Part shown: piece after piece, positions 1-64,000 of the stretch
Position numbering within the stretch: position 1 is the stretch's first letter
Layout of the letters: every line of letters starts with the position of its first letter
Source of the DNA: an uncultured Acidobacteriota bacterium
GTDB lineage: Bacteria > Acidobacteriota > UBA6911 > RPQK01 > JAPXNP01
DNA length: 64,000 nucleotides
Assembly (NCBI GenBank): GCA_963777605.1
Contig: CAVZRV010000028.1
Span: 177,412-241,411, forward strand
Direction: 5' to 3'
Notes under the pieces: model-generated
Databases searched by the model: none
Told to the model about the DNA's origin: nothing
Seen by the model: only the letters and a program-made list of their open reading frames with translations
Program-made: the position numbers and the translations under genes

Positions 1-17
1 TTTCCCTGTCGGCCACC

Positions 18-1241
18 ATGGAGGAAATCGTCGTCAGTTCCGTTTTGGTGGGTGCCGTTGCTGGTGCGACTATCGGAGGTGCTCTGACTGGCCGCTTTGG
101 GCGGCGCACAATGATAATACTGGCCGGCCTCATCTTTACGGTCAGCGCCCTCGGCACGGCTCTGGCGCCAACGGTTGCGTGGTTGATTGCTGCCAGGATG
201 GTGAGCGGAATCGGCATCGGCATCGCTTCCTTTATCTCTCCCATGTACATTGCCGAGCTGGTGCCGGCGAGAGTTCGCGGTTCATTAGTGGCGGTAAACA
301 TGCTGGCGATTACCACCGGCATCGTGGTTGCCTACCTGGTGGACTATGCACTGTCCGGCATCGAGGGTTGGCGATATATGTTTGGTTTGGCGGCGATACC
401 ATCTATCGCTCTGGTCATTGGAATGTGGCGGCTACCCGACAGTCCGCGCTGGTTGATCAGCACGTCGAAGGTGGAACAGGCGCGGCGGGTTTTACAGCGC
501 GTAAGGACTGCATCAGACGTAAGTCCGGAAATCACTGACATCCAGCAAAGCATGGAAAAGCAGGGCCACGGCGGGGTTGCTGGGCTATTCCAGCTTTCAC
601 TTAGGATGCCTATGGTTGTCGGCTTGGGGCTGGCTGTATTTCAGCAGATAACCGGCATTAATACCGTCATCTATTACGCCCCGACCATTTTCAAGTTTGT
701 CGGCATTAAGGCCGCGGGTCCCGCAATCCTGGCTGGAGCGGGGTTGACCATGGTGATGTGGATTTTTCATGTGCTGGCCATCTTCCTGCTGGACCGGGTC
801 GGCCGGAGGCCTTTGTTACTGGTCGGAGTGGCTGGCCAGATTATTGGGCTGGCGATTTTGGGCGCGGCTTTCCAGTTCCAACAGTTGGCGATTTTCAAGA
901 GTTATGTCGCCATCGGCGGACTGGTGATCTACGTCGCGTGTTTCGCCTTTGGGCTCGGGCCGATCTTCTGGCTGTTGATTTCCGAGATCTATCCACTGAA
1001 GGTCCGCGGTGCAGCCATGAGCGCCGTGACGGTCACTAACTGGGTATTGAATCTGGTGGTGGCAGTGACTTTCCTGACCCTGGTCGGGGTTCTTGGGCAC
1101 GCTGGAACTTTCTGGTTATACGGTGTCATCGCGATCGGTGCCTGGGTCTTCTTTTATCTGCTGGTGCCGGAAACCAAGGGCAAAACGCTCGAACAGATTG
1201 AAGAGCACTGGCGGTCGGGAAAGCATCCACGGGCATTATGA
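18..1241 (+). CDS. Sugar porter family MFS transporter (5' end probably upstream of the window)
   Basis: Motifs GRFGRR, YIAEL..RG, PDSPRWL, FQQITGINTVIYYAPTIF, DRVGRRP and VPETKGKTLEQIE; the frame is open to the window start. Confidence 0.93.
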   Translation: MEEIVVSSVLVGAVAGATIGGALTGRFGRRTMIILAGLIFTVSALGTALAPTVAWLIAARMVSGIGIGIASFISPMYIAELVPARVRGSLVAVNMLAITTGIVVAYLVDYALSGIEGWRYMFGLAAIPSIALVIGMWRLPDSPRWLISTSKVEQARRVLQRVRTASDVSPEITDIQQSMEKQGHGGVAGLFQLSLRMPMVVGLGLAVFQQITGINTVIYYAPTIFKFVGIKAAGPAILAGAGLTMVMWIFHVLAIFLLDRVGRRPLLLVGVAGQIIGLAILGAAFQFQQLAIFKSYVAIGGLVIYVACFAFGLGPIFWLLISEIYPLKVRGAAMSAVTVTNWVLNLVVAVTFLTLVGVLGHAGTFWLYGVIAIGAWVFFYLLVPETKGKTLEQIEEHWRSGKHPRAL

Positions 1242-1260
1242 CAGCAAGAAGGAGAGTCCC

Positions 1261-2709
1261 ATGAAGCAGGTCCAATTTAGCTGCCGCCTGGCGGACAAGT
1301 CGGCGGCGTTACCGCATTTTTGGGAGCATACCGTTGGCAGTGGGCATGCCCCCTTGGCGCTCCGTGCAGACTGGCAGCAGCAGTTGCGGGAGTGCCATGA
1401 GCAACTTGGCTTTCATCATACTCGCTTTCACGGATTGCTGTCCGATGAAATGGGGACGCTTATGGACGAGCGCGATCAGTTGCTCTACTCATTCTTCAAC
1501 GCCGATCAAATCTGCGATTTCCTCCTGTCGATCGGGATGAAACCGTTCGTCGAACTGAGTTTCATGCCGTGGGCAATTTCTACCCGCAGCAAGACTGTGT
1601 TCCATTATGGCGCCAACGTGACGCCGCCCAAAGATTACGCCCAGTGGGCAAAGTTGATCTGCAAGCTGGCAACGCATTGGGTCGAGCGCTTCGGCATCGA
1701 CGAAGTCAGCACATGGTTCTTCGAAGTGTGGAACGAACCCAACCTCAAGGCATTCTGGACAGGCGCGCAAGCCGAATATTTCAAGCTCTATCGCTTCACC
1801 GCGCAGGCGATTAAAGAGGTGGATGACCGACTGCAGGTAGGCGGGCCCGCAACCGCGAATAACGAATGGATCACGGAGTTTTTGGATTTCTGCGAGAAGA
1901 ACAACGTGCCAGCGGATTTTGTCAGCACGCACCATTACCCCACCGACGCGCTCGGTACCATTGGCGAGGATACCGAGACGCAGCTTGCCCACAGCCAGCG
2001 GAGCATTCTGCGCGAATGGGCGCAAGCAACACACCGCAAGGCACGCGGAAAGCCGCTTTACTACACGGAATGGAACTCGTCCTCGAATCCGCGTGACCAC
2101 CTGCACGATGAGCCCTACACAGCGGCGGTCATCGTCAAGACCATGATGGAAGCCAGAGGGCTCGTGCAAGGCTACAGCTTCTGGTCGTTTACTGACATTT
2201 TCGAGGAAAACTACATGCCCGCGACCGCGTTCCAGGGCGGATTCGGTCTGCTCTCGCTGCAGGGGGTCGCCAAACCGTCTTACCGTGCCTTCGAGCTGTT
2301 GCACCGCCTCGGCGTCGATGAATTACCCGTAGACGGGGTGCACGAAACGGTGGATGTGTGGGTCGTGCGCGGTCGCGACGACGTTACGGTTCTGCTGACG
2401 AACCATGCACTGCCACGGCATCCGATTGAGAGCGAGTCTGTTCATGTCCACCTGACAGGCCTTCTGTCGCCGCGCAATGTCTTCATTGAGCGCATCGATG
2501 ACGATCACGCAAATGCGAAGCGCCTCTGGATTGAAATGGGTAAACCTGCGCTTCCCACGCCGCGCGAAGTCGAACAGTTGAAAGTGGCATCGCAAATCGT
2601 GCGCGAGCCGCTGCACTGGAAGTACGAAGCTGGCGCGCTCCACATGGATATTGCGATGCCACCGCAGGCAATCGCTGCCATCACGGTGGAACTGGCACCG
2701 AAGCCATAG
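1261..2709 (+). CDS. GH39 beta-xylosidase
   Basis: WFFEVWNEPN acid/base motif, YTEWN nucleophile motif, RFHGLL and DFVSTHHYP; AGGAG RBS before ATG 1261. Confidence 0.9.
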   Translation: MKQVQFSCRLADKSAALPHFWEHTVGSGHAPLALRADWQQQLRECHEQLGFHHTRFHGLLSDEMGTLMDERDQLLYSFFNADQICDFLLSIGMKPFVELSFMPWAISTRSKTVFHYGANVTPPKDYAQWAKLICKLATHWVERFGIDEVSTWFFEVWNEPNLKAFWTGAQAEYFKLYRFTAQAIKEVDDRLQVGGPATANNEWITEFLDFCEKNNVPADFVSTHHYPTDALGTIGEDTETQLAHSQRSILREWAQATHRKARGKPLYYTEWNSSSNPRDHLHDEPYTAAVIVKTMMEARGLVQGYSFWSFTDIFEENYMPATAFQGGFGLLSLQGVAKPSYRAFELLHRLGVDELPVDGVHETVDVWVVRGRDDVTVLLTNHALPRHPIESESVHVHLTGLLSPRNVFIERIDDDHANAKRLWIEMGKPALPTPREVEQLKVASQIVREPLHWKYEAGALHMDIAMPPQAIAAITVELAPKP

Positions 2710-2726
2710 AGCGGAGACTCTCAGTC

Positions 2727-4055
2727 ATGAGTGATCTAAACGTCAATTCCGAAGTGCTGGAGTCGTTGCAACGCGAGACATTCGACTACTTCGTTTACGA
2801 AGCGAACCCGCTTAACGGCTTGGTCGTCGACAAGACTCAAGCAGGAGCGCCGGCAAGTATTGCGGCCGTCGGGTTGGCCCTGTCGTGCTATCCCGTCGGG
2901 GTGGAGCACGGTTTTATCACTCGCACACAAGCAATCCAACGAACCCTGGCGACCTTGCGCTTTTTCCACAACAGCGTTCAGAGCACCGACCCCGATGTGA
3001 CCGGCTACAAGGGTTTCTATTACCACTTTCTCGACATGATCAGCGGAAAGCGCGCCTGGATGTGCGAGCTGTCCACGATCGATACCGCGTTTCTGCTGGC
3101 AGGCATGCTGATGGCAGCAGCATATTTCTCGGGCAGTACCGCCGACGAACGCGAAATCCGCATGCTCGCCGATGAGTTATACCTGCGAACTGATTGGGAG
3201 TGGGCCCAAAACGGCGGGTTGACTGTTACCCACGGATGGAAACCCGAGAGCGGATTCCTGCCGTACCGCTGGCAAGGGTATGACGAGGCGCTGTTTCTCT
3301 ATCTGCTCGCTCTCGGTTCGCCGACCCATCTGCTGCCGGACGAAAGTTATGTGCAGTGGACCTCCACATACGAATGGAGAAAGATTTACGACCACGAGTT
3401 CTTGTACTCTGGGCCGCTCTTTACACACCAGATTTCTCATCTCTGGATCGACTTTCGCGGAATCCAGGATGACTATATGCGCGGCAAGGGCATTGATTAT
3501 TACGAGAACAGCCGCCGCGCGACCTATGTCCAGCAGCAGTACGCGATTGACAACCCCGCTGAATTCGACGGCTACGGTGCAAACTGCTGGGGCATCACCG
3601 CGAGCGATGGTCCTGGGCCGGCGAAACGCATGATCAAGAGACACAAGCGGCAATTCTTTGGCTATCAAGCGCGCGGCGTGCCGGAGGGCCCCGACGACGG
3701 AAGCATCGCCCCTTGGGCGGTGGTCGCTTCACTCCCTTTTGCGCCCGAGATCGTGCTACCGGCGCTGCAGTACTTCGAGACGGTGAAATTGCGCACGAAA
3801 AACCAGTATGGCTTCAAAGCCACCTTCAACGCCACTTTTGCCGACAGCCCCGATCAGTCGCAATTGTGGGTATCCCCATTCAACTGTGGTCTCAACCAGG
3901 GACCAATCATCTTGATGATCGAGAATTACCACTCCGGCCTGCCCTGGCATCTCATGCGTCAATGTCCCTATCTTATCGCGGGGCTTCGCCGGGCCGGTTT
4001 TCGGGGTGGTTGGCTCGGGCAGAATGAACCAGGAGTAGTCCATGAAACCCACTAA
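2727..4055 (+). CDS. Glucoamylase-family (GH144-like) glycoside hydrolase
   Basis: SIAAVG.AL, GFYYHF, ELSTIDTAFL, GYDEAL, GPLFTHQ.SH and WGITASDGP motifs; no obvious signal peptide. Confidence 0.8.
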   Translation: MSDLNVNSEVLESLQRETFDYFVYEANPLNGLVVDKTQAGAPASIAAVGLALSCYPVGVEHGFITRTQAIQRTLATLRFFHNSVQSTDPDVTGYKGFYYHFLDMISGKRAWMCELSTIDTAFLLAGMLMAAAYFSGSTADEREIRMLADELYLRTDWEWAQNGGLTVTHGWKPESGFLPYRWQGYDEALFLYLLALGSPTHLLPDESYVQWTSTYEWRKIYDHEFLYSGPLFTHQISHLWIDFRGIQDDYMRGKGIDYYENSRRATYVQQQYAIDNPAEFDGYGANCWGITASDGPGPAKRMIKRHKRQFFGYQARGVPEGPDDGSIAPWAVVASLPFAPEIVLPALQYFETVKLRTKNQYGFKATFNATFADSPDQSQLWVSPFNCGLNQGPIILMIENYHSGLPWHLMRQCPYLIAGLRRAGFRGGWLGQNEPGVVHETH

Positions 4056-5235
4056 CCCCCACATCCTGACCATCAATGGCGGCTCGTCGAGCATCAAGTT
4101 CGCACTGTTTGAATCCGACGAGTCGTTGGCGCGGATACTTGAAGGACAGATTGAAGGGGTGGGCCTTCCACAGGGTAACTTCACGGTAAAAGGCTTGAAC
4201 AAGTCCGATGACCTTTCGCGACCCGTGGCGGCGGCGGACCACACCGTAGCGGTCGGGATGTTGATGGATTGGGTCGAAGAACGAACCGGGCGCGGTGCTT
4301 TGAGCGGGGTGGGCCATCGCGTGGTGCACGGCGGACCCAAGTACTTCGATCCGCAGCGGATCACGACCGAGATGGTTGCAGAGTTGCGTCAGCTCAGTCT
4401 ATTCGATCCTGAGCATCTGCCGGTGGAGATCCTGTTGACCGAGGCGTTTCATCGCCGGTTTCCCGACCTGCCCCAAGTGGCATGCTTCGACACGGCCTTT
4501 CACCATGACCTGCCGCGCGTAGCCCGGTTGTTGCCGATCCCGCGCCGCTACGAAGCGCAGGGAGTGCGGCGGTACGGCTTTCATGGCTTGTCCTACTCGT
4601 TTCTGATGGGAGAACTGACCCGTCTGGCCGGGCCGGAAGCGGCACAAGGCCGGGTCATCCTCGCGCATCTCGGCAATGGTGCGAGCCTGGCGGCGGTCCA
4701 TCGAGGCAGGCCCGTCGACACAAGCATGAGTTTCACCCCGACCGCCGGGGTGCCCATGAGCACCCGGTCCGGCGACCTCGATCCCGGACTGGTTTGGTAT
4801 CTGGCGCGCACCGAAAAGATGAATGCAAAGCAATTCAACGAGATGGTCAATTTCCAGTCGGGGCTGCTCGGCGTGTCGGAGACCAGTTCCGATATGCGTG
4901 ATTTGCTCGACCGTGAGACGCAGGACGTGCGGGCGGCTGAAGCGGTTGCGCTGTTTTGCTATCAGGTCAAGAAATGGATCGGCTCATTCGCGGCGGCGTT
5001 GGGCGGTCTGGACACGCTGGTTTTTGCTGGCGGCATCGGGGAGAACGCGTCCGCGGTCCGCTTCCGGATTTGCAGGGGGCTTGAATTCCTTGGAATCGAA
5101 CTCGAAGAAAAGCAAAACGCGGCGAATGAGGGAGTGATTTCCGCAAATGACAGCCGGGTCGCTGTCCGCGTCATTCGAACGGACGAGGAATGGATGATTG
5201 CGAACCTGGTCTGCCGTGTTTTGGGTCTTGACTAG
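4042..5235 (+). CDS. ackA: Acetate/propionate kinase
   Basis: ILTINGGSSSIKFALF, GHRVVHGG, FDTAFH, RRYGFHGLSY, HLGNGAS and FAGGIGEN motifs. Confidence 0.95.
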   Translation: MKPTNPHILTINGGSSSIKFALFESDESLARILEGQIEGVGLPQGNFTVKGLNKSDDLSRPVAAADHTVAVGMLMDWVEERTGRGALSGVGHRVVHGGPKYFDPQRITTEMVAELRQLSLFDPEHLPVEILLTEAFHRRFPDLPQVACFDTAFHHDLPRVARLLPIPRRYEAQGVRRYGFHGLSYSFLMGELTRLAGPEAAQGRVILAHLGNGASLAAVHRGRPVDTSMSFTPTAGVPMSTRSGDLDPGLVWYLARTEKMNAKQFNEMVNFQSGLLGVSETSSDMRDLLDRETQDVRAAEAVALFCYQVKKWIGSFAAALGGLDTLVFAGGIGENASAVRFRICRGLEFLGIELEEKQNAANEGVISANDSRVAVRVIRTDEEWMIANLVCRVLGLD

Positions 5236-5253
5236 GAACAGGAGAGATTAACC

Positions 5254-7626
5254 ATGACGACAACAACCCTTTCGCCGGAACTGCTCCATAAGATGGACGC
5301 CTACTGGCGCGCCGCCAACTATCTGTCGGTCGGCCAGATTTTTCTTTACGACAATCCCTTGCTGAAGCGGCCGCTGAGCCTCGCGGACGTGAAGCACATG
5401 CTGCTGGGGCACTGGGGCACGACCCCCGGGCAGAACTTCATATACGTGCATTTAAACCGGGTCATCAAGAAATACGACCTCGACATGATCTACGTCTCCG
5501 GCCCCGGGCACGGCGGCCCGGCCGTCGTGGGCAATACGTACCTCGAGGGCACTTACAGCGAAATCTATCCCGAGATCAGCCAGGACGAGGCGGGACTGCA
5601 GAAATTGTTCAAGCAGTTTTCCTTTCCCGGCGGCATTCCCAGCCACGTGTCGCCGGAATGCCCGGGATCGATCCACGAGGGCGGCGAACTGGGCTACTCG
5701 CTCAGCCATTCGTTCGGAGCGGTATTCGACAATCCGAATCTCCTCGTCGCCTGTTGCGTGGGCGACGGCGAGGCGGAAACCGGACCGCTGGCCACCTCGT
5801 GGCAGTCCAACAAGTTTCTTGATCCGATAACCGATGGCGCCGTGCTGCCCATCCTGCACCTCAACGGCTACAAGATCGCCAACCCGACCATCCTCGCGCG
5901 CGATTGAGCCGGAGGAACTGGACCAGTTCCTCCGCGGTAACGGATGGACGCCTTATTACGTCGAAGGACACGAGCCGGCGCTGATGCACGAGGCCATGGC
6001 GTCAACGCTCGACATGGTGGTGGAGGAGATCAAACACATCCACCACGAAGCCCGCGTTGGCGGCAACACGATGCGCCCGCGCTGGCCCATGATCGTCCTC
6101 AAATCCCCAAAAGGCTGGACGGGCCCGAAATGGGTGGATGGACTGCAAATCGAAGGCACGTTCCGCGCGCATCAGGTTCCACTTGCCGATCGGATGCTGC
6201 CCATCCCGAACACCTCAAACTGCTGGAGGACTGGCTCAAGAGCTACCGGGCGGAGGAACTCTTCGACGAGCACGGCCGACTGAAACCGGAACTGGCCGAA
6301 CTCGCGCCCAGAGGAGAACGCCGCATGGGAGCAAATCCCCACGCCAACGGCGGCCTGCTGCTCCGCGACCTGGTCATGCCGGATTTTCGTAACTATGCGG
6401 TGAACGTGCCGTCACCCGGATCGGTTCGCGCAGCCGATGCGCACGAACTCGGCGTGTTCCTGCGCGATGTGGCCGAACTCAATCGAGAGCAACGCAACTT
6501 TCGCATCTTCGGCCCCGACGAAACGCTTTCCAACCGCCTGGGCGCCGTGTTCGAGGTGACCAACCGCCAGTGGGACGCGCGGACGCGGGACAACGATGAG
6601 TTCCTCGCTCTGAACGGCCGCGTCATGGAGATGCTGAGCGAGCATCAGTGCGAGGGCTGGCTCGAAGGCTATCTGCTGACCGGCCGACACGGACTTTTCA
6701 ATTGCTACGAGGCGTTCATCCACATCATTGACTCGATGTTCAACCAGCACGCCAAGTGGCTGAAAGTCACGGCCGGACTGCCATGGCGGCGGAAGATCGC
6801 CTCGTTGAACTACCTGCTGGCCTCCCACGTCTGGCAGCAGATGCATAACGGTTTCACGCATCAGGATCCCGGTTTCATTGATCACGTTGTGAACAAGAAA
6901 GCTTCTGTCGTGCGCGTCTATCTGCCGCCGGATGCCAACTGCCTGCTGTCGGTCTTTGATCACTGTTTGCGCAGCCGGCATTACGTCAACGTCGTGGTCG
7001 CCGGTAAATATATGGCGCCGCAATGGCTGACCATGGACGACGCCGTCAAGCATTGCACCGAGGGCATCGGCATCTGGGAGTGGGCGGGCAACGAGACAGG
7101 CACCGAACCCGATGTGGTCATGGCCTGTTGTGGCGACGTGCCCACGCTGGAGACGCTGGCCGCAGTCTCCATCCTTCGCGAGCATCTCCCCGACCTGAAG
7201 GTTCGCGTGGTCAACGTCGTCGACCTTTTCAAACTGGAGCCGCAGAGCGAACACCCGCACGGCCTGAGTGACAAGGATTTCGACGCGCTCTTCACCAAGG
7301 ACAAGCACGTCATTTTCGCCTTTCACGGCTACCCGTGGTTGATCCACCGCCTGACGTATCGACGCACGAACCACGACAACATTCACGTCCGCGGTTACAA
7401 GGAAGAGGGCACTATCACTACCCCCTTCGACATGACCGTGCTGAACGACCTGGATCGCTTCCACCTGGTGATGGACACCATCGACCGCCTCCCGCAAACC
7501 GGAGACAGGGGCATCGACCTGAAGCAGCAGCTCGAGGACAAGCTGATCGAGCACAAGCAGTACATCGACAAGCACGGCCAGGACATGCCGGAAATCCGGA
7601 ACTGGAAGTGGAGCACCCCCAAATGA
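5254..7626 (+). CDS. xfp: Xylulose-5P/fructose-6P phosphoketolase, split by two single-base frameshifts (~5902, ~6191)
   Basis: [21 protein letters not shown] and GDGEAETGP in ORF 5254; [13 protein letters not shown] and HQVP in ORF 5834; [15 protein letters not shown] and [10 protein letters not shown] in ORF 5944. Confidence 0.93.
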
Positions 7627-7717
7627 ATGTACCAGGCGCAAATGAGCAGCGTACTTCCAGAAGTCTATCCAGCCCGGATCTGTCGGCCCAGGATAAGAGC
7701 CTCCACGCTGAATGCTG

Positions 7718-7755
7718 TGAGCAATTTTGACCACATTTCCGAGCAATTGTGACCT
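7718..7755 (+). promoter_or_regulatory. Tandem palindromic operator, copy 1
   Basis: TGAGCA-ATTT-TGACCA, 6 nt, CGAGCA-ATTG-TGACCT; TATACA at 7777-7782. Confidence 0.75.
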
Positions 7756-7858
7756 GAATCACAAAACGCCGTGCAGTATACAACGAGTGGAGCTTGATTG
7801 CCGCCCGCGGATTATACTCGTCTCAAGGCGGCCCAACGAGCTGATCGAGAGAGACGCT

Positions 7859-8071
7859 ATGCAAGAGCGAAGGGATGTCAGGAAGTTCTACGGGAGCCTT
7901 TCCGATTCGGAACTTATCTCTGTCTGGGCTTTGGGCAGGGACAGGGAAGACGATGTGGTGATGGCCGATGCCGAAGCTGAACTGGCCAGGCGGGGAACCC
8001 GGAGCGATGACCCCGAGGTTCGGCTCCGGACTCCGCGAGAATCAGTCGCCAGGACAAGAAGCCGCACCTGA
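7859..8071 (+). CDS. Small hypothetical protein (70 aa)
   Basis: ATG 7859 lies downstream of operator copy 1; the ORF ends inside a 30-bp palindrome; no recognised family. Confidence 0.45.
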   Translation: MQERRDVRKFYGSLSDSELISVWALGRDREDDVVMADAEAELARRGTRSDDPEVRLRTPRESVARTRSRT

Positions 8072-8089
8072 GGATCCTCAGGTGCGGCT
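8060..8089. terminator. Perfect 30-bp palindrome between convergent ORFs; probable bidirectional terminator
   Basis: AGCCGCACCTGAGGA/TCCTCAGGTGCGGCT. Confidence 0.55.
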
Positions 8090-8148
8090 CTCCGGCAAGG
8101 CAGGGATCGCTCGGGGAGGCTTTTGTCCCTGCTGCTCTCTGCAGACGG

Positions 8149-8340
8149 TTAAGTCCCCACACGGAGCCCGCTGAGGGAACTCAAAAAGCCGAAAACGCTG
8201 AGAAGCCACAGAACCACGCCAATGACTACCACCGCATTGAGGATTCTCTTGATTGTGCCCTGCATCGGGATGAACGTGTTTACCAACCAAAGTAGAACGC
8301 CGATTACAACCAGAATCATGACGAGTTGAAGTAAAGGCAT
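8149..8340 (-). CDS. Small two-TM membrane protein (Thivi_2564-like)
   Basis: VIGVLLWLVNTFIPMQGTIKRILNAVVVIGVVLWLLSVFG pattern; GGAGG RBS. Confidence 0.8.
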   Translation of the reverse strand: MPLLQLVMILVVIGVLLWLVNTFIPMQGTIKRILNAVVVIGVVLWLLSVFGFLSSLSGLRVGT

Positions 8341-8359
8341 GATGACCCTCCATTGTGTT

Positions 8360-8385
8360 GGGAGCGGGCCGCGACGGCCGCTCCC
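8360..8385 (-). terminator. GC-rich hairpin between the DUF3185-like and Thivi_2564-like genes
   Basis: GGGAGCGG(G)CCG-CGA-CGGCCGCTCCC; no U-tract. Confidence 0.35.
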
Positions 8386-8445
8386 GGTTTAGCACTGATA
8401 AAATAAAGCCTCAATGAGATTCGCCTTGTAACGGAAACCGCGCTA

Positions 8446-8673
8446 TTACAAAGCTCTTCGCTTCATTCCCACGACGAGCAGCGCAACTCCGCCGAGCAGG
8501 GCGAGTCCTCCGAGGATGGGCGGAACGGGAATGCGTTGCTGCGTTTCCGTCGTGGCTTGCAGCGGTCCGATATCAATCACCTTTTCCGTGCGTGTGTAAT
8601 TGATGCCCTGATAGGCGAGGGCCAGTGCACCAAGCACGATCAATACAATTCCAATCCACATAGTCGGTTTCAT
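8446..8673 (-). CDS. Small membrane protein (DUF3185-like)
   Basis: GIVLIVLGALALAYQGINYT..KVIDIGPLQAT...IPVPPILGG. Confidence 0.75.
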   Translation of the reverse strand: MKPTMWIGIVLIVLGALALAYQGINYTRTEKVIDIGPLQATTETQQRIPVPPILGGLALLGGVALLVVGMKRRAL

Positions 8674-8731
8674 TGCTTATATCTCCGTGGCCGGGCGATC
8701 TCTCTTCAGGATCGACTCCGGCCTTTCAAAG

Positions 8732-8760
8732 CCAGGCCGACGGGATTCCCATCGGCCTGG
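8732..8760 (-). terminator. Hairpin directly after the M48 peptidase stop codon
   Basis: CCAGGCCGA(C)GGG-ATT-CCC(A)TCGGCCTGG followed by CTTTG on the minus strand. Confidence 0.5.
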
Positions 8761-8763
8761 TAT

Positions 8764-10509
8764 TCATTGTCGAAAGCGAACTGAACGAAGCATGTTCTGA
8801 AATGTACTCTCATAATTCTTGAAGTCGCGATCGGGTGCGACGAACACCATGAAAAGCAGGCCTTCCGGTCGCTGAATCGTGACCAGCCAATTCGTTTCGC
8901 GACCTCCCAGCGGCGAGTCGTTGGTCAGATAGGTGGACTCAGCCCCCAGCCCGTCGATGCGGAAGTAATCAGGCTGGCTGACAATTCGCATCCCGGGATT
9001 GGAGTGGCTGAGTTCTTCAATCAAACCGCTCGTGGCTTCTTCGAGGCGTTGCTGTTCCTGCTGGTTCCCCCGGGAGGTTGCTCTCGAAGGCAGCCCGTAG
9101 CCTTCGGGTTGAAGCTGCTGACGGCCGCTGCGGTTAATGAGTGGCTCATAAATGTTCACGATGACGCCGTAAGCCAGGGCCTGGTTGCCCCGCCCGTCGT
9201 TGACCATGCCCCGATCGGGTACGATCGTGACGGTCACATCTCCCTGTCCGTACGCCTGCCAATTGTCCGGGTGATCGATACGGAAAGTGGCGTTTTCGAA
9301 ACTTCTCGAGCGATTTGAAGGCTGGTCAGGCTGAGTGTTGCCCTGTGGGTTGTTTCCTGACTGCTGCTGCTCGGTCGGAATCGAGATCCACTGATGTTCC
9401 TGAACCACCACGTCGTAGGTTCCGCCGCCCCACTGGTACCTGAGAAGAAGCGCTTTCGGCTCACTGATGGGATCACCGCCCATCGACGAGTTGGTCACCT
9501 GGAGGTTCAGGCGGCCGTCCTGCACCAGAGACTGCATGCGCTGGCCGACGTCGATGTATTTGTTCTTCGCACCGTAGCTTGCGCCCACGATCCGTAATTC
9601 CGATGTGGCGGGCGTGTTCCCCCGGGCGTTTCCCGTGCCGCTATTTGCCGGAGGCCCCGCGAGCGCCTGTTCGTACCGCTTGATGTCCTGGAAGTCCCGC
9701 GAATCGGTCTTCGCATTTCGCCGCATACCGCCGAGGTTGGCAATTTCCTCGTCCACACGCCCTTCGCGGTTCTCCGGGTTGGGGTGACTGGAGAAGAAGG
9801 CCGGCATCTGCCCGCCCTGGCTTTCCGCCTCAATCTTCTGGAAGAATTGGGCCATGGCCTGCGGGTTGTAGCCGGAATCGTAGAGGATTTGGGTGCCCAG
9901 AACATCGGCCTGGGTCTCAGCATCCCGTGAGTACTTCAGCAAGAGCGAGTCGGCCGCGAATCCTGCACCGAGTTGTGCCAGTATTGCAGCCGTCGAGTTG
10001 CTGCCCAGTGCACCTCCCAGGATGGCCAGCGGCACCTGAGCGATATAGGCTTTCGAGGCCTGGTTGGTGCCGTGGCGGAGCGCCACGTGGGCGATCTCGT
10101 GCGCGATCACGCCGGCGAGTTGCGCTTCATTATCGGCAGCGTCGAGCACCCCTCGGTTGACGTAAAGAAAACCCCCGGGCAACGCGAAAGCATTAATGGA
10201 CCGGTCGTTGACGACTTTGAACTGATAGGGATACTTCTCACCCGGGGCGTGGGCCGCCAGTTTCCGCCCCAGGTTGTCCACGTACTTGTCTACTTTTGAG
10301 TTGTTGAGCATCGGCTGCTGCTGCTCAGCCTCGACAGAGGTCTGCTGGCCCATTTCGACATCCTGCTGCACGGAAAACATGTTCCAACCGGGCTTCAGTT
10401 GCGTCCGGTCCGCCCAAACGAGCGGAGCCAGGAAAAGCATCAGCGCGGCCGCGAGCACTATTGAATGTTGCGTTGTTTTGCTGTTATTCACTGTTTGTTT
10501 CCTGTTCAT
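8764..10509 (-). CDS. Exported M48 family metallopeptidase with an internal DUF3395-like domain and a C-terminal domain
   Basis: Signal peptide; INAFALPGG, AHEIAH (HExxH), YSRDAETQAD and SSHP motifs. Confidence 0.9.
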   Translation of the reverse strand: MNRKQTVNNSKTTQHSIVLAAALMLFLAPLVWADRTQLKPGWNMFSVQQDVEMGQQTSVEAEQQQPMLNNSKVDKYVDNLGRKLAAHAPGEKYPYQFKVVNDRSINAFALPGGFLYVNRGVLDAADNEAQLAGVIAHEIAHVALRHGTNQASKAYIAQVPLAILGGALGSNSTAAILAQLGAGFAADSLLLKYSRDAETQADVLGTQILYDSGYNPQAMAQFFQKIEAESQGGQMPAFFSSHPNPENREGRVDEEIANLGGMRRNAKTDSRDFQDIKRYEQALAGPPANSGTGNARGNTPATSELRIVGASYGAKNKYIDVGQRMQSLVQDGRLNLQVTNSSMGGDPISEPKALLLRYQWGGGTYDVVVQEHQWISIPTEQQQSGNNPQGNTQPDQPSNRSRSFENATFRIDHPDNWQAYGQGDVTVTIVPDRGMVNDGRGNQALAYGVIVNIYEPLINRSGRQQLQPEGYGLPSRATSRGNQQEQQRLEEATSGLIEELSHSNPGMRIVSQPDYFRIDGLGAESTYLTNDSPLGGRETNWLVTIQRPEGLLFMVFVAPDRDFKNYESTFQNMLRSVRFRQ

Positions 10510-10578
10510 TCCCGGCTCCTTCGAATTTCTCCGTGTAATGACGAAGCGGACTGCGAGAGGCGCTTATCCCACACGCCA

Positions 10579-11517
10579 TCAATGGCGATAAGGCGGAACA
10601 TACTTCTGCAGGGACGAGATGAAAGGCCGAACGGTCGTATTCGTTCTCACTTTACCCCTGAGCAGGATGTCTTCCCCGGTCACCGGGCTGCCGTAGACCG
10701 CCTGGTTGGCGCTGTCATCCATCGTTATGCTGGCACCGGCCAGCGATACGCCTGCAAAAAGTCCCTTGCTGCGGGAGTAGGAGTAAATGGCAGAGCTGAG
10801 CGTGATGTCGGTTGCGCCACTGGCGGTTCTACCCACCGGTCCGGCTGCCACCGAGGCGTCTCCACCCAGGGTGAACTTTCCTTTGAGCAGCGGCTTCAGG
10901 CCGTCTTCATTGGTGAAGACCAGCACCAGATCGGTGGCTGAGCCTCCGATCTGAAAGCCCACACTTCCGCCGCCGATGGTGATAAAGGCGGGCGCTGACC
11001 AGTTGCCGGCTTCGGTCCGTCGGGCGATCAAGCCCTTGCCATATCGTCCACCCACGATGAACGCGCCCTTGACGACATGCGGGATAATGGCGATCGCGTG
11101 GGCTTTCTCGAGCAGATCTTCGGGGATCGCCTGGTCGGGAGCAGCCATGATTTCAGAGAGAACGCTTCCAGCTTTTGTGGCCCGATCGGCCTCGTCTTCA
11201 ACATTGGCCCGGGCAGGCTGGTCAACCCTGTCGGTGTAATAGCTTGCCTGCGGGTCCATTTTCACTCCCAGGGCTTCCTGGGTCTTCTGGTCGAGCATTC
11301 CGGTCGGCTCCAGGCTCTTGCTCTTTTGAAACTCCCGAATTGCAGATCCAGTCTGAGGTCCCATCACTCCGTCGACGGGCCCCGGGCTAAAGCCATTGTC
11401 CTTAAGGACCTGTTGAAGGTTCTGGATCGTTTGATCGGGACGGGCAGCCACAAGGGAGGCTGTCATCAGCGCCACGGTCATGAGAAACATGAAAAGCAAA
11501 GTGGATATCTTCTTCAT
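10579..11517 (-). CDS. Peptidoglycan-binding domain plus Ysc84/SYLF lipid-binding domain protein
   Basis: Signal peptide; LQQVL..GFSPGPVDGVMGPQT..AIREFQ; then KGAFIVGGRYGKG, GGSVGFQIGG, AAGPVGR and YSRSKGLFAG. Confidence 0.9.
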   Translation of the reverse strand: MKKISTLLFMFLMTVALMTASLVAARPDQTIQNLQQVLKDNGFSPGPVDGVMGPQTGSAIREFQKSKSLEPTGMLDQKTQEALGVKMDPQASYYTDRVDQPARANVEDEADRATKAGSVLSEIMAAPDQAIPEDLLEKAHAIAIIPHVVKGAFIVGGRYGKGLIARRTEAGNWSAPAFITIGGGSVGFQIGGSATDLVLVFTNEDGLKPLLKGKFTLGGDASVAAGPVGRTASGATDITLSSAIYSYSRSKGLFAGVSLAGASITMDDSANQAVYGSPVTGEDILLRGKVRTNTTVRPFISSLQKYVPPYRH

Positions 11518-11743
11518 TGTTATTCTCCTTGGGAGATTGGTGCTCCCTGAAATCTCACAGGTCTTTCTACACAAGAAGCTGATCGTTGCTCTGACTGTTG
11601 AGTCCCCAAACCCGGACAGTGAAGCAGAGCCCCGAGGATTATCGGGAAGACGATGAGCCTTCTGCCGATATCCGGCTCCAGTGAGATTGCCGACAGGTCG
11701 ATTACTGTCTTCTCCTTTTTACATCGCTGGCGAAGACGGTGTC

Positions 11744-11781
11744 AGTTCAGCATTGCTCTGAGTCCTGATCACATTTGCTCA
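11744..11781 (-). promoter_or_regulatory. Tandem palindromic operator, copy 2 (Ysc84-M48 genes)
   Basis: Gene strand TGAGCA-AATG-TGATCA, 6 nt, AGAGCA-ATGC-TGAACT-GAC; TAAAAA at 11721-11716. Confidence 0.8.
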
Positions 11782-11858
11782 GTGCCCTCGATGAGGAGGC
11801 CACCGCAAGCCGAGGGTCAGACGAAAAAGCGCGCTCCTCGTCTGTCCGATTGCCAACC

Positions 11859-12751
11859 TGAAACTTCATCGTGGAGGCTGCAATTTTCACCGCAAGGCGC
11901 GAAGGTCGCCCGGAATCATGAAGCCGTGGGTCGCGGCTGGAGCCTGGATACCCCGATTTCAGAACGCGAGTGTCACGAGCGCGGCTCCGGACGATGGTAA
12001 GTCACCAGAAGTGCTGCCGGAGGCCGGAACCGCGGGATGGAGTCAAAATCCAGGACTGGTAATGGATGAGAGTCAGGAGTAGCGCTCCCTTGACTCGGGG
12101 GCGCCTAATGGGTTCCCTCGCGTTCGGAACACTGGCCGTGTGCCAGGTCCGGTCCGCCATGCCCAGTTTCACTCTGAGAATGGTCCGGCGCCGCCGGGGG
12201 CCCCGCTGACTTAAAACTTCATTTGGATGAGTTGGAAATCCTGGAAGATTTGGACGCGTCTGGACGGGGATTGAGGCGATCGGTGGAGAGCCAGGGACGC
12301 GATTATCGGCTGAATCCTGGTTCCGGGTCCGGTGCCAGACGTGGATGAGTGATGATCACAGGATCGGCACCGGACTGGCCCCTGAAGGGGGCCTGTTTCC
12401 AGCCCAGGCATTTGCCTGGGTTTACGGTTCCCCCATCAAGAATCCAGCCCTGAAAGGGCGGCACAGCTCTCCGGACGTGAAGAATCGGCGCGACCTTACA
12501 GGCCGCAATCGAAGTGCCGGGACCACAGACCCAGGGCAAGCCCTGGGCTGAAACCAAGGCGCTCCAGCGCCAGGTCCAGTTTCACTCTCTGAATGATCCG
12601 GCGGCCGGGGGCCGGGCTGACCTGAAACTTCACCTGAAGCTTGGACCCTGGGTCCATTTGAAACGTGGAATGGCACGGACACAAAGCCGGGGGTAAGGCG
12701 AAGCCGCGCCCCCGGGTTCGCGGACCCAGTTTCACTCTCCGAATGACCCGG
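11859..12751 (-). mobile_element. Modular non-coding element, locus 1: three tandem units (11859-12188, 12212-12601, 12623-12751)
   Basis: On + each unit starts TRAAACTTCA and ends CCAGTTTCACTCTNNGAATGNYCCGG; similar GC-rich 21-23 nt linkers; homologous to 20607-21109 and 40675-41194; abuts the PBP stop codon. Confidence 0.75.
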
Positions 12752-15040
12752 TCACGGGCGCGGTGACGAGGTCGAACTCGCGGCCAACGTCGTGGGTCTG
12801 TCCGGCTCTGCCTCCGGCCGTGCCTGCGCTGCCAGGTATTCGTCGATCCCTTGCTCGATCTTGCGGGGGAACTTGGGAGCCGGTCCCACGAGCTGGTCGC
12901 GATAGACTCGGGACATGATTTCACGGAAGATCGGGAGCGCCGTGCGCCCACCGGTTTCTCTCGCGCCCAGCGTGCGGTTATCGTCGAATCCAATCCGGAC
13001 CGCCACGGTAATCCCCTCCGGTCCGTAAGTGGACCCCACGAACAGTGCGTCGCGGAAATCGCTCGTCGTTCCAGTCTTGCCCATCACCGGGACCGGGAAT
13101 CCACGCCCGTCAAGACTGTGTGCCGTTCCGTCCGGCAGTCGGACCACGCCTCGCAGCCCCTCCTGGATCAGGCTCAGGGCGGCGGAGTTGATTGGCTGAC
13201 CGGAAGGAGGGCCACTGTAAAGCAGCTCGCCAGAGGAGTCGCTCACGCTATCGATGACGTGGGGCTCGGCGAGGCACCCCGAAGCCATCGCGCGAAAGGC
13301 GTCCGCCAGCTCGAGCAAGCGCACTTCAGACGCGCCCAAAGCCGTTGCGATGTTGGGCTTGAGGGGGGTGCGTATTCCAAGCTCTTTCGCGGTCCTTAGC
13401 ACCGCTCGCAGGCCGATTTCGCGAGTGATCCATACCGCAACCGTGTTGCGGGACTCAGCCAGTGCCTGGCGGATCGGCATCGAACCTTTGAACTGATTAT
13501 CGTAGTTGCTGATCCACTTGCTATCCTGGTCGGCCCCCATGGGCACCTCGATGGGCTCGTCCGGCACGGTTGTCGTAAGGTCCAGTCCGCTCTCGAACGC
13601 GGCCAGGTAAACCAATGGTTTCAGTGCCGAGCCCGGCTGGCGCAGCGAGTCGGTGACACGGTTGTAGTCGGAATAGAGTGTATTCCTCGCTTCATAGAAC
13701 TGCCGTCCGCCGGCCTCGGCCAGGATTCCCGCATCGGCGTTACGCAACACCACCACAGATCCCTGGACCAACCCCTTGGACTTGGAATGCCGGTGCTCGT
13801 AGAGAGCGAGGCCGTTTTCGAGAGCTTCGTTCACGATCGTCTGGACCCGCCCGTCCAGCGTCGACCGGACCGAGATTCGACCCTGGATGAGGTCATCAAA
13901 CCCGAAACTGGATCCGCCGTGGAGTTTCAGCTCGCTGAGGACGCCGTTGATTGCAGCGGGGGCCTGGGTCTTGATCCGGCTGTGGGCCACCACGCGGATC
14001 GGCTCGGCCTGGCAGCGTTTCGCGAGTTCCCTGGTGATGTAGCCGTTGCGCACCATCAAATCCAGAATTTGGTTCCGGCGACGCAGGGGCCTCGGGTCAC
14101 CGGGAACCGGGGCATAGTCCTGGGGTGACTTCGAGATCCCCGCCAGCAGGGCAGCCTCTCCCGCGTCCTCCTGCGTATAGCTCGCGAGGGGTTTGCCAAA
14201 ATAGTAGTCGGAGGCGGCAGCGTAGCCATAGCGGCCGTTGCCGAGGTAAAAGAAGCTGGCCGAGCGGGCGAAAATCTCGCGCTTGGCTTGTTCCTGAGAT
14301 CCAAAGTGCCGGCGCATCTCTTCCTCCAGCCAGAGTGCAAGGCGCACCTCCTCCAGCTTGCGGAAGAGCTTGTTCGTGGCAGGTGCGCCGAGAAACAACG
14401 AGAAGAACCGTGGAGCCAGCCGTCTGCTGAAGAGGCTGGTGCCGGTCTCACGGCTTGTCAAGGCTTGCAGGAAGTAGCCGCGCACGAGTTGCTGCGTCAG
14501 CGTCGAGCCCCCTTGGGGAAGTCGCAGCCGGAACCCGGCGTCTCCCTTCCACCACCCGGTCACAGACCTCACCACCGTTTTCTCGATCACACGTGGCAGA
14601 GCCCGGTATTCCACGCCGGAATGAGAGAAGAAATTCTTGTCCTCGGCAGACAGGATCGCCTGACGCAGGATGACGGGCACGTCATCGTAAGAGACAACCT
14701 TGCGGTACTCCCCCGCCAGTTCGATCAGCACCTTGCCCTGCGCGTCATAGATTCTGCCGGTTGTAGGAGGCTCGAATCGGATGAAGGGCTCGAGGTCCGG
14801 GAGGGCGGTTCGATCGAAGTAGACGTAATGGATGAGTGCGCCCGGCAGGATGAGCAGGAGCAGCGCCAGGGAGGAGGCTGCAAGGAGCAGTACACGGCGC
14901 GACCAGGTGCGTGGCACGAGACGCACTATGAGGGCGCCCGCAGATCGAAGTCGGGAAGTGATTCGTGGCAACGCTCTGAAGGGGCCCTCCACGGGATCAT
15001 CCGCCTCGGGGGGGGCATGGGTCATGGGACTCGTGGGCAT
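12752..15040 (-). CDS. Class A penicillin-binding protein (transglycosylase/transpeptidase, PBP1A-like)
   Basis: TM anchor; AEDKNF, GGSTLTQQL and RKLEE; RQPGSALKP (SxxK), SRN and KTGT. Confidence 0.9.
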   Translation of the reverse strand: MPTSPMTHAPPEADDPVEGPFRALPRITSRLRSAGALIVRLVPRTWSRRVLLLAASSLALLLLILPGALIHYVYFDRTALPDLEPFIRFEPPTTGRIYDAQGKVLIELAGEYRKVVSYDDVPVILRQAILSAEDKNFFSHSGVEYRALPRVIEKTVVRSVTGWWKGDAGFRLRLPQGGSTLTQQLVRGYFLQALTSRETGTSLFSRRLAPRFFSLFLGAPATNKLFRKLEEVRLALWLEEEMRRHFGSQEQAKREIFARSASFFYLGNGRYGYAAASDYYFGKPLASYTQEDAGEAALLAGISKSPQDYAPVPGDPRPLRRRNQILDLMVRNGYITRELAKRCQAEPIRVVAHSRIKTQAPAAINGVLSELKLHGGSSFGFDDLIQGRISVRSTLDGRVQTIVNEALENGLALYEHRHSKSKGLVQGSVVVLRNADAGILAEAGGRQFYEARNTLYSDYNRVTDSLRQPGSALKPLVYLAAFESGLDLTTTVPDEPIEVPMGADQDSKWISNYDNQFKGSMPIRQALAESRNTVAVWITREIGLRAVLRTAKELGIRTPLKPNIATALGASEVRLLELADAFRAMASGCLAEPHVIDSVSDSSGELLYSGPPSGQPINSAALSLIQEGLRGVVRLPDGTAHSLDGRGFPVPVMGKTGTTSDFRDALFVGSTYGPEGITVAVRIGFDDNRTLGARETGGRTALPIFREIMSRVYRDQLVGPAPKFPRKIEQGIDEYLAAQARPEAEPDRPTTLAASSTSSPRP

Positions 15041-15079
15041 AATCGCGGTCTTTCGGAAGTGTGGTGCCCACTGCGGGGA

Positions 15080-15105
15080 GTGGAGCACGGTGAACCGTGC
15101 TCCAC
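15080..15105. terminator. 11-bp-stem hairpin between the OmpA-family gene and the PBP gene
   Basis: GTGGAGCACGG-TGAA-CCGTGCTCCAC. Confidence 0.45.
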
Positions 15106-15160
15106 CTCCATCAGTGCAACGGTCAGAACGTTTTGCAGACCAGAATGAGTGCACCGTTCA

Positions 15161-16744
15161 TTATTGAGATCCACCTGAAAGAGTGGTCTGGGTGCCGATG
15201 AGTTCGCCGGATACAATGAGTTCGACCCGGCGGTTGCTCTGCCGGCCTGCGGCGGTGTTATTCGTGGCCAGGGGTCGGGACTTGCCGAACCCTACCGCCG
15301 GAGCCAGGCTCATCTGCGGAATTCCCTGTTCAATGAGGTAGTCCCGCACCGATCTGGCTCGCTGTTCGGAGAGGTGCTGGTTGTACGACTCACCACCGAC
15401 ACTATCGGTGTGGCCTTCCACCTCCAGATTCAAGCCCGGGTGCCCCAGCAGGATTCCGGCCACTTTGGCCAACCCTTCGCGGGCTCCCGGCCGCAGATTG
15501 AACTGGGCGGTGTCGAAGAGAATATCCGACATATTAACGATCAGGCCGCGGGCGGTATCGCGAGTTTCGAGAACCGAGTTGAATTGGCTCAATAACTGAG
15601 CACGCAGGTCCGCTTGCTCCGTCTCCGCTTTCATCCGCATGAGGTCGGCTTCCCGGGCTGTCTGATCGGCCGCAGCCTGGGCGGCAACTCGCGCTGCCTC
15701 TGCCTCGAGTTTGATCTTTTCGGTTGCAGCCTGAGCAGCGTTCCGTTCCATTTCGGCATTCGCCCTTTGCTCGGCCTCGCTCCGCAGGTCGCTTTCAGCT
15801 TGCGCCCTCAGGCGCGCCTCGGCCTCGGTCTTTTCTTTGGCTAACGCTTCACGGTCCGCGCCCGCCTGTCGCTCGCTCGCGAGCCGTTCTTCCTCCTGAC
15901 GCTGCACCGCGATGGCCCTGGAATCCTCCGCGGTCTGCACGGCTACACGCGCCGCCCTCGATACCATTTTGTGCCCCGCTTTGCTGCCCTGGTAAATCTC
16001 GGCTTGACTCAAGCTGGATTGGGCCTTGGAGAAGGTGTCGGAGGCGAACTGCTCCGCGCCGGCGGCGCGAGCGATCTGGACGGCGTTGCGTGCCTCGTAG
16101 AGTTCCAGCGGTATCTTCGGATCGCTTCTCAGAGCCAAAGGATTCGCCAAAGCCTCATACTGACCGGACTCCAGCAATTCGAACTTGGCGTCCATCGCCT
16201 CGATCTTGCCCTTGGTGTCCGAGCGCACAGCGTTTTCCATTACGACCAGATTGCTTGGCATGGTGACCGCGAAATAGGGTTCCGCCGTCACTGCAAGACC
16301 GAAGACCTGCAGTTCCGTGGTCACGTCCAGCTTGCTCTTGGTTCCGTCCAGAAGGACCTCGCCCAGGTTGGATGTCCGGCCTTCGGGAGTGATCGCCCAG
16401 AGCACATAGGTGAGGTATTCAGCTCCATACCTGGTCGCCGGTTGCATATCATCGAATTCCACTTCGATCTCGATGTAGCCTTTCTTGCTTTCGACTTTTG
16501 CTTCGCCACGGGATCCCGGCTGGAGATCGGTTCCCCGGAAATCAACCTTTGTGGCGCCGCTACGGTGTTGATAATTGATCGCCTTCATCGTCCGCTCTAC
16601 AACAATGACTCTATAAACGGGTGTCGAACTCTCGGTTTGGCTTTGAACCGATGAGTGTGTTGAATTCGCAGCCAGCGACACCTGCGCGGACAGCAGCCCG
16701 GCGGCCAATCCGCATAAGGCCAATAACGTGCTCGGCTTTCTCAT
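15161..16744 (-). CDS. OmpA-family protein with an N-terminal periplasmic domain and coiled coil
   Basis: Signal peptide; Ala/Glu/Arg-rich coil; DILFD, VEGHTDSVG..YNQHLSEQRA and NRRVEL motifs. Confidence 0.9.
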   Translation of the reverse strand: MRKPSTLLALCGLAAGLLSAQVSLAANSTHSSVQSQTESSTPVYRVIVVERTMKAINYQHRSGATKVDFRGTDLQPGSRGEAKVESKKGYIEIEVEFDDMQPATRYGAEYLTYVLWAITPEGRTSNLGEVLLDGTKSKLDVTTELQVFGLAVTAEPYFAVTMPSNLVVMENAVRSDTKGKIEAMDAKFELLESGQYEALANPLALRSDPKIPLELYEARNAVQIARAAGAEQFASDTFSKAQSSLSQAEIYQGSKAGHKMVSRAARVAVQTAEDSRAIAVQRQEEERLASERQAGADREALAKEKTEAEARLRAQAESDLRSEAEQRANAEMERNAAQAATEKIKLEAEAARVAAQAAADQTAREADLMRMKAETEQADLRAQLLSQFNSVLETRDTARGLIVNMSDILFDTAQFNLRPGAREGLAKVAGILLGHPGLNLEVEGHTDSVGGESYNQHLSEQRARSVRDYLIEQGIPQMSLAPAVGFGKSRPLATNNTAAGRQSNRRVELIVSGELIGTQTTLSGGSQ

Positions 16745-16817
16745 TTCTCACATCCTTTTTTCTGAAGCAATTTGATGGGTACGAGTGTGGTTATACGTTG
16801 AGTGCCGGTGGCGCGTC

Positions 16818-16855
16818 AGTTCAGTACGGCTCAGGAGGACGGTCAAGTTTGCTCA
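16818..16855 (-). promoter_or_regulatory. Tandem palindromic operator, copy 3 (OmpA-PBP genes)
   Basis: TGAGCA-AACT-TGACCG, 6 nt, TGAGCC-GTAC-TGAACT-GAC; TATAAC at 16795-16790. Confidence 0.85.
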
Positions 16856-16882
16856 CCCCGCTCGTCGCGCTCAAGGATGGAC

Positions 16883-16920
16883 TGAGCTCTATTGACCGGA
16901 TCTCTGAGCGTTACTGAACA
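16883..16920 (+). promoter_or_regulatory. Tandem palindromic operator, copy 4 (LPQTA protein), divergent from copy 3
   Basis: TGAGCT-CTAT-TGACCG, 6 nt, TGAGCG-TTAC-TGAACA-GAC; GAGAAT at 16942-16947. Confidence 0.85.
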
Positions 16921-17063
16921 GACACGCGGCCGCCCCCAGGGGAGAATGCCTCTAAGGATCAGCAAGCGATGGCTGAACGCTCCTGCAGCAGATAGACAAG
17001 AATTGAACTGCGACGGACCGGATTCATCCAAACACGATCCCCACTTAACAAGGAAGGTCTTAA

Positions 17064-17804
17064 ATGAATCAATCGAAGCTTAAGTTAACTGTGTTTATTT
17101 TCTGTATAGCCGTGGCGGTCCTGGCGTTTCCCCCCCGGGTGAACGCCGACGCCTGGAACAAGAAGACGACCGTGACATTCAATGTGCCGGTCGAGATTCC
17201 AGGTGTAGGAGCCCAGGTTCTGCCCGCCGGCACGTACGTATTCAAGATTTTGGATGCGCAGGCGAACCGCAACATCGTCCAGATTTCCAACGAGCGGGGC
17301 GACCACATTTTCGCAACTATCCTCGCGGTACCGAATTACCGATTGAAGCCTGCGGACAAGACCGTGATCACGTTCAGGGAACGGGCGGCCGGTGAGCCGG
17401 AGGCGCTCCGGGCGTGGTTCTATCCGGGGAACAGCTGGGGACAGGAATTTGTATACCCGAAGGAGAGAGCCATCGCGCTGGCAAAGGCCACCGACTTCCC
17501 GGTTCTTGCCATGCCTACCGAACTGGCAACGAACCTCACCATGCCCGTGATGGAAGTGACCGAGCCGGCGGTGGTCGCGCTCAAGCAGGCCCCGATCGAG
17601 GCCGTTCAGCCCACAGGAGAAGTGGTGCCCTTAGCTGAGGTCGTTGAGGCCCCGCCGATGCAGGTAGCATCTGTGCAGACCCCAACTTATGACGAGCGCC
17701 TGCCCCAGACGGCCAGCCTGCTCCCGATCATGGGACTGGTTGGCTTGATGGCGCTGATCGCAGGCTTCGCGCTTTGGATACTTCCAATTCGACGGGTTTC
17801 GTAA
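17064..17804 (+). CDS. Exported protein with a C-terminal LPXTA sorting signal (putative sortase substrate)
   Basis: N-terminal signal peptide; C-terminus LPQTA, hydrophobic helix, then RR; AAGGAAGG RBS. Confidence 0.85.
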   Translation: MNQSKLKLTVFIFCIAVAVLAFPPRVNADAWNKKTTVTFNVPVEIPGVGAQVLPAGTYVFKILDAQANRNIVQISNERGDHIFATILAVPNYRLKPADKTVITFRERAAGEPEALRAWFYPGNSWGQEFVYPKERAIALAKATDFPVLAMPTELATNLTMPVMEVTEPAVVALKQAPIEAVQPTGEVVPLAEVVEAPPMQVASVQTPTYDERLPQTASLLPIMGLVGLMALIAGFALWILPIRRVS

Positions 17805-17884
17805 ATCTACTGAAGGGGGGAAGGGTCGGTACCCGTTGCTGATTAATGAGTCCCGCATCCCCCACGGGAAGGCTCTGACAAATG

Positions 17885-17911
17885 GGGCGCAGGGGAGCTT
17901 CCGCTGCGCCC
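17885..17911 (+). terminator. Hairpin downstream of the LPQTA gene
   Basis: GGGCGCAG...CTGCGCCC stem; no U-tract. Confidence 0.3.
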
Positions 17912-18050
17912 GTCAGGGCCGAGGAATCCCCTAACCGCCCTCGCGGGACTTGCGGGCACTTGCTCTGATTTCATCGGCAAAGTATCCAAATTGTGACGAA
18001 CGAATCCAGCTGGGACTCGGGTGCCGCAAAGCTAGAAGGAGTTCAGGATC

Positions 18051-19085
18051 GTGTGGACCACGAACGTAGCAGGTACCCGAGTTTGCTCCTTCGTGGAGCG
18101 TGTCTTTCCGATCCTGTTGCCGGGCGTCCTGGGTCTCCTGGTACTTTCGCCATGCCTTGCCGGATCTCAGGAAGCCCCGCCGTCACGGAGCCGCCGGAGT
18201 GACCCTTACACGATCAGTGTAAAGGTGGACATGGTGGCTCTACACCCAACCGTACGGAACCGCAAAGGCATTCTGGTTTCGGGGCTCGGCAAAGAAGACT
18301 TTCAGGTTTGCGAGGACGGAGTCCCCCAGGAAATCATCTATTTCAGCCAGGAAGATGTCCCGGTCACGGTCGGACTGGTGGTCGACAACAGCGGCAGCAT
18401 GAGGCCGAAGCGGGCTGAAGTGATTGCCGCTGCCCTGGCTTTTGCCAACTCCAGCAACCCGGACGACCAGATGTTCGCGGTGAGTTTCAATGAGATTGTT
18501 TCGTTTGGCCTTCCACCGGATATGCCGTTCACCGACAAAGGGGCTGTATTGGAAGCGGCCCTCTCCCGGATTGACTCAGACGGCAGGACCGCGCTCTACG
18601 ATGCTGTCGTTGCCGCGCTCGAGCAGCTCAAGAAGGGGAACCGGGACAAGAAAGTGCTCCTTGTCGTCAGCGATGGAGGCGACAACGCCAGTCAGCACAG
18701 CCGGGACCAGGTGATGGCCATGGCCGGGCAGCCCGACACAATCATATACACCATCGGCCTCTTTGATGAGGAGGATCCTGACCGGAACCCCGGCTTTCTC
18801 CGGCGACTTGCAGAGGCCACGGGCGGCGAGTCCTTCCTGCCGAGATCTCTGGCCTGGGTGACCCCGATCTGTGAACGCATCGCCCGCGATATTCGCAGCC
18901 AATACACTCTTGTTTATGTTCCTTCGAACCGGAAACAGGATGGGACCTATCGAAAGATTCGCGTAAGGGCCCGGACCCGGGATGGAGGCCGGTTATCGGT
19001 CCGCACCCGAACCGGCTACTACGCACCTTTGAAACCTCAACCCTTGTCAGGCGGCGGAGAAATTGACCATGAAAACCCGAATTGA
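18051..19085 (+). CDS. VWA-domain protein (acidobacterial VWFA-related type)
   Basis: MIDAS motif DNSGSM, TALYDA, VSDGGDNAS, LAEATGG and QYTLVY.P; start uncertain. Confidence 0.88.
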   Translation: MWTTNVAGTRVCSFVERVFPILLPGVLGLLVLSPCLAGSQEAPPSRSRRSDPYTISVKVDMVALHPTVRNRKGILVSGLGKEDFQVCEDGVPQEIIYFSQEDVPVTVGLVVDNSGSMRPKRAEVIAAALAFANSSNPDDQMFAVSFNEIVSFGLPPDMPFTDKGAVLEAALSRIDSDGRTALYDAVVAALEQLKKGNRDKKVLLVVSDGGDNASQHSRDQVMAMAGQPDTIIYTIGLFDEEDPDRNPGFLRRLAEATGGESFLPRSLAWVTPICERIARDIRSQYTLVYVPSNRKQDGTYRKIRVRARTRDGGRLSVRTRTGYYAPLKPQPLSGGGEIDHENPN

Positions 19086-19758
19086 CCGGCAGCCATTTCC
19101 TTCGCCGCGAACCAGGTCCCATCTGGAATGGGCCCGGAACTTCCTTTTGCTCACCGGGGTCCTCGCGTTGAGCTACGTCGGCTTCGCGCTGCTCGAAGCC
19201 AAGGCTTATCAGTCTTACGCAACCCGGCGATTCGACGAGGCACGACAGTCGATGAGGACGCCGGCAGACATTCACGAGTCCCTGAACGCGCCCGTTTCCA
19301 CTTCGTCCGGCGGCACGGAGGTGAGCCTTTGGGAGGCTGAGAGTCGTGGCATCGCTGCTTCCCCCGGCGTTCCGTTGGGACGAATCGAGATCAACGCAAT
19401 TGGACTCTCAGTAATGATTCTGGAAGGGACCGACGCTCGGACCTTGGGGCTGTCGGTTGGTCATATTCCAGGGACTTCAATGCCGGGTGAAGCGGGAAAC
19501 GTGGCCATCGCAGGACACCGGGACACGTTCTTCAGACCACTGCGAAGGATCAGGCAGAATGATGAAATCACCTTGACGACCCTGAAGGGATCCTACCTCT
19601 ATCGGGTGGATTCTACCCGGGTGGTCGAACCGGAGGACACTTACGTGCTGGATGCCTCCGATGAGGCGATTCTGACTTTGGTGACCTGTTACCCTTTTGA
19701 TTTTGTAGGATCCGCCCCCGAGAGATTTATCGTGCGCGCGCACAGAATCATTGAGTGA
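19069..19758 (+). CDS. Sortase (class D-like)
   Basis: N-terminal TM; catalytic His (IAGHRDTFF), Cys (LTLVTCYPF) and Arg (ERFIVRA). Confidence 0.93.
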   Translation: MKTRIDRQPFPSPRTRSHLEWARNFLLLTGVLALSYVGFALLEAKAYQSYATRRFDEARQSMRTPADIHESLNAPVSTSSGGTEVSLWEAESRGIAASPGVPLGRIEINAIGLSVMILEGTDARTLGLSVGHIPGTSMPGEAGNVAIAGHRDTFFRPLRRIRQNDEITLTTLKGSYLYRVDSTRVVEPEDTYVLDASDEAILTLVTCYPFDFVGSAPERFIVRAHRIIE

Positions 19759-19795
19759 GGCAGAACTTAAGTGTCAGAGTTTGACGAGCCCGCGA

Positions 19796-19824
19796 TTGAC
19801 AGCGGAGAGAGTATTGGGTACACT
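19796..19824 (+). promoter_or_regulatory. Near-consensus sigma70 promoter of the Crp/Fnr gene
   Basis: TTGACA-17 nt-TACACT. Confidence 0.7.
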
Positions 19825-19942
19825 TTACATGCATTTCAACCAAACGCGATCGGTAAACCCGCGCAGAACAGACTAAGCCCGCTCAATTCGGAAGTTTTCC
19901 TGTACCGGCCCTCCCGGTTGGCGTTATCAACGGGAGTTACAA

Positions 19943-20599
19943 GTGGCGAATATGCGATGCCCTGTTGTCGATTGGTCAGTATCCCTTTCCGGCATCCCCG
20001 AGTTAAGAGTTCTCGAATACGGCGCGAGCCGCACGGTTTATTGGGAAGGAGACTCGGCGGATTCGGTGCTCTTTCTCCAGCGCGGCAAATTGAAGCTGTC
20101 AGTTACTTCGAAGCAGGGCAAAGAGGCCATTATTGCGATACTGGACGACGGTGACTTCTTTGGCGAGGGTTGCCTCATTGGTCAACCCCTGCGCATGGCG
20201 ACGGCGACCGCACTCACCGATTGCAGCCTGATCCGGCTGGAGAAGAGCCTGATGCAGCGGCTTCTCCACGAGAAGCACGAGATCTCTGAAATATTCGTGT
20301 CCCATCTGCTGTCCCGCAATATCCGGTATGAAGCGGACCTCGTTGATCAACTCTTCAACTCGAGCGAGAAGCGCCTGGCCCGGATCCTGTTATTGCTGTC
20401 CCATTTCGGAAAAGAGAGCAAGACTGAGCCCGTCCTTCCCAGGATCAGCCAGGAGGATCTGGCCGAAATGGTCGGCACGACCCGCTCGAGGGTCAGTCAT
20501 TTCATGAACAAGTTCAGGAAGTTGGGCTTTATCGACTATGGCGACGAAGGAGGCCTGTCGGTCAATAGCGGCCTCCTGGGCGTGGTTCTTCACGATTAG
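19943..20599 (+). CDS. Crp/Fnr family transcriptional regulator
   Basis: cNMP-like domain (GDFFGEGCL..R.ATA), EKRLAR, HTH ISQEDLAEMVGTTRSRVSHFMNKF; start may be ATG 19952. Confidence 0.92.
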   Translation: MANMRCPVVDWSVSLSGIPELRVLEYGASRTVYWEGDSADSVLFLQRGKLKLSVTSKQGKEAIIAILDDGDFFGEGCLIGQPLRMATATALTDCSLIRLEKSLMQRLLHEKHEISEIFVSHLLSRNIRYEADLVDQLFNSSEKRLARILLLLSHFGKESKTEPVLPRISQEDLAEMVGTTRSRVSHFMNKFRKLGFIDYGDEGGLSVNSGLLGVVLHD

Positions 20600-20606
20600 A
20601 GCAGCC
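20589..20606 (+). repeat. 18-bp direct repeat, left copy (contains the crp stop codon)
   Basis: TTCACGATTAGAGCAGCC, identical to 21106-21123. Confidence 0.85.
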
Positions 20607-21109
20607 CCCGCGCTCCCCGCGGATCATTCAGAGAGTGAAACTGGACTTGGCGCTGGCGCCTTGGTTTCAGCCCAGGGCTTGCCCTGGGTCTGTGGTCCGG
20701 CACCTCGATTGCGGCCTGTAAGGTCGCGCCCCGGATTCACCTCGCCCGAAGAGGTGTTCAGCCCTTTCAGGGCTGGATTCTTGATGGGTGGGGTGGGCCG
20801 TGAACCCAGGCAAATGCCTGGGCTATAAACAGGACCCTTCAGGGGCCGGCCCGACGCCGGACCATTCAGAGCGTGAAACTGCCCCTGGCGCCGATCCTGT
20901 GATCCTCACTCATCCACGTCTGGCACCGGACCAGGAACCAGGATCCAGCCGATAATCGCGTCCCTGGCTCGCCGCCCATTCGTCCATCGTCGTCGTGGAA
21001 CGCAGAATCTTTTCCCCGAAACGCAAAGATCTCTTGTTTTCAACAATAATACCCTTGGAGGCCTTTGCGACTTGGCGTTGCAATTCGAAGTCTCCAAATT
21101 GAACTTTCA
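20607..21109 (+). mobile_element. Modular non-coding element, locus 2
   Basis: Head GCGGATCATTCAGAGAGTGAAACTGG (20619-20644); second head at 20857-20881; tail AAATTGAACTTTCA (21096-21109); homologous to loci 1 and 3. Confidence 0.75.
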
Positions 21110-21123
21110 CGATTAGAGCAGCC
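21106..21123 (+). repeat. 18-bp direct repeat, right copy
   Basis: TTCACGATTAGAGCAGCC. Confidence 0.85.
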
Positions 21124-21237
21124 TTACCTTCGGACCTGTGCCCTTTCTCCCGGTTCACTTGGCCGACGGACGTTTCTGCCGGGCTTGCTTGAAAGAATTC
21201 ACCTTCCGCCCGTCCCGTGAAGAGACGGATGGTCCCT

Positions 21238-22726
21238 TCACGGAAGGTCCGACGATCCTGATTTTTCCACAAATCGGTCCGCAGAACGGTAAAACTGAAG
21301 CGCTGAGCGGTAAGCGGCGGATGTGTAAGCTTTTCGCGCCGCACGAAGGTTCAGCGCAGACACCTTCACCTGCTCGTTGTGATCCTGGATCAGATTGAAC
21401 CCGGCGTTCAGGCCGTTCACAACCTCGAACAATCGCAGATCGAGCTGCTCCAGATTCAGGCTTTCGAGCAGGAGTCGGCCAATCCCCAGTTGAATTTTCG
21501 GAAGATCGTCGGTTCCAATCAGCGTGTAAGCCGCCTGCTGCACGCTGTCATGCAGGAATGCACATTCGGTGTGGTCCTGATGATTTCCGCCAGGGCTGTC
21601 ACAGTCGCCTTCATACATCGGGAGGAGTAACGTTCTCGCCAGATCGGAGAAAAGCAGCGCCCGGCACTCCGAGGGGTCCCGACCGCTGACGATACCCATG
21701 GTGGCCAGATCAAACCGGTTGCCCAGGCAGGCCGCCAGAGAGAAGAGATCCCGGCTGTCACGGTCCAAAAGTCGAAGTTTCCGCATAATCAACTCGGCCA
21801 CGTTCTCAGGCAGGTCCGCTCCTCCGTTTCGATCGAGGGTCCATTGCCAGCAATTCCGGTCCTTGTCAAGCCAGATCAGCTTCGACTCGTAGAGGAAGCT
21901 GAGAAGTGCCCGCACAAACAGCGGATTTCCCTGGGTCCTGTCGTGGAGGATCACCGCGAGTTCTTCGGCACCTTCTACAGCCGGCTTCAGCGTTTCAATC
22001 ACCATCTTCCGGACATCATCCAACCCGATATTCTTCGACCTTGAGCACTTCAACAGGAACAGCATGACTTCGAAGGCCCTTGACCAGGGACCCCATTGGG
22101 TGGCCGGAACCCGCTTCGTCATCACGACAGGAGACGATCACCAGCAGATAGCGCAGCTCAGACCCGATCTGCAGTTGCCTGAGCAATTCAAATGAGGCGG
22201 CGTCAGCCCATTGCCAGTCATCAATCACCAGTACGAGGGGATGTTCCGGTCTGCAGATGACCCGGAGAAAGTCCTGGAACACCCCGGCGATTCGGTGCCA
22301 GGATTCCCTCGGCTCGAGAAGTTCCAGAGGCGGCTGCAAACCAAGGAATGACTCAAATTCCGGGATCAGATCAAGCAGCACCTGGCCCCTGTTGCCAATG
22401 GCCAGGAGCGCATCAGCCTTGAATCGCAGGCGACGCTGTCTGCTCCCGGACTGCAACTCGCTGCACAGCTCTTTAAGAGCTTGTCGGAATGCGGATAGAG
22501 GCACATTCAGATGATATTGATCAAACTTTCCGCTTATGAAGAATCCGTTTCTATCCAGGACTGGTCCCTGAAGCGCATGGATCAGAGCGGTCTTTCCCAC
22601 CCCTGAAGCGCCGGAAACCAGCAACACTTCGCCGCAGCCACTGCAGATGCGATCAAATGATTCCAGCATTGCAATAGTCTCATGGCCACGGCCGTAGAGT
22701 GTGTTTCGAATCGCTAACTGATCCAT
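21238..22726 (-). pseudogene. AAA-ATPase module of a multi-domain sensor kinase; C-terminally truncated, frameshift ~22037
   Basis: LYGR..E, Walker A GASGVGKT, GKFDQY, PLVLVIDDWQWADAAS, TQGNPLF and FLHDSVQQAAY; ends long before the usual GAF/PAS/kinase domains. Confidence 0.75.
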
Positions 22727-22848
22727 TATCGGTCTTCTTTAGTAAGCGGAAGCAGATTCATTCCGATCAGGCAGCCAGATTAGCTTGGCGAAAAATCTCC
22801 GGCGAAAGGCCGAACCTTCCGCCAGATCTACTTCGGGTAATCTGCCGG

Positions 22849-23052
22849 CTAATCGTCCAGAACGAAAGTGACTGCGATGTTCACCTGATACTCAACAATT
22901 TTGTCGGCTTCGAGACGCACGTGCTGCTCCTTAACCCACCCACTGCGCACATTGTGAAGCGTTTTGGTGGCCCGGGCCAGGGCCTGTTTGACCGCGTCCT
23001 CAAACCCGATTTTAGAAGTGGCGCTGATTTCCTCGACCTTTGCAATTGTCAT
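22849..23052 (-). CDS. Dodecin family protein
   Basis: AKVEEISATS..GFEDAV..A..RA.KTL.NVRSGWVKEQ...YQVN...TF.L; AGGAGG RBS. Confidence 0.9.
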   Translation of the reverse strand: MTIAKVEEISATSKIGFEDAVKQALARATKTLHNVRSGWVKEQHVRLEADKIVEYQVNIAVTFVLDD

Positions 23053-23180
23053 TGAAGTCCTCCTGTTAAGCGTTTCAGCCTGAATCCCGGGCAGCGGAAT
23101 TTTTCGAGGCCGGATACGCCCGGCTGCTCGCCCGGCAGCTCAACGCATTCCTATTTATAGCCCCGGCTCACGAGGGTGTC

Positions 23181-23218
23181 AGTTCAGGTTGGCTCATACG
23201 GTTGGTCAAAACTGCTCA
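23181..23218 (-). promoter_or_regulatory. Tandem palindromic operator, copy 5 (dodecin)
   Basis: TGAGCA-GTTT-TGACCA, 6 nt, TGAGCC-AACC-TGAACT-GAC; overlapping CTGACA-17 nt-TATAAA. Confidence 0.85.
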
Positions 23219-23286
23219 GGAGGCTGAGGATTCAATCGTCATGCCTGAGTTGCGTTCGTCACTGGCGAACTCGGGCCCAGGTCCAA

Positions 23287-24178
23287 TCATTTCTCTTCTC
23301 CGTTCAAGGCCTCGAATCCGGAGATGACATCGAACAGTTCCTCGTCGATGCCACTCTGGCGCATGCGATGGAATGACCTGTTGAGTTCCTCCAGCAATTC
23401 GTCGATGTTCTTGTCGGCGCGTTGCATCGCCGCCAGGCGGCTCGCGTTCTCACTCGCAAGGGATTCGGCGCACGCCCGGAAGAGCGAGACAAAGAGATAT
23501 TCTCGGACGAGTGCCCGAAACGTCGCGGTGCCGCCACTCACGATCTCGGGCAAGTTCCCCGTCGGCCAGGGAAGTTCGGCCAGCCTGCGTCGCCAGTTCT
23601 CGTCCAGCGGCAGCAGTCGCTGGCCGACGGGCTCGTAGACCGGCCCGGACGTCGGACGATTGTAGAAGAGGTGGAGTTCGATGACCTCATCCTGGCTGCG
23701 GCGCGCTTCGCTCTCCACCAGAATCTGCCCGACGAGCGGGGTGATGGCCTGGACGGAATTCGGCACGGTGAAGAGTCCATTCATTAGTCAGGCCCGAGTC
23801 CGCCAGGCGTGCGTGAACCCGGTCACCGACGGCCCAGACCCGGGATATGCCGGGCAAAGCTGCGAGCGCCCTCATCGCATAATCGGCCACCACGTCATTA
23901 AACTGGCCCACCAGTCCCTGGTCGGAACCGAACACGATTGCACCAATCGTACCCGTATCGGTTGGACTCTTTCGACTCGTCATCAACGCCGCCTCGCTAC
24001 CGCGGAAGCAGACGCTTAACCCCAGTTCCACGATGCGAGAGTAGTCGGCCAGCGCGCGCACCGATTGCTCGTATTGTCCGATGCTTGACGCGGCCAGGGC
24101 TTTCATCGTGCGGACCACGGATTGAAGATCTCCGGCGCTGTCGATTTTTCGGCGCAGGCTCGCGATGGTGGTGCTCAT
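23287..24178 (-). CDS. atpG: N-ATPase gamma subunit (frameshift ~23787)
   Basis: LQSVVRTMKALA and FGSDQGLVGQFN in ORF 23687-24178; SENASRLAAMQRA and RQSGIDEELFDVISG in ORF 23287-23784. Confidence 0.92.
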
Positions 24179-24543
24179 GAATTCTCGGTGGGTTCGCCTC
24201 CAGCAGGAGGCGGGTCGGTCCTGTGACTCCTTTGATCGTGCAGTCGCCCGAGGGTGCTCTCGATCAAACTGGCTAACATGTCTGCAGCGCCGTCAACGGC
24301 CTGGTCCAAGGTGTCCGCCTGATGAGTGACCGCGACCGGTCGGAGGCCTTCGAGGCGGGCTTCCATCATGCAGCTCTTGTCGTTCTGGCCGCTCTTGTGG
24401 CGGTTCTCGTCGCTCAAATGAACTTCCACCCGGGTGATCTGATCGCTGATTCGGCTCAGGGCGTTCTCCACTACGCTGCGGACCTGATCGCTCAGCCCCT
24501 CGGAACCTTCAATGTTATGGTCGGTATTAACTTGGATCTGCAT
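24175..24543 (-). CDS. HPF/RaiA (ribosomal subunit interface, S30AE) family protein
   Basis: MQIQVNTD.NI, ITRVEVHLSDEN, DKSCMMEARLEG..PVAVTH.A; AGGAG RBS; overlaps the atpG start (ATGA). Confidence 0.85.
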   Translation of the reverse strand: MQIQVNTDHNIEGSEGLSDQVRSVVENALSRISDQITRVEVHLSDENRHKSGQNDKSCMMEARLEGLRPVAVTHQADTLDQAVDGAADMLASLIESTLGRLHDQRSHRTDPPPAGGEPTENS

Positions 24544-24555
24544 GCTGTTCTCCTG

Positions 24556-26110
24556 TTAAGGTTCAGGATCGGATTTCGATCCCTCCCCGGGTTGGAACTG
24601 TTCGAGGGCCAGGCGGGTGACGTCGATGATCGTCTTGCGATCGTCGTCGCTCAGTTTGTCGGCCGTGGTCGAACCGCTCGCGCACCTCCCCCGGAATCTC
24701 CTTCTCCGCCTCGCGTACGGCCTGTTCGGCGTCCTTCATTCGGGCAACCGGCACGTTGTCGAAGAGTCCCGAGGTCAACGCAAGCAACACGGCGATTTGC
24801 GCGGGCATCGAAACCGGGGACGATTCCGGTTGCTTGAGGCAGGCGCGGATGCGCCGCCCGCGCCCGATGATCCTGCGGGCGTCTTCATCCAGTCGGGCGC
24901 CAAAACGGGAAAAGGTCTCACGCTCTTCGAACTGGGAGTAGGCAAGCTTGAGGTAGCCCGCCACCGCCCGGTAGGCTGCCCGTTGTGCCTTGCCGCCGAC
25001 ACGTGAAACCGATTTCCCGACATCGACCGCCGGCAGCACTCCCAGCTCGAACATCGACGGTGAGAGGTAGATCTGGCCATCGGTGATGGAGGTCAGGTTG
25101 GTCGGAATGTAGGCGGAAATGTTTTGCGCTTCGGTTTCAATGATGGGCAGGGCGGTCAGCGAGCCGCCGCTGAGTTCCTCGCGCAGGTGGGTGGCGCGTT
25201 CGAGCAGCCGTGAATGGATGTAGAAGATGTCGCCGGGGAATGCTTCGCGACCGGGCGGACGGCGCAGCAAAAGAGAAAGCTCGCGATAGGCGCGGGCATG
25301 ATGGGTGAGATCGTCGTAGACGATGAGCACGTCCCGGCCTTGCTCCATGAGATGCTCGGCAATGCTGGTGGCTGCATAAGGGGCGATGTAGGAGAGACCC
25401 GGCGGGTCGTTTCCCTCGGCCACAACGACCGCGGTGTAGTCCATGGCGCCTTTCTCCTGAAGGTTCGCCACGGCCTTCGCCACGGCGGAAGCGCGCTGGC
25501 CAACGGCACAATAGACGCAGGCGACATTGTGGCCCCGCTGGTTGATGATAGTGTCGATCGCAATGGCCGTCTTGCCCGTCTGCCGGTCGCCGAGAATCAG
25601 CTCGCGCTGGCCCCGTCCGATGGGAATGAGCGCGTCGATGACCTTAAGTCCGGTCTGGAGGGGCTCGGTGACGGGGGCACGGTCCATGATGGGCGGTGCG
25701 GGTCGTTCGATGGGAAGGCGATCGCGACTCGCCACCTGCCCTTGGCCATCAAGCGGCCGGCCGAGCGGGTCGATGACGCGCCCGAGCAGGCCATCACCCA
25801 CGGCCACGTCCATGACCCGTCCCGTTCGCTCGACTTCATCGCCCGCTTGCAAATGCCAGTATTCACCGAGCAGCACGACTCCTATTTCGTCTTCGTCCAG
25901 ATTGAATGCGATGCCGTAAACGTCGCCGGGAAATCTCACCAGTTCATCGAAGCCCACGCCGGGAAGGCCGGAGACCCTCGCGATGCCTGTCGAGACACTG
26001 GCGATCGTGCCCACCTCCCGCAACGTCAGTTGCGGTGTGAATGCTTTCCGCACCTGATTTATCCCGGAAAATGCGCTGTCGAAAATGTCTTGGAGGCTCT
26101 CGGGTTTCAT
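24556..26110 (-). CDS. atpA: N-ATPase alpha subunit (probable frameshift ~24670; corrected stop 24556-24558)
   Basis: [27 protein letters not shown] and [14 protein letters not shown]; the alternative frame gives the tail [15 protein letters not shown]. Confidence 0.95.
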
Positions 26111-26112
26111 GT

Positions 26113-26964
26113 TCAGCGGCTCTCTGTTTCGGGCACAGGTTCGTCGGGCGCAGGCTCCGCCCTGGACCCCGGCTCAGGCTTGGGCTTGGCCCGAGCTTCA
26201 GGCCGTTCCTTCTGTTTCAAGAGGTCGCCGGCGCTCTTCTCCAGCGACGACAGATAATCCGCGATGCTCCACGCCACCTTTTGTCCATTCGTGGTGAGTT
26301 CGATGCCGCTGATCACGCCTGTCGCGGTCTCGAAGCGGACTTGGATTTCAGCCGAAAAGGATTCGTCAATCGCCTGTTGGATTGCGTCTCGCTGCTCAGG
26401 CGGCAGCTCGAAGGCACTCCGGACGACCGCCGGGTTGGAGGATGTTTGCAAGGCCTTGGTAAGAGCGGACTTCTCCTCACCTCCGAGTTGCCGCAAGCGG
26501 CTCGTGAAGACCTCGCTCATGCGTTCTTCCAGACTTGTCCCGGCGAGGTCCGTCAGCGTCTTTCGCGCGATGGCAAAGACTTCCTGCCGGGCCCGGCGGG
26601 TGATTTCGTCGTTCAGGCTCTGCTGTTCAAGTTTCAACGCTTCCCGTCGTTTGGCACTCAGGGCGTCTGCCGCCTGCCGTGCTTCATCAAGGAGGCGCCG
26701 GCGTTCCTCTTCTCCCTCGTCCTTCGCGCGGCTCAGGAACCCGGCGCGCTGCTGGTCGAATTCCTCGTTCTTGTGCCGAAACTCGTCGCGTTCCTTTTGA
26801 GCTTCGGCCTTTTTCGCCTCGGCGTCGGCGAGTTCCGTGGCGATTCGCTTCTCCCGCGCGTCGATGGCTCGAAGGATGGGCTTGTAAAGAAAGCGTTTCA
26901 TCAACCACACCAGGATGAGAAAGTTGAGCACTTGCGCACCGACGGTGAACCAATCAATGAGCAT
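26113..26964 (-). CDS. atpF: N-ATPase subunit b (with delta-like C-terminal domain)
   Basis: [29 protein letters not shown], coiled coil, [17 protein letters not shown]. Confidence 0.93.
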
Positions 26965-26967
26965 GTT

Positions 26968-27249
26968 CTAGTTTCCCCCGGTCAGGGAGATGACGTGGTT
27001 CCAAAACGGGTTGGCGAAGATGAGAATCATTGAGACCACGAAACAATAAATGGCCGTGGACTCGATCATCGCCAGGCCGACGAACAGCGTCCGGGTGATC
27101 GTGGCGGAAGCGTCTGGCTGCTGGGCCAGTGAACTCAGGGCCGTCGCGACCGCACGCCCTTCGCCCAACGCCGGGCCAATACAGCCGATCCCTGTGGTCA
27201 TTCCGGCGGTGACAACTGATGCCACCGCGATGATTGTCATGTTATCCAT
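26968..27249 (-). CDS. atpE: N-ATPase subunit c
   Basis: GPALGEG, AQQPD and LAMIESTAIY motifs. Confidence 0.95.
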   Translation of the reverse strand: MDNMTIIAVASVVTAGMTTGIGCIGPALGEGRAVATALSSLAQQPDASATITRTLFVGLAMIESTAIYCFVVSMILIFANPFWNHVISLTGGN

Positions 27250-27273
27250 AGCATTTCCTTCGGTTGTCATAGT

Positions 27274-27975
27274 TCACGCTGCAATGCCCCGCCTCGGTCC
27301 AGGCCTGGTATGACGGGCTCGCGTGGCGGCCGCGATGTAAACCGTGGCCAGGATAAAGAAGATGTAGGCCTGCACCATGCCGGTGAGCAGCCCGAGCGCC
27401 GTCATGACGATCGGAAAGATGAACGGCGTGATGGTGAGCAGAATGCCGATGATCATCGCCCCGCTCATCATGTTGCCGAACAGACGGACGGCCAGTGCCA
27501 GCGTGCGCGAAAGCTCGCTGATGATATTGAACGGCAGCATGATGATCGTCGGCTTCAGATAGGACTTGAGGTAACCAGTCAACCCCCGCTCCTCGATGCC
27601 GAAGAGGGGCACTGCCACAAAGACGCACAGCGCGAGCGCCGCAGTGGTCGAGAGCGAACTCGTCGGGGGTTCGTAGCCGGGAATAACGGTGAAGAGGCTG
27701 GCCGTAGCGACGAACAGGAAAAGCGTGCCCAGAAAGCTGAGATACTTTTCCGGTTGCTGGAGGCCGACCTCTCCGATCTGTTTCTCGATCGCGGTAACGA
27801 CGATTTCCAGAAGGTTCTGCCAGCGGGAACGTTCCAAACCGATCGAGAGTCTGCGAGTAATGAGTCTCGAACCAAGCGCCAGTACCAGCATCAGGCCCCA
27901 GGTAATTGCAACCGTGGCGTTGAGCTTGACGAAGCCGTATTGCCAGAAGATGATCTCGTCGGGACTAAGGCGCAA
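27274..27975 (-). CDS. atpB: N-ATPase subunit a
   Basis: PPTSSLSTT, SRTLALAVRLFGNMMSG and QAYIF motifs. Confidence 0.95.
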   Translation of the reverse strand: MRLSPDEIIFWQYGFVKLNATVAITWGLMLVLALGSRLITRRLSIGLERSRWQNLLEIVVTAIEKQIGEVGLQQPEKYLSFLGTLFLFVATASLFTVIPGYEPPTSSLSTTAALALCVFVAVPLFGIEERGLTGYLKSYLKPTIIMLPFNIISELSRTLALAVRLFGNMMSGAMIIGILLTITPFIFPIVMTALGLLTGMVQAYIFFILATVYIAAATRARHTRPGPRRGIAA

Positions 27976-28279
27976 GACCGGCCTCCTTTACAGAGGGGTT
28001 GCGGCATTCGAAGGTCGGGCCAGTGAGCCTCAACACGATGAAGCGCGCGGCGGTAAACCCGAGGAGACACGCCAGCAAACGGCCCCAATCACCGTTCGAG
28101 ACAAAGTAGAAACCACTGAGGACGATGCCGGTCCGCAAGACCAGGCTGCCCAGAAACCAAGGTGCCGGATGTCTTGATGAAAGGCCCTTCGACACCGTCC
28201 ACCGAAGGCCGCCAAAAAAGACTGCGCCGAGCAAAACACCTACCACCAACGCCAGTCCCAACGCCAGAAAATCATCCAT
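27965..28279 (-). CDS. atpR: N-ATPase AtpR subunit
   Basis: LG.VFFGGL.WTV and WF.GSL.LR pattern; position between atpQ and atpB. Confidence 0.85.
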   Translation of the reverse strand: MDDFLALGLALVVGVLLGAVFFGGLRWTVSKGLSSRHPAPWFLGSLVLRTGIVLSGFYFVSNGDWGRLLACLLGFTAARFIVLRLTGPTFECRNPSVKEAGLAP

Positions 28280-28596
28280 CGTCCTCCCCCTCTTCCTCCC
28301 CCATTGCCTTTTCTTCCCTGCTTACCCAGTGCCACGCGTTCAGGCAGCCGATGGTCAAGCCGGTGACGAGCAACATCAGCGTCCAGGAACGGGTTCCGGG
28401 ATAATGCTTGTCCAACCAGAGGCCAAGCGCCGCGCCAATCAGCGTCGGAATCGCCACCGACCATCCAATGATCCCCATCATCCCCAGGCCAAACCAAACG
28501 CCCGGCGCCGCGTTGCGCCGTGCCTTGAGCTTGCGCGCCGCCTTCGCGCCGACCTCGTCACTGAGAGAGGGCCTTAAAGACTTGTGTTGGGGTTTG

Positions 28597-28604
<8 letters not shown>
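28272..28604 (-). CDS. atpQ: N-ATPase AtpQ (AtpZ/AtpI family) subunit
   Basis: GLGMMGIIGWSVAIPTLIG..LG.WLD and GCLNAWHW. Confidence 0.85.
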
Positions 28605-30751
<2,147 letters not shown>

Positions 30752-30773
30752 TCACCGCCAGGAACGGAACCCG

Positions 30774-31717
30774 CTAAACGGCGGCAGCGTGCGCACATGA
30801 AAACGCGGGCTCCTTCCCGATTCGCTGAATAGTCTCCAGGATCCGCTCGGGCCTGCCCCAATCGCTCCAGAGAACGCCTCCCAATTCCATGACCGTGACC
30901 CGCCCGGGCAGACGTTCCAGCAGCTCAGAAGAGAAGTTCCTGGACGGCATAGCCGCGTAGATTTTTTCCAGAACTTGTGCTTCCTCCGACGTCCCGATCG
31001 CCTCCCGGTACCACTCAAAGAGCATCATCATCTCGGGAAAGCACTGCCACCCCATCTCCCATAAAGTTGCTGCCCTGGCTGCCATGACCAGCGTATTCCA
31101 GAGGGCGCCCGATGCCATGGCGGTCCTGCACATCTCCACACCAGGTTTCTCCCGAAACGCTTCCGTTGCCCTTATCTCGAGTCCTCCGACGCAGCTGACA
31201 CACGGGCCCGGATGAATCCAGCCGTACTCCGGTTCCAGTCGATCGGGAAGGACTCCCAGCAGGCACAGCGAATCCCTCAAGTGTTGTGCTGCCTGCGCAG
31301 CTTTTCGCACTACTTCACTGAATTGCTCCTCGGGATAGATGAAATGGTCTGACGGGTAAACCAGTACCGTCGCCTGAGGATCCTCAGCGAGGACATGAGT
31401 CAGGGCCAAAAAGATGCCGGCCGCGGTATCCCGGTTGGCGGGCTGAACGATAAGCTTTCCGGCCTTTCCCGCCGAGAGCTGAGCCCGGGCCTCGATCTGA
31501 TGAGTGCGTCCGATGACCGTCACCTTCTGTTCGGGTAGAGTAATCCGGTCGGCGCGGTCCAGCGTATGCTGGAACATCGATCGGGTTCCGATGAAGGTGC
31601 AGAATTGTTTGGGCGTGTCACATCCCAGCCACTGTTGAACAAAGGGTCTGAGACGTTCCCCTTTGCCTCCCGCCAGGACAATGGACCAGAGTCCTCATGC
31701 TCGTTTCCTCGATTCAT
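30774..31717 (-). CDS. Sugar-phosphate nucleotidyltransferase (mannose-1-phosphate guanylyltransferase-like), frameshift near the 5' end (~31695)
   Basis: In-frame upstream LWSIVLAGGKGERL..PKQFC; QPANRDTA, PSDH, EYGWI, F.EKP, LWNT and WSDWG. Confidence 0.85.
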
Positions 31718-31901
31718 CGCGCACTCCTCGCCCGTTCACAGGCCCGACAGATATTGTGAATTACCTCAATCCCATTCGTCTTTCCTGGGTGGCCGTTCTC
31801 GCCTTTGCCCCGACCGTCTGGCCCGTTTCAGACAGTTACAGCCCCTTTCTTTTCAGCCAGTCCGTGTTATCGGCACTGTACGATTGAGCTGGTTCCCGGT
31901 C

Positions 31902-31939
31902 AGTGCAGAAGGAATCGCTGGTGTGGTCAAAATTGCTCA
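31902..31939 (-). promoter_or_regulatory. Tandem palindromic operator, copy 6 (nucleotidyltransferase, possibly reading into the N-ATPase operon)
   Basis: TGAGCA-ATTT-TGACCA, 6 nt, CGATTC-CTTC-TGCACT-GAC; TACAGT at 31880-31875. Confidence 0.75.
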
Positions 31940-32403
31940 CCCGGGTCAGTGGCGGGCACTGAGGCCCATCATCAATGGCCCCTTCGGTTTTTCTCGCCTC
32001 GCGAAGGGAAACACGGACCTGGGAGGGAAACCTGTAAGTCGCTGAAAAGCAGATGATTGGAGTGCGTCCACGGTCCTGATCGACCAAGAGCTTCATCCCT
32101 TTGGAACGACGGAGTCTTCCGGCGCGACAGGCTGCACTGGAAAGGGAAGCTGGGCGAGAAATCGTCCTCGCCCAGCGGCATGCCGTAGCGTTCGGCCCGG
32201 CATTTATCGGTAGAAACGTTCCGGAACATGGATGCCCGAAACGGGGGGGCCTAAACCGGAAACCCGAAGTTAGGGGGATCCAGCATGGCGAAGTTCAAGC
32301 CGTCAGTTATCCACCGTTGACAAGCTGATGCGACCTTTCCGAGCCACGAGATGGTGGTTCGGTGGCACACTCCCTCTTTTTACTCCCGGGCCGGTCCCGT
32401 GTC

Positions 32404-32441
32404 AGTTCAGTAATGCTCAAGCGCCCGGTCAAAACTGCTCA
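32404..32441 (-). promoter_or_regulatory. Tandem palindromic operator, copy 7 (no recognised gene directly downstream)
   Basis: TGAGCA-GTTT-TGACCG, 6 nt, TGAGCA-TTAC-TGAACT-GAC; TAAAAA at 32382-32377. Confidence 0.8.
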
Positions 32442-32507
32442 TCGCTTTCCATCAATCGACAAAGAATCTGAGCACTGAAAACGAGCTCGAACTGCCGATG
32501 CCGCAAC

Positions 32508-33317
32508 TTACTTGGGCCACGATACCGTGGTCATCTCAAGCCGCCACACCGGGCCATTCAAAAACATGGCGCCTTCGAATTTCACGAATGCCGGGACATC
32601 CCCCGAGACAAGCCAGTAGCGAAGGTCCGGCGGGCTCTTTCCGATCAACGAGGCCATCCAGCCGGAGAGCCCGCCAATCTTCAGCTTCACCAGCGAGCGC
32701 ATGGCCTTCATGGGGAGGTCGCCCAGCAGCACCTCGTCCTCTCCCTCCCAGTTCCACTCCATCTCGAGCAGGCGCGGTTCCGGCATGAAGACGGCCAACT
32801 GCACCGTCGCGCCGGCGCCTCCTGGAAGATTCTTCAGGAGTATCAGGGCCATTCCGTTGTAGAGATCGGCCGGCATCTCGAATGTTCCTCCCGCGGTTTT
32901 TGGCTCCTGGTCTTTCTCGGCCTGACTGCGGGCCTGGTATCGCCCGCTCTTGCGATCGAACGATACCTCCATTGTCGGGTAGGATGGTCCGTGCTCTACC
33001 AGACGATAGCCCTCGAGCCTGAAAACTCCTTCCTGCGAGAATGTCGCCGATTCATCGTATAGCGAACCATCCTTGAATCTCAGGATCATGTGGGAATCGA
33101 TGAACTTCCCCGTGGGCTTCTGGCTCAGCTCACCGTAGGCGATCGCTGTCCCGTCCAGCGATCGGAGTACGAGGAAACCCCGAAAATTCCCTTCCAGGAG
33201 GCGGACCGGAATCGGCGCACCTTCGACGGAACCTGACCAGAGCAGGATAGCGATGACGAAAAAGAGTGAAGCCGGCTTTGCATGTATGATCAACCCTGTC
33301 TTGTTAGGATGCCGCAT
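32508..33317 (-). CDS. Exported hypothetical protein
   Basis: Signal-peptide-like N-terminus; RBS before ATG 33317, next to the YihY stop. Confidence 0.7.
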   Translation of the reverse strand: MRHPNKTGLIIHAKPASLFFVIAILLWSGSVEGAPIPVRLLEGNFRGFLVLRSLDGTAIAYGELSQKPTGKFIDSHMILRFKDGSLYDESATFSQEGVFRLEGYRLVEHGPSYPTMEVSFDRKSGRYQARSQAEKDQEPKTAGGTFEMPADLYNGMALILLKNLPGGAGATVQLAVFMPEPRLLEMEWNWEGEDEVLLGDLPMKAMRSLVKLKIGGLSGWMASLIGKSPPDLRYWLVSGDVPAFVKFEGAMFLNGPVWRLEMTTVSWPK

Positions 33318-33318
33318 G

Positions 33319-34239
33319 TTACCCCTTCCTGAAAAATGAGGTTTTACTCGGAACGCGGTCACCTTTCTGTCGCAATTCCTCAAGAAAATAGGCAAACTCG
33401 CCTCCCAAAACGAGAATCATTGAGGAGTAATAGACCCATACGACGAAGATGACCAGAGTGCTGAATGAGCCATAGAAAAGGGAGTACCTGGCGAGATGGA
33501 TGATATACCAGGCGAAGATATGTTTGGCCAACTCCCAGAGCAGACCAGTAAAAAGAGCCGCCTGAAAGATAGTTTCAAAGTGCAAACTCCTATTAGGAAT
33601 GACTTTGTAGACCAAGAAAAAAACGCCACAGGTCGAGACGAGAGGGAGGATGTATTCTAATATCCATTCAAGAATAGGTCCTATCTCCACGAGAATCTGT
33701 CCGCGGTAACTTTGGAGGAAACTGGCGAATACGCTAATACTCATACTTACAACGAAGAGAGATCCAGCCAGGAGAATCATGAGCAGATCAATGCCGATTG
33801 CGTGCAGAAATTTCCGGCTCTTCTCCACGCTGAACACGATATTGAGAGCGATCCGCAGCGAGCCGAAGACGAATGTGGAAAACCAGACTAGGACTACAAA
33901 CCCTAAGACCCCAACAATCCGACGCTTCTCGATGATGGCCAGCAGGTCTTGCGTAATTCTTGAATCCAGGGCAGGAGATACAATTCTGAGATTTGCGCTA
34001 ATGTGATCGACTACAGCCTGGTCGTTGTAGAGGTAACTCGCAATGAATGCGGATAGAAGCAAGATGAGAGGGATCAGGTTGATCAGGATATTGAAAGCAA
34101 TTCCGGAAGACAGGAAGAAGCCGTTGTCACCGATGAATTTTCCGATAGCCTCCCGCAGGAGCCCGAATTTCCTGAGAAACTGTTCGAGTTGTCTGAATCT
34201 CCCGGCGGCAGTCTCCGCCACTGTGAAGGTGTCTTTCAA
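33319..34239 (-). CDS. YihY/BrkB family membrane protein
   Basis: SSGIAF..L, VYKVIPN, LWELAK..FAWY, YGSF and WVYYSS.ILVLGGE. Confidence 0.9.
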   Translation of the reverse strand: MKDTFTVAETAAGRFRQLEQFLRKFGLLREAIGKFIGDNGFFLSSGIAFNILINLIPLILLLSAFIASYLYNDQAVVDHISANLRIVSPALDSRITQDLLAIIEKRRIVGVLGFVVLVWFSTFVFGSLRIALNIVFSVEKSRKFLHAIGIDLLMILLAGSLFVVSMSISVFASFLQSYRGQILVEIGPILEWILEYILPLVSTCGVFFLVYKVIPNRSLHFETIFQAALFTGLLWELAKHIFAWYIIHLARYSLFYGSFSTLVIFVVWVYYSSMILVLGGEFAYFLEELRQKGDRVPSKTSFFRKG

Positions 34240-34318
34240 TGTGTAACCTCTGATTCACCGTTGGGAGTTGGAACGATCCGGTCATGCAAGGTCAGGAGAT
34301 CCGTATCTTGTTCGTTCC

Positions 34319-35374
34319 CTATTGCTTCGGTCCTCTCAACTTTTCGACCTCCTCATTCCTGGTTCCTTGTCCGAGCAGGACGGCAAACTTTCGTGACTCC
34401 TCATGACTCCCCAGTGCAATCACGACAAGGCTGGTCATGGGCACCGAGAGAACCATGCCCAGTGGTCCCAGTACCCACCCCCAGAAGACCAGGGAAAGAA
34501 AGACAACGAGTGTCGATAATCTCAAGCGCCTGCCCATCAGCTTTGGCTCCAGGAAAATGCTGAAGACGACATTAATCGCCGCAATGCCGAAGAGGGTCAG
34601 AAGGGCGAAGCCCAGCCCGCTCGTAAGAAGAGCGATCAGAAAAGGAGGAAGGGCGGCAATGACGGAGCCGACATTGGGCACATAGTTCAGCAGAAACGCG
34701 AGCGTTCCCCAGAGCACAGGGTAATCAACTCCGAGCAGGAGAAGCCAAAGCCAGATCGCCAGGCCGGTGCCCGCGCTGATCAGAGTCTTGATGACCAGAT
34801 AGCTCTGCGCGTTCCGGCTGAATTGCTCCATCGTGGTGAGATGCCTCTCGGGGTCCGAAAACGCGACTCGCATCTTTTCCGGCAATTCCGCCACCTCCAG
34901 AAGGATGAACACGACCGTAATCAGGATCAGAAACGCATTGGTGAAGACGGCGCTCAGGGTCGAGAAGATGTCTCCTGCAAGGTTCATCACCCATCCCGGG
35001 TGGAAAGCACCGGACAACTCCTCCACTGGAATTTGAATGCCCCTCCTGTGCAATTGACTTATCGTGGCATCGATACCGGTCGTGAGTTGCTCTTGATAGC
35101 CGGGCAGGGAATTCAGGAAATGATTCAGCGAAAGGCTGATCAACGCTCCAAAGGAGAATCCCACAACCAGGATGACCGCCAGAATGGAAGCAAGGGCAAG
35201 GATCTTCGGCACGCCCTTGCTTCGCATCCAGAACAACGGTGGGGCGCAAATGACCGCAATAAAGACCGCCAGAAGAAAGGGAACCAGAATGGGGCTGGCC
35301 GCCTTCATTCCCGCCACCAGGATGACAAAACTGGCCAGGAGTAATGGCAGCGGTATCTTGGCCGTGGGATTCAC
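34319..35374 (-). CDS. AI-2E family transporter
   Basis: AFLLNYVPNVGS, EPKLMG and FWGWVLGPLGMVLSVPMT. Confidence 0.9.
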   Translation of the reverse strand: MNPTAKIPLPLLLASFVILVAGMKAASPILVPFLLAVFIAVICAPPLFWMRSKGVPKILALASILAVILVVGFSFGALISLSLNHFLNSLPGYQEQLTTGIDATISQLHRRGIQIPVEELSGAFHPGWVMNLAGDIFSTLSAVFTNAFLILITVVFILLEVAELPEKMRVAFSDPERHLTTMEQFSRNAQSYLVIKTLISAGTGLAIWLWLLLLGVDYPVLWGTLAFLLNYVPNVGSVIAALPPFLIALLTSGLGFALLTLFGIAAINVVFSIFLEPKLMGRRLRLSTLVVFLSLVFWGWVLGPLGMVLSVPMTSLVVIALGSHEESRKFAVLLGQGTRNEEVEKLRGPKQ

Positions 35375-35460
35375 AATGCCCCCCGTGAAGCCGAACTTGC
35401 TGAGCCGATTCGTCGTGCTGATGCCAACGCCGGCTTCGAAGACTCAATAGGAGGAACTGC

Positions 35461-35697
35461 TCACTTACGCACTGAAGAGCGGGCCTCGTGAGCGGATTCC
35501 TTCAGAGCCGCGGACCACTCGTCAGCCTGCTTTTCGGCTTCCTGCTTCGCAATCCCGTACCGCTCCTGAATTTTTCCCACCAGGTTCTCCTTTTTCCCCG
35601 CGGCCGTCTTGAAGTCATCGTCCGTGAGCTTGCCCCAGCGTTCCCGGGCGGACCCTGCAAACTGTTTCCATTTTCCTTCAATCTGATCCCAGTTCAT
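35461..35697 (-). CDS. CsbD family general stress protein
   Basis: [13 protein letters not shown]...WGKLTDDD...[12 protein letters not shown]. Confidence 0.93.
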
Positions 35698-35740
35698 GGT
35701 GTTACTTCTTTCGTTAAGTTGAATGACTTATCAATCTTCA

Positions 35741-36400
35741 CTAGATCTCGTATGCTTGGTGATCACGACTCTGATCCGATGCTGCGACCACTGCGACCTC
35801 TTCCTCTTCATCCACCGCAACGTCGGGCAAGGCGCCCTCAGGCGCGGCGGCGATTGTCCTGCCACTCCTGATGTAGTTCACTGCGGCCTCTCCGGTCGAC
35901 GAAATATCCTGTGCTCCCGTCCTCTCCAGGATGTCCTGGGCGCGCTTCGTCCAGTCGGGATTGTCCGAATGGACCGACAGGAGGATTCCGCCTTCCTTCA
36001 CTCGGATTTCATAACGCTTGGCCTGGTGTTCGGGGATCCCGAGGCCGATCAGGGCGCCCGTTATCCCGCCTACTGCGCCGCCCACGCCAATTCCAGCGAG
36101 AGCTGCCATCAGTGGACCGGCTGCGATGACGGGACCTAACCCCGGAATCGCCAGGGCGCCAATGCCCACCAGCCATCCGAGTGTTCCGCCCAGCAGCGCA
36201 CCCGTTCCGGCTCCTGCGACCGCGCCCTCGGGAGCCCGGGTCCCTTTGTCACGGGCGAATTCCTTGGAGCCCGCCCTTTGCGGAAACAGTACGGAGATAT
36301 CCGTGTTTCGGAAGCCAGCCTCCCTCAAGACGTCGACGGCGTTCTCGACGCTCGAGTAATCTTTGTAAATGCCCAGTACGGCAGTCTTTTTGTGAGCCAT
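35741..36400 (-). CDS. General stress membrane protein (DUF3341/YflT-like, glycine zipper)
   Basis: AVD.L..AGF.N.DISVL, GLGPVIAAGPL, GLGIPE and GGILLSVH; AGGAG RBS. Confidence 0.8.
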   Translation of the reverse strand: MAHKKTAVLGIYKDYSSVENAVDVLREAGFRNTDISVLFPQRAGSKEFARDKGTRAPEGAVAGAGTGALLGGTLGWLVGIGALAIPGLGPVIAAGPLMAALAGIGVGGAVGGITGALIGLGIPEHQAKRYEIRVKEGGILLSVHSDNPDWTKRAQDILERTGAQDISSTGEAAVNYIRSGRTIAAAPEGALPDVAVDEEEEVAVVAASDQSRDHQAYEI

Positions 36401-36617
36401 GTTGCAGTCTCCTTTGAGAAGTCTTCTGATTTGTTTGCCCTGCTTGACGCCAACTTCATCATCCGGCCGAAGGCTGCGAGGACCATCGATCGAGCCGGTC
36501 CTGTCGTCCCCGACTTCTGGATCTGATTTCCCGGTTCTCTTCGCCAAGGCTCGCTGGAGCGGTGTCGCAGGTGATTTTGTTCCTCTGTCTTTTTTACTCC
36601 CAGGGGGGCGGCATGTC

Positions 36618-36655
36618 TGTTCGAAGCTGCACAGATACCTGGTCAATATTGATCA
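36618..36655 (-). promoter_or_regulatory. Tandem palindromic operator, copy 8 (stress protein-CsbD genes)
   Basis: TGATCA-ATAT-TGACCA, 6 nt, TGTGCA-GCTT-CGAACA-GAC; TAAAAA at 36596-36591. Confidence 0.8.
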
Positions 36656-36696
36656 GCAGGGGGCGGCTTGGCAGGCCCGGGACGGAGACCGGAGCT

Positions 36697-38172
36697 TCAG
36701 GTCACTCGCTTGAAGTCGATGAATCCGCGTTCCACATCCGTGCGGAGCAGTTGAACGCGGAGCTGGTGCCCGACATCCATTCCGTCAAACCCGTTCACCA
36801 GCTTTCCTTCAATCGGCGGCTGCAGAAGACGGACCCAGGTGCCTTTGTCCGATGCGCCCGTGACGATGGCATCGAAGCGCTCCCCGATTCTTGATTCCAC
36901 CAGTATTGCTGCTGCGGATTTTGTGACCTGTCGTTCAACCTTTTTGGCCACGTCTTCCTCCGCGGTGCAGTGCTTTGCGAGCCCTTCCAGTTCATCGTTC
37001 TCGTAAGGCGCGGGCCGTCCCGCCAATGCCGCTTTCAGCAACCGTTGTGTAATCAGATCGGGGTAGCGGCGGTTCGGGGCGGTGGAGTGAGTATAGTCCT
37101 TCACAGCCAGGCCGAAGTGCCCGGCTGCACTGGTTCCAGGAACGTGGACAATATACTCACCCGGGCCCAGCAATTTGACAACACTGAGCGATAGGTCGGG
37201 AAAGCGGAGAGGATCCCCGGCTTTCGCAGCCACCAGGAATTGCTCCAAGGCCATGGCGGAGGGTTCCCCGGGCAACGTCGAGCCCCGTTCCGCGGCAAGT
37301 TCGATGATCCGGTCCCAGCGTTTAGGTGTGCGCACCACGCGCCGCAGGGATGGAAACGTCCTGGATTCGAGGTATCGTGCCGTGACCCCATTCGCGGCAA
37401 TCATGAAGTCCTCAATGATATCCTTCGCCCGGTTCCGCTCGTCGGCTGCCAGGTCCTTGAGTTTCTCCCCTACAAAGACCGGGCGGGCTTCGATTGTTTC
37501 GAGATTAAGCGCACCGTGGAGGTGGCGGAGCGCTTTGAGACGGTGCGCGAGACGGTCCTGAAGCCGAAGGTTCTCCTCGAGGCCCTGGACGGCACCGATC
37601 TCTCCGGGCATCGGCCCGTGGTCCTCGATCCATGCGGCAACGCTGTTATACGCAAGCTTCGCATGATTGCGGACCGTCGCTCGATAGACGTCTGAACTCT
37701 GAAGTGATCCGTCTCCGGAGAGAACCATTTCAATCACGATGGCCAGCCGGTCTGATTCGTAGTTCAGTGAAGTCAGATCCGTGGAGAGCTTTTCGGGGAG
37801 CATCGGGAATGTCTCGGCAACCGTGTAGACTGAGGTGGTATTTTGCCGCGCATGATCGTCAATTGCTGATCGATTCTTGACGATGGCATCGACGTCGGCA
37901 ACGGCGACCAGGATTTTTGCGGCTCCGTTGGCCATCGATTCGGCAAAGGTCAGTTGATCCAGATCACGCGAGTCATCGTTGTCGATGGAACACCACAGCA
38001 GCTCTCTCAGATCGCGCGTCGATTTCCCGGTTTGCGCCGCCGGTCCGTCGATTTTGTCGAGTTCGGCAAGCGCCGCCGCGGAAAAATCAGGAGCAAGTCC
38101 TTTTTCGAGCATCACCCGATGGGCAATTCTCTGCAGGGTCGAGCGCTGCTGTCCATGGTTCGAGTTCGTCAT
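36697..38172 (-). CDS. RNB-domain ribonuclease (RNase II family)
   Basis: SIDNDDSRDLDQ, PMLPE.LS, IEDFMIAAN, HFGLA and YTHSTAPNRRYPDL. Confidence 0.92.
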   Translation of the reverse strand: MTNSNHGQQRSTLQRIAHRVMLEKGLAPDFSAAALAELDKIDGPAAQTGKSTRDLRELLWCSIDNDDSRDLDQLTFAESMANGAAKILVAVADVDAIVKNRSAIDDHARQNTTSVYTVAETFPMLPEKLSTDLTSLNYESDRLAIVIEMVLSGDGSLQSSDVYRATVRNHAKLAYNSVAAWIEDHGPMPGEIGAVQGLEENLRLQDRLAHRLKALRHLHGALNLETIEARPVFVGEKLKDLAADERNRAKDIIEDFMIAANGVTARYLESRTFPSLRRVVRTPKRWDRIIELAAERGSTLPGEPSAMALEQFLVAAKAGDPLRFPDLSLSVVKLLGPGEYIVHVPGTSAAGHFGLAVKDYTHSTAPNRRYPDLITQRLLKAALAGRPAPYENDELEGLAKHCTAEEDVAKKVERQVTKSAAAILVESRIGERFDAIVTGASDKGTWVRLLQPPIEGKLVNGFDGMDVGHQLRVQLLRTDVERGFIDFKRVT

Positions 38173-38217
38173 ATCGCTAGCTCCGCTCCGGAACGGGAGA
38201 TTTCTCCCGTGCTGTTC

Positions 38218-38255
38218 ATTTCAGAAAGGGACAGCGCTCTGGTCAAAACTGCTCA
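38218..38255 (-). promoter_or_regulatory. Tandem palindromic operator, copy 9 (RNase; proximal site degenerate)
   Basis: TGAGCA-GTTT-TGACCA, 6 nt, TGTCCC-TTTC-TGAAAT; no -10 at the expected position. Confidence 0.5.
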
Positions 38256-39071
38256 GGTCGGTCGTGGGACGAATGTGGCGGTCAGCGGAAGGTCGCTGAC
38301 GGATGAATCGGTGCCGGGAGCGATCCCGGCCTTCGGGGTCTCCGCCACCCCCTTTCGGCAGGAGGCCACAACGGGTTCGGAGATCCGATATTCCACGTTC
38401 TGCGAGTGCATCGTGTAGGGGCCGAGTACCCGGACCGTGGCCGTTACTTCCATATTTGTCTGCAGCCACATGCCGCTCACGTCGCCGTAGAGGAGCGTGA
38501 TGCGCACGTCCCGGAGCCACCATGAGGGAGACTTGGCAGGCTCGGCCCGGATGCGACCGGGCAGGTAGGTAGCGGCATCGATCCAGATGTTTCCTCGGAG
38601 CAGGCTCTTGTCCTCCCGTCGCGGCAGCAACTCGAGTTCGTAGTAGCGCCGGCCGCCTACATCTGCTTCACGGATAAATCTGAAATCGTAATTGTTTGCC
38701 GAAAAGTCGGTCAGGGCGTAATCCTTTGAGATATTGACTTCGCCTGCGAGAGTGCGGCGAACGATGCTCTTCCCCAGGAGCGAGCCGTCCGCCCTCCGGA
38801 TGGCGTACTGCTTGGTGTCCGGGGGAGTAAACGTCACATCGGCAATGACCTGGGCCTTGGATTTCTCTTTGTCCCGGCCAAACAGCCGGTAGTCGCGCGT
38901 AACGGCGTAGGGGCGAAAACAGGCCTGGTTCCCAGCCCGAGCCTCGGCCATTCGGGCGATGATGGTATCGACGCTGGGGATCGCGCTGCCCGCTTGGGCC
39001 GAAACGTCACCCCCGATGACGGCAACCAGGAGGGAACAAAGGATCCAGAATGTGCTTCGCCGCATAGTCAT
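38253..39071 (-). CDS. Exported protein, LolA/RseB-like fold suspected
   Basis: Signal peptide; L.L.PRR....L.G.IWIDA...P.R..A.PAKSPS pattern. Confidence 0.65.
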   Translation of the reverse strand: MTMRRSTFWILCSLLVAVIGGDVSAQAGSAIPSVDTIIARMAEARAGNQACFRPYAVTRDYRLFGRDKEKSKAQVIADVTFTPPDTKQYAIRRADGSLLGKSIVRRTLAGEVNISKDYALTDFSANNYDFRFIREADVGGRRYYELELLPRREDKSLLRGNIWIDAATYLPGRIRAEPAKSPSWWLRDVRITLLYGDVSGMWLQTNMEVTATVRVLGPYTMHSQNVEYRISEPVVASCRKGVAETPKAGIAPGTDSSVSDLPLTATFVPRPT

Positions 39072-39098
39072 TGCCTCTAAGCCTTTCTCACGCTCGCT

Positions 39099-39870
39099 TC
39101 AACGGGAATCCTTCTTGGCAGTTGGCTCATCGACCCAGTATTCCTGGCGATCGTAGTGTCGATGCAGCCTGGTCTCGTAATCCCGATCCAGCAGAGTCTC
39201 CTCCGTGTATTCGGGCGACTGCTTGATGCTCTCACCCGAGAGATTGACGAAGACTGTCGACTCGGCCCAACTCAAGCTCTCGATCCATTGGGGTGAAATC
39301 AGAACCTTCTTCCCCGACCACCAGTTCCGTGTGTTGATGATGAGATAACGAATCGACCACGCCTCGTCATCGATGATGAAATCCTCGACGTGACCAATCT
39401 CGCCGTCTGTAGCTTGAACGTCGTAGTCACTCACCTCGTGAGTGCTCCGCAAATGGGGATCCCATGACTTCTCGCTTTGAGTGCATGCGCTCCACTTTTC
39501 ACGGTCACGCACAATGTTGGGAAAGGGTCCCCACACGTATGAGCCGCCCCAGTACGCCGGGTATCCATAAAACCCGTAGTAGGCTCTCTCGAATTGCTCC
39601 GATACGGGCTTGTCACTGCTCAAGGAAGGACTGTCCTCAATCTGTTTCTTGGTCAAATCGATATCTATGTGTTGCCTTATCCTGACTCACGGCAGTCAAT
39701 GCATACGGGGAAATCAGAACCTGCTTGCCGGTGAGCCAATTGCCTGTGTCGCCAACCAGATAGCGAATCGTCCAGTACTGATCATCGAAGTAGAACTCCT
39801 GGATTTTCCCGATTTCCCCATCAAGGCTGTGCAATGTGTAACCTCGTAGCACCTTCGCTTTGTTCAACAT
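39099..39870 (-). CDS. PRC-barrel domain protein (two barrels; frameshift ~39676)
   Basis: DGEIGKI.EFYFDD..WTIRYLV..TG.WL.G.QVLISP in ORF 39637-39939 and the repeated domain in ORF 39099-39656. Confidence 0.9.
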
Positions 39871-39961
39871 CTTAGGCTTTCCCTCATCTTGCGTTTCCGT
39901 GTCGCCATCCGTCACAATCGTTGCCCACTTGTGAATCATCGCTCATGCGACGAGGCCTGTC

Positions 39962-39999
39962 TGTTCAGTACCGATCACTGTTTTGGTCAATTGTGACCA
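39962..39999 (-). promoter_or_regulatory. Tandem palindromic operator, copy 10 (PRC-barrel gene)
   Basis: TGGTCA-CAAT-TGACCA, 6 nt, TGATCG-GTAC-TGAACA-GAC; GATGAT at 39940-39935. Confidence 0.8.
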
Positions 40000-40062
40000 G
40001 CGGGAAGGTCAGCATGATCACCGCCCGCCGGACAGAGGACTTGGAGTTGATCCACGAAGGTA

Positions 40063-40437
40063 TCAGCCGGGATTCCCTTCGATGCTCTCGGGGGATGAAG
40101 TTTCCACTATTCTGGCCTGGGTGCCCGAATCACCGGTTCTGATGGCAACTTTCACTGCATCTTCCATCGGATCTTTGAAGGGCACTTCGATTCGGAGCAG
40201 GCCGTGTTCATAGGTCGCTTCGGCTTTGACAGGTTTCACCGGCCAACCTAAAGCCAGAGCTGCCACATACTCGACGTCCCTTGCCGGCGCCGTGAGATGG
40301 ATGCTGTCTTCCAGGATCTTCACGTCGACGGTGTCCGTAGGGGCTCCCGGGATGGCGAACTCTACGACCAGTTTGTGGTTCTCCGCGTCTGCATACGCGA
40401 CCGTATTCGGTGCAACCTTGATTCGATATTTCGACAT
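40063..40437 (-). CDS. Hsp20/alpha-crystallin family protein
   Basis: IPG, AEATYEHGLLRIEVP; GGAGG RBS before ATG 40437. Confidence 0.85.
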   Translation of the reverse strand: MSKYRIKVAPNTVAYADAENHKLVVEFAIPGAPTDTVDVKILEDSIHLTAPARDVEYVAALALGWPVKPVKAEATYEHGLLRIEVPFKDPMEDAVKVAIRTGDSGTQARIVETSSPESIEGNPG

Positions 40438-40561
40438 TTTGAATATCCTCCCGTGCGCGCAGAAACCGACGTCTGACTTGACCGCCGATTTGACTGCCAG
40501 ACGCAGTTTCATTCAGTTTACGCTTGCCCGATTCAGTATCGACGACCATCGGGAAAGGTTA

Positions 40562-40599
40562 AGTGCACAATGGCACATCTGACTGTGCACAATTGCACA
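40562..40599 (-). promoter_or_regulatory. Tandem palindromic operator, copy 11 (Hsp20)
   Basis: TGTGCA-ATTG-TGCACA, 6 nt, TGTGCC-ATTG-TGCACT; GATACT at 40540-40535. Confidence 0.7.
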
Positions 40600-40674
40600 C
40601 CATCGTTTAGGCGTGGGTCAGGGGGAAGCGGACGAACGGCGACGAGCCCATCTATGTTCAGCTCAGCGCTGCCG

Positions 40675-41194
40675 CCGCGCCCTCCGCGGATCATCCAGAG
40701 AGTGAAACTGGCCCGGGCGCCTTGGTTTCAGCCCAGGCCTGCCCTCGGCTGGCGCCGGACCATTCAAAGAGGCCTGAAAGTCGCGGCGAATCATAACGCC
40801 GGAGAGCTGTGCCGCCCTATCAGGGCTGGATTCTTGATGGGTGGCCGGAATCCAGGCAAAGCCGGGCGGAAACAGGCCCCCTGGGGCCAATCCGGCGCCA
40901 AGCCGGCAATCATCACTCATCCACGTCTGGCACCTGACCAGGAACCAGGATCCAGCCGATAATCGCAGTCCCTGGCTCTCGCGGATCGCCTAATCCCAGC
41001 AGACCCGTCAAATCACAGGATTTCCAACTGATTGAAATGAAGTTTCAGTTCCGCCGGGCCCCGGGCGGCGCCGGACCGTTCCAGAGGCGAAATGGGTCCG
41101 CAACCCGGGGCGCGGCTTCGCCTTACCCCCGCTCTGTGACGTGCCATTCCACGTTTCAAATGGACCCAGGGTCCAAGCTTCAAATGAAGTTTCA
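40675..41194 (+). mobile_element. Modular non-coding element, locus 3: two tandem units (40686-41047, 41071-41194)
   Basis: Head GCGGATCATCCAGAGAGTGAAACTGG; tails AAATGAAGTTTCA at 41035-41047 and 41182-41194; same two units as locus 1 in swapped order; 11 nt from the P-ATPase stop. Confidence 0.75.
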
Positions 41195-41205
41195 GGTCAG
41201 CCTGC

Positions 41206-43830
41206 TCATTTGGGGGGCTCATCCTGGCGAATCTCGCGCTCCGCCTGATTCCAGTCCTGAATCGATCTTCCGTCCTCGCGGCCCCGCTGCTCGAACAGTT
41301 CATAAGCTCGCTCGGAGATCTGCGTTGTTGCATCGACAGGCTTTTTGACCGAGAGGGGTGCGGCCGTCGGATCGAAGACCCGATACGCGAGCAGCTTTAT
41401 ACGGTCATTCACGAGGAACCAGGCCAGAGCGTAGCCCCAAACGAACAATGCCCAGCCCCAGCCGAGGGGTGTCATGAACAGGCCATAAACTGCTATCAAC
41501 GTCGCCACGATTTGGGTGCCGAGCACCGCTACCCAGAGGATCCGCGCGGGTCGGATGGACCAGAACGGGCCGCGCGTACGGGTCAGGAAAATCGTCAGAT
41601 GCCCGGCCACGGACAGCTTCAGGTACATCAGCGTCTGGATGTGCACGCGGTCGAGGTGAAATACGCGCTCGCCAAGATAAAACAGGCCAAAGGCGGCGAC
41701 GACCCCGATGACGCCCAGCACCGAGGAAATCCCGAGCACCATGCGCATGTTCCAGGCCTCGGGCTCATCCTTGTAATGAACGTTGTCATAGGCGATGGAC
41801 AGGATGGCGCCGTCGTTGAGCAACGCCAACATCACGATCATCACTGCGGTCACCGGATAGAAGTTGAAGATCAGGATCGCCAGCGTCATGAAGAACAGCA
41901 CCCGCAAAGTCTCGGCGATGCGGTAGATCGCGTAGCTGTTCATTCGTTGGAAAATTCTCCGGCTTTCCTTAATAGCGTCAATAATTACCGACAGCCCGGG
42001 CGTCGTCAGCACGATGGAAGCCGCCGCACGCGCCGCATCCGTCGCGGCCGAAACGGCGATGCCGCAGTCGGCTTTCTTCAGCGCGGGGGCGTCGTTCACG
42101 CCGTCTCCCGTCATGCCGACGATGTGGTGGCGTTTTTGCAGGACATCGACAATGTGGAACTTGTGTTCGGGGAAGACCTGCGCGAAGCCGTCGGCCTTCT
42201 CGATAGACTCGGACACCGCTGTCGTCTCTTGCTTCTTTGAGTCGCCCAGGCTGCCGGCATCGAGGATATTCGTGCCCATGCCCAGCTTCTTGGCAGTTTC
42301 CAGTGCAATGGCCAGGGCATCGCCCGTAACCATCTTGATCTTCACGCCCATCTGGCGCGCGGTCGCGATGGTGGCCTTGGCATCTTCCCGTGGCGGATCG
42401 AACAGGGGCAACACGCCAACAAACTGCCACTGGCCCTCTCCCTCGTCCCGCGCCACGCCCAACGAACGAAAGCCGCGCGCGGCGAATTCGTTGACGGCTT
42501 TATCGACAGCCGGCTTCACCTGCCCGGCATTGGCCGACAACTCCAAAATGACCTGCGGCGCGCCCTTCGTCACCTTGAACTTCTTCCCGTCTTTGGTTTT
42601 GACGGTGGCCTCGGTCCGTTTATGCACCGGATCGAACGGCTGAAAATGGAGCACCTCATAGGCCTTTATCGATTCCTTGTCTTTCAGTCCGCCCAGGACA
42701 GCCAGATCGATGGTGTCGTTATTGTCCGCACGCGACGCCAGGGCACCATTGAGGATCACCTGATCGGCGGGGACATTGTTTAAGCTGAACGGGTCGCCCA
42801 GCGTCAGCTTGTTCTGGGTCAGGGTGCCGGTCTTGTCTGCGCACAACATGTCCACGCCCGCCAATTCTTCGATGGCAACCAACTTGCTCACGATCGCCTT
42901 TTTCCTGGCGAGCAGGCGTGCGCCGACCGCCATCGTTACCGACAGCACTGTGGGCATCGCCACGGGGATCGCGGCTACGGTAAGCACCAGGGCAAACTGC
43001 AAGGTGGTGAGGATCGGGTCACCCCGAAAGATCGCGACGGCAATGATCACCGCCACCAGGGCCACTGCAAGGACGATCAGATAATTGCCGATCTTCAACA
43101 CGGCCTTTTGAAAGTGGCTGACGGTGTGCGCATCCTGAACCAGTTGCGCCGTTTTGCCGAAGTAGGTGTTCCCACCCGTGGCGTAGACCAGTGCGCCGAT
43201 CTCACCTTGACGAATGATCGAGCCGGAAAAGACCGCCTCACCCGGCTTGCGCGTTACGGGTAATGACTCTCCTGTCAATGCGGACTGATCCACTTCCAGC
43301 GGGTCGCCCTCCAGCAATCGTGCATCGGCCGGCACGATGTCGCCCAGGCGCAGGCGAATGATGTCGCCCGGGACCAACTCGCGCGCCGCCGGGGTGATCC
43401 ACTTCCCATCACGTTTCACCCGGGCCTTGATCGCCAGCGAGGACTTCAACTCGGCGATCGCGTTGCCTGCCTGGTGTTCTTCCCAGAATCCGACCACGCC
43501 GTTGGCCAGAAGCAGAAGGAGGATGATGGCAAAGTCAGGCCAGTGCCGGGCCACCGCCGAAAGGATCACGGCCGCTTCGATCATCCACGGGATCGGACCC
43601 CAAAAATAGGTGAGGAATTTCAGGAAGGGACTGGTCTTCTTGTCTTCAATTTCGTTAGGGCCGTATTGGGTCAGCCTTTTCTGCGCCTCGGCTTGACTGA
43701 GGCCCTCCGGCGACGATCCCAATTTTGCCTGCAGTTCCGGCATGGGAAGGGATTTCAGCTCATCCTTCGCATTGGGTTTCGATTTCGTCCCCGATTCTGG
43801 AGATTTGGGCTCGGCGGCATGGGGTTTCAT
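41206..43830 (-). CDS. Plasma-membrane-type proton-efflux P-type ATPase (type IIIA) with a DUF2934-like C-terminal tail
   Basis: WGPIPWMIE, TGES, IPVAMP, DKTGT, KGAP, DPPR, TGDGVNDAPALK and ALLNDG; GGAGG RBS before ATG 43830. Confidence 0.93.
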   Translation of the reverse strand: MKPHAAEPKSPESGTKSKPNAKDELKSLPMPELQAKLGSSPEGLSQAEAQKRLTQYGPNEIEDKKTSPFLKFLTYFWGPIPWMIEAAVILSAVARHWPDFAIILLLLLANGVVGFWEEHQAGNAIAELKSSLAIKARVKRDGKWITPAARELVPGDIIRLRLGDIVPADARLLEGDPLEVDQSALTGESLPVTRKPGEAVFSGSIIRQGEIGALVYATGGNTYFGKTAQLVQDAHTVSHFQKAVLKIGNYLIVLAVALVAVIIAVAIFRGDPILTTLQFALVLTVAAIPVAMPTVLSVTMAVGARLLARKKAIVSKLVAIEELAGVDMLCADKTGTLTQNKLTLGDPFSLNNVPADQVILNGALASRADNNDTIDLAVLGGLKDKESIKAYEVLHFQPFDPVHKRTEATVKTKDGKKFKVTKGAPQVILELSANAGQVKPAVDKAVNEFAARGFRSLGVARDEGEGQWQFVGVLPLFDPPREDAKATIATARQMGVKIKMVTGDALAIALETAKKLGMGTNILDAGSLGDSKKQETTAVSESIEKADGFAQVFPEHKFHIVDVLQKRHHIVGMTGDGVNDAPALKKADCGIAVSAATDAARAAASIVLTTPGLSVIIDAIKESRRIFQRMNSYAIYRIAETLRVLFFMTLAILIFNFYPVTAVMIVMLALLNDGAILSIAYDNVHYKDEPEAWNMRMVLGISSVLGVIGVVAAFGLFYLGERVFHLDRVHIQTLMYLKLSVAGHLTIFLTRTRGPFWSIRPARILWVAVLGTQIVATLIAVYGLFMTPLGWGWALFVWGYALAWFLVNDRIKLLAYRVFDPTAAPLSVKKPVDATTQISERAYELFEQRGREDGRSIQDWNQAEREIRQDEPPK

Positions 43831-43849
43831 AATGGATATTCCTCCCGTC

Positions 43850-44164
43850 AATGACCATAACGGTGACGCTGCGCTCGATGGCGAAGGCAAAATCCCTGCT
43901 CATCAGAGTCAGCCAGAGAAGGAAGGTGATCGCACCACTACCGAGGGCAATGATGGTCAGCCACATCGCCGCGGTGTTCGCCAGATTCTGGGTCTTTGAT
44001 TTGCTTTGCTGAGCCTGCTTGACCAGGTCGATGACCTGCGACAGAAACGAATCCTTGCCAGTGCCTTTGACCTCGATGGTCAGCGAGCCTTCGCCGTTGA
44101 TGGAGCCGCCGATGACCTTCCCGCCGGTCTTCTTGGTGACCGGGGTTGATTCCCCGGTGAGCAA
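43850..44164 (-). pseudogene. Internal fragment of a heavy-metal P1B-type ATPase (CopB-like)
   Basis: LLTGESTPVTK..G.KVIGGSINGEGSL...SFLSQVIDLV..AQ.SKS...AIERSVTVMVI; breaks off just before the expected CPx motif. Confidence 0.8.
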
Positions 44165-44318
44165 TCTTGGCCAGTCGTGTGAGCCGGATTGGACTGACTC
44201 AATTTCTCCAGGGGAGTACAAGGGATATGCACCTCCAGAGGACACGGAAGAGATGAACCGATTACTTTGATCGGAATTTTGTTGGCCGATCCGGAGCGTG
44301 CTTTGGGGGGAGGATGAG

Positions 44319-44864
44319 ATGAGAAGGTTCCTGGCGACATCGGCTTGTGTGGTTTTCCTGGGCGTCCTGGTTCTTGGCACGGGCCTCGCCCTGCAGCCTG
44401 ACACTGGAGACAGGAAGCTGGATTCCTTGCTCGACACGATCAACAAGGGGGCCTTGACCGATCCCGGGGGGTTTCTCGAACTGCTCAGTCTGACATTCAA
44501 CATTCCCGAAGAAAAACTCCAGACAGAGTGGGAACAACACGGCCTCGAAGCGGGAGACTGGTACCTGGCCACGGCTCTGGGCAGCAGAACTCGTCGGCCC
44601 GTCGGGGATATCGCGACCGAATACAGGCAGAACCAGGGCAAGGGTTGGGGTGTGACGGCGATGAGCATGGGGATCAAGCCCGGCTCGCCGGAATTCAAGG
44701 AATTGAAGCGTGACGCCGGCGGCTTCGTGGACCAGATGAAGGCTAAGGCTAAGTCAAAGAAGCAGCACGAGAAGGCACTCGAAAAACAGCACAGACAGCA
44801 GAACAAGGGTAAGCCCGAGGGCAAAGGCCAAGGGACGCGCAACAAAGGCCAGGTTTCCACCTAA
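44319..44864 (+). CDS. Exported hypothetical protein with a Lys/Gly-rich tail
   Basis: GGAGG RBS, signal peptide, GKGWGV.A..MGIKPGS.EF..LK pattern. Confidence 0.75.
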   Translation: MRRFLATSACVVFLGVLVLGTGLALQPDTGDRKLDSLLDTINKGALTDPGGFLELLSLTFNIPEEKLQTEWEQHGLEAGDWYLATALGSRTRRPVGDIATEYRQNQGKGWGVTAMSMGIKPGSPEFKELKRDAGGFVDQMKAKAKSKKQHEKALEKQHRQQNKGKPEGKGQGTRNKGQVST

Positions 44865-44957
44865 TCGTGGAGCATGTATTCATGATTGACGATAAAGATC
44901 CCGGTGATGGTGTCGATAAAGGATTCCAATAAAGTACGCGTCCGGAAAGCGGGTAAT

Positions 44958-47900
44958 ATGGGCAAACTTCACCAGAAATCTCCGGCAGGAGCAACCGGCA
45001 TGCCGGATGCGGCTCGAGGCATCACCGAGCAAGAGCCGGCTGCGGAGGCCCTGCGCGAGAGCGAGAAGAGGTTCCGCGCGCTCTTCGATAGCAGTCCCGA
45101 CGCAGTGTTATTTACGATCCCAGACGGCCAAGTCCTTGCGGCCAACCCGGCGGCGTGTGCGATGTTTGGGATGTCGGAGGAAGAGATCTGCCGAGTGGGT
45201 CGTCAAGGACTCAGTGACCCGGATGATTCGCGGTTTCCCGCCCTGCTCCTGGAACGCAGGCGCACGGGCCGGATCACAAAGGCCGAACTCAGCTTCGTCC
45301 GCAAGAACGGCGAGCAATTCCCCGCCGAAGTGGACTCCGTCGTTCTGCCGGGGGATCCGCCTCGCTCCTTCGTGATCATGCGCGACATCACCAGGCGCCT
45401 GAAAACGGAAGGAGAATTCCGTGATATCAACGGACGCCTTCGCCTGGCCACGGCATCCGCAAAGGCTGGGGTTTGGGACTGGAATCTGCAGACCGACAAA
45501 ATGATCTGGAATGACCGGATGTTCGAACTTTACGGCATCTCTCAATCGAATTTTTCAGGAACGGTTGAAGCATGGAAGCAGGGGCTGCACCCTGAGGATT
45601 CTTCCAGGGCAATCCAGGATTGCCAGGCAGCCTTAAATGGAGAACGGGATTTTGACACGGAATTCCGGCTCCGGCGTCCTGACGGATCAGCCATCCACAT
45701 CAAAGCGAACGGGCTCGTTGTTCATGATGAGGCCGGGAATCCTCTCCGCATGATCGGTTTAAATACTGATATCACAGAGCGCAAGCAGGCTGAGGAGGCG
45801 CTATTAGAATCCAGCCGGTTGAACCGACAAATCATCGACAGCGTACACGAGGGGATCATTGTATACGGAACGGATCTGCGCTACCAAGTCTGGAACCCGT
45901 TCATGGAGGAACTATTCGGTCTCAAGTCGAACGAGGTGCTTGGAAAGCAGCCGCTGAAGGTCTTTCCATTCATGAAAGAGACGGGCGTCATCGAACAGCT
46001 GGAACGAGCTTTGTCCGGAGAGATTCCCGACGGGGTCGAGTATCGGTACGCCCTAAATGGCAACACCGGCTGGGTGTTCGATAAGAGTTCCCCGCTTCGC
46101 AATGACGCCGGCGAAATCATCGGCGTTATCGCTTCGGTGCAGGAAATCACGCAGCGTAAGGTGGTAGAGGAAACGCGGTCCTTCCTGCTTCGGTGTGGCA
46201 CAACGGCTAAGGATGAGGATTTCTTCGCGTTGCTGGCGGGCTACCTGGCGAAAACGCTCGGAATGGAATATGTCTGTATCGATCATCTCGAAAACGACGG
46301 CCTGACCGCCCAGACCGTAGCTGTCTACAATGCGGGTCAGCTCGAACCGAATGTGCGGTATGCCCTCAAAGACACGCCTTGCGGCGAAGTCGTGGACAAG
46401 GCTGTCTGTTGCTATCCACGAGGAGTGCGCCAATCTTTTCCGCGGGACGCGGCGCTTCATGAACTCATGGCCGAGAGCTATGTCGGCGCGATCCTCTGGG
46501 ACTCCCAAAAGCGACCTATCGGCTTGATCGCCGTCATTGGAAATCATGAGCTCAAAGATCCAAAACTGCCTGAGTTGCTACTGCAATTAGTGGCGCCCCG
46601 CGCCGCTTTCGAGCTGGAGAGAAGAAAGACAGAAAAAGAGTTGCGCGACCGTGAGTTCTTCTTCAGGGAATCGCAAAGAGCTGCGCTCATCGGCTCCTAT
46701 CGAGTTGATTTCATCCGCGATGTCTGGGAATCATCCGAGGTCCTCGATCAGATCTTTGGCATAGATGAGACCTACAACCGAAGCGTTCAGGCATGGCTGG
46801 ACCTCATCCATCCTGACGACAAGGGAATGATGGACGAGTATCTGACGGGGGAGGTCATTTCGAAGCGCAACCCGTTTCGGAAAGAATACAGAATCATCCG
46901 CAAGTCTGACGGCCAGGTGAAATGGGTGTTCGGTCAGGGCGAAATTGCATGTGACGATCAAGAGCGCGTTCTTTCGCTGATTGGAACCATCCAGGATGTC
47001 ACCGACCGAAAAGAAGAGGAAGCAGAGCGAGAGACACTCCAGGCCCAATTGTCCCAGGCTCAGAAGATGGAATCGGTGGGCCGTCTGGCGGGCGGCGTGG
47101 CTCATGATTTCAACAACATGCTGCAGAGTATTTTCTTCAACACCGGCCTGATCCTGGAATATCTTCCCCCGGGAAGCCCGTTGTGTGAAAACGTCGAAGA
47201 AATTCAGAATTGCGCCCAGCGTTCGGCCGACATCACCCGGCAATTGCTGGCTTTTGCCCGCAAGCAGACCGCCGAGCCCCGGGTGCTCGACCTGAATGCG
47301 AAGGTGGAGGGCATGCTCCAGATGATGCGGCGCCTGATCGGTGAGGATATCCATCTGACATGGGCGCCCGCCTCTGTTGTCTGGCCGGTAAGGCTCGATC
47401 CCATCCAGATTGACCAGATACTGGTTAACCTGTGCGTCAACGCCCGGGACGCAATCGCCGGCGTTGGCAAACTCACCCTCGAGACGGAAAACTTCACGTT
47501 CGACGAGATGTATTGCGCCACGCATAGCGGCTCCGCTCCCGGAGACTACGTGCTGATTGGCGTCAGCGACAACGGCTGCGGGATGGACAAGGAAGTCCTT
47601 GAGCACCTCTTCGAGCCCTTCTTTACAACCAAGGGTCCGGGTCAGGGCACCGGCCTGGGGCTGGCCACCGTGTATGGGATCGTTCAGCAATACCAGGGAT
47701 TCATCGATGTGCAAAGCGAACCGGGCCACGGAACCACCTTCAGGATCTACCTGCCGAAGCACAAGGGCAAAGCCGATGAACTAAGCAGGGCGGTTTCCGC
47801 GAAAATCGCCGAGCGCGGGCACGAGACGATCCTGGTGGTGGAGGATGAGCCGGCGATTTTGAAGATTTCCAGCCAGGTTCTGCAAAGTTTGGGCTACACG

Positions 47901-48188
47901 GTGCTGCCTGCCGCAACTCCCGGCGAAGCCATCCGGCTGGCTGAAGAGCATGCGGCGGAAATCCACCTGCTCATGACCGACGTGATCATGCCGGAAATGA
48001 ACGGGCGGGATCTGGCCAAGCAGCTGCGATCGCTCTATCCCCATCTCCAGCGCCTGTTCATGTCCGGGTACACCGCCGACGTCATCGCCCATCACGGTAT
48101 GTTGGATGAGGGTGTTCACTTCATTCAGAAACCCTTCTCATTGGGGGACCTCGCCGCCAAGGTGCGTTCGACGCTGGATGCCAGCTGA
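44958..48188 (+). CDS. Hybrid sensor histidine kinase (multiple PAS, GAF-like, HisKA, HATPase, REC)
   Basis: QKMESVGRLAGGVAHDFNN, NLCVNARDA, FEPFFTTK..G.GTGLGL; receiver LVVEDE, TDVIMP.MNG and KPF; start uncertain (ORF from 44886). Confidence 0.95.
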   Translation: MGKLHQKSPAGATGMPDAARGITEQEPAAEALRESEKRFRALFDSSPDAVLFTIPDGQVLAANPAACAMFGMSEEEICRVGRQGLSDPDDSRFPALLLERRRTGRITKAELSFVRKNGEQFPAEVDSVVLPGDPPRSFVIMRDITRRLKTEGEFRDINGRLRLATASAKAGVWDWNLQTDKMIWNDRMFELYGISQSNFSGTVEAWKQGLHPEDSSRAIQDCQAALNGERDFDTEFRLRRPDGSAIHIKANGLVVHDEAGNPLRMIGLNTDITERKQAEEALLESSRLNRQIIDSVHEGIIVYGTDLRYQVWNPFMEELFGLKSNEVLGKQPLKVFPFMKETGVIEQLERALSGEIPDGVEYRYALNGNTGWVFDKSSPLRNDAGEIIGVIASVQEITQRKVVEETRSFLLRCGTTAKDEDFFALLAGYLAKTLGMEYVCIDHLENDGLTAQTVAVYNAGQLEPNVRYALKDTPCGEVVDKAVCCYPRGVRQSFPRDAALHELMAESYVGAILWDSQKRPIGLIAVIGNHELKDPKLPELLLQLVAPRAAFELERRKTEKELRDREFFFRESQRAALIGSYRVDFIRDVWESSEVLDQIFGIDETYNRSVQAWLDLIHPDDKGMMDEYLTGEVISKRNPFRKEYRIIRKSDGQVKWVFGQGEIACDDQERVLSLIGTIQDVTDRKEEEAERETLQAQLSQAQKMESVGRLAGGVAHDFNNMLQSIFFNTGLILEYLPPGSPLCENVEEIQNCAQRSADITRQLLAFARKQTAEPRVLDLNAKVEGMLQMMRRLIGEDIHLTWAPASVVWPVRLDPIQIDQILVNLCVNARDAIAGVGKLTLETENFTFDEMYCATHSGSAPGDYVLIGVSDNGCGMDKEVLEHLFEPFFTTKGPGQGTGLGLATVYGIVQQYQGFIDVQSEPGHGTTFRIYLPKHKGKADELSRAVSAKIAERGHETILVVEDEPAILKISSQVLQSLGYTVLPAATPGEAIRLAEEHAAEIHLLMTDVIMPEMNGRDLAKQLRSLYPHLQRLFMSGYTADVIAHHGMLDEGVHFIQKPFSLGDLAAKVRSTLDAS

Positions 48189-48265
48189 GATCGCCGTCAT
48201 CTTCGTCACATTTCTTGAGTCCTGCCTGCTTCGCCAACACGCGAATCAGAGGCAGTCCCCTTCTC

Positions 48266-48778
48266 TTATTCCAACCGGCGCTCACCGGCGGCGACCGGTA
48301 CGTCGCTGTTCCAAATATTCCTGTGAAATTTCCAAGATCCGTCATCGCCGCGCATGAATACATTCAGCCATTTTCCCGTGTCGGTTCTCGATGTCCCATC
48401 AGCGATCGAAGTCACCGTAGCTTCGTAACTACCCCAGGCAAAAGCCCAATCACCGGAGACTTGAATCTCACTTGGGGCGAGAGTCACGTCTAGACTCTCC
48501 CTCTGAAACCACTCTTCGTAATAGCTGCGAATTCTCTTGCTGCCGACAACAGCCGCTCCATTGGGTGGCATCCTGACAGCATCTTCCGTGAAAACGTCCC
48601 CAAACCGGTCTGGATCCCGTGACTCGTAACCGGAGACATACTCGCTCATCACGGCTTTGATGGCCTCGACGTCAGCCGCGGAACTCGTTTCATTTGCAGC
48701 GGATTCGTCCGGCCTGCTGCACGCCGGCAATCCGATGAGACAGAAGTACCCGAACAGTACAATGCAAGAGACTCTCAT
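48266..48778 (-). CDS. NTF2-like (DUF4440/SgcJ) lipoprotein
   Basis: Lipobox LPAC; FTEDAV.MPPN, SGDWA and GKWL.V..R..DGSWK. Confidence 0.85.
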   Translation of the reverse strand: MRVSCIVLFGYFCLIGLPACSRPDESAANETSSAADVEAIKAVMSEYVSGYESRDPDRFGDVFTEDAVRMPPNGAAVVGSKRIRSYYEEWFQRESLDVTLAPSEIQVSGDWAFAWGSYEATVTSIADGTSRTDTGKWLNVFMRGDDGSWKFHRNIWNSDVPVAAGERRLE

Positions 48779-49048
48779 CGTATGCTCCCTTATGAAAATG
48801 GGGCCTGCGTAAATTGACCCATCCCTGGTGGCCTGCCCGATATGGCCAGACAGGTTGACGATCCAGGGCGGCTTCACTAGCGATCAGCCTTTCAGATTCT
48901 AACTAAACCTTTCTGACAACCTGACAAGCTTTGAACCTGCGCGGAGAATTGCTCCGCTCTTCTTGGCACGTGGGGACACCCGGGGCGCCTCGCATAATTG
49001 TCTGGCAGGCTAAGAATCGACAGCAGTCGAGCTTCTTTGAGATGATAC

Positions 49049-50806
49049 TTGACCGTGACCGAGCCAGTGACCGAGCACAAGAAAGGGGGGTTGTCCGAGC
49101 TCCCGGCCACTGCAATTTGCGGCAACGACATTACCTCTTCCTGCCTCTATGTGTCTGCCCTCGCTATCGTGCAGGCCGGCAGGTGGGCTTGGTTGGCCCT
49201 GTTGATCGTGGCCGGCGTCTTGTACCTCTACCGGAAGATCTACGGAGAAGTCGTGGGCGCCCTGCCGCTCAACGGAGGAGCCTATAACGCGCTGCTCAAC
49301 ACGACCAGCAAGTCCCTGGCTTCGATGGCGGCCTGTTTGACGCTTCTCTCCTACATGGCGACAGCCGTAATCTCGGCCAGCGAGGCCATGCATTACGCCA
49401 GAACATTCTGGACATCGATGCCGGTCATCGGGGTGACCGTTTGCCTGCTGGCCATATTCATGGCTCTCACCATCATGGGAATCGGCGAATCATCAAAAGT
49501 CGCCGTGGTGATATTCCTGACCCACCTGGGGACACTCACGCTCCTTCTCCTGGTGGGTATTTACTTCATCCTGAATCACGGCGTGGATACCTTGACGGCG
49601 AATTTCTCGATGGGTATGGCGAATCCTGGAAAGGCCATTGTTTTTGGATTTGCCGCCGCCATGCTGGGCATCTCGGGCTTTGAAAGCTCGGCTAACTTTG
49701 TGGAAGAGCAGGCAGAGGGAGTGTTTCCGAAAACTCTCCGTAATATGTGGCTGGCGGTCACTGTCTTCAACCCGGGAATGGCTTTACTGGCGCTGGCACT
49801 GGTTCCCATTCCTGAGGTTTCTCAACACCAGGAAGCGCTTTTGGCACACATGGGGACCGTGGCGGGCGGATCCTGGTTGGCCTGGCTGATTTCGGTTGAC
49901 GCTGCCTTGGTGCTCAGTGGGGCCGTCCTAACCTCCTACATCGGGGTGACCGGCCTGGTGAGGCGCATGACTCTCGATCGCTGTCTTCCTCAGTTTCTTC
50001 TCAAGACGAATCGGCGGGGCTCCTCCCATCGCATCATCATTGCTTTCTTCTTGCTGAGCGTGTCGATTTTGCTGATTACTCGTGGCCAGCTGGAGGCTCT
50101 GGCCGGGGTCTACACGATATCCTTTCTCGCCGTCATGATCCTGTTCGCGGGAGGGAACATCCTGTTGAAGGTGAAGAGGGCCCGCCTTCCGCGTCCGGTG
50201 CAGGCCAGTTGGTTGGCTTTGGCGGTGGCCGTCTCTGCAACCTTGGTTGGTTTGGTGGGGAACATCGTCATGCATCCGGCCTACTTCGGCGTGTTTCTCG
50301 AGTATTTCGTCCCCACGGTTTTGGTGGTCGCCATCATGCTGGGACGGATCGGCTTGATGAAGGTCCTGCTTTTCTTTGTCAAGGCGATCAGCGAAGCGAT
50401 TGGAAACCTGACGGGTCAGGTTTCGACCGGAATTCAGAAGAAGATTGATCAGATCAGCTCCCAGCAAATGGTCTTCTTCACCCGGGGCGACGACCTGGCG
50501 AATCTGAATGAGGCCATGCTCTATGTGCGCAAGAATGAGCACACCAACCGGATCAAGGTAGTGACGGTTGTCAAGGACAAGAAAGAGGTTCCGCAGAAAC
50601 TCGAGAAGGACCTCAGCTTCCTGGACGAGGCCTACCCTGAGATCTACATTGAATTGGTGGTTGTGGAAGGGACCTTTGGCCCGGCTCTCATTCAGGAACT
50701 CTCTAAGAAATGGCGGATTCCCGCCAACTTCATGTTCATTGGCTCGCCGGGTGACCATTTCATCTACGGTTTGGCTGAACTGGGTGGAGTTCGCCTGATC
50801 ATCTGA
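49049..50806 (+). CDS. APC family amino acid permease with a C-terminal soluble domain
   Basis: ATAICGNDITSSCLY, LPLNGGAY and GISGFESSANFVEEQ; about 12 TM segments. Confidence 0.9.
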   Translation: MTVTEPVTEHKKGGLSELPATAICGNDITSSCLYVSALAIVQAGRWAWLALLIVAGVLYLYRKIYGEVVGALPLNGGAYNALLNTTSKSLASMAACLTLLSYMATAVISASEAMHYARTFWTSMPVIGVTVCLLAIFMALTIMGIGESSKVAVVIFLTHLGTLTLLLLVGIYFILNHGVDTLTANFSMGMANPGKAIVFGFAAAMLGISGFESSANFVEEQAEGVFPKTLRNMWLAVTVFNPGMALLALALVPIPEVSQHQEALLAHMGTVAGGSWLAWLISVDAALVLSGAVLTSYIGVTGLVRRMTLDRCLPQFLLKTNRRGSSHRIIIAFFLLSVSILLITRGQLEALAGVYTISFLAVMILFAGGNILLKVKRARLPRPVQASWLALAVAVSATLVGLVGNIVMHPAYFGVFLEYFVPTVLVVAIMLGRIGLMKVLLFFVKAISEAIGNLTGQVSTGIQKKIDQISSQQMVFFTRGDDLANLNEAMLYVRKNEHTNRIKVVTVVKDKKEVPQKLEKDLSFLDEAYPEIYIELVVVEGTFGPALIQELSKKWRIPANFMFIGSPGDHFIYGLAELGGVRLII

Positions 50807-50826
50807 TCCAGGGCACCCAATCCTGG

Positions 50827-50985
50827 ACGACGACATCAGAGCGGATCTACAAGGCCGCAATCTCACTGTTCCGGCGGAGGGATTACAGTGCGGTGACCAT
50901 CGAAGATATCAGCGCTGCGGCCAGAACCTGCCGGCGGACCTTCTTCAACCACTTCCCCACGAAGGAGCACATTCTGGCGCGCCTC
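50827..50985 (+). pseudogene. TetR-family HTH remnant
   Basis: Reads TTTSERIYKAAISLFRRRDYSAVTIEDISAAARTCRRTFFNHFPTKEHIL; no nearby start codon; runs into the 3' end of the convergent ORF. Confidence 0.7.
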
Positions 50986-52612
50986 ACCTCAGAACTGGCT
51001 TCGGGATGGCGACCTGGATCGGGATCTTCCAGCGTTCAGGCTGACTTGGTGTAAATGGGGCGTACGTGATCTCGTTGGACTGCGTGTTCTGTTCGACTCC
51101 GATCGCAGAAACTCCGAAGGCACAATCGAGTTTGGCAGACCCGATAAACGACTGCCCGGCGGGCAAATCACCTGGAAAGGCCTCATCGAGGAATTTGGCA
51201 ATCTGCTCATTCGGTTGGAGGGTGACTTCAAAGGTGTTCACCAGCATTCCCCCGTTGCCGTCGTAGAGACTCAGAACACACGCGTTTGGGTACGGGCCCG
51301 GGTTGGACCAGGAGAATGCGTGTCGAAGGTCGGAACGCTGCTGGACTGGCGAGGTCCAACTTCGTGAAGTCGTCGATGGGGTGAGTGCCACTGTGGGCAG
51401 GTTGCCGATCTTCCAGGAGCCCAGCACATTGAAGGAACCGGTAGCTGAGAAACTCGTCAAGGCCGGCTCAATGGCAGTGGACTGAGAGTGAATTTCCTTC
51501 GTCTCCATTGCCCCCATCTCGATCGTTCGCTCCTCGAGAATCTCCCCCTGAGGGTCATAGACGGAGACATGAACCGAGAGTGGTTCTTTATCCCAATTCG
51601 AAACCCGGTAGGATGATGCACCGGGTGGAGATTGCGGGGCGAACTGCTGATTTGCGAGATTGAGTGTGCTGTAGGAGAGCTTCTCCATGGCGTTCCCAAG
51701 GACGTAACCCTGACCCGTCTGCGGGTCGAGAAGGTAGCCCAAAATCTCCGAGAAATCCTGGACCTTGAGCTCTGCAAAAGTCGAAATCGGACACGTTGTG
51801 TTGGATTCATCCAGTGAGACTCCTGAAAACGCCTGCTTCCAAGCGACAACCGCACGCGCGAATCCGTATGCGGATGCCGCAACTGCGCTCGAGGCCTGAT
51901 CCCAAGACCGGCCAATCGACTCGACATTACAATCGTGGGTGATCGGATCGTAGGCGGCCAACCTCAGCCTTCGGGCGCTTTGCTCGACAGTGGGCCACCA
52001 GGAGACGAACCCGTCTCGGTTCCCGAGTCGAAACGCAGCCGAGTTCGCACCGTACTCGGGACTCTGGGAAGGAGGAGGTGTGATCTGGTCGAGCGCCGAG
52101 ACCGTGATGTCTTTTGTCGCCCAGTCCATGGTGATGGCATCCAGGGTGTCGGCACTCGATTCAGCGAACACCGTCAGGCGGTTGCTCAGGCTGTTGTAAC
52201 TCAGCCGGGGGCGAACTCCTCCGGTGGGCCGGCTGAGATACTGTCCGGTCAGGTTCAGATCGAGTTCGTTGAACGAAGCGGACAGCCGCAGCCCGTCTGT
52301 CGTCCCGTGGAAGAGCCGGAGCCCCAGAGTTGACGAATTGTAGCCAAGTACCCAGATGTCCTGGTCGTGACTCGTCATATCGCAATCGGTGTAGCCGCTG
52401 CCGGGCAGCGTCAGAAAATCGAGCCAGGTGCCTCCGAAGGCAATGTGCCCCACATTGAGGTTGGCCCCTTCTACTACGGAAAGGAAGTATCCGAGTTGAG
52501 ACCCCGTCGTTGAGGCGGCCAGAGCGGTAAAGGATGAGTTGACAGCCAGGTTCGACACTGCGTCGGGCGTCACGTCGACCAGGTCTAGTCCGGAGCCAGC
52601 TGTCGACGCCAC
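50984..52612 (-). CDS. Hypothetical Ser/Thr-rich extracellular-type protein, probably 5'-truncated
   Basis: 542-aa ORF; two related C-terminal beta-rich units (V.N....V..YD..G; W.NP.....L.LYD.NG...TL.P..Q.A.F..E.F); no signal peptide or clear RBS. Confidence 0.6.
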   Translation of the reverse strand: MASTAGSGLDLVDVTPDAVSNLAVNSSFTALAASTTGSQLGYFLSVVEGANLNVGHIAFGGTWLDFLTLPGSGYTDCDMTSHDQDIWVLGYNSSTLGLRLFHGTTDGLRLSASFNELDLNLTGQYLSRPTGGVRPRLSYNSLSNRLTVFAESSADTLDAITMDWATKDITVSALDQITPPPSQSPEYGANSAAFRLGNRDGFVSWWPTVEQSARRLRLAAYDPITHDCNVESIGRSWDQASSAVAASAYGFARAVVAWKQAFSGVSLDESNTTCPISTFAELKVQDFSEILGYLLDPQTGQGYVLGNAMEKLSYSTLNLANQQFAPQSPPGASSYRVSNWDKEPLSVHVSVYDPQGEILEERTIEMGAMETKEIHSQSTAIEPALTSFSATGSFNVLGSWKIGNLPTVALTPSTTSRSWTSPVQQRSDLRHAFSWSNPGPYPNACVLSLYDGNGGMLVNTFEVTLQPNEQIAKFLDEAFPGDLPAGQSFIGSAKLDCAFGVSAIGVEQNTQSNEITYAPFTPSQPERWKIPIQVAIPKPVLR

Positions 52613-52746
52613 GAGGGCGACCGCCTCGACCGGATTGCGCCCAACCGGGAGGGCACTGATTGCACTGCGCTCCAGGAGGGAACTTATGAGTCTTGTAGTT
52701 CATGAGGGCAGGCGAGCAAGTATTCCCGATTGGGCGCGCCGTTCAG

Positions 52747-52777
52747 TTGACTTGCATTTTATTCGTTAGTATCCTAA
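52747..52777 (+). promoter_or_regulatory. sigma70 promoter overlapped by a MarR/SlyA-type operator
   Basis: TTGACT-17 nt-TATCCT; palindrome TTAG-TATC-CTAA at 52766-52777. Confidence 0.7.
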
Positions 52778-52785
52778 TTATTGTC

Positions 52786-53226
52786 ATGCTAAGTACAGAG
52801 TTTAACCCGAGAGACAGCATCGGCTTTCAGTGCTCCTTGACTTTCCGGGCTTTCACTTCGGCATTGGAACGAAAACTGAAAGGCACGGGTGTCAGCCGCG
52901 GGCAGTTCGTGGCGCTCGCCCATCTCATCGGGCTGGGACCCATGACCCAGTCGGAGCTGGCGTCGAAACTCGGAATTGCGGCCGCATCCATAGTGCGACT
53001 GGTCGATCGAATGGAGCGGGACGGCTGGGTGAAACGAGGTCCAGCTTCCGGGGACCGACGCGTAAAGGTGGTCTCGCCGACCGAAAAAGCTCTGGAGATT
53101 TGGGGGCAACTCTCAAGACATGCCCGAAGCCTTCTCGAAGAAGCGTACCGGGGATTGCCGCCGGACGAAATTGAATCGGCGATTCGAACGCTGACCCAAA
53201 TCCGCCGGAATCTGGGGGTGAAATGA
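52786..53226 (+). CDS. MarR family transcriptional regulator
   Basis: TQSELA..LGI..ASIVRLVDRME.DGWV.R....DRR.K. Confidence 0.92.
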   Translation: MLSTEFNPRDSIGFQCSLTFRAFTSALERKLKGTGVSRGQFVALAHLIGLGPMTQSELASKLGIAAASIVRLVDRMERDGWVKRGPASGDRRVKVVSPTEKALEIWGQLSRHARSLLEEAYRGLPPDEIESAIRTLTQIRRNLGVK

Positions 53227-53277
53227 TTCCGGGAACCGAAGGTGAAGAGAAGCTTTGCGATTCATGAGGTGACCACA

Positions 53278-54450
53278 ATGGCACAGAACTCCGAGCAATC
53301 AGATCATTTCGCCCACGGAGACGGTGGGCAGCCGCCGGCTCCGGATCAAGAGCCGACCCGCCGCCATCGTCTCGCCCTACTGATTCGCGTGGCGCTGTCC
53401 GTTGCAACGATCGTGATCCTGATGCTCTGGATTCTCGGGGCATTCCGCCACGGAGTGATCCAGGCCGAGGTACGGCCGATTCCAGGAGAACCTCATGTCA
53501 ATCTCCCTACCGAAACGATCAGCTTGCGGACTTATCCGGTGAGCACTGAAGCGGTCGGGACGGTTCAGCCCGAAAAGATTGCTTCAGTAAGCGCCCGGCT
53601 GGTTGCAAATATCGTCGAAATACGCGTTTCGGCGGGGCAACGAGTCAGCAGCGGAGATGTCCTGGTCGTGTTGGACGATCGGGATCTTCAGCATCGGGTC
53701 GAGCAGGCTCAGGATGCCGTCCGGAGTGCGCAGGCGACTCTTGCCCAAGCCCAGTCCGACTACAGCCGGGACAAGCCGCTCTTCGAACAACAAGTGATCA
53801 CACCGTACGATTTCGAGCGCACCCAGACCAATATGAGGACTGCGGAAGCCAACCTCCACCGGCTTGAAGAGATGGAGAACGAAGCCCGGGTTAACCTGTC
53901 TTACTCCGTCATTCACAGCCCCTTCACAGGTGTCGTGGTGGACAAACTGGCCGACGTCGGAGATCTGGCAACGCCAGGCAAGCCACTCGTCAGGATGTAT
54001 CAGCAGGGACGACTGTGGCTCGAGGCGGCGATTCCCGAAGAGCAGGTGGGACGCATCCACGTCAATGACACTCTGACCCTGCAGATCGATGCCCAAAATC
54101 GGCAGCTGAAGGGGCCCGTGGTTGAGGTGGTTCCCTCGGCCGATCCCTCGACCCGGACGGTCCTTGTTCGGGTCCGCCTGAGCCAAACCGGAGATCTACT
54201 TCCCGGGATGTTCGGGCGCCTGCTGATTCCGGCCAAGTCAGAAGAACTCGTGACTGTGCCGAAATCGGCACTGATCCGTGCCGGTCAACTCACGATGGTG
54301 GAAGTGGTTCGTGACGGACACATTGAGCGGCGTACCGTCGAAATCGGTCGCACACTGGAGAACCGCTGCGAGGTCCTCAGCGGGCTTAAGGTTGGGGAGT
54401 CGGTGGTTCTTGAACCGGTTCCTCCCTCCTATTCAGCAGGAAAGAGTTGA
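53278..54450 (+). CDS. RND efflux periplasmic adaptor (MFP)
   Basis: TM anchor; G..V..GD.L..LD, I.SPF.G.V, P.ADP.TRT and LLPGMFGR. Confidence 0.92.
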   Translation: MAQNSEQSDHFAHGDGGQPPAPDQEPTRRHRLALLIRVALSVATIVILMLWILGAFRHGVIQAEVRPIPGEPHVNLPTETISLRTYPVSTEAVGTVQPEKIASVSARLVANIVEIRVSAGQRVSSGDVLVVLDDRDLQHRVEQAQDAVRSAQATLAQAQSDYSRDKPLFEQQVITPYDFERTQTNMRTAEANLHRLEEMENEARVNLSYSVIHSPFTGVVVDKLADVGDLATPGKPLVRMYQQGRLWLEAAIPEEQVGRIHVNDTLTLQIDAQNRQLKGPVVEVVPSADPSTRTVLVRVRLSQTGDLLPGMFGRLLIPAKSEELVTVPKSALIRAGQLTMVEVVRDGHIERRTVEIGRTLENRCEVLSGLKVGESVVLEPVPPSYSAGKS

Positions 54451-54452
54451 CC

Positions 54453-57400
54453 ATGAGCGAACCTCGCGAATCTTTCACCATCGCGATTGTCCGCAGGTTC
54501 CTGGAGTCGAACCTTTCGATCGTGTTCATAGTCGTTTCACTTGTCGCCGGCGTAGCGGCTTTGCTGATTACCCCGCGAGAAGAAGAACCGCAGATCATCG
54601 TGGCCGCCGCCAACGTGATGGTCTCATTCCCAGGTCACTCAGCGCAGGATGTGGAGCAACTCGTTTCGACCCCACTGGAAAAGATGATGTTTCAGATTCC
54701 CGGCGTTGAATACGTCTATTCACGTTCAATGCCCGGACAGAGCATTGTCACGGTACGGTTCTACGTTGGACAGCCGCTGGAGACGAGCTACGTCAAAATC
54801 GTCCGGAAGCTCAACGAGAACCTGGACCGGGTCACGCCCGGGTGTGGCAGGATGGGTGGTCAAGCCGATCGATGTCGATGACGTCCCGATCGTCACGCTG
54901 ACGCTCACAAGCGGTGTCCGGGACGACTATCAGCTCCGGCGCATGGCGGACGAACTCGTCGATCGTCTGCAGGGAGTCGATAACGTAGGAGCTGCCTACG
55001 TCGTGGGCGGCCGCCCGCGCGAGCTTCTGGTTCGCCCGTCTGCCGCCCGCATGGCCGCCTACCGAATATCGGCGCTGGACCTGGGCCGTGCCATTCAGGG
55101 ATTCAATGCCAGTGTTCTGGCGGGTTCCTTCGACCGCTACGACAAAGATGTGCGGGTACAGGCGGGCCGGTTTATTACCGATGCCCGAGACCTCGAAAAC
55201 CTGGTCGTAGGTACATGGAACGGCCGCCCCGTTTACCTGGGGAATGTCGCCGAGGTCAAGGACGGCCCCGGTGAGTTCCTGGATTACGTGCGGTTTCACC
55301 GTGGGTCCGCTTGGGATCACCCAAAGGAGGACGGTGCTGCGGGCAGCCTGATCGGTGGCTCCGGCTCCTTTGCCGCTCGAGGGTCACAACCGGCCGTCAC
55401 CGTGGCTTTGGCCAAGAAGCACGGCGCGAATAATGTGTGGGTTTCCGAGGACTTGCTCGCGCGGGTGCTCGAACTGAAGAAGGCGATCCTGCCAGCCGAT
55501 GTGCAGGTGGTCGTGACCCGAAACTACGGCGTGACGGCCGACGATAAGGTTAAGGAACTGGAGGCGGGCCTGTGGGTCGCCATCGTCGTGGTAATGGCGC
55601 TGCTCGCCATCGGGCTCGGCTATCGTCAGGCGCTCGTGGTTGCGATTGTGATTCCTTGCGTTTTCGGACTCACCCTGGCGGTCAACTATCTGCTCGGATT
55701 CTCGGTCAACCGAGTCACCCTGTTCGCTCTGACGGTGGCCCTTGGCCTTCTTGTGGACGATCCCATTGTCGATGTCGAGAACATCCATCGACACTTCAAG
55801 ATGCGCGGACGGGCTACGGTAGACGTCGTACTCGAAGCAGTCAATGAAGTCCGACCCCCGCTCATCGCCGCAACCTTTGCCGTAATCCTGTCGTTTCTTC
55901 CCTTGCTCTTCGTCACCGAGATGATGGGCCAATATCTGCGACCCATGGCCGCCAATGTCCCGGTAACCATGATCATGTCGCTGCTGGTTTCGTTCACGAT
56001 CACGCCCTGGCTGGCTTACAAGGTGCTGCGTGGCCAAGCGGGTTCCGGAGCCGAGGGTTCCCAGGATGCTGAATCCTTCTCTGGCCCGAGGCGGTTGTTC
56101 AACGTGACTCTTCGGCCGCTGATCAGGCGGAGGGGCATAGGCCGGCTTTTTCTGATCCTTGTGATGGTGCTCTTTGTGGGTAGCGTCATGCTCGTTTTGA
56201 CGCGGCGCGTGCGGGTCAAGCAACTTCCCTACGACAACAAGGACGAAATTCTGCTCGTACTCGACATGCCGGTTGGCACGACGCTGGAACGAACCGACGC
56301 GGCTGCACGCGACTTTGAGCGTTATCTTGATTCGGTCCCGGAGGTCACGGACTTTGAAGCGTACGTTGGGACTGCGTCACCCGTCGATTTCAACGGAATG
56401 ATGCGGCAGTACTTCCTCCGCCATGCTCCGAATCGGGCTGGTATCCGAATCAACCTGATCCACAAAACGGAACGGGCGGCCGCGAGCCATTCCATCGCGC
56501 TACGAATTCGTGGCGATCTCACCGCCATCGCCGAACGGGACGGAGTCAAGCTGAAGATCGTTGAACTCCCGGCCGGCCCTCCGACCAAGTCTACAGTTGT
56601 TGCCACTGTTTACGGCGGCCCGACCCAAACCTACGAGGATCTCATCAAGGCTGCATCCTTCGTCGAGGACCGTCTTCGACGGGAGCCCGGCGTGGTCGAT
56701 GTCGACGACAGTGTCGATGAAGACCAGACGAAATACGTTTTCGAGGTGGACCGGCAGAAAGCAGCATTGAACGGTATAACCGTGGACGAGATATCGCGTA
56801 CGCTTAAATTGGCGCTCGGCGGACAGGCTGTCGGCGCCGCCCAAATCCCCTTCGAGCGTGCCCCGGTTCGAATCGTGCTGTGGTTTCCGCGCGCCGAGCG
56901 TTCAAGCAGAATTGACCTGGCGCGGATTTACGTGAAGGGCACGGGCGCAAGACCGGTGCCCCTGTCGGAGTTGGGCTCGTGGCGCACGACGATCGAGGAC
57001 AAAACGATCTATCACCGGCAACTCGAGCGCGTGGTTTACGTGCTTGGGGAAATGGCCGGACGGCCTCCGGTAGAAACCATACTCGACATCCGGGCCGACC
57101 AGGTGCACGGGCGGACCCAGGGCTTTGTGGAGACATCGGCGGGGCCCCGGCCCTTAGACGGGCGGACGATGTTTCACCAGGGCGGCGGCATCCCCTGGGG
57201 GGTACCGAGCGGAATCGACGTCAGGTGGTGGGATGAGGGCGAAATGTACATCACTCTCCACCTGTTTCGCGATCTTGCGATTGCGATGTTGGTGGCTCTG
57301 CTTGCCATTTACATCATTCTGATGAACCAGACCGGATCCTACCGATTGCCGCTGACCATCATGAGGGCCATTCCGCTGATGGTCATCGGAGTAATGCCGG

Positions 57401-57852
57401 GCTTTTGGCTCCTGAACCAGTTCGGTCAACGCTCGATCGGCGGGTTCATGAACCCTGTTTTCTTCTCCGGCCCCGCATTTATCGGGATGATTGCCCTGGC
57501 GGGAATCGTGACCCGGAACTCGATCATTATCGTGGACTTCATCCACCTGGGCCTGGTACGAGGCCTGTCGCTCGAAGAGGCGATACTGGAAAGTGTTTCG
57601 GTTCGACTGCGCCCGATCCTGCTCACCTCCGGCGCCGCCGTACTCGGCGCCCTTCCCATCACCCAGGATACGGTGTTCGGCGGGATGGCATGGTCCCTCA
57701 TCTTCGGGCTCATCGTTTCCACGCTGTTCTCGTTGTTCGTGATTCCAGTGACCTACAACGTTGTTTATGCGAGAAAACCCGATCACGGTCTACCCGAGCA
57801 CATTCGAAGGAAGCTCGCCGCCGGCTTGCGACAGGAGCCGGCTGCATCGTGA
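54453..57852 (+). CDS. AcrB/AcrD/AcrF family RND transporter (frameshift ~54840)
   Basis: PREEEPQI in ORF 54447; GLLVDDPIVDVENI, IG.IALAGIV.RNSII and RLRPILLT in ORF 54706. Confidence 0.92.
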
Positions 57853-57883
57853 GCCGGGATTGTAAATAGGACGAGAAAACGCA

Positions 57884-59284
57884 ATGGCACGCTTACTGAG
57901 ACTCTCCATCGCGGTCGCGCTCTGTTCCTTTCAGATGGTGGCAGCGCAGCAACCCGAAACTCGCGGAATGACGCTGCCACAGGTCGTGGGTTATGCACTC
58001 GAGCACTCTCCCGATCTGCAGTCCGCTCAGGCGGAGGTCCGGCGTCGGGAAGGAGAGGTCACCGTCGCTCATGCCGGTCTCAGACCGCAAGTGGACCTGT
58101 CGGCCGACGCGGCCCAGTCGCGGTTCGAGCATGGCTATCCTGCCGGCACACCCCCGACACTGATGCGCTTCGACCAGACCCTCTACACCGCTGCCGCCGA
58201 CCTGAAATTTCTGGTCTGGGACTTTCACGCCACGGAACTCGAACTCGAATCGGCGCGCGAACGCGTGGCCGCCGCAAGTGCCACGGTGGAACGTCGTCGT
58301 CAGGAAATCATCTTCGCAGCCGCTCGGCTCTTTCTACAGTCCCAAACCTATTCGGACCTGATCGGAGCCGCCGAATCCAGGAGGAAAAGCCTGCAGGCGC
58401 TACTCGAACGGACCAATCGGCTCATCGAGGGCGGACGAGCCGTGCCCGTTGACGCTCTAAAGATCCGGACCCGGCTCGCACAACTGGAAAGCGACCTGGC
58501 CACGCTGCGCTCCGGTCAAAGAACTTCGCTGAGTGCCCTGGCCGAGGTGATGGGATTTGAAGACGGCGTGCCGATGCTGGTCTACGCTCCGGCTACCCCT
58601 CAGCCGTCGGCGGAAAACCGGCCCGAAGACGAATTACTTCGCGACGCGGAGTCCACCAGGCCGGAACTTGCCGCACAGGATCACACGATCCGGGCCGGCG
58701 AACGAGCCGAAGAATCGGCCCATAGGTCCGCTCTTCCTCGGATCGGATTGAAGGCGGCCTTGATCCAGTACGGTTCCCTCACGCCAGTCGGGTTCCCCGA
58801 GTTGATCGGGAGGCTGTCGCCGGCCTTCCCCGCAAATGCCCCTTCCCCGGGCAATCCTGCTACCGACTGGAGCATCGGAATCCATCTTTCGGTTCCCCTT
58901 TTCGACGGCGGCAGGCGCAAGGGGCAGATCGAGACTGCAGCAGCGCAGTTGGAGGCGGCGCGGTTGGAGCGCCACCGCCTTGAACTGAAAATCGCCCGCG
59001 AGGTGCGAACGGCAATCGCGAATCTCGAAAGTGCCGAAAGCCGCGTGCGGGCAATGCGCGACACGATCGCCCAAAGTGAGCGGGTGCTCCACGACGAGCA
59101 GTTGAAATTTGAGGCGGGAAGGTCCGTGATCGACTTCGTGCTTGACGCCGAGTCGGCGTTACTCACCAATCAATCGCTTCTGTCACAGGCTCAGAGGTCT
59201 GTCGCACTCGCGAATCTGGCCCTTGATCTGAGCACCGGGCAAATCGACGCCGCACGATTGACCGGCCTCGACGAGGCCGACTAA
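57884..59284 (+). CDS. TolC family outer membrane efflux protein
   Basis: Signal peptide; two OEP repeats, LSVPLFDGG, FEAG....D.LDAE. Confidence 0.9.
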   Translation: MARLLRLSIAVALCSFQMVAAQQPETRGMTLPQVVGYALEHSPDLQSAQAEVRRREGEVTVAHAGLRPQVDLSADAAQSRFEHGYPAGTPPTLMRFDQTLYTAAADLKFLVWDFHATELELESARERVAAASATVERRRQEIIFAAARLFLQSQTYSDLIGAAESRRKSLQALLERTNRLIEGGRAVPVDALKIRTRLAQLESDLATLRSGQRTSLSALAEVMGFEDGVPMLVYAPATPQPSAENRPEDELLRDAESTRPELAAQDHTIRAGERAEESAHRSALPRIGLKAALIQYGSLTPVGFPELIGRLSPAFPANAPSPGNPATDWSIGIHLSVPLFDGGRRKGQIETAAAQLEAARLERHRLELKIAREVRTAIANLESAESRVRAMRDTIAQSERVLHDEQLKFEAGRSVIDFVLDAESALLTNQSLLSQAQRSVALANLALDLSTGQIDAARLTGLDEAD

Positions 59285-59319
59285 GATGGCAACCCGGCCG
59301 ACGGATCGAACTCCGCTTA

Positions 59320-61545
59320 TCAGTTGAACCAGTAGGACACCTTCATCACCAGACCCCGGTTCTTGTTCTGAAAATCTGTGGGATCCGAGTTGTCGGTGTA
59401 CACGATGAAGAGATCCGACACCGGGGCGAAGCGCCACTGCAACCGGATGTTCATGTTGAGGTTGTTAATCTGGTTGTTGTACTGAACATAGGTGGTGAGA
59501 AAAAGATTGTCGGTGAAGGTGAGGTCCAGCCTCGGCCCGATCAGGACCAGGTTTGGACTGTTGTACGGGTAGGGCAGCCGTATCCTGTCGAAAGAGCCGG
59601 CCAGGGCAAGGTTGCTGTACGGTTGCACGCGCCAGTACATCAATCCGTTCACGTTCCAGCGCGTACCGTTGTAATAGCCCCCGTAGTGGGTCCCGATCTG
59701 GTAATTGACCAGTTTCCGGGAGTCGGTCTGGAAGCTGACCCCGCCATCCCGATAGTCGAAGTCGGCACCGCTGTCGAGTTTGACCCCCCCAGTATTGGTC
59801 GGATCAAACGGTTCCTTGAGCCTGACGTAAGTGTCCCGCAGATCGACCGAGAGAGAATTCCGGTTCTGCCACTCCACCGAGTATCCCAGTTTGACCTGGC
59901 GGTCGGTCAAATCGAAGTCGGTATCTCGAAACATGTCGAAAGAGAGGCTGGGACCATGGCTGATCAGGTGTTCCGAATTGGGAAGGAACCGGTACTGGAA
60001 AATGGGACGGATCTCGTAATAGCCCCTCCGTCTTACGTATCCGACTTCGGCGTCGTAATCCTCACCCACCCTCGTCTGGCCCAGCGAAACAGAGGTGGAG
60101 CGGGTTGCGTAGGTGAGGGTCGCGGCGGCTGCGGACGTGTCCCCTGAAGCCCCCGGAACGAACGCCTGGTGATAAAACGCCTTGCCGGTCCAATGGTTGT
60201 CGGCGCTCAAGAGATTGTATTCAAATCCCATCACCCGGTTGTAGCGTGAATCCTGATACGAGTCGTCGACGCCCGTCGCCTGCTTGTTCACCATGAAGAC
60301 TGAGATATTGGAACGCTGGAGGAGTTTCCTCTGCAGGACGCCGACGGAGAAGTTGGTCGCGGGACCCCCGTTCTGCGACGCCACCTGCATGTCCATAATC
60401 CCGATCCGCCAGTTGTCGGTCAGATTCCCGCTCAACCTTGCACCCCCGTCGACCCTCCGATCCAGGCCGATGCGACGGGAAAAGAAAGGACGCACGTTGG
60501 CTTCTCCGAGGTCCGCGAACAGATCGCTGTTTTCGAGAAAGAACCGCCGTTTTTCAGGGAAGAAGAGCTCGAAGCGATCGAGGTTGGTCTGCTGCGTATC
60601 GACATCGACTTGCGAGTAGTCGGGATTCACAGTCAGATCCAGGTTCATGGAGGTGGACAGGATGACCTTTGCATCCATTCCACCCGTGCCCTTGCTGCTG
60701 CTTGTTTGGGCTTCGTTATCCTCGGTCATCTTGGCGGACAGGTAAGGAATCAGTGAATACCGGATTCCGGCCTTGCCCAGCGGTTCGTCCCAGATCAAAG
60801 TGCCGGCATAACCGAGGTTGGCAGTCTGAATATTGCGCGGCATCGGAGCCCAGCTCGACTTCTCGTTCGTTTTCAAGTCCAGGCGGTTGAAGTTGATGCC
60901 CCACTCTCCCGCGCCTTCGTTATAGCGCATGCTGCGAAACGGGATGGCGAACTCCGCCGTCCAGCGGTCCTCGTAGTTTCGGACGGCGGATTTCCATTTG
61001 ATATCCCAGTTCAGGTTCACGAACCCACCGTTCGCCTGCGACCCGTCCCACTGCGCGCCGGCTGCTGAAACGCCGAAAGCGAAACCGTTCGTCAGATCAT
61101 TGTACGTATCAATGAAGACGATGAAATTGTCGTTCTTCCCGAAGGAGAAGTCTCTGCGGAGCGATTCAACGGGCCGCTTGCCCGGCGTGGGGTCAAAGCA
61201 GATGACCCCGACGTAAAGATTGCTGTTGTCGTAGGTCAACATGACTTCGGTCTTTGCCTGGGGGAATCCCGTGTCGGTCGGCGTGACCAACTGAAAGTTC
61301 TCGGCCTTCTCTGCTGCCTTCCAGACTGCCTCCTGCAGCAGGCCATCGATCGTGATGGGCTGGTCGGTCTCCTTGATGTGAACTCGGTACTTTTGGCGGT
61401 TGACGCCCCGCGTCTGCCCGACCAGGCTCCCGAATGAGGACATCAGGCACGCAACGACGAGGACTACTAAGCAACCACGGGGAAAAGGCCTGCCGCCGCT
61501 TGAGGCAAGAATGAGGAGAACCTGGTGCTTGACTGCTACGATCAT
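59320..61545 (-). CDS. DUF5916 family protein with an N-terminal CBM9-like domain (predicted outer membrane)
   Basis: IDG.L.E.VW, WTAEFAIPF.S.RY, LTVNPDYSQV, FFPEKR.FFLE, FFSRRIG; ends KVSYWFN. Confidence 0.85.
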   Translation of the reverse strand: MIVAVKHQVLLILASSGGRPFPRGCLVVLVVACLMSSFGSLVGQTRGVNRQKYRVHIKETDQPITIDGLLQEAVWKAAEKAENFQLVTPTDTGFPQAKTEVMLTYDNSNLYVGVICFDPTPGKRPVESLRRDFSFGKNDNFIVFIDTYNDLTNGFAFGVSAAGAQWDGSQANGGFVNLNWDIKWKSAVRNYEDRWTAEFAIPFRSMRYNEGAGEWGINFNRLDLKTNEKSSWAPMPRNIQTANLGYAGTLIWDEPLGKAGIRYSLIPYLSAKMTEDNEAQTSSSKGTGGMDAKVILSTSMNLDLTVNPDYSQVDVDTQQTNLDRFELFFPEKRRFFLENSDLFADLGEANVRPFFSRRIGLDRRVDGGARLSGNLTDNWRIGIMDMQVASQNGGPATNFSVGVLQRKLLQRSNISVFMVNKQATGVDDSYQDSRYNRVMGFEYNLLSADNHWTGKAFYHQAFVPGASGDTSAAAATLTYATRSTSVSLGQTRVGEDYDAEVGYVRRRGYYEIRPIFQYRFLPNSEHLISHGPSLSFDMFRDTDFDLTDRQVKLGYSVEWQNRNSLSVDLRDTYVRLKEPFDPTNTGGVKLDSGADFDYRDGGVSFQTDSRKLVNYQIGTHYGGYYNGTRWNVNGLMYWRVQPYSNLALAGSFDRIRLPYPYNSPNLVLIGPRLDLTFTDNLFLTTYVQYNNQINNLNMNIRLQWRFAPVSDLFIVYTDNSDPTDFQNKNRGLVMKVSYWFN

Positions 61546-62436
61546 CTTGAATTGCCTCGCTCCTCGAGCGTAGGGGAGCCGCGACTATAACATGACCTGA
61601 ATCCTCGTATCGGAGCGTTGGGAGATATCTCAAACCACAAGGCAGCCCAAGAGATCGATAACTTCAGTTGGCTTAATGCTCAGCTGCGCGACACTTCCTA
61701 TCGGTCGGACATGAGTTTATACAGCCCGCTGATGCCTCACGGCGACCGCCCCAAAACTCGAGGTCAGGATGGTTCGCTACCCCTTTCCCGTAGGACTCTT
61801 TCATTCCCTGCTACATGCCGGTTTATCCCGGCGCACCCACAGTCTGGGCACAAACGGGGGAAAGTGCAATCTTCAAAGGGCGAAGTGCGAACTGGGGGTT
61901 TCAGCCGGAAGGGCCCGTCGGACGGGAGCTTTGGGCTTATGCCCGGGACGGAAATCGAGTCGGTCGTTCGAACCACTCGTGAATCGAGGCCCTGAATGAT
62001 GAAATCGAATCCACTGCCCACATCACCGTCCAGGTAAAGCGGCATCGCCACACCAGGTGTCGAAAAAACTCCGGTAGCACGGATGCAAGGGGCCGGGGAG
62101 TGATGTAGACGGTTCGTACAGCCAAGCGAGTCAGGCTCAGGAGTGTTTGAAGTTCTTGCCCCCTCCTTCCGGAAAGGAACCGTGTGCCACCTGGGCCACG
62201 CGCCGGCGGAAAGAAGGAGCACAAAGCATGACCCGAAAATGGTTGCTTCCTTTGATTGTCACTGGTGTCGTTACAAGGATCATTCCAGCTTGATATCAAG
62301 ATCGAATCACCGGACCGATGCCCGGCTCCCGCGGAAACGTCGTTTGCCTCCAAGGCGAAGGAGAGAGTACTGTGTCCTTACTGGAGATCCTAATCGGAGA
62401 TTCTGCTTCTTTAAATCGGGGTAACAGGAGGTAGCG

Positions 62437-63288
62437 ATGACAGAGCACTCTATCGGAGAGTTTGGGGATTTTAAAATTCCGCAAGGGCTGGGCAAGAAAA
62501 TCGCAGTTGTTGTAGTCGTGATCGCCTGCATCATTGTGTTGGCGGGAAGCACCGGGATAGTCGATGCAGGACAACGAGGCGTCTTGCTGCGTTTTGGGGC
62601 CGTGACCGGGGCGATAAAGGGAGAGGGCCTCTATTTCAAGATCCCCTTCGTTGACGAGGTAGTTCTAATGTCAACCCAGATTCAGAAATACACCGCCCCT
62701 GTCGGCTCATCCAGCAAGGACCTGCAGGTGGTTACCACAGAAGTCACCTTAAACTATCAGTTGAATGCCAGCAAGGTGGGGGAAACTTATCGCGATATGC
62801 GGCAGGATTATGAAAGCCGGGTCATTCAACCCTACATCCAGGAAGCGGTCAAATCTACCACGGCCAATTTCGACGCCGAGCAGTTGATCACACGAAGGCC
62901 GCAGGTGAAAGACGAACTTCAAAATTTGATGACGGAAAGGTTGGCTCCTCTTGGTATCGAAGTTGTACAACTCTCCATCACGGACTTTCAGTTCTCGTCA
63001 ACCTTCCAGGACTCCATCGAGGCAAAGGTGAAAGCGGTCCAACAGGCTCTGGAGGCAGAAAACGCCTTGAGACGGGTGGAGTTTGAAGCGCAACAGGCAA
63101 TCACCAGGGCCCAGGCTGAAGCCAAAGGGCTGGAGCTCCAAAAAGCACAGATAACGGAGGACCTGCTGGAGTTGCGGCGAATCGAGGTCCAGGGACGAGC
63201 TGTGGAGAAATGGAACGGGGTGATGCCAACGGTGGTCACCAGCGGGGGACCAGTGCCTATGTTGGACGTATTTGGCGGACGACAGTAG
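62437..63288 (+). CDS. SPFH/band 7 (prohibitin) family protein
   Basis: AGQRGV..RFG, GLYFKIPF, SKDLQ, F..SIEAK..A.Q and KWNG.MP; AGGAGG RBS. Confidence 0.92.
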   Translation: MTEHSIGEFGDFKIPQGLGKKIAVVVVVIACIIVLAGSTGIVDAGQRGVLLRFGAVTGAIKGEGLYFKIPFVDEVVLMSTQIQKYTAPVGSSSKDLQVVTTEVTLNYQLNASKVGETYRDMRQDYESRVIQPYIQEAVKSTTANFDAEQLITRRPQVKDELQNLMTERLAPLGIEVVQLSITDFQFSSTFQDSIEAKVKAVQQALEAENALRRVEFEAQQAITRAQAEAKGLELQKAQITEDLLELRRIEVQGRAVEKWNGVMPTVVTSGGPVPMLDVFGGRQ

Positions 63289-63442
63289 AGCAATGGTTGC
63301 TCTACCGGCAGGGTCGCCGCAACAGGGAGGGGGGCTCTGTCAAGTTGTCGAGTCGCCAGACAGCATAGCTGATGATCTGAGGTGAAAACCGGTGGCGGGA
63401 GTAACTGGGTTCGGTTGGCATTCTCCGATTGTCTGCGATGGC

Positions 63443-63865
63443 CTGACGGGGTCGTGGCATGCAAGAGTACCGGCACACCTCTTGAATGCGCCGCGCGGAC
63501 TACCTCCTCAATTAGAGTTTGCGACGGCAGCCGGAACGGGGGCGGTCCTCCGGGAAACCAAAGCGCTTCTTCATAGTAGAGCTTGATACAACTAGCGCCA
63601 TCCTCAATTAGCGCTGCAACGGATTTTTCAGGGGTGTGATTAGCTGATTCGTCACCGTCCGGTGTAGGGAGATTGGAGTCTGGGTCGTGAAGATAGTGTG
63701 GATAGCGTTCCGCGAAGCCTCCATCCTCGAATTCGAGTGCCATAAACCCGTCGTCGAGCACGAGCCCGTGGCCGCAATGAAAGAGGCGCGGATGGTGTGA
63801 AGCAGCTTCGAATGTTTGATTGGCGTCCGCACTCGCATTCAACTCAATGACTATTTCTACGGTTC
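63443..63865 (-). pseudogene. Internal fragment of an amidohydrolase-family gene
   Basis: GASCIKLYYE and V.AAH.RG.PV..HA motifs; lacks the N-terminal HxH and the C-terminal Asp motif. Confidence 0.55.
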
Positions 63866-64000
63866 CATCTGTGGTTCTTCCCGCCAACTCGGGAACAAGT
63901 TTCTCCAGAAACCATGCCCTGCTCTCCCCCGGCCAGCATAATTTCTTTTTCCCATGTCGCCGCAGGGGCCCGGAAAAATGTGATCGCAGCGGTAATCTCA

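Follow-up and report, generated by a model that had tools for sequence, protein, structure and literature searches.

A repeated two-box Crp-type module probably activates clustered stress, envelope and energy genes in a soil-type Acidobacteriota genome

The 64,000-nucleotide stretch of DNA analysed here (the window), which derives from an uncultured Acidobacteriota bacterium, carries a repeated two-part motif upstream of genes, raising the question of whether the copies are operators of one regulon and, if so, which protein reads them and to what effect. All 11 copies listed in the original prediction were recovered (for minus-strand sites, its start is the left edge of both boxes on the plus strand), but this number falls short of the 12 in the window and the 22 in the genome: contrary to the statement that no copies occur beyond 41 kb, a twelfth was found at 44158-44200 (+, 42 bits; Table 1). 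Using the 43-nt weight matrix, the refined version of which was partly trained on this genome's own sites, we obtained 22 matches of at least 10 bits across the whole 6.73-Mb genome, with the lowest at 21.4 bits and the other 21 all at 30 bits or more, whilst the reversed matrix used as control gave 0 matches at every threshold over the same 6.73 Mb. These 22 modules fall into four clusters, with 13 of them located within 57 kb. Searching for a lone 16-mer box with up to 3 mismatches gave 70 matches against a shuffle mean of 52, a number reached by 1 of 100 shuffles: the single box is barely above shuffles, whereas the two-box composite is far beyond chance. Open frames of at least 200 codons leave 20 of the 22 sites uncovered, compared with 86% coverage of 2000 random positions (14% uncovered), and thus the motif is not equally frequent in coding DNA, a concern voiced with the original prediction. 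Each of the 22 sites is followed by an ORF on its own strand, and the 12 in the window are all directed at such an ORF, in agreement with the claim that the motif faces the downstream gene. The module at 44158 lies inside a long minus-strand open frame carrying a P-type ATPase fragment.

Table 1. Modules and regulator features in the window, with the genes that each module leads (coordinates in the window).
Feature	Position	Strand	Score (bits)	-10-like element	Genes led and remarks
Module	7718..7760	+	44.2	TATACA, as expected	Conserved small ORF, ~100 aa (7727-8071 frame); distal box, N6, proximal box, GAATC
Module	11739..11781	-	48.3	TAAAAA, 1 nt later than modal place	Ysc84/PG-binding protein (10579-11574), M48 peptidase (8764-10509)
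Module	16813..16855	-	50.7		OmpA-family protein (15161-16744), class A PBP (12752-15154); back to back with 16883 module, 27 bp apart
Module	16883..16925	+	49.9	GAGAAT, as expected	LPXTG-like protein (17064-17804), VWA protein (18051-19085), sortase (19063-19758)
Module	23176..23218	-	55.0	TATAAA, as expected	AAA_16 (STAND-type) NTPase, apparently split into three frames (22726 down to 20910)
Module	31897..31939	-	37.0	TACAGT, as expected	Nucleotidyl transferase (30774-31577), N-ATPase operon (30553 down to 23287) with S30AE-like ORF inside; proximal box degenerate
Module	32399..32441	-	57.9 (top score)	TAAAAA, as expected	Small ORF (31972-32229)
Module	36613..36655	-	42.2	TAAAAA, as expected	301-aa protein (35741-36646; first gene, clusters with YflT-domain protein L004:12785-13471), CsbD (35461-35697), AI-2E transporter (34319-35374), BrkB-family protein (33319-34239), 295-aa ORF
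Module	38213..38255	-	32.1	Absent from expected place	RNase II (36697-38172); distal box perfect, proximal degenerate
Module	39957..39999	-	38.3	GATGAT, as expected	PRC-barrel-like proteins (39637-39939, 39099-39656), LolA-like protein (38253-39071)
Variant module	40557..40599	-	21.4 (weakest)		Hsp20-like protein (40063-40512); TGTGCA-N4-TGCACA twice
Twelfth module	44158..44200	+	42.2		188-aa ORF (44298-44864), PAS hybrid histidine kinase (44886-48188); missed in the original prediction
Sigma-70-like hexamers	19796..19824	+			TTGACA, 17 nt, TACACT; ahead of crp; consensus match only
Crp/Fnr-family regulator, 218 aa	19943..20599	+			Candidate binder of the boxes

The oriented consensus of the module is TGAGCA-N4-TGACCA, N6, TGAGCn-N4-TGAACT, GACA: 43 nt holding two adjacent 16-bp Crp-type boxes, one distal and one proximal. 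At the thresholds used, the offset between the boxes is +22 bp in 18 of the 22 own-genome pairs, with 3 further pairs at -22, which we attribute to each box also matching the matrix of the other, and 1 at -30. The 52 related loci gave offsets of +22 (n=92) and -22 (n=33) and no others, with no pairs at all in the control. The earlier claim that the two sites are always 22 bp apart has therefore been borne out, the one own-genome pair at -30 being the sole other offset besides -22. Each box matches a CRP site in its 5-6-5 dimensions and is palindromic in part (wholly so in some other lineages), and hence the former label "non-canonical" was an overstatement. Conservation is confined to the box, -35 and -10 positions, whilst variation is seen in both spacers (N4 and N6) and in the flanks; of 103 non-redundant sites, 98 retain G39, 101 retain A40 and 97 retain C41. 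Summing the per-position values shows more information in the distal box (~23.8 bits) than in the proximal one (20.1 bits), and three window sites are weaker than the rest: 31902 and 38218 through a degenerate proximal box, 40562 through variant boxes. An asymmetry is also kept within the boxes, with G at position 4 in 99/103 sites and A at position 13 in 98/103. Such asymmetry is not what a homodimer bound to a two-fold site would lead one to expect, and it counts against a Crp reading: through it the four hexamers resemble direct repeats of TGAnCA at offsets 0, 10, 22 and 32, a layout that would also be expected of response regulators.

Of the 103 non-redundant sites, 90 have a -10-like element (TAtAAa) beginning 21 or 22 nt past the proximal box, its best match starting at position 60 (75 sites) or 61 (15 sites); T60 is kept in 77/103 and A61 in 82/103. 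Positions from 44 onward had no part in site selection, so that this element is independent of the way in which the sites were picked. The -10 hexamers originally noted in the window are found in 10 of the 11 sites, with the exception of 38218. Given the fixed distance between box and -10, cTGACA would serve as -35 element and the boxes would be centred at -41.5 (proximal) and -63.5 (distal), with start sites placed from the position of the -10-like element. This -35 shares its first two bases with the proximal box and is followed 17, sometimes 18, nt later by the -10, and the match to consensus is 5/6 for the -35 and near for the -10. The class II geometry initially proposed thus gains comparative support from the fixed position of the -10-like element, and it is the rigid position of the site that would argue for the "co-activation" of that proposal. 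In E. coli, CRP acting from -63.5 affords ~4-fold class I stimulation as opposed to ~760-fold from -61.5 (PMC6301791), and thus a plain class I role of the distal dimer is not obvious.

The candidate regulator matches Pfam cNMP_binding (3.9e-20) and HTH_Crp_2 (1.1e-11), and among solved structures M. tuberculosis CRP is its closest relative (4.8e-18). NCBIfam scores are far under their cut-offs (CRP 54 vs 266 bits; FNR 25 vs 228 bits), including the best match, NtcA (58.6 vs 245 bits). Its cyclic-nucleotide cassette retains the Glu and the Arg, which suggests a cyclic nucleotide as ligand. This regulator is the single close Crp/Fnr-family protein of the genome; no box lies directly upstream of crp here, and the gene is possibly also transcribed by read-through from the 16883 module.

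Comparison with other genomes ties the module to this protein family. The exact pattern occurs in 8 of 41 related genomes (related, and so not independent events), and all 8 are among the 9 that have a full-length ortholog of at least 72% identity. The ninth (G004) exhibits a 2-mismatch module ~200 bp from its crp, and a further genome, G015, combines an ortholog fragment of 55 aa at a contig end with a 2-mismatch site; in the 31 genomes remaining once these ten are set aside, the exact site was found in none. Among 52 loci with an ortholog of at least 62% identity, a module is present within 6 kb in 41 and absent from that range in 11; it lies less than 450 bp upstream of crp in 13, an arrangement compatible with either sign of control, and just after crp in 15. 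Gene families other than crp recur in no more than 10 of these 52 loci, with a NarL-type response regulator in 5 and sigma-70 in 4. In the protein tree, 52 of 54 "tandem" rows form part of one clade (support 99). The sole RNA run found relates to contigs of relatives only. A distant set of 36 loci (391 kb; Nitrospirota, Methylomirabilota, Rokubacteria, Pseudomonadota and other Acidobacteriota), having more distant orthologs or no module, gave 74 matches to single-box matrices vs 1 in the control. The usual layout there is a lone box plus GAC immediately after crp, and some of these boxes are perfect palindromes (TGAGCA-N4-TGCTCA, TGTGCA-N4-TGCACA, TGTTCA-N4-TGAACA), again 21 nt from a -10-like element. 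Single-box lineages have their box at the proximal position, together with a poorer -35 (caGACA) and weaker -10-like elements. Of 93 orthologs, 67 have the exact recognition helix TTRSR[VI]SHFMNKF, which is also retained by most of the more distant orthologs in other phyla; helix variants TTRPRxSFF (L118, L120 and one of two L105 copies) occur with half-sites TGTTC/TGGTC and not TGAGC, a pairing seen at three loci only and with L090 as counter-example. Co-occurrence, adjacency, the single boxes of distant orthologs and the protein-tree clade all lend comparative support to the regulator originally assigned, and the local Crp/Fnr protein is likely the binder of the boxes.

Genes led by modules code for envelope remodelling, N-ATPase, Hsp20, FtsH, M48 protease, RNase II, the stress proteins CsbD, YflT and PRC-barrel, zwf-tal, cyclic-glucan synthase, B12-radical-SAM enzymes and sensor kinases. 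Orthologous targets keep the module elsewhere in 8/8 sources for the OmpA-like protein (within module-led gene strings), 4/4 for the LPXTG-like, 3/4 for the Hsp20-like (as first gene after the module) and 7/13 for radical SAM proteins; the small-ORF family of 7727-8071 is downstream of a module in 2/3. The 22 modules probably act jointly to switch on clustered stress, envelope and energy genes of this soil-type Acidobacteriota genome.

With moderate confidence, and from sequence comparison, we favour a variant of class II/III Crp-type activation that would drive a general-stress or dormancy-like regulon. In this reading the module would join a two-part activator site to a sigma-70-type promoter, and the Crp/Fnr protein would most likely occupy the boxes as a pair of neighbouring dimers on one helix face. 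The better conserved distal box would probably be the anchor that helps, through cooperativity, to load the weaker proximal box, whose dimer would contact RNA polymerase in class II manner; a single signal could in this way turn on 22 promoters across four gene clusters. The missing box directly upstream of crp in this genome and the 11 ortholog loci lacking a module within 6 kb speak against this reading.

The same Crp-family protein might instead exert two-phase or negative control, as at M. tuberculosis whiB1, which we regard as rather unlikely: at low regulator activity the high-affinity distal box would either activate or have no effect, and the promoter would be shut once the weaker proximal box, overlapping the -35, is filled, or else the box pair would keep otherwise competent promoters repressed until the protein is released by a stress signal. 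Since cTGACA and TAtAAa are near consensus, the promoters might need no activator and the protein might be a repressor; the higher information content of the distal box and the perfect distal plus degenerate proximal box at two window sites point the same way, as does the poor function of E. coli CRP from -63.5 (PMC6301791). A precedent is described in PMC2844151, where CRP1 (-58.5) activates whiB1 and the promoter-proximal CRP2 (-37.5), 21 bp away, represses it. Against this stands the rigid spacing, with box to -10 at 21/22 nt in 90/103 sites and the box offset at 22 bp, a hallmark of an activator that has to contact polymerase; the position of repressor sites, by contrast, can usually vary. 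Furthermore, the lone box of single-box lineages is proximal rather than distal, and the poorer -35 and -10 elements found there fit dependence on an activator.

A different binder is improbable, although conservation is among the highest at the asymmetric positions and the hexamers agree at 5/6 positions as direct repeats compared with 5/8 pairs as a palindrome. A response regulator of OmpR/PhoB, NarL or LytTR type would then occupy the four TGAnCA hexamers as two head-to-tail dimers, and crp would merely be a regulon member. The hybrid histidine kinase (44886-48188) has an upstream module, but lacks an output domain; NarL-type regulators and HisKA_3 kinases are near crp orthologs in 5 and 4 of 52 loci, but the NarL-type gene is absent from the other 47, and the annotated regions around the four clusters of this genome yielded no response regulator that binds DNA. 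In other phyla, moreover, the box by crp is a solitary true palindrome, which fits a Crp dimer and not four tandem monomers, whilst the tandem layout follows a clade of the Crp tree and the TTRPRxSFF variants pair with altered half-sites (with the contrary L090). That 22 very similar 43-nt stretches, 13 of them close together, are a dispersed repeat, a promoter cassette or a small mobile element copied round the genome instead of a regulatory site is very unlikely given the column-by-column conservation pattern, in which spacers and flanks vary: terminal repeats are absent, the module is retained at orthologous genes in other genomes, its orientation is always that of the downstream gene and Rfam families gave no match within the window.

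[quoted passage not shown] It differs in its recognition helix (RSRVSH here, RETVGR in E. coli), in its half-sites (TGAGC/TGGTC/TGTTC, not TGTGA) and in the second site, which is immediately adjacent (22 bp, -63.5) and obligatory regulon-wide, whereas upstream sites in E. coli are optional and located at about -61.5, -71.5, -82.5 or -92.5. Class II promoters of cyanobacterial NtcA also combine a Crp-family protein with a box at fixed distance from the -10, centred near -41.5 and ~22 nt from a TAN3T-type -10; NtcA, however, reads GTA-N8-TAC and its box usually replaces the -35, whilst here a GACA remnant of the -35 is conserved and the site is double. M. tuberculosis CRP (Rv3676) is the nearest solved relative by sequence, and the whiB1 promoter likewise presents two adjacent Crp sites on one helix face, of which the upstream one has the higher affinity (PMC2844151). 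The centres there are -58.5/-37.5 as compared with the predicted -63.5/-41.5 here, the offset is 21 rather than 22 bp, and one promoter is concerned instead of a regulon-wide rule. In gene content (CsbD, YflT, Hsp20, S30AE-like, envelope genes and proteases under a shared promoter signature) the set is like the general-stress and dormancy regulons of Bacillus SigB and mycobacterial DosR, with DosR promoters also often carrying more than one box. The candidate regulator is not a sigma factor, nor is it a NarL-type response regulator, and the likeness is an analogy of function and not family membership.

The eleven sites of the original prediction share one layout when oriented to the downstream gene, namely TGAGCA-N4-TGACCA, six variable bases, TGAGCn-N4-TGAACT and GACA, with a close fit in nine or ten of them. 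The accompanying statement that no copies lie beyond 41 kb has to be withdrawn, as a further module had been missed there (see table). A lone box at up to three mismatches gave 70 matches compared to a shuffle mean of 52, with 70 reached by 1 of 100 shuffles: this is scarcely above chance, so that the signal resides in the composite, and the box on its own was dropped as a signature. A first 43-nt matrix, derived from ten window sites and applied at a threshold of at least 18 bits, identified only 22 places in the 6.73-Mb genome. A second matrix, based on 103 non-redundant sites from the own genome and related ones and applied at a threshold of at least 10 bits, returned the same 22 sites, the weakest scoring 21.4 bits and the remaining 21 all at least 30, although scores of own-genome sites are inflated because both matrices were trained partly on them. 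The empty gap below the 22 is unaffected by this inflation, as is the reversed-matrix control, which yielded zero sites at every threshold across the 6.73 Mb. The 22 sites form four clusters, and they are not spread through coding DNA: 20 fall outside any open frame of at least 200 codons, compared to 86% of 2000 random positions falling inside one. Searching with separate matrices for the two boxes gave pairs at an offset of 22 bp in 18 own-genome cases and, in related loci, in 92; all remaining pairs stood at -22, which we read as boxes matching each other's matrix, save a single own-genome pair at -30, and the control gave none. Orphan single boxes of at least 18 bits in the own genome comprised 6 of the distal type versus 2 in the control. 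Rfam returned zero family matches within the window.

Locations of modules, genes and related features (window positions unless a contig, C, or locus, L, is named)
Feature	Location	Remarks
Module cluster	C28, 164.8-221.6 kb	13 sites, 12 inside window
Module cluster	C29, 23-38 kb	4 sites
Module cluster	C31, 207-214 kb	4 sites
Module cluster	C11, 247.6 kb	1 site
Modules	31902; 38218	proximal box degenerate
Module	40562	TGTGCA-N4-TGCACA variant; directed to minus-strand Hsp20-like gene
Two modules back to back	16813-16925	distal boxes 27 bp apart
Twelfth window module	44158-44200	covered by 366-codon minus-strand open frame
E1-E2 ATPase-like fragment	43850-44164 (-)	in the same 366-codon frame; just upstream of complete P-type ATPase gene
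Complete P-type ATPase gene	41206-43890
Orphan box, best	C6:73287	inside 414-aa ORF; taken as chance
Crp/Fnr-family gene (crp)	19943-20599 (+)	218 aa
S30AE/HPF-like ORF	24175-24543 (-)	E = 2e-8; between N-ATPase alpha and gamma genes
Phosphoketolase, split	5254-5907 / 5944-7626
ATP synthase gamma subunit, split	23287-23784 / 23687-24178
AAA_16 NTPase, split	20910-22726	three pieces
GH94 glucan synthase, split	L002:11320-19999
B12-binding radical SAM, tandem modules	L002:8851-10917; L003:802-2199	own genome
B12-binding radical SAM, single box	L103:3671-5263; L108:3855-5426; L112:6929-8491; L121:6920-8515	directly after crp
Metatranscriptome contig of a relative	39472-40537	hsp20 to PRC-barrel, module 39957-39999 included; omits 230 nt inside hsp20 (40080-40311)

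The logo of the 103 sites reads a TGAGCAATTTTGACCA gAcgtg TGAGCAgTACTGAACTGACAC, and conservation extends beyond position 43 to bases that were not used in site choice: T60 is present in 77 and A61 in 82 of the 103, and the best -10-like hexamer begins mostly at position 60 (75 sites) or 61 (15 sites). The promoter can thus be read as a -35-like cTGACA at positions 37-42, a spacer of 17 nt (sometimes 18) and a -10 element TAtAAa; the proximal box (positions 23-38; distal 1-16) overlaps the cTGACA by two bases, as is directly legible. If transcription starts approximately 7 nt past the -10, the proximal box would be centred at -41.5 and the distal box at -63.5. The ten -10 hexamers of the original prediction were reproduced, while its placement at -41.5 continues to depend on the conserved -10, the spacer and this assumed start. 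In size (5-6-5), a single box corresponds to a CRP site, and it is a partial palindrome (TG..CAA/TTG..CA, 5 of 8 pairs); two direct TGAnCA hexamers are an alternative reading. The asymmetric positions are strongly kept (G4 in 99 and A13 in 98 of 103 sites). Summed per position over the 103 sites, the distal box holds about 23.8 bits of information compared to 20.1 for the proximal.

The protein encoded by crp belongs to the Crp/Fnr family, since it exhibits both the barrel domain (Pfam PF00027, residues 25-110, E = 3.9e-20, 72 bits against a cut-off of 27.5) and the C-terminal Crp-type HTH (PF13545, residues 143-200, E = 1.1e-11). Its nearest solved relative is M. tuberculosis CRP, aligned over residues 19-199, and its own genome contains no second close copy, the next matches showing 27-30% identity. 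Members of this family bind as dimers to two-fold symmetric sites of about 14-16 bp. The FNR oxygen sensors bear a four-cysteine cluster, three N-terminal and one central, for the [4Fe-4S] centre, whereas only three cysteines are found here (residues 6, 77 and 94) and the NCBIfam Fnr score is 24.9 bits against a cut-off of 228: the protein is not a member of the FNR subgroup. Neither is it a CRP proper (54.3 bits against 266). In CRP proper, the cassette combines Glu with Arg-Ser/Thr and the helix R-E-x-x-x-R reads TGTGA; here, the cassette is FGEGCLIGQPLRMATA, with Glu and Arg kept and Met following Arg, and the recognition helix contains RSRVSH. Of the 93 orthologs, 72 retain the cassette FGEGC...R. 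The genome encodes five class III cyclase domains, with zero of them within the clusters. The gene itself has its own sigma-70-like hexamers in front, without a box; autoregulation would here need read-through from the module at 16883. One relative (G014) carries six close regulator copies (74-82% identity) in two clusters (L049, L054) where our genome carries one, and side-by-side regulator paralogs also occur in loci of some other relatives.

Module and regulator occur together. Exact-pattern sites were found in 8 of 41 related genomes, counts whose independence is overstated as these genomes are kin, and every one of these 8 falls within the 9 genomes that encode a full-length ortholog of at least 72% identity. 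The ninth, G004, has a module with two mismatches about 200 bp from crp, and G015 has a 55-aa ortholog fragment (82% identical) at a contig end together with a two-mismatch site. No exact site was present in the other 31 genomes (the unpublished G018 among them); three of these 31 (G008, G017 and G021) have one single-mismatch match each, lacking the proximal TGAGC as printed. A scan of 201 genomes across the phylum at up to one mismatch revealed real modules only in G000, G002 and G007, plus four further single matches, again without the proximal TGAGC. Public genomes yielded 411 relatives, of which 77 loci, nearly all from metagenome-assembled Acidobacteriota, were kept. At 52 loci with at least 62% identity, at least one module lies within 6 kb of crp in 41, on the same strand less than 450 bp upstream of crp in 13 and just after crp in 15, compared to about 0.04 per locus expected if sites occurred once per 300 kb, as they do over the whole genome. 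Clustering of 873 ORFs gave no rival family near crp in more than 10 of the 52 loci, the near-crp families including NarL-type regulators (5 loci), sigma-70 (4) and KaiC (4). Signalling genes recur near crp orthologs (L064, L075, L076, L085, L092, L093, L053, L001:1-660), comprising KaiC, KaiB, STAS anti-anti-sigma proteins (a module immediately precedes some of these), SpoIIE/PP2C phosphatases, a 533-aa sigma-70 and a NarL-type two-component pair, which hints at a tie to partner-switching or clock-like signalling.

More distant orthologs, with 54-66% identity, are present in Nitrospirota, Methylomirabilota, Rokubacteria, Pseudomonadota and another Acidobacteriota branch. The double module is absent from the 391 kb searched beside them, but the single-box matrices gave 74 matches there against 1 in the control, a number that exceeds that of actual boxes because palindromes and the use of two matrices led to repeated counting. 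Typically, crp is immediately followed by one box and GAC(A), with an unchanged distance of 21 nt to a -10-like element, several of these boxes being perfect palindromes (TGAGCA-N4-TGCTCA, TGTGCA-N4-TGCACA, TGTTCA-N4-TGAACA). Of 93 aligned orthologs, 67 show an exact recognition helix TTRSR[VI]SHFMNKF; at three loci (L105, L118, L120) a copy with the variant TTRPRxSFF accompanies half-sites TGTTC/TGGTC, which hints at co-variation of helix and half-site, with L090 as a counter-example. In a FastTree analysis of the 93 proteins, 52 of the 54 rows that come from module loci fall into a 65-row clade (support 99), and 20 of the 24 single-box rows fall on the other side, which comprises 27 rows; the root is placed by midpoint only, and row labels depend on 6-kb flanks. 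Only five residues are specific to this tandem clade (R30, S41, I114, S159 and G210 in the protein's own numbering). Clade-B crp genes with tandem modules also appear in bins labelled Acidimicrobiia and Aminicenantales (L059, L070), the crp copies of L070 being identical to those of the Terriglobia locus L071; these bins may represent mis-binning or recent transfer. Taken together, co-occurrence, adjacency, the distant orthologs and the tree make the Crp protein the best candidate binder by a wide margin, and they show the double site to be a derived feature of one clade.

Inside the window, modules lead to genes for an OmpA-family protein and a class A PBP; a Ysc84/PG-binding protein and an M48 peptidase; an LPXTG-like protein, a VWA protein and a sortase, followed by crp; LolA-like and PRC-barrel proteins; Hsp20; RNase II; a protein clustering with the genome's YflT-domain protein, with CsbD, an AI-2E transporter and BrkB; a nucleotidyl transferase and a complete N-ATPase operon; an AAA_16 NTPase; and a hybrid histidine kinase. 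Outside, they lead to zwf-HAD-tal, DUF5670 with a GH94 cyclic-glucan-synthase-like giant, two B12-binding radical SAM enzymes, FtsH, and YflT with UPF0182. The description of the targets as stress, envelope and ATPase genes was accurate, and the gene list resembles a general-stress or dormancy programme. The module is retained at orthologs of several target genes in other genomes. The regulator's most widely kept partner is a B12-binding radical SAM enzyme, which in four distant loci measures about 525 aa and stands behind a single box. NCBIfam names for the radical SAM enzymes and small uncharacterised proteins all scored far below their cut-offs. The N-ATPase operon is an unusual location for a hibernation-factor-like gene (see table). 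Several genes are split between frames, which may reflect assembly indel errors or real pseudogenes. The single RNA dataset found, metatranscriptome run X1, contains a small share of the sequence words, in contigs that are mostly 90-95% alike and hence derived from relatives; these span the csbD, PRC-barrel and hsp20 genes in part and reveal neither starts nor strands.

A constant 22-bp offset, a constant distance to the -10 and strict orientation point to an activator that needs contact with RNA polymerase. Class II activators act from a site near -41.5 that overlaps the -35, and transcription at their promoters depends positively on them; a dimer at -41.5 could make this contact, with a second dimer on the same helix face. 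PMC6301791 gives about 4-fold stimulation by E. coli CRP from -63.5 versus about 760-fold from -61.5; with such weak activity at -63.5, the distal dimer would mainly serve to load the weaker proximal box cooperatively. The idea of a distal anchor draws on the higher information content of the distal box and on two sites where a perfect distal box accompanies a degenerate proximal one. The main rival retains the same Crp protein with the sign of control reversed or split: according to PMC2844151, M. tuberculosis whiB1 has CRP sites at -58.5 and -37.5, 21 bp apart, the proximal of which represses. The near-consensus -35 of the modules would fit such control, but the lone box of other lineages, which occupies the proximal position, fits activation better.

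A response regulator reading four direct repeats would be a less probable binder. OmpR/PhoB-type sites are tandem direct repeats about 10-11 bp apart beside the -35, served by a cognate DNA-binding response regulator, and the direct-repeat reading fits the window sites. This explanation is weakened by the lone palindromic boxes in other phyla, by annotated stretches around the four clusters that contain no DNA-binding response regulator, and by a tandem layout that follows the Crp tree. A dispersed-repeat origin is excluded by the column-wise pattern of conservation. The most likely explanation is binding of the Crp protein to both boxes as adjacent dimers; if this holds, the back-to-back pair of modules would carry four dimers over approximately 113 bp and drive divergent envelope operons. 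A fixed 22 bp at every promoter is unusual within the Crp family, and the modules could serve as a natural model for studying cooperativity between neighbouring Crp dimers.

Acidobacteriota rank among the most abundant bacteria in soil, and to our knowledge almost nothing is in print on how they control stress survival; a search of openly available full-text literature gave no earlier description of motif or regulator. The sequence offers a complete, testable hypothesis: one regulator gene, a 43-nt signature for exactly 22 promoters and a dormancy-like gene list, with a signature that can be used to annotate the same regulon in many uncultured ortholog-bearing genomes. Tentatively, and with somewhat less than even confidence, we propose that a Crp/Fnr subfamily common to Acidobacteriota, Nitrospirota, Methylomirabilota, Rokubacteria and Pseudomonadota of soil-type metagenomes has, within one large clade of Acidobacteriota, taken on the role of master switch for a general-stress/dormancy regulon whose genes are physically clustered, acting there as an obligate dimer-of-dimers on a 38-bp composite site with a -63.5 anchor and a -41.5 contact. 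Were this true, the response in this Crp-family mechanism would be set by cooperativity of adjacent dimers instead of by class I contact, and the regulator would be the phylum's counterpart of SigB, RpoS or DosR.

Follow-up and report, generated by a model that had tools for sequence, protein, structure and literature searches.

Three tandem non-coding units, A, B, and C, in a 64,000-nt stretch of DNA from an uncultured Acidobacteriota bacterium (the window) are very probably non-autonomous, MITE-like satellites of an IS110-family insertion sequence (IS), with transposase and bridge RNA provided in trans and with stacking via near-identical guides. This kind of element is already known; the set in this genome is unusually rich. 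The units show the features of a MITE-like IS110 derivative: IS ends, no internal transposase, a partner with DEDD and Tnp domains, matching guides, and many genomic contexts with presence/absence polymorphism. They do not fit a classical DDE-transposon MITE, as the inverted repeat is only 7 nt long and subterminal (TGAAACT/AGTTTCA) and there is no duplication of fixed length. A sequence-only reading of the window had proposed a non-autonomous family that moves in trans and inserts its units side by side, and had not recognized the family. The IS110 partner with the same ends, described below, supports the proposal at the sequence level, and the family can be assigned to the IS110 satellites, of which MITEPpu9 is an already published case.

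Units, ends, and junctions in the window

The array occupies the minus strand of window positions 11854-12747 and consists of three units with unrelated interiors (A, 131 nt; B, 411 nt; C, 352 nt) and common ends (Table 1). In the order A/B/C, the unit heads read CCGG(G/A/A)(T/T/C)CATTC..AGAGTGAAACTGG and the tails (G/A/G)TGAAGTTT(C/T/C)A, and the GC-rich linkers between the units are TCAGCCCGGCCCCCGGCCG and GTCAGCGGGGCCCCCGGCGGCG. A repeat search of the window recovered the common head in three copies as well as the common tail. The 13-mer head, at one mismatch or less, occurs five times in the window versus 0.08 expected, and the 12-mer tail four times versus 0.19 expected; hence, shared ends by chance are excluded. 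The claim of three unrelated interiors with the same termini was therefore borne out. Measured in the manner of the sequence-only reading, the interiors are 129, ~392, and ~332 nt long. Its unit boundaries had to be moved, because the linker is the left end of the next unit; the true units are those in Table 1. The interiors are indeed distinct from each other, but they are not unique to the array, since B recurs at the second and third loci of the window and A at the third.

Table 1. Coordinates of the array, its flanks, and the further loci in the window.
Feature	Position	Strand	Remarks
Unit A, 131 nt	12617..12747	-	Family A, 10 complete copies; insertion-specific sequence starts at 12747
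Unit B, 411 nt	12206..12616	-	Full left end CCCGGCCCCCGGCCGCCGGATCATTCAGAGAGTGAAACTGG, right end ...AAATGAAGTTTTAAGTCAG; 33 complete copies
Unit C, 352 nt	11854..12205	-	Full left end CGGGGCCCCCGGCGGCGCCGGACCATTCTCAGAGTGAAACTGG, right end ...GATGAAGTTTCAGGTTGG; 7 complete copies
A/B junction palindrome	12578..12629	-	Right-end AGTTTCA, GGTCAG/CC crossover region, CCGGCC.GCCGG left-end hairpin, ATCATTC motif, TGAAACT
B/C junction palindrome	12165..12218	-	Layout as A/B junction: AGTTTTA ... CCGGCGGCGCCGG ... TGAAACT
Class A penicillin-binding protein (PBP1A) gene, Transgly and Transpeptidase; upstream flank	12752..15154	-	Domain matches
PG_binding_1 and Ysc84 gene; downstream flank	10579..11574	-	Domain matches
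Second locus, rearranged B-type copy	20605..21121	+	Internal left-end fragment near 20853-20884; 3' part foreign
Third locus, unit B (variant)	40667..41053	+	Left flank TGTTCAGCTCAG
Third locus, unit A	41054..41200	+	Canonical right end ...AAATGAAGTTTCAGGTCAG

The left edge of the array is non-canonical. Unit A lacks the first ~20 nt of the left end, and its first base run, GTCATTCGGAGAGTGAAACTGG, comes immediately after the PBP1A stop codon and CCGG; its right end is ...GGTGAAGTTTCAGGTCAG. The native 3' end of the PBP1A gene, a cell-wall gene (…TSSPRP, then the stop codon), adjoins unit A, and the same C-terminus is kept in the family-level relative G014. Beyond the right end of unit C, the flank takes up again at 11853.

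Both junctions are imperfect palindromes of ~52-54 nt, as had been pointed out from the sequence. At the A/B junction, AGTTTCA (12629-12623) is opposite TGAAACT (12584-12578); at the B/C junction, AGTTTTA (12218-12212) is opposite TGAAACT (12171-12165). No regular target duplication beyond the core was found at the unit junctions examined, with the lone exception of an 18-nt direct repeat that brackets the second locus (20589-20606 and 21106-21123). The second locus begins where a Crp-like gene ends, directly behind its stop codon. At the third locus, a minus-strand gene for a P-type ATPase (41206-43890) has its stop codon 5 nt away from the right end of unit A.

Unit B is rich in hairpins and folded better than all 100 shuffled sequences (z = -3.37). 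The same procedure gave no excess structure for unit A (z = -1.77) and unit C (z = 0.14). An Rfam search of the array returned no known RNA family, only sub-threshold matches at chance level (mir-4667, CRISPR-DR24, nhaA-II, and Acido-Lenti-1). Promoter and terminator scans, which are uninformative for this phylum, gave no sigma-70-like promoter at the junctions of right and left ends or within the array. A blastn search of the array against 30 relatives did not find the interiors; only junction-sized pieces in G029 and a 30-nt piece in G023 were matched. This set includes no genome of the same genus and hence offers no close empty sites. The folding of unit B, and the small RNA (sRNA) cargo that the available text on MITEPpu9 describes (PMC12288879), would agree with immobile, tandem sRNA genes that have end-processing signals in common. 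We consider this very improbable, given the z values of units A and C, the lack of any Rfam family near the threshold, the failure to find the interiors in the 30 relatives by blastn, the ~105 dispersed loci, and the empty site described below.

The partner insertion sequence and its bridge RNA

Four copies of a 1651-bp IS110-family IS are present on other contigs, two in tandem on C24 and two on C8. The left end (LE) and the right end (RE) of this IS are those that bound units A, B, and C. The LE spans ~45-48 nt and comprises CCCCGCCCCC, a 5-6-bp hairpin, GGAYCATTC, and AGAGTGAAACTGG; the RE spans ~17 nt and comprises WKGAAGTTTCARGTY and the core AG. Between them lies a 458-aa open reading frame with the DEDD_Tnp_IS110 (PF01548, 9.4e-20) and Transposase_20 (PF02371, 8.7e-11) domains, so that the copy enclosing an IS110 gene, for which a search had been advised, does exist on C24 and C8. 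A PF01548 search of the assembly gave only four matches, which are the four IS copies. The transposase shows GIDLG, MEATG, and KTDIKD motifs and is distantly related to the IS621 transposase (phmmer E = 4.3e-5 to 8wt6_A); alignment with IS621 allowed no assignment of its catalytic serine. On the window's contig, no IS110 transposase, Y1 transposase, tyrosine-integrase-like match, or bridge RNA was found, and the earlier statement that the window lacks a transposase or integrase holds for these three enzyme types.

The identity of the ends bears on two other explanations of the palindromic junctions. The junctions could be REP/BIME-like palindromes moved by a Y1 (RAYT) transposase, with the interiors as mere spacers; their form and the nine Y1_Tnp matches in the genome would suit this. 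However, the interiors are repeated families bounded by ends, isolated units have one left and one right end rather than whole palindromes, and the ends are the same as those of the IS110 element. Furthermore, no Y1 gene is flanked by units in the places compared, the nearest one examined being ~1.8 kb away. We thus regard a REP/BIME-like origin as exceedingly improbable.

We give almost no credence to an integron-like cassette array (CALIN) with unusual attC sites. Variable units lie between imperfect palindromes in head-to-tail order, as in integron arrays, and one integron-integrase-like gene, the only match above the cut-off, is present in the genome (C7:532822-533767, 373.5 bits). However, this gene is on another contig than the window, ~45-55 kb from the nearest unit. 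The attC core has the consensus GTTRRRY in an R''/L''..L'/R' layout, and the junction ..AGTTTCAGGTCAGCC.. gives GTTTCAG, which does not fit; the earlier remark that the sites do not match attC was correct. The units have no conserved open reading frame, and the arrays include an IS110 gene that bears the same ends. The integron-like layout is a superficial likeness, since attC core, adjacent IntI, and cargo reading frames are all absent and the candidate recombinase is an RNA-guided DEDD/serine enzyme rather than a tyrosine recombinase.

The IS encodes a bridge RNA in its 5' region, and a complete bridge RNA is also retained by D, a 417-bp family without transposase. A fold common to the IS 5' region, the D unit, and relatives in a Bryobacterales MAG and a Planctomycetota MAG has 56 predicted pairs, with compensatory changes in 20 of them. 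In all five variants, the loop-2 (donor) guide equals the element's own right end. The donor guides are AAGTCAG in the IS (4/4 copies), AGGTCAG in D (6/6), ACACCAG in Bryobacterales variant V1, ACACTAG in variant V2, and AGGTCAG in the Planctomycetota relative. Written as RNA, AGGUCAG of D and AAGUCAG of the IS each fit their own right end; the D guide, which differs from the IS guide, fits, besides the D right end, roughly half of the remaining satellites. The loop-1 (target) guide equals the left flank in 36 of 53 cases for V1 (AAGCCAG), in 2 of 4 for V2 (AGGTTAG; the remaining two at one mismatch), and in 18 of 18 for the Planctomycetota relative (GAGCCAG). The target guide AAAGUCAG is almost identical to the donor guides GAAGUCAG (IS) and AAGGUCAG (D). 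The same-sense guides are placed on the 3' strands of the loops, opposite to IS621, and the 5' strand of that loop which carries the donor guide, loop 2, has its match ~22-30 nt into the left end, in a motif that follows the hairpin. Inspection by eye gave nothing consistent for the right-hand guides (RTG and RDG) across the five variants. Pairing of left-end TCATT with right-end AATGA co-varies between this genome and G029 but fails in three other lineages, and was dropped.

Copy census, stacking, and age of the copies

A profile of the LE gave 166 matches genome-wide at E ≤ 0.1 and 152 at E ≤ 0.01. An RE was found before the next LE in 91 of the 166; the other 75 are truncated or without a detectable RE. 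The interiors form 12 clusters (B, 33; E, 24; A, 10; C, 7; D, 6; IS, 4; plus singletons), with at least eight mutually unrelated interior families. The matches fall into 105 loci: 74 with one LE, 19 with two, 10 with three, one with 10, and one with 14. Orders such as A-B-C, A-B-E, C-B-E, A-E-B, B-D-A, and F-D-C were seen; the order varies among loci, contrary to one fixed sequence without reshuffling, the finding that would have spoken against the sequence-only reading.

The left flank at 38 canonical leftmost junctions is RGTYAG (T, 38/38; A, 37/38; G, 36/38). Both known target guides have A at target position 0, a mismatch with the G present there in 21 of the 38, and the flank at -2 to -5 resembles the right end, not the guide. 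In this genome, a left end lies directly behind an exact right end in 56 of 120 cases (47%), versus 8 of 145 (5.5%) for the Bryobacterales element, whose two guides differ. Since target guide and donor guide are nearly the same, each right end would itself be a target, and head-to-tail stacking would follow. Among 64 terminal right ends, the core AG shows only weakly (A, 33/64; G, 41/64).

An empty site was found in a relative. Five sequencing runs were matched, each covering only a small share of the stretch (0.05-0.07). In run X4, a single metagenome contig of depth 3, from an organism of ~92% similarity, joins 11853 to 12748 without the 894-nt array and with 33 other letters in between. These letters end ..CCGGTCA, followed by GCAATCGG, so that GGTCAG stands where the right end of the array meets the flank.

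Two other crossover positions were considered. A crossover inside GGATCATTC/AG, the unit start of the sequence-only reading, fits the left edge here; it was rejected as the canonical site because, in ~50 independent Bryobacterales insertions, the linker homologue is always on the left and never on the right. The other was a crossover between GT and CAG; the relatives put the crossover at or after AG, and in this genome its place is approximate.

For the origin of the array, we infer trans mobilization, circles, an order of insertion, and a left-edge deletion as follows. Units A, B, and C would retain only the cis-acting IS ends, with neither transposase nor bridge RNA inside. A DEDD/serine transposase and a bridge RNA would come in trans, possibly from the four IS copies on C24 and C8 and, for the bridge RNA, from D units. 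By analogy with IS621 and ISPpu9, a unit would be copied or excised as a circle, with the RE-AG-LE junction as the donor site. One loop of the bridge RNA would pair with the donor and the other with the target ..CA-RGTYAG, and recombination would occur at or beside AG. The right end of each inserted unit would be a good target half-site, and newcomers would enter directly behind residents, giving stacks of unrelated units. The stack in the window may have entered at a site of the GGTCAG type, located between the PBP1A gene and the gene that follows, and its left edge was probably trimmed later by a ~55-nt deletion between CCGG microhomologies. Circles, transcripts, and transposition events were not observed, and a tandem junction and a circle junction are alike in sequence.

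The A-B-C stack might instead have come as one composite circle from another stack rather than by three serial insertions, which we hold to be possible but doubtful. According to the available text on ISPpu9, its circles can hold transposase and sRNA modules together via the outer ends (PMC12288879). In this genome, the A-B pair recurs at four loci and the B-E pair at six, and the A-B pair on C29 matches that of the window across the junction with 92% identity. However, there is no second A-B-C triple among the 31 multi-unit loci, and recurring pairs are expected by chance too, as B, E, and A are the commonest families.

Median pairwise identity is 0.89-0.91 for families B, E, and A (B copies, 89-93% identical) and 0.69 for C, and the IS copies are ~99.5-100% identical to each other. 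Most B, E, and A copies are therefore old, and the present IS may be a late arrival and not the element that spread the units. The units could also be fossils, now immobile, that were spread by an older IS relative since lost or changed, with the present IS sharing only ancestral ends. The divergence (~10% in B, E, and A and ~31% in C, against ≤0.5% among IS copies), the 75 of 166 left ends that are truncated or lack a detectable right end, and a relative (G057) that is rich in units with its partner undetected are consistent with this explanation. Nevertheless, we judge it unlikely: B, E, and A include copies with 98.7-99.8% identity, D units at four loci are 98-100% identical, and one locus exists in a C24 and a C8 version, which, with 93% identity in their flanks, differ in unit order and yet carry IS copies that are 99.5% identical.

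The left-end motif occurs in several genera of the same order, with 23-111 matches per genome in eight genomes versus 0-2 for a reversed-pattern control. Units appear to persist without a detectable partner, because G057 (94% complete) has 68 left-end motif matches and neither an IS110 gene nor a bridge RNA of this type was detected in its assembly.

Relation to known systems

Among known systems, MITEPpu9 (the ssr9 module) of Pseudomonas putida KT2440 comes nearest. In the text available, ISPpu9, of the IS110 family, recombines at AG, forms circles, and carries a palindrome close to the left end, and MITEPpu9 is a module of one type in eight copies that carries an sRNA gene, is bounded by near-copies of the ISPpu9 ends (A'/B' boxes), and targets REPs (PMC12288879). 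As far as that text goes, MITEPpu9 and the units described here have in common the lack of a transposase, IS ends as boundaries, a position directly behind the IS, alone, or sometimes in tandem, AG recombination, a short palindrome near the left end, and a proposed mobilization in trans. They differ in that this genome has ~150-166 left ends, no fewer than eight families of unrelated interiors, stacks with as many as 14 units, and one family with a whole bridge RNA, and in that the target resembles the element's own right end and not a host REP. Circles were demonstrated for ISPpu9, whereas the present elements are known from their sequences.

With their IS-IS pairs, the arrays on C24 and C8 agree with the picture of expanded IS110 loci, for which Hu et al. 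describe half-matches with the bridge RNA as well as insertion at loci already occupied (bioRxiv 10.64898/2026.08.14.744561). The set in that study, as its available text has it, is restricted to loci with an IS110 gene, and gene-less MITEs or dispersed satellites go unmentioned in this text. Compared with those loci, the near-identical guides here mean that the right junction retains a full left half-site. As in the accessible descriptions of IS621 (PMC11208160, PMC11208158), there is a 5' non-coding RNA with two internal loops and a dinucleotide core, and the same-sense guides span the left target plus core and the left donor plus core. In contrast to these descriptions, the core is AG and not CT, the same-sense guides are on the other loop strands, as stated above, and the conserved cis ends far exceed in length the 22-bp donor, which is enough for IS621.

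We propose, tentatively and as a plausible rather than a favored extension, that an IS110 recombinase sustains a satellite community of at least eight non-coding families on borrowed ends of ~48 and ~17 nt. D would then be a mobile, enzyme-less bridge-RNA gene, guide and enzyme would be inherited and spread separately, the element would be its own target, and the 5' contact of loop 2 would extend the donor recognition known from IS621. A literature search, with most subscription journals, ISfinder, and supplements outside its scope, found no description of bridge-RNA-only satellites or multi-family IS110 satellites.

Bridge recombinases are under development as programmable genome-writing tools. 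Natural satellites show the cis requirements of an IS110 enzyme and its ability to function with RNA and DNA partners in trans, and this genome offers a natural experiment in which unrelated cargos have the same ~48-nt left and ~17-nt right ends and two bridge-RNA variants have matched right-end variants. One rule, a target guide similar to the donor guide, predicts tandem stacking. This genome also shows that IS110 elements can give rise to high-copy satellite families that shape intergenic regions. For annotation, the present reading accounts for a class of cassette-like repeats, which might otherwise be taken for integron remnants, REPs, or sRNA arrays. Like REP/BIME sequences (REPIN), the units are intergenic palindromic repeats of high copy number, and IS110 elements often target such repeats; unlike them, the palindrome here arises from the element's own two ends and not from a host REP, and no association with RAYT was seen. 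In the case of the Planctomycetota relative, insertion is into a palindrome, GGTACGGAGCC..GGCTCCGTACC, at its loop.

The window array and its IS110-family partner

Read on the minus strand, three units (A, B and C) lie between the stop codon of the PBP1A gene and the PG_binding_1 + Ysc84 gene (Table). The sequence-only reading had described unrelated interiors that share their ends, and this was borne out on that strand. The head AGAGTGAAACTGG occurred five times in the window (0.08 in shuffles) and the tail TGAAGTTTCAGG four times (0.19 in shuffles). The A and B interiors are not unique, with further copies at two other places in the window.

Table. Genes and unit copies in the window
Feature	Position	Strand	Remark
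Class A penicillin-binding protein gene (PBP1A; Transgly + Transpeptidase)	12752-15154	minus	upstream flank of array, stop codon adjoins
Units A-B-C	11854-12747	minus	window array
PG_binding_1 + Ysc84 gene	10579-11574	minus	next gene after array
Units B-A, in that order	40667-41200		further copies of both interiors
Rearranged B	20605-21121		further B copy

Heads and tails were mapped across all contigs of the assembly carrying the window (G000; 6.73 Mb, 53 contigs, 58.8% GC). Long unit stacks were located on contigs C24 and C8, and within them two tandem pairs of 1651-bp units have the same left and right ends as the satellite units. Each 1651-bp unit encloses a 458-aa ORF matching DEDD_Tnp_IS110 (9.4e-20) and Transposase_20 (8.7e-11), which distantly resembles the IS621 transposase (E = 4.3e-5). 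These four are the only IS110-type genes in the assembly; a copy enclosing such a gene, proposed as a check on the array, is thus present on both contigs. Because 1651-bp units with the same ends enclose the assembly's IS110-type genes, A, B and C are best read as satellites of an IS110-family insertion sequence (IS). The whole of C24 and C8:328060-340592 have flanks about 93% identical, IS copies 99.5% identical and a different unit order; they represent either a diverged duplication or a co-assembled strain variant (the MAG has 5.68% contamination).

The left-end profile gave 166 copies in G000 at E ≤ 0.1, 152 at ≤ 0.01 and 115 at ≤ 1e-5. A right end precedes the next left end in 91 of the 166, and the interiors of these form 12 clusters (B 33, E 24, A 10, C 7, D 6, IS 4, the rest small). 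Labelled by the following sequence, all left ends comprise B 49, E 48, C 22, A 19, D 7, IS 4 and others 9, with 8 lacking a label. They occupy 105 loci, with one left end at 74, two at 19, three at 10, ten at one and 14 at one. Modular reshuffling, as opposed to one fixed sequence, was seen genome-wide: unit order is A-B-C in the window array and A-B-E, C-B-E, A-E-B, B-D-A, F-D-C, B-A, E-A and others elsewhere. Median pairwise identity is 0.89-0.91 within B, E and A (maxima 0.987-0.998), 0.69 in C, 0.99 in D and about 1.0 in the IS.

The rearranged B-type copy is bracketed by an exact 18-nt direct repeat, TTCACGATTAGAGCAGCC (20589-20606 and 21106-21123), which includes the stop codon of a Crp-like gene, and its right end is followed by CGATTAGAGCAG, not RGTCAG. 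An IS110 insertion should not leave such a trace. A 30-nt piece of unit B (window 12442-12471) occurs at least 11 times (93-97% identity), with the remainder of B absent, in G023, a genome of the same order and another family, and could belong to a short repeat family of its own.

Element ends and the predicted bridge RNA

Two MAGs supplied transposase relatives: that of a Bryobacterales bacterium is 58% identical and present in over 50 copies, and that of a Planctomycetota bacterium is 51% identical. The many independent insertions of these elements allowed the ends to be fixed. The Bryobacterales element has the left flank AAGCCAG in 36 of 53 copies, the remainder varying at distal positions only; its left end begins TCGCGCCCCCGG.. 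and its right end closes ..GTGTTTCACACCAG. A second Bryobacterales variant has the flank AGGTTAG and the right end ..CACACTAG, and the Planctomycetota element is placed in a palindrome loop (..GGAGCCAG/GCTCC..) and ends ..GAGTTTCAGGTCAG. The GC-rich 'linker' that had been taken as a joint between units is homologous to the Bryobacterales left end and belongs to the following unit. By homology, a unit begins with CCCCGCC.., immediately behind ..GTCAG, and extends as far as the following ..RGTYAG.

The 5' non-coding regions of both relatives, the G000 IS and unit D were alignable, with one common predicted fold of 56 pairs, 20 of them with compensatory changes. The 3' strand of loop 1 is a same-sense copy of the left flank and core (AAGCCAG, AGGTTAG, GAGCCAG). 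On loop 2, the 3' strand repeats, in the same sense, the right end of the element itself (ACACCAG, ACACTAG, AGGTCAG). In IS621 terminology (PMC11208160, PMC11208158), these two segments correspond to the left guides for target and donor, respectively. The core dinucleotide is AG, which ISPpu9 also has (PMC12288879). The guides of the G000 IS are AAAGUCAG (target) and GAAGUCAG (donor), with the right end ..TTTCAAGTCAG in 4/4 copies; those of D are AAAGUCAG and AAGGUCAG, with ..TTTCAGGTCAG in 6/6 copies. Families B, E and A contain both right-end variants.

A bridge-RNA covariance model run on G000 gave 12 matches: four in IS copies, six in D units (five sites, on four contigs), and two weaker ones in the C8 stack; none fell in A, B, C or E or within the window. 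Because matches fall in D units (417 bp, copies 98-100% identical), D is a transposase-less unit keeping a complete predicted bridge RNA with its own donor guide, and the other families would depend on RNA and protein from elsewhere. In a genome of another genus (G061:C21:787800-789300), a left end and a bridge RNA come after the 3' terminus of an IS110 ORF and its right end, and no transposase gene lies beyond them; this arrangement may be a bridge-RNA-only unit.

The IS621 model leaves three features of the element unexplained. A 5-6-bp hairpin is a constant part of the left end, and its sequence varies among copies and lineages with pairing kept (CCGGCG.G.CGCCGG, CCGCG.CCCTC.CGCGG, CCGGCC.GGT.GGCCGG, CCGGGC.GGG.GCCCGG, GCCCCG.GCG.CGGGGC); GCCC-N4-GGGC, in ISPpu9 (PMC12288879), is comparable. 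The motif directly behind the hairpin appears again, in the same sense, on the loop-2 5' strand of the bridge RNA (L001:5229-5387 and relatives L006, L054, L059, L089, L091), and the two co-vary across five lineages in four states (ATCATTC, ATGATTC, CCTTC, CCAATC). A 7-nt subterminal inverted repeat also co-varies by lineage (GAAACT/AGTTTC in G000 and GAAACAC/GTGTTTC in the Bryobacterales element). Together these features probably account for the conservation of approximately 48 nt of left end in all satellites, and they may act as additional recognition elements.

Stacking of units and comparison with known systems

At 38 canonical leftmost junctions, with no recognisable right end before them, the flank was yyCA-RGTYAG (T 38/38, A 37/38, G 36/38, C at -2 in 31/38), a consensus equal to the element's own right-end sequence. 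The target and donor guides are identical at 7/8 positions; the right junction of each inserted unit would therefore be a fresh left half-site, at which a new unit would insert. The right half of the target seems of little importance: at 64 terminal right ends, conservation drops after AGGTY (core A 33/64, G 41/64), with near-background composition from +7. A left end directly follows an exact right end in 56/120 cases in G000, whereas the count is 8/145 for the Bryobacterales element, in which the guides are unlike at two positions (counted over retrieved loci, with possible overlap). This comparison, covering few lineages, suggests that guide likeness accounts for stacking.

Read as an integron, a REP/RAYT family, a classical MITE or an sRNA array, the units fail the defining tests. 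Outside the window, G000:C7:532822-533767 carries an integron-integrase-like gene (TIGR02249, 373.5 bits, cut-off 265) with no unit nearby; its match is in two pieces, which may reflect a frameshift.

The closest published case is MITEPpu9, a single module type that bears an sRNA between copies of the ISPpu9 ends; it is present eight times, and circles have been demonstrated (PMC12288879). Tandem non-coding repeat units and tandem IS110 modules have been reported at gene-containing loci (Hu et al., 10.64898/2026.08.14.744561); a term search of that preprint gave no mention of MITEs or gene-less satellites. Three points are new here: satellite families are numerous and diverse and form dispersed stacks, one satellite carries only a bridge RNA and has a matching right-end variant, and stacking is given a simple reason. 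No earlier description of these was found in the literature searched, of limited journal coverage.

The array as an insertion and the distribution of units

Five metagenome runs each held a small share of the 64-kb stretch. Among them, a single contig from run X4 (a sediment sample; depth 3), with flanks about 92% alike, links 11853 to 12748, without exactly the 894 nt of A-B-C and with 33 other letters in place. On the minus strand, this relative reads ..GTGACCGG, 33 nt ending ..CCACCGGTCA, then GCAATCGG.., and its GGTCAG stands exactly at the boundary between the right end of unit C and the flank (..AGTTTCAGGTTGG/CAATCGG). The left edge of the array is non-canonical: unit A lacks the first ~20 nt of the left end, and the 33 nt of the relative are also missing. 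We infer that a ~55-nt deletion between native ..GACCGG and left-end ..GCCGG would have shaped this edge, giving the observed ..GTGACCGG/GTCATTC... Alternatively, it may have arisen by a non-canonical half-match event, as described in two 2026 preprints (10.64898/2026.08.31.748434; 10.64898/2026.08.14.744561).

The native 3' end of PBP1A (window 12752-12775, ..GTCACCGCGCCCGTGA; L083:1630-1653 in G014, TCACCCCGCCCATGA) resembles the left-end start GTCAGCCCCGCCCCCGG. This stretch is native despite the likeness, because G014, a family-level relative, keeps the same C-terminus (..TSSPRP*). The likeness could have arisen by chance or could mark a former insertion that became coding sequence.

The left-end motif GGAYCRTTC-N5-7-GAAAC was counted in 76 genomes of the order, with the reversed pattern as control (0-2 matches). 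At least one match was found in 38 of them: 110 in G000, 111 in G029, 23-68 in all six genomes of one genus and moderate numbers in a few others. In G029, small units bounded by both ends are present, and most of its 15 bridge-RNA matches lie beside one of its 22 IS110 genes. In the assembly of G057 (same order, 94% complete), 68 motif matches were found, with no IS110 gene or bridge RNA of this type; either its satellites are orphaned or the partner is missing from the assembly. Loose ends in metagenome runs X3 and X4 lead from the junction into the 3' end of this type of transposase ORF, and related elements are therefore present in soil and sediment samples.
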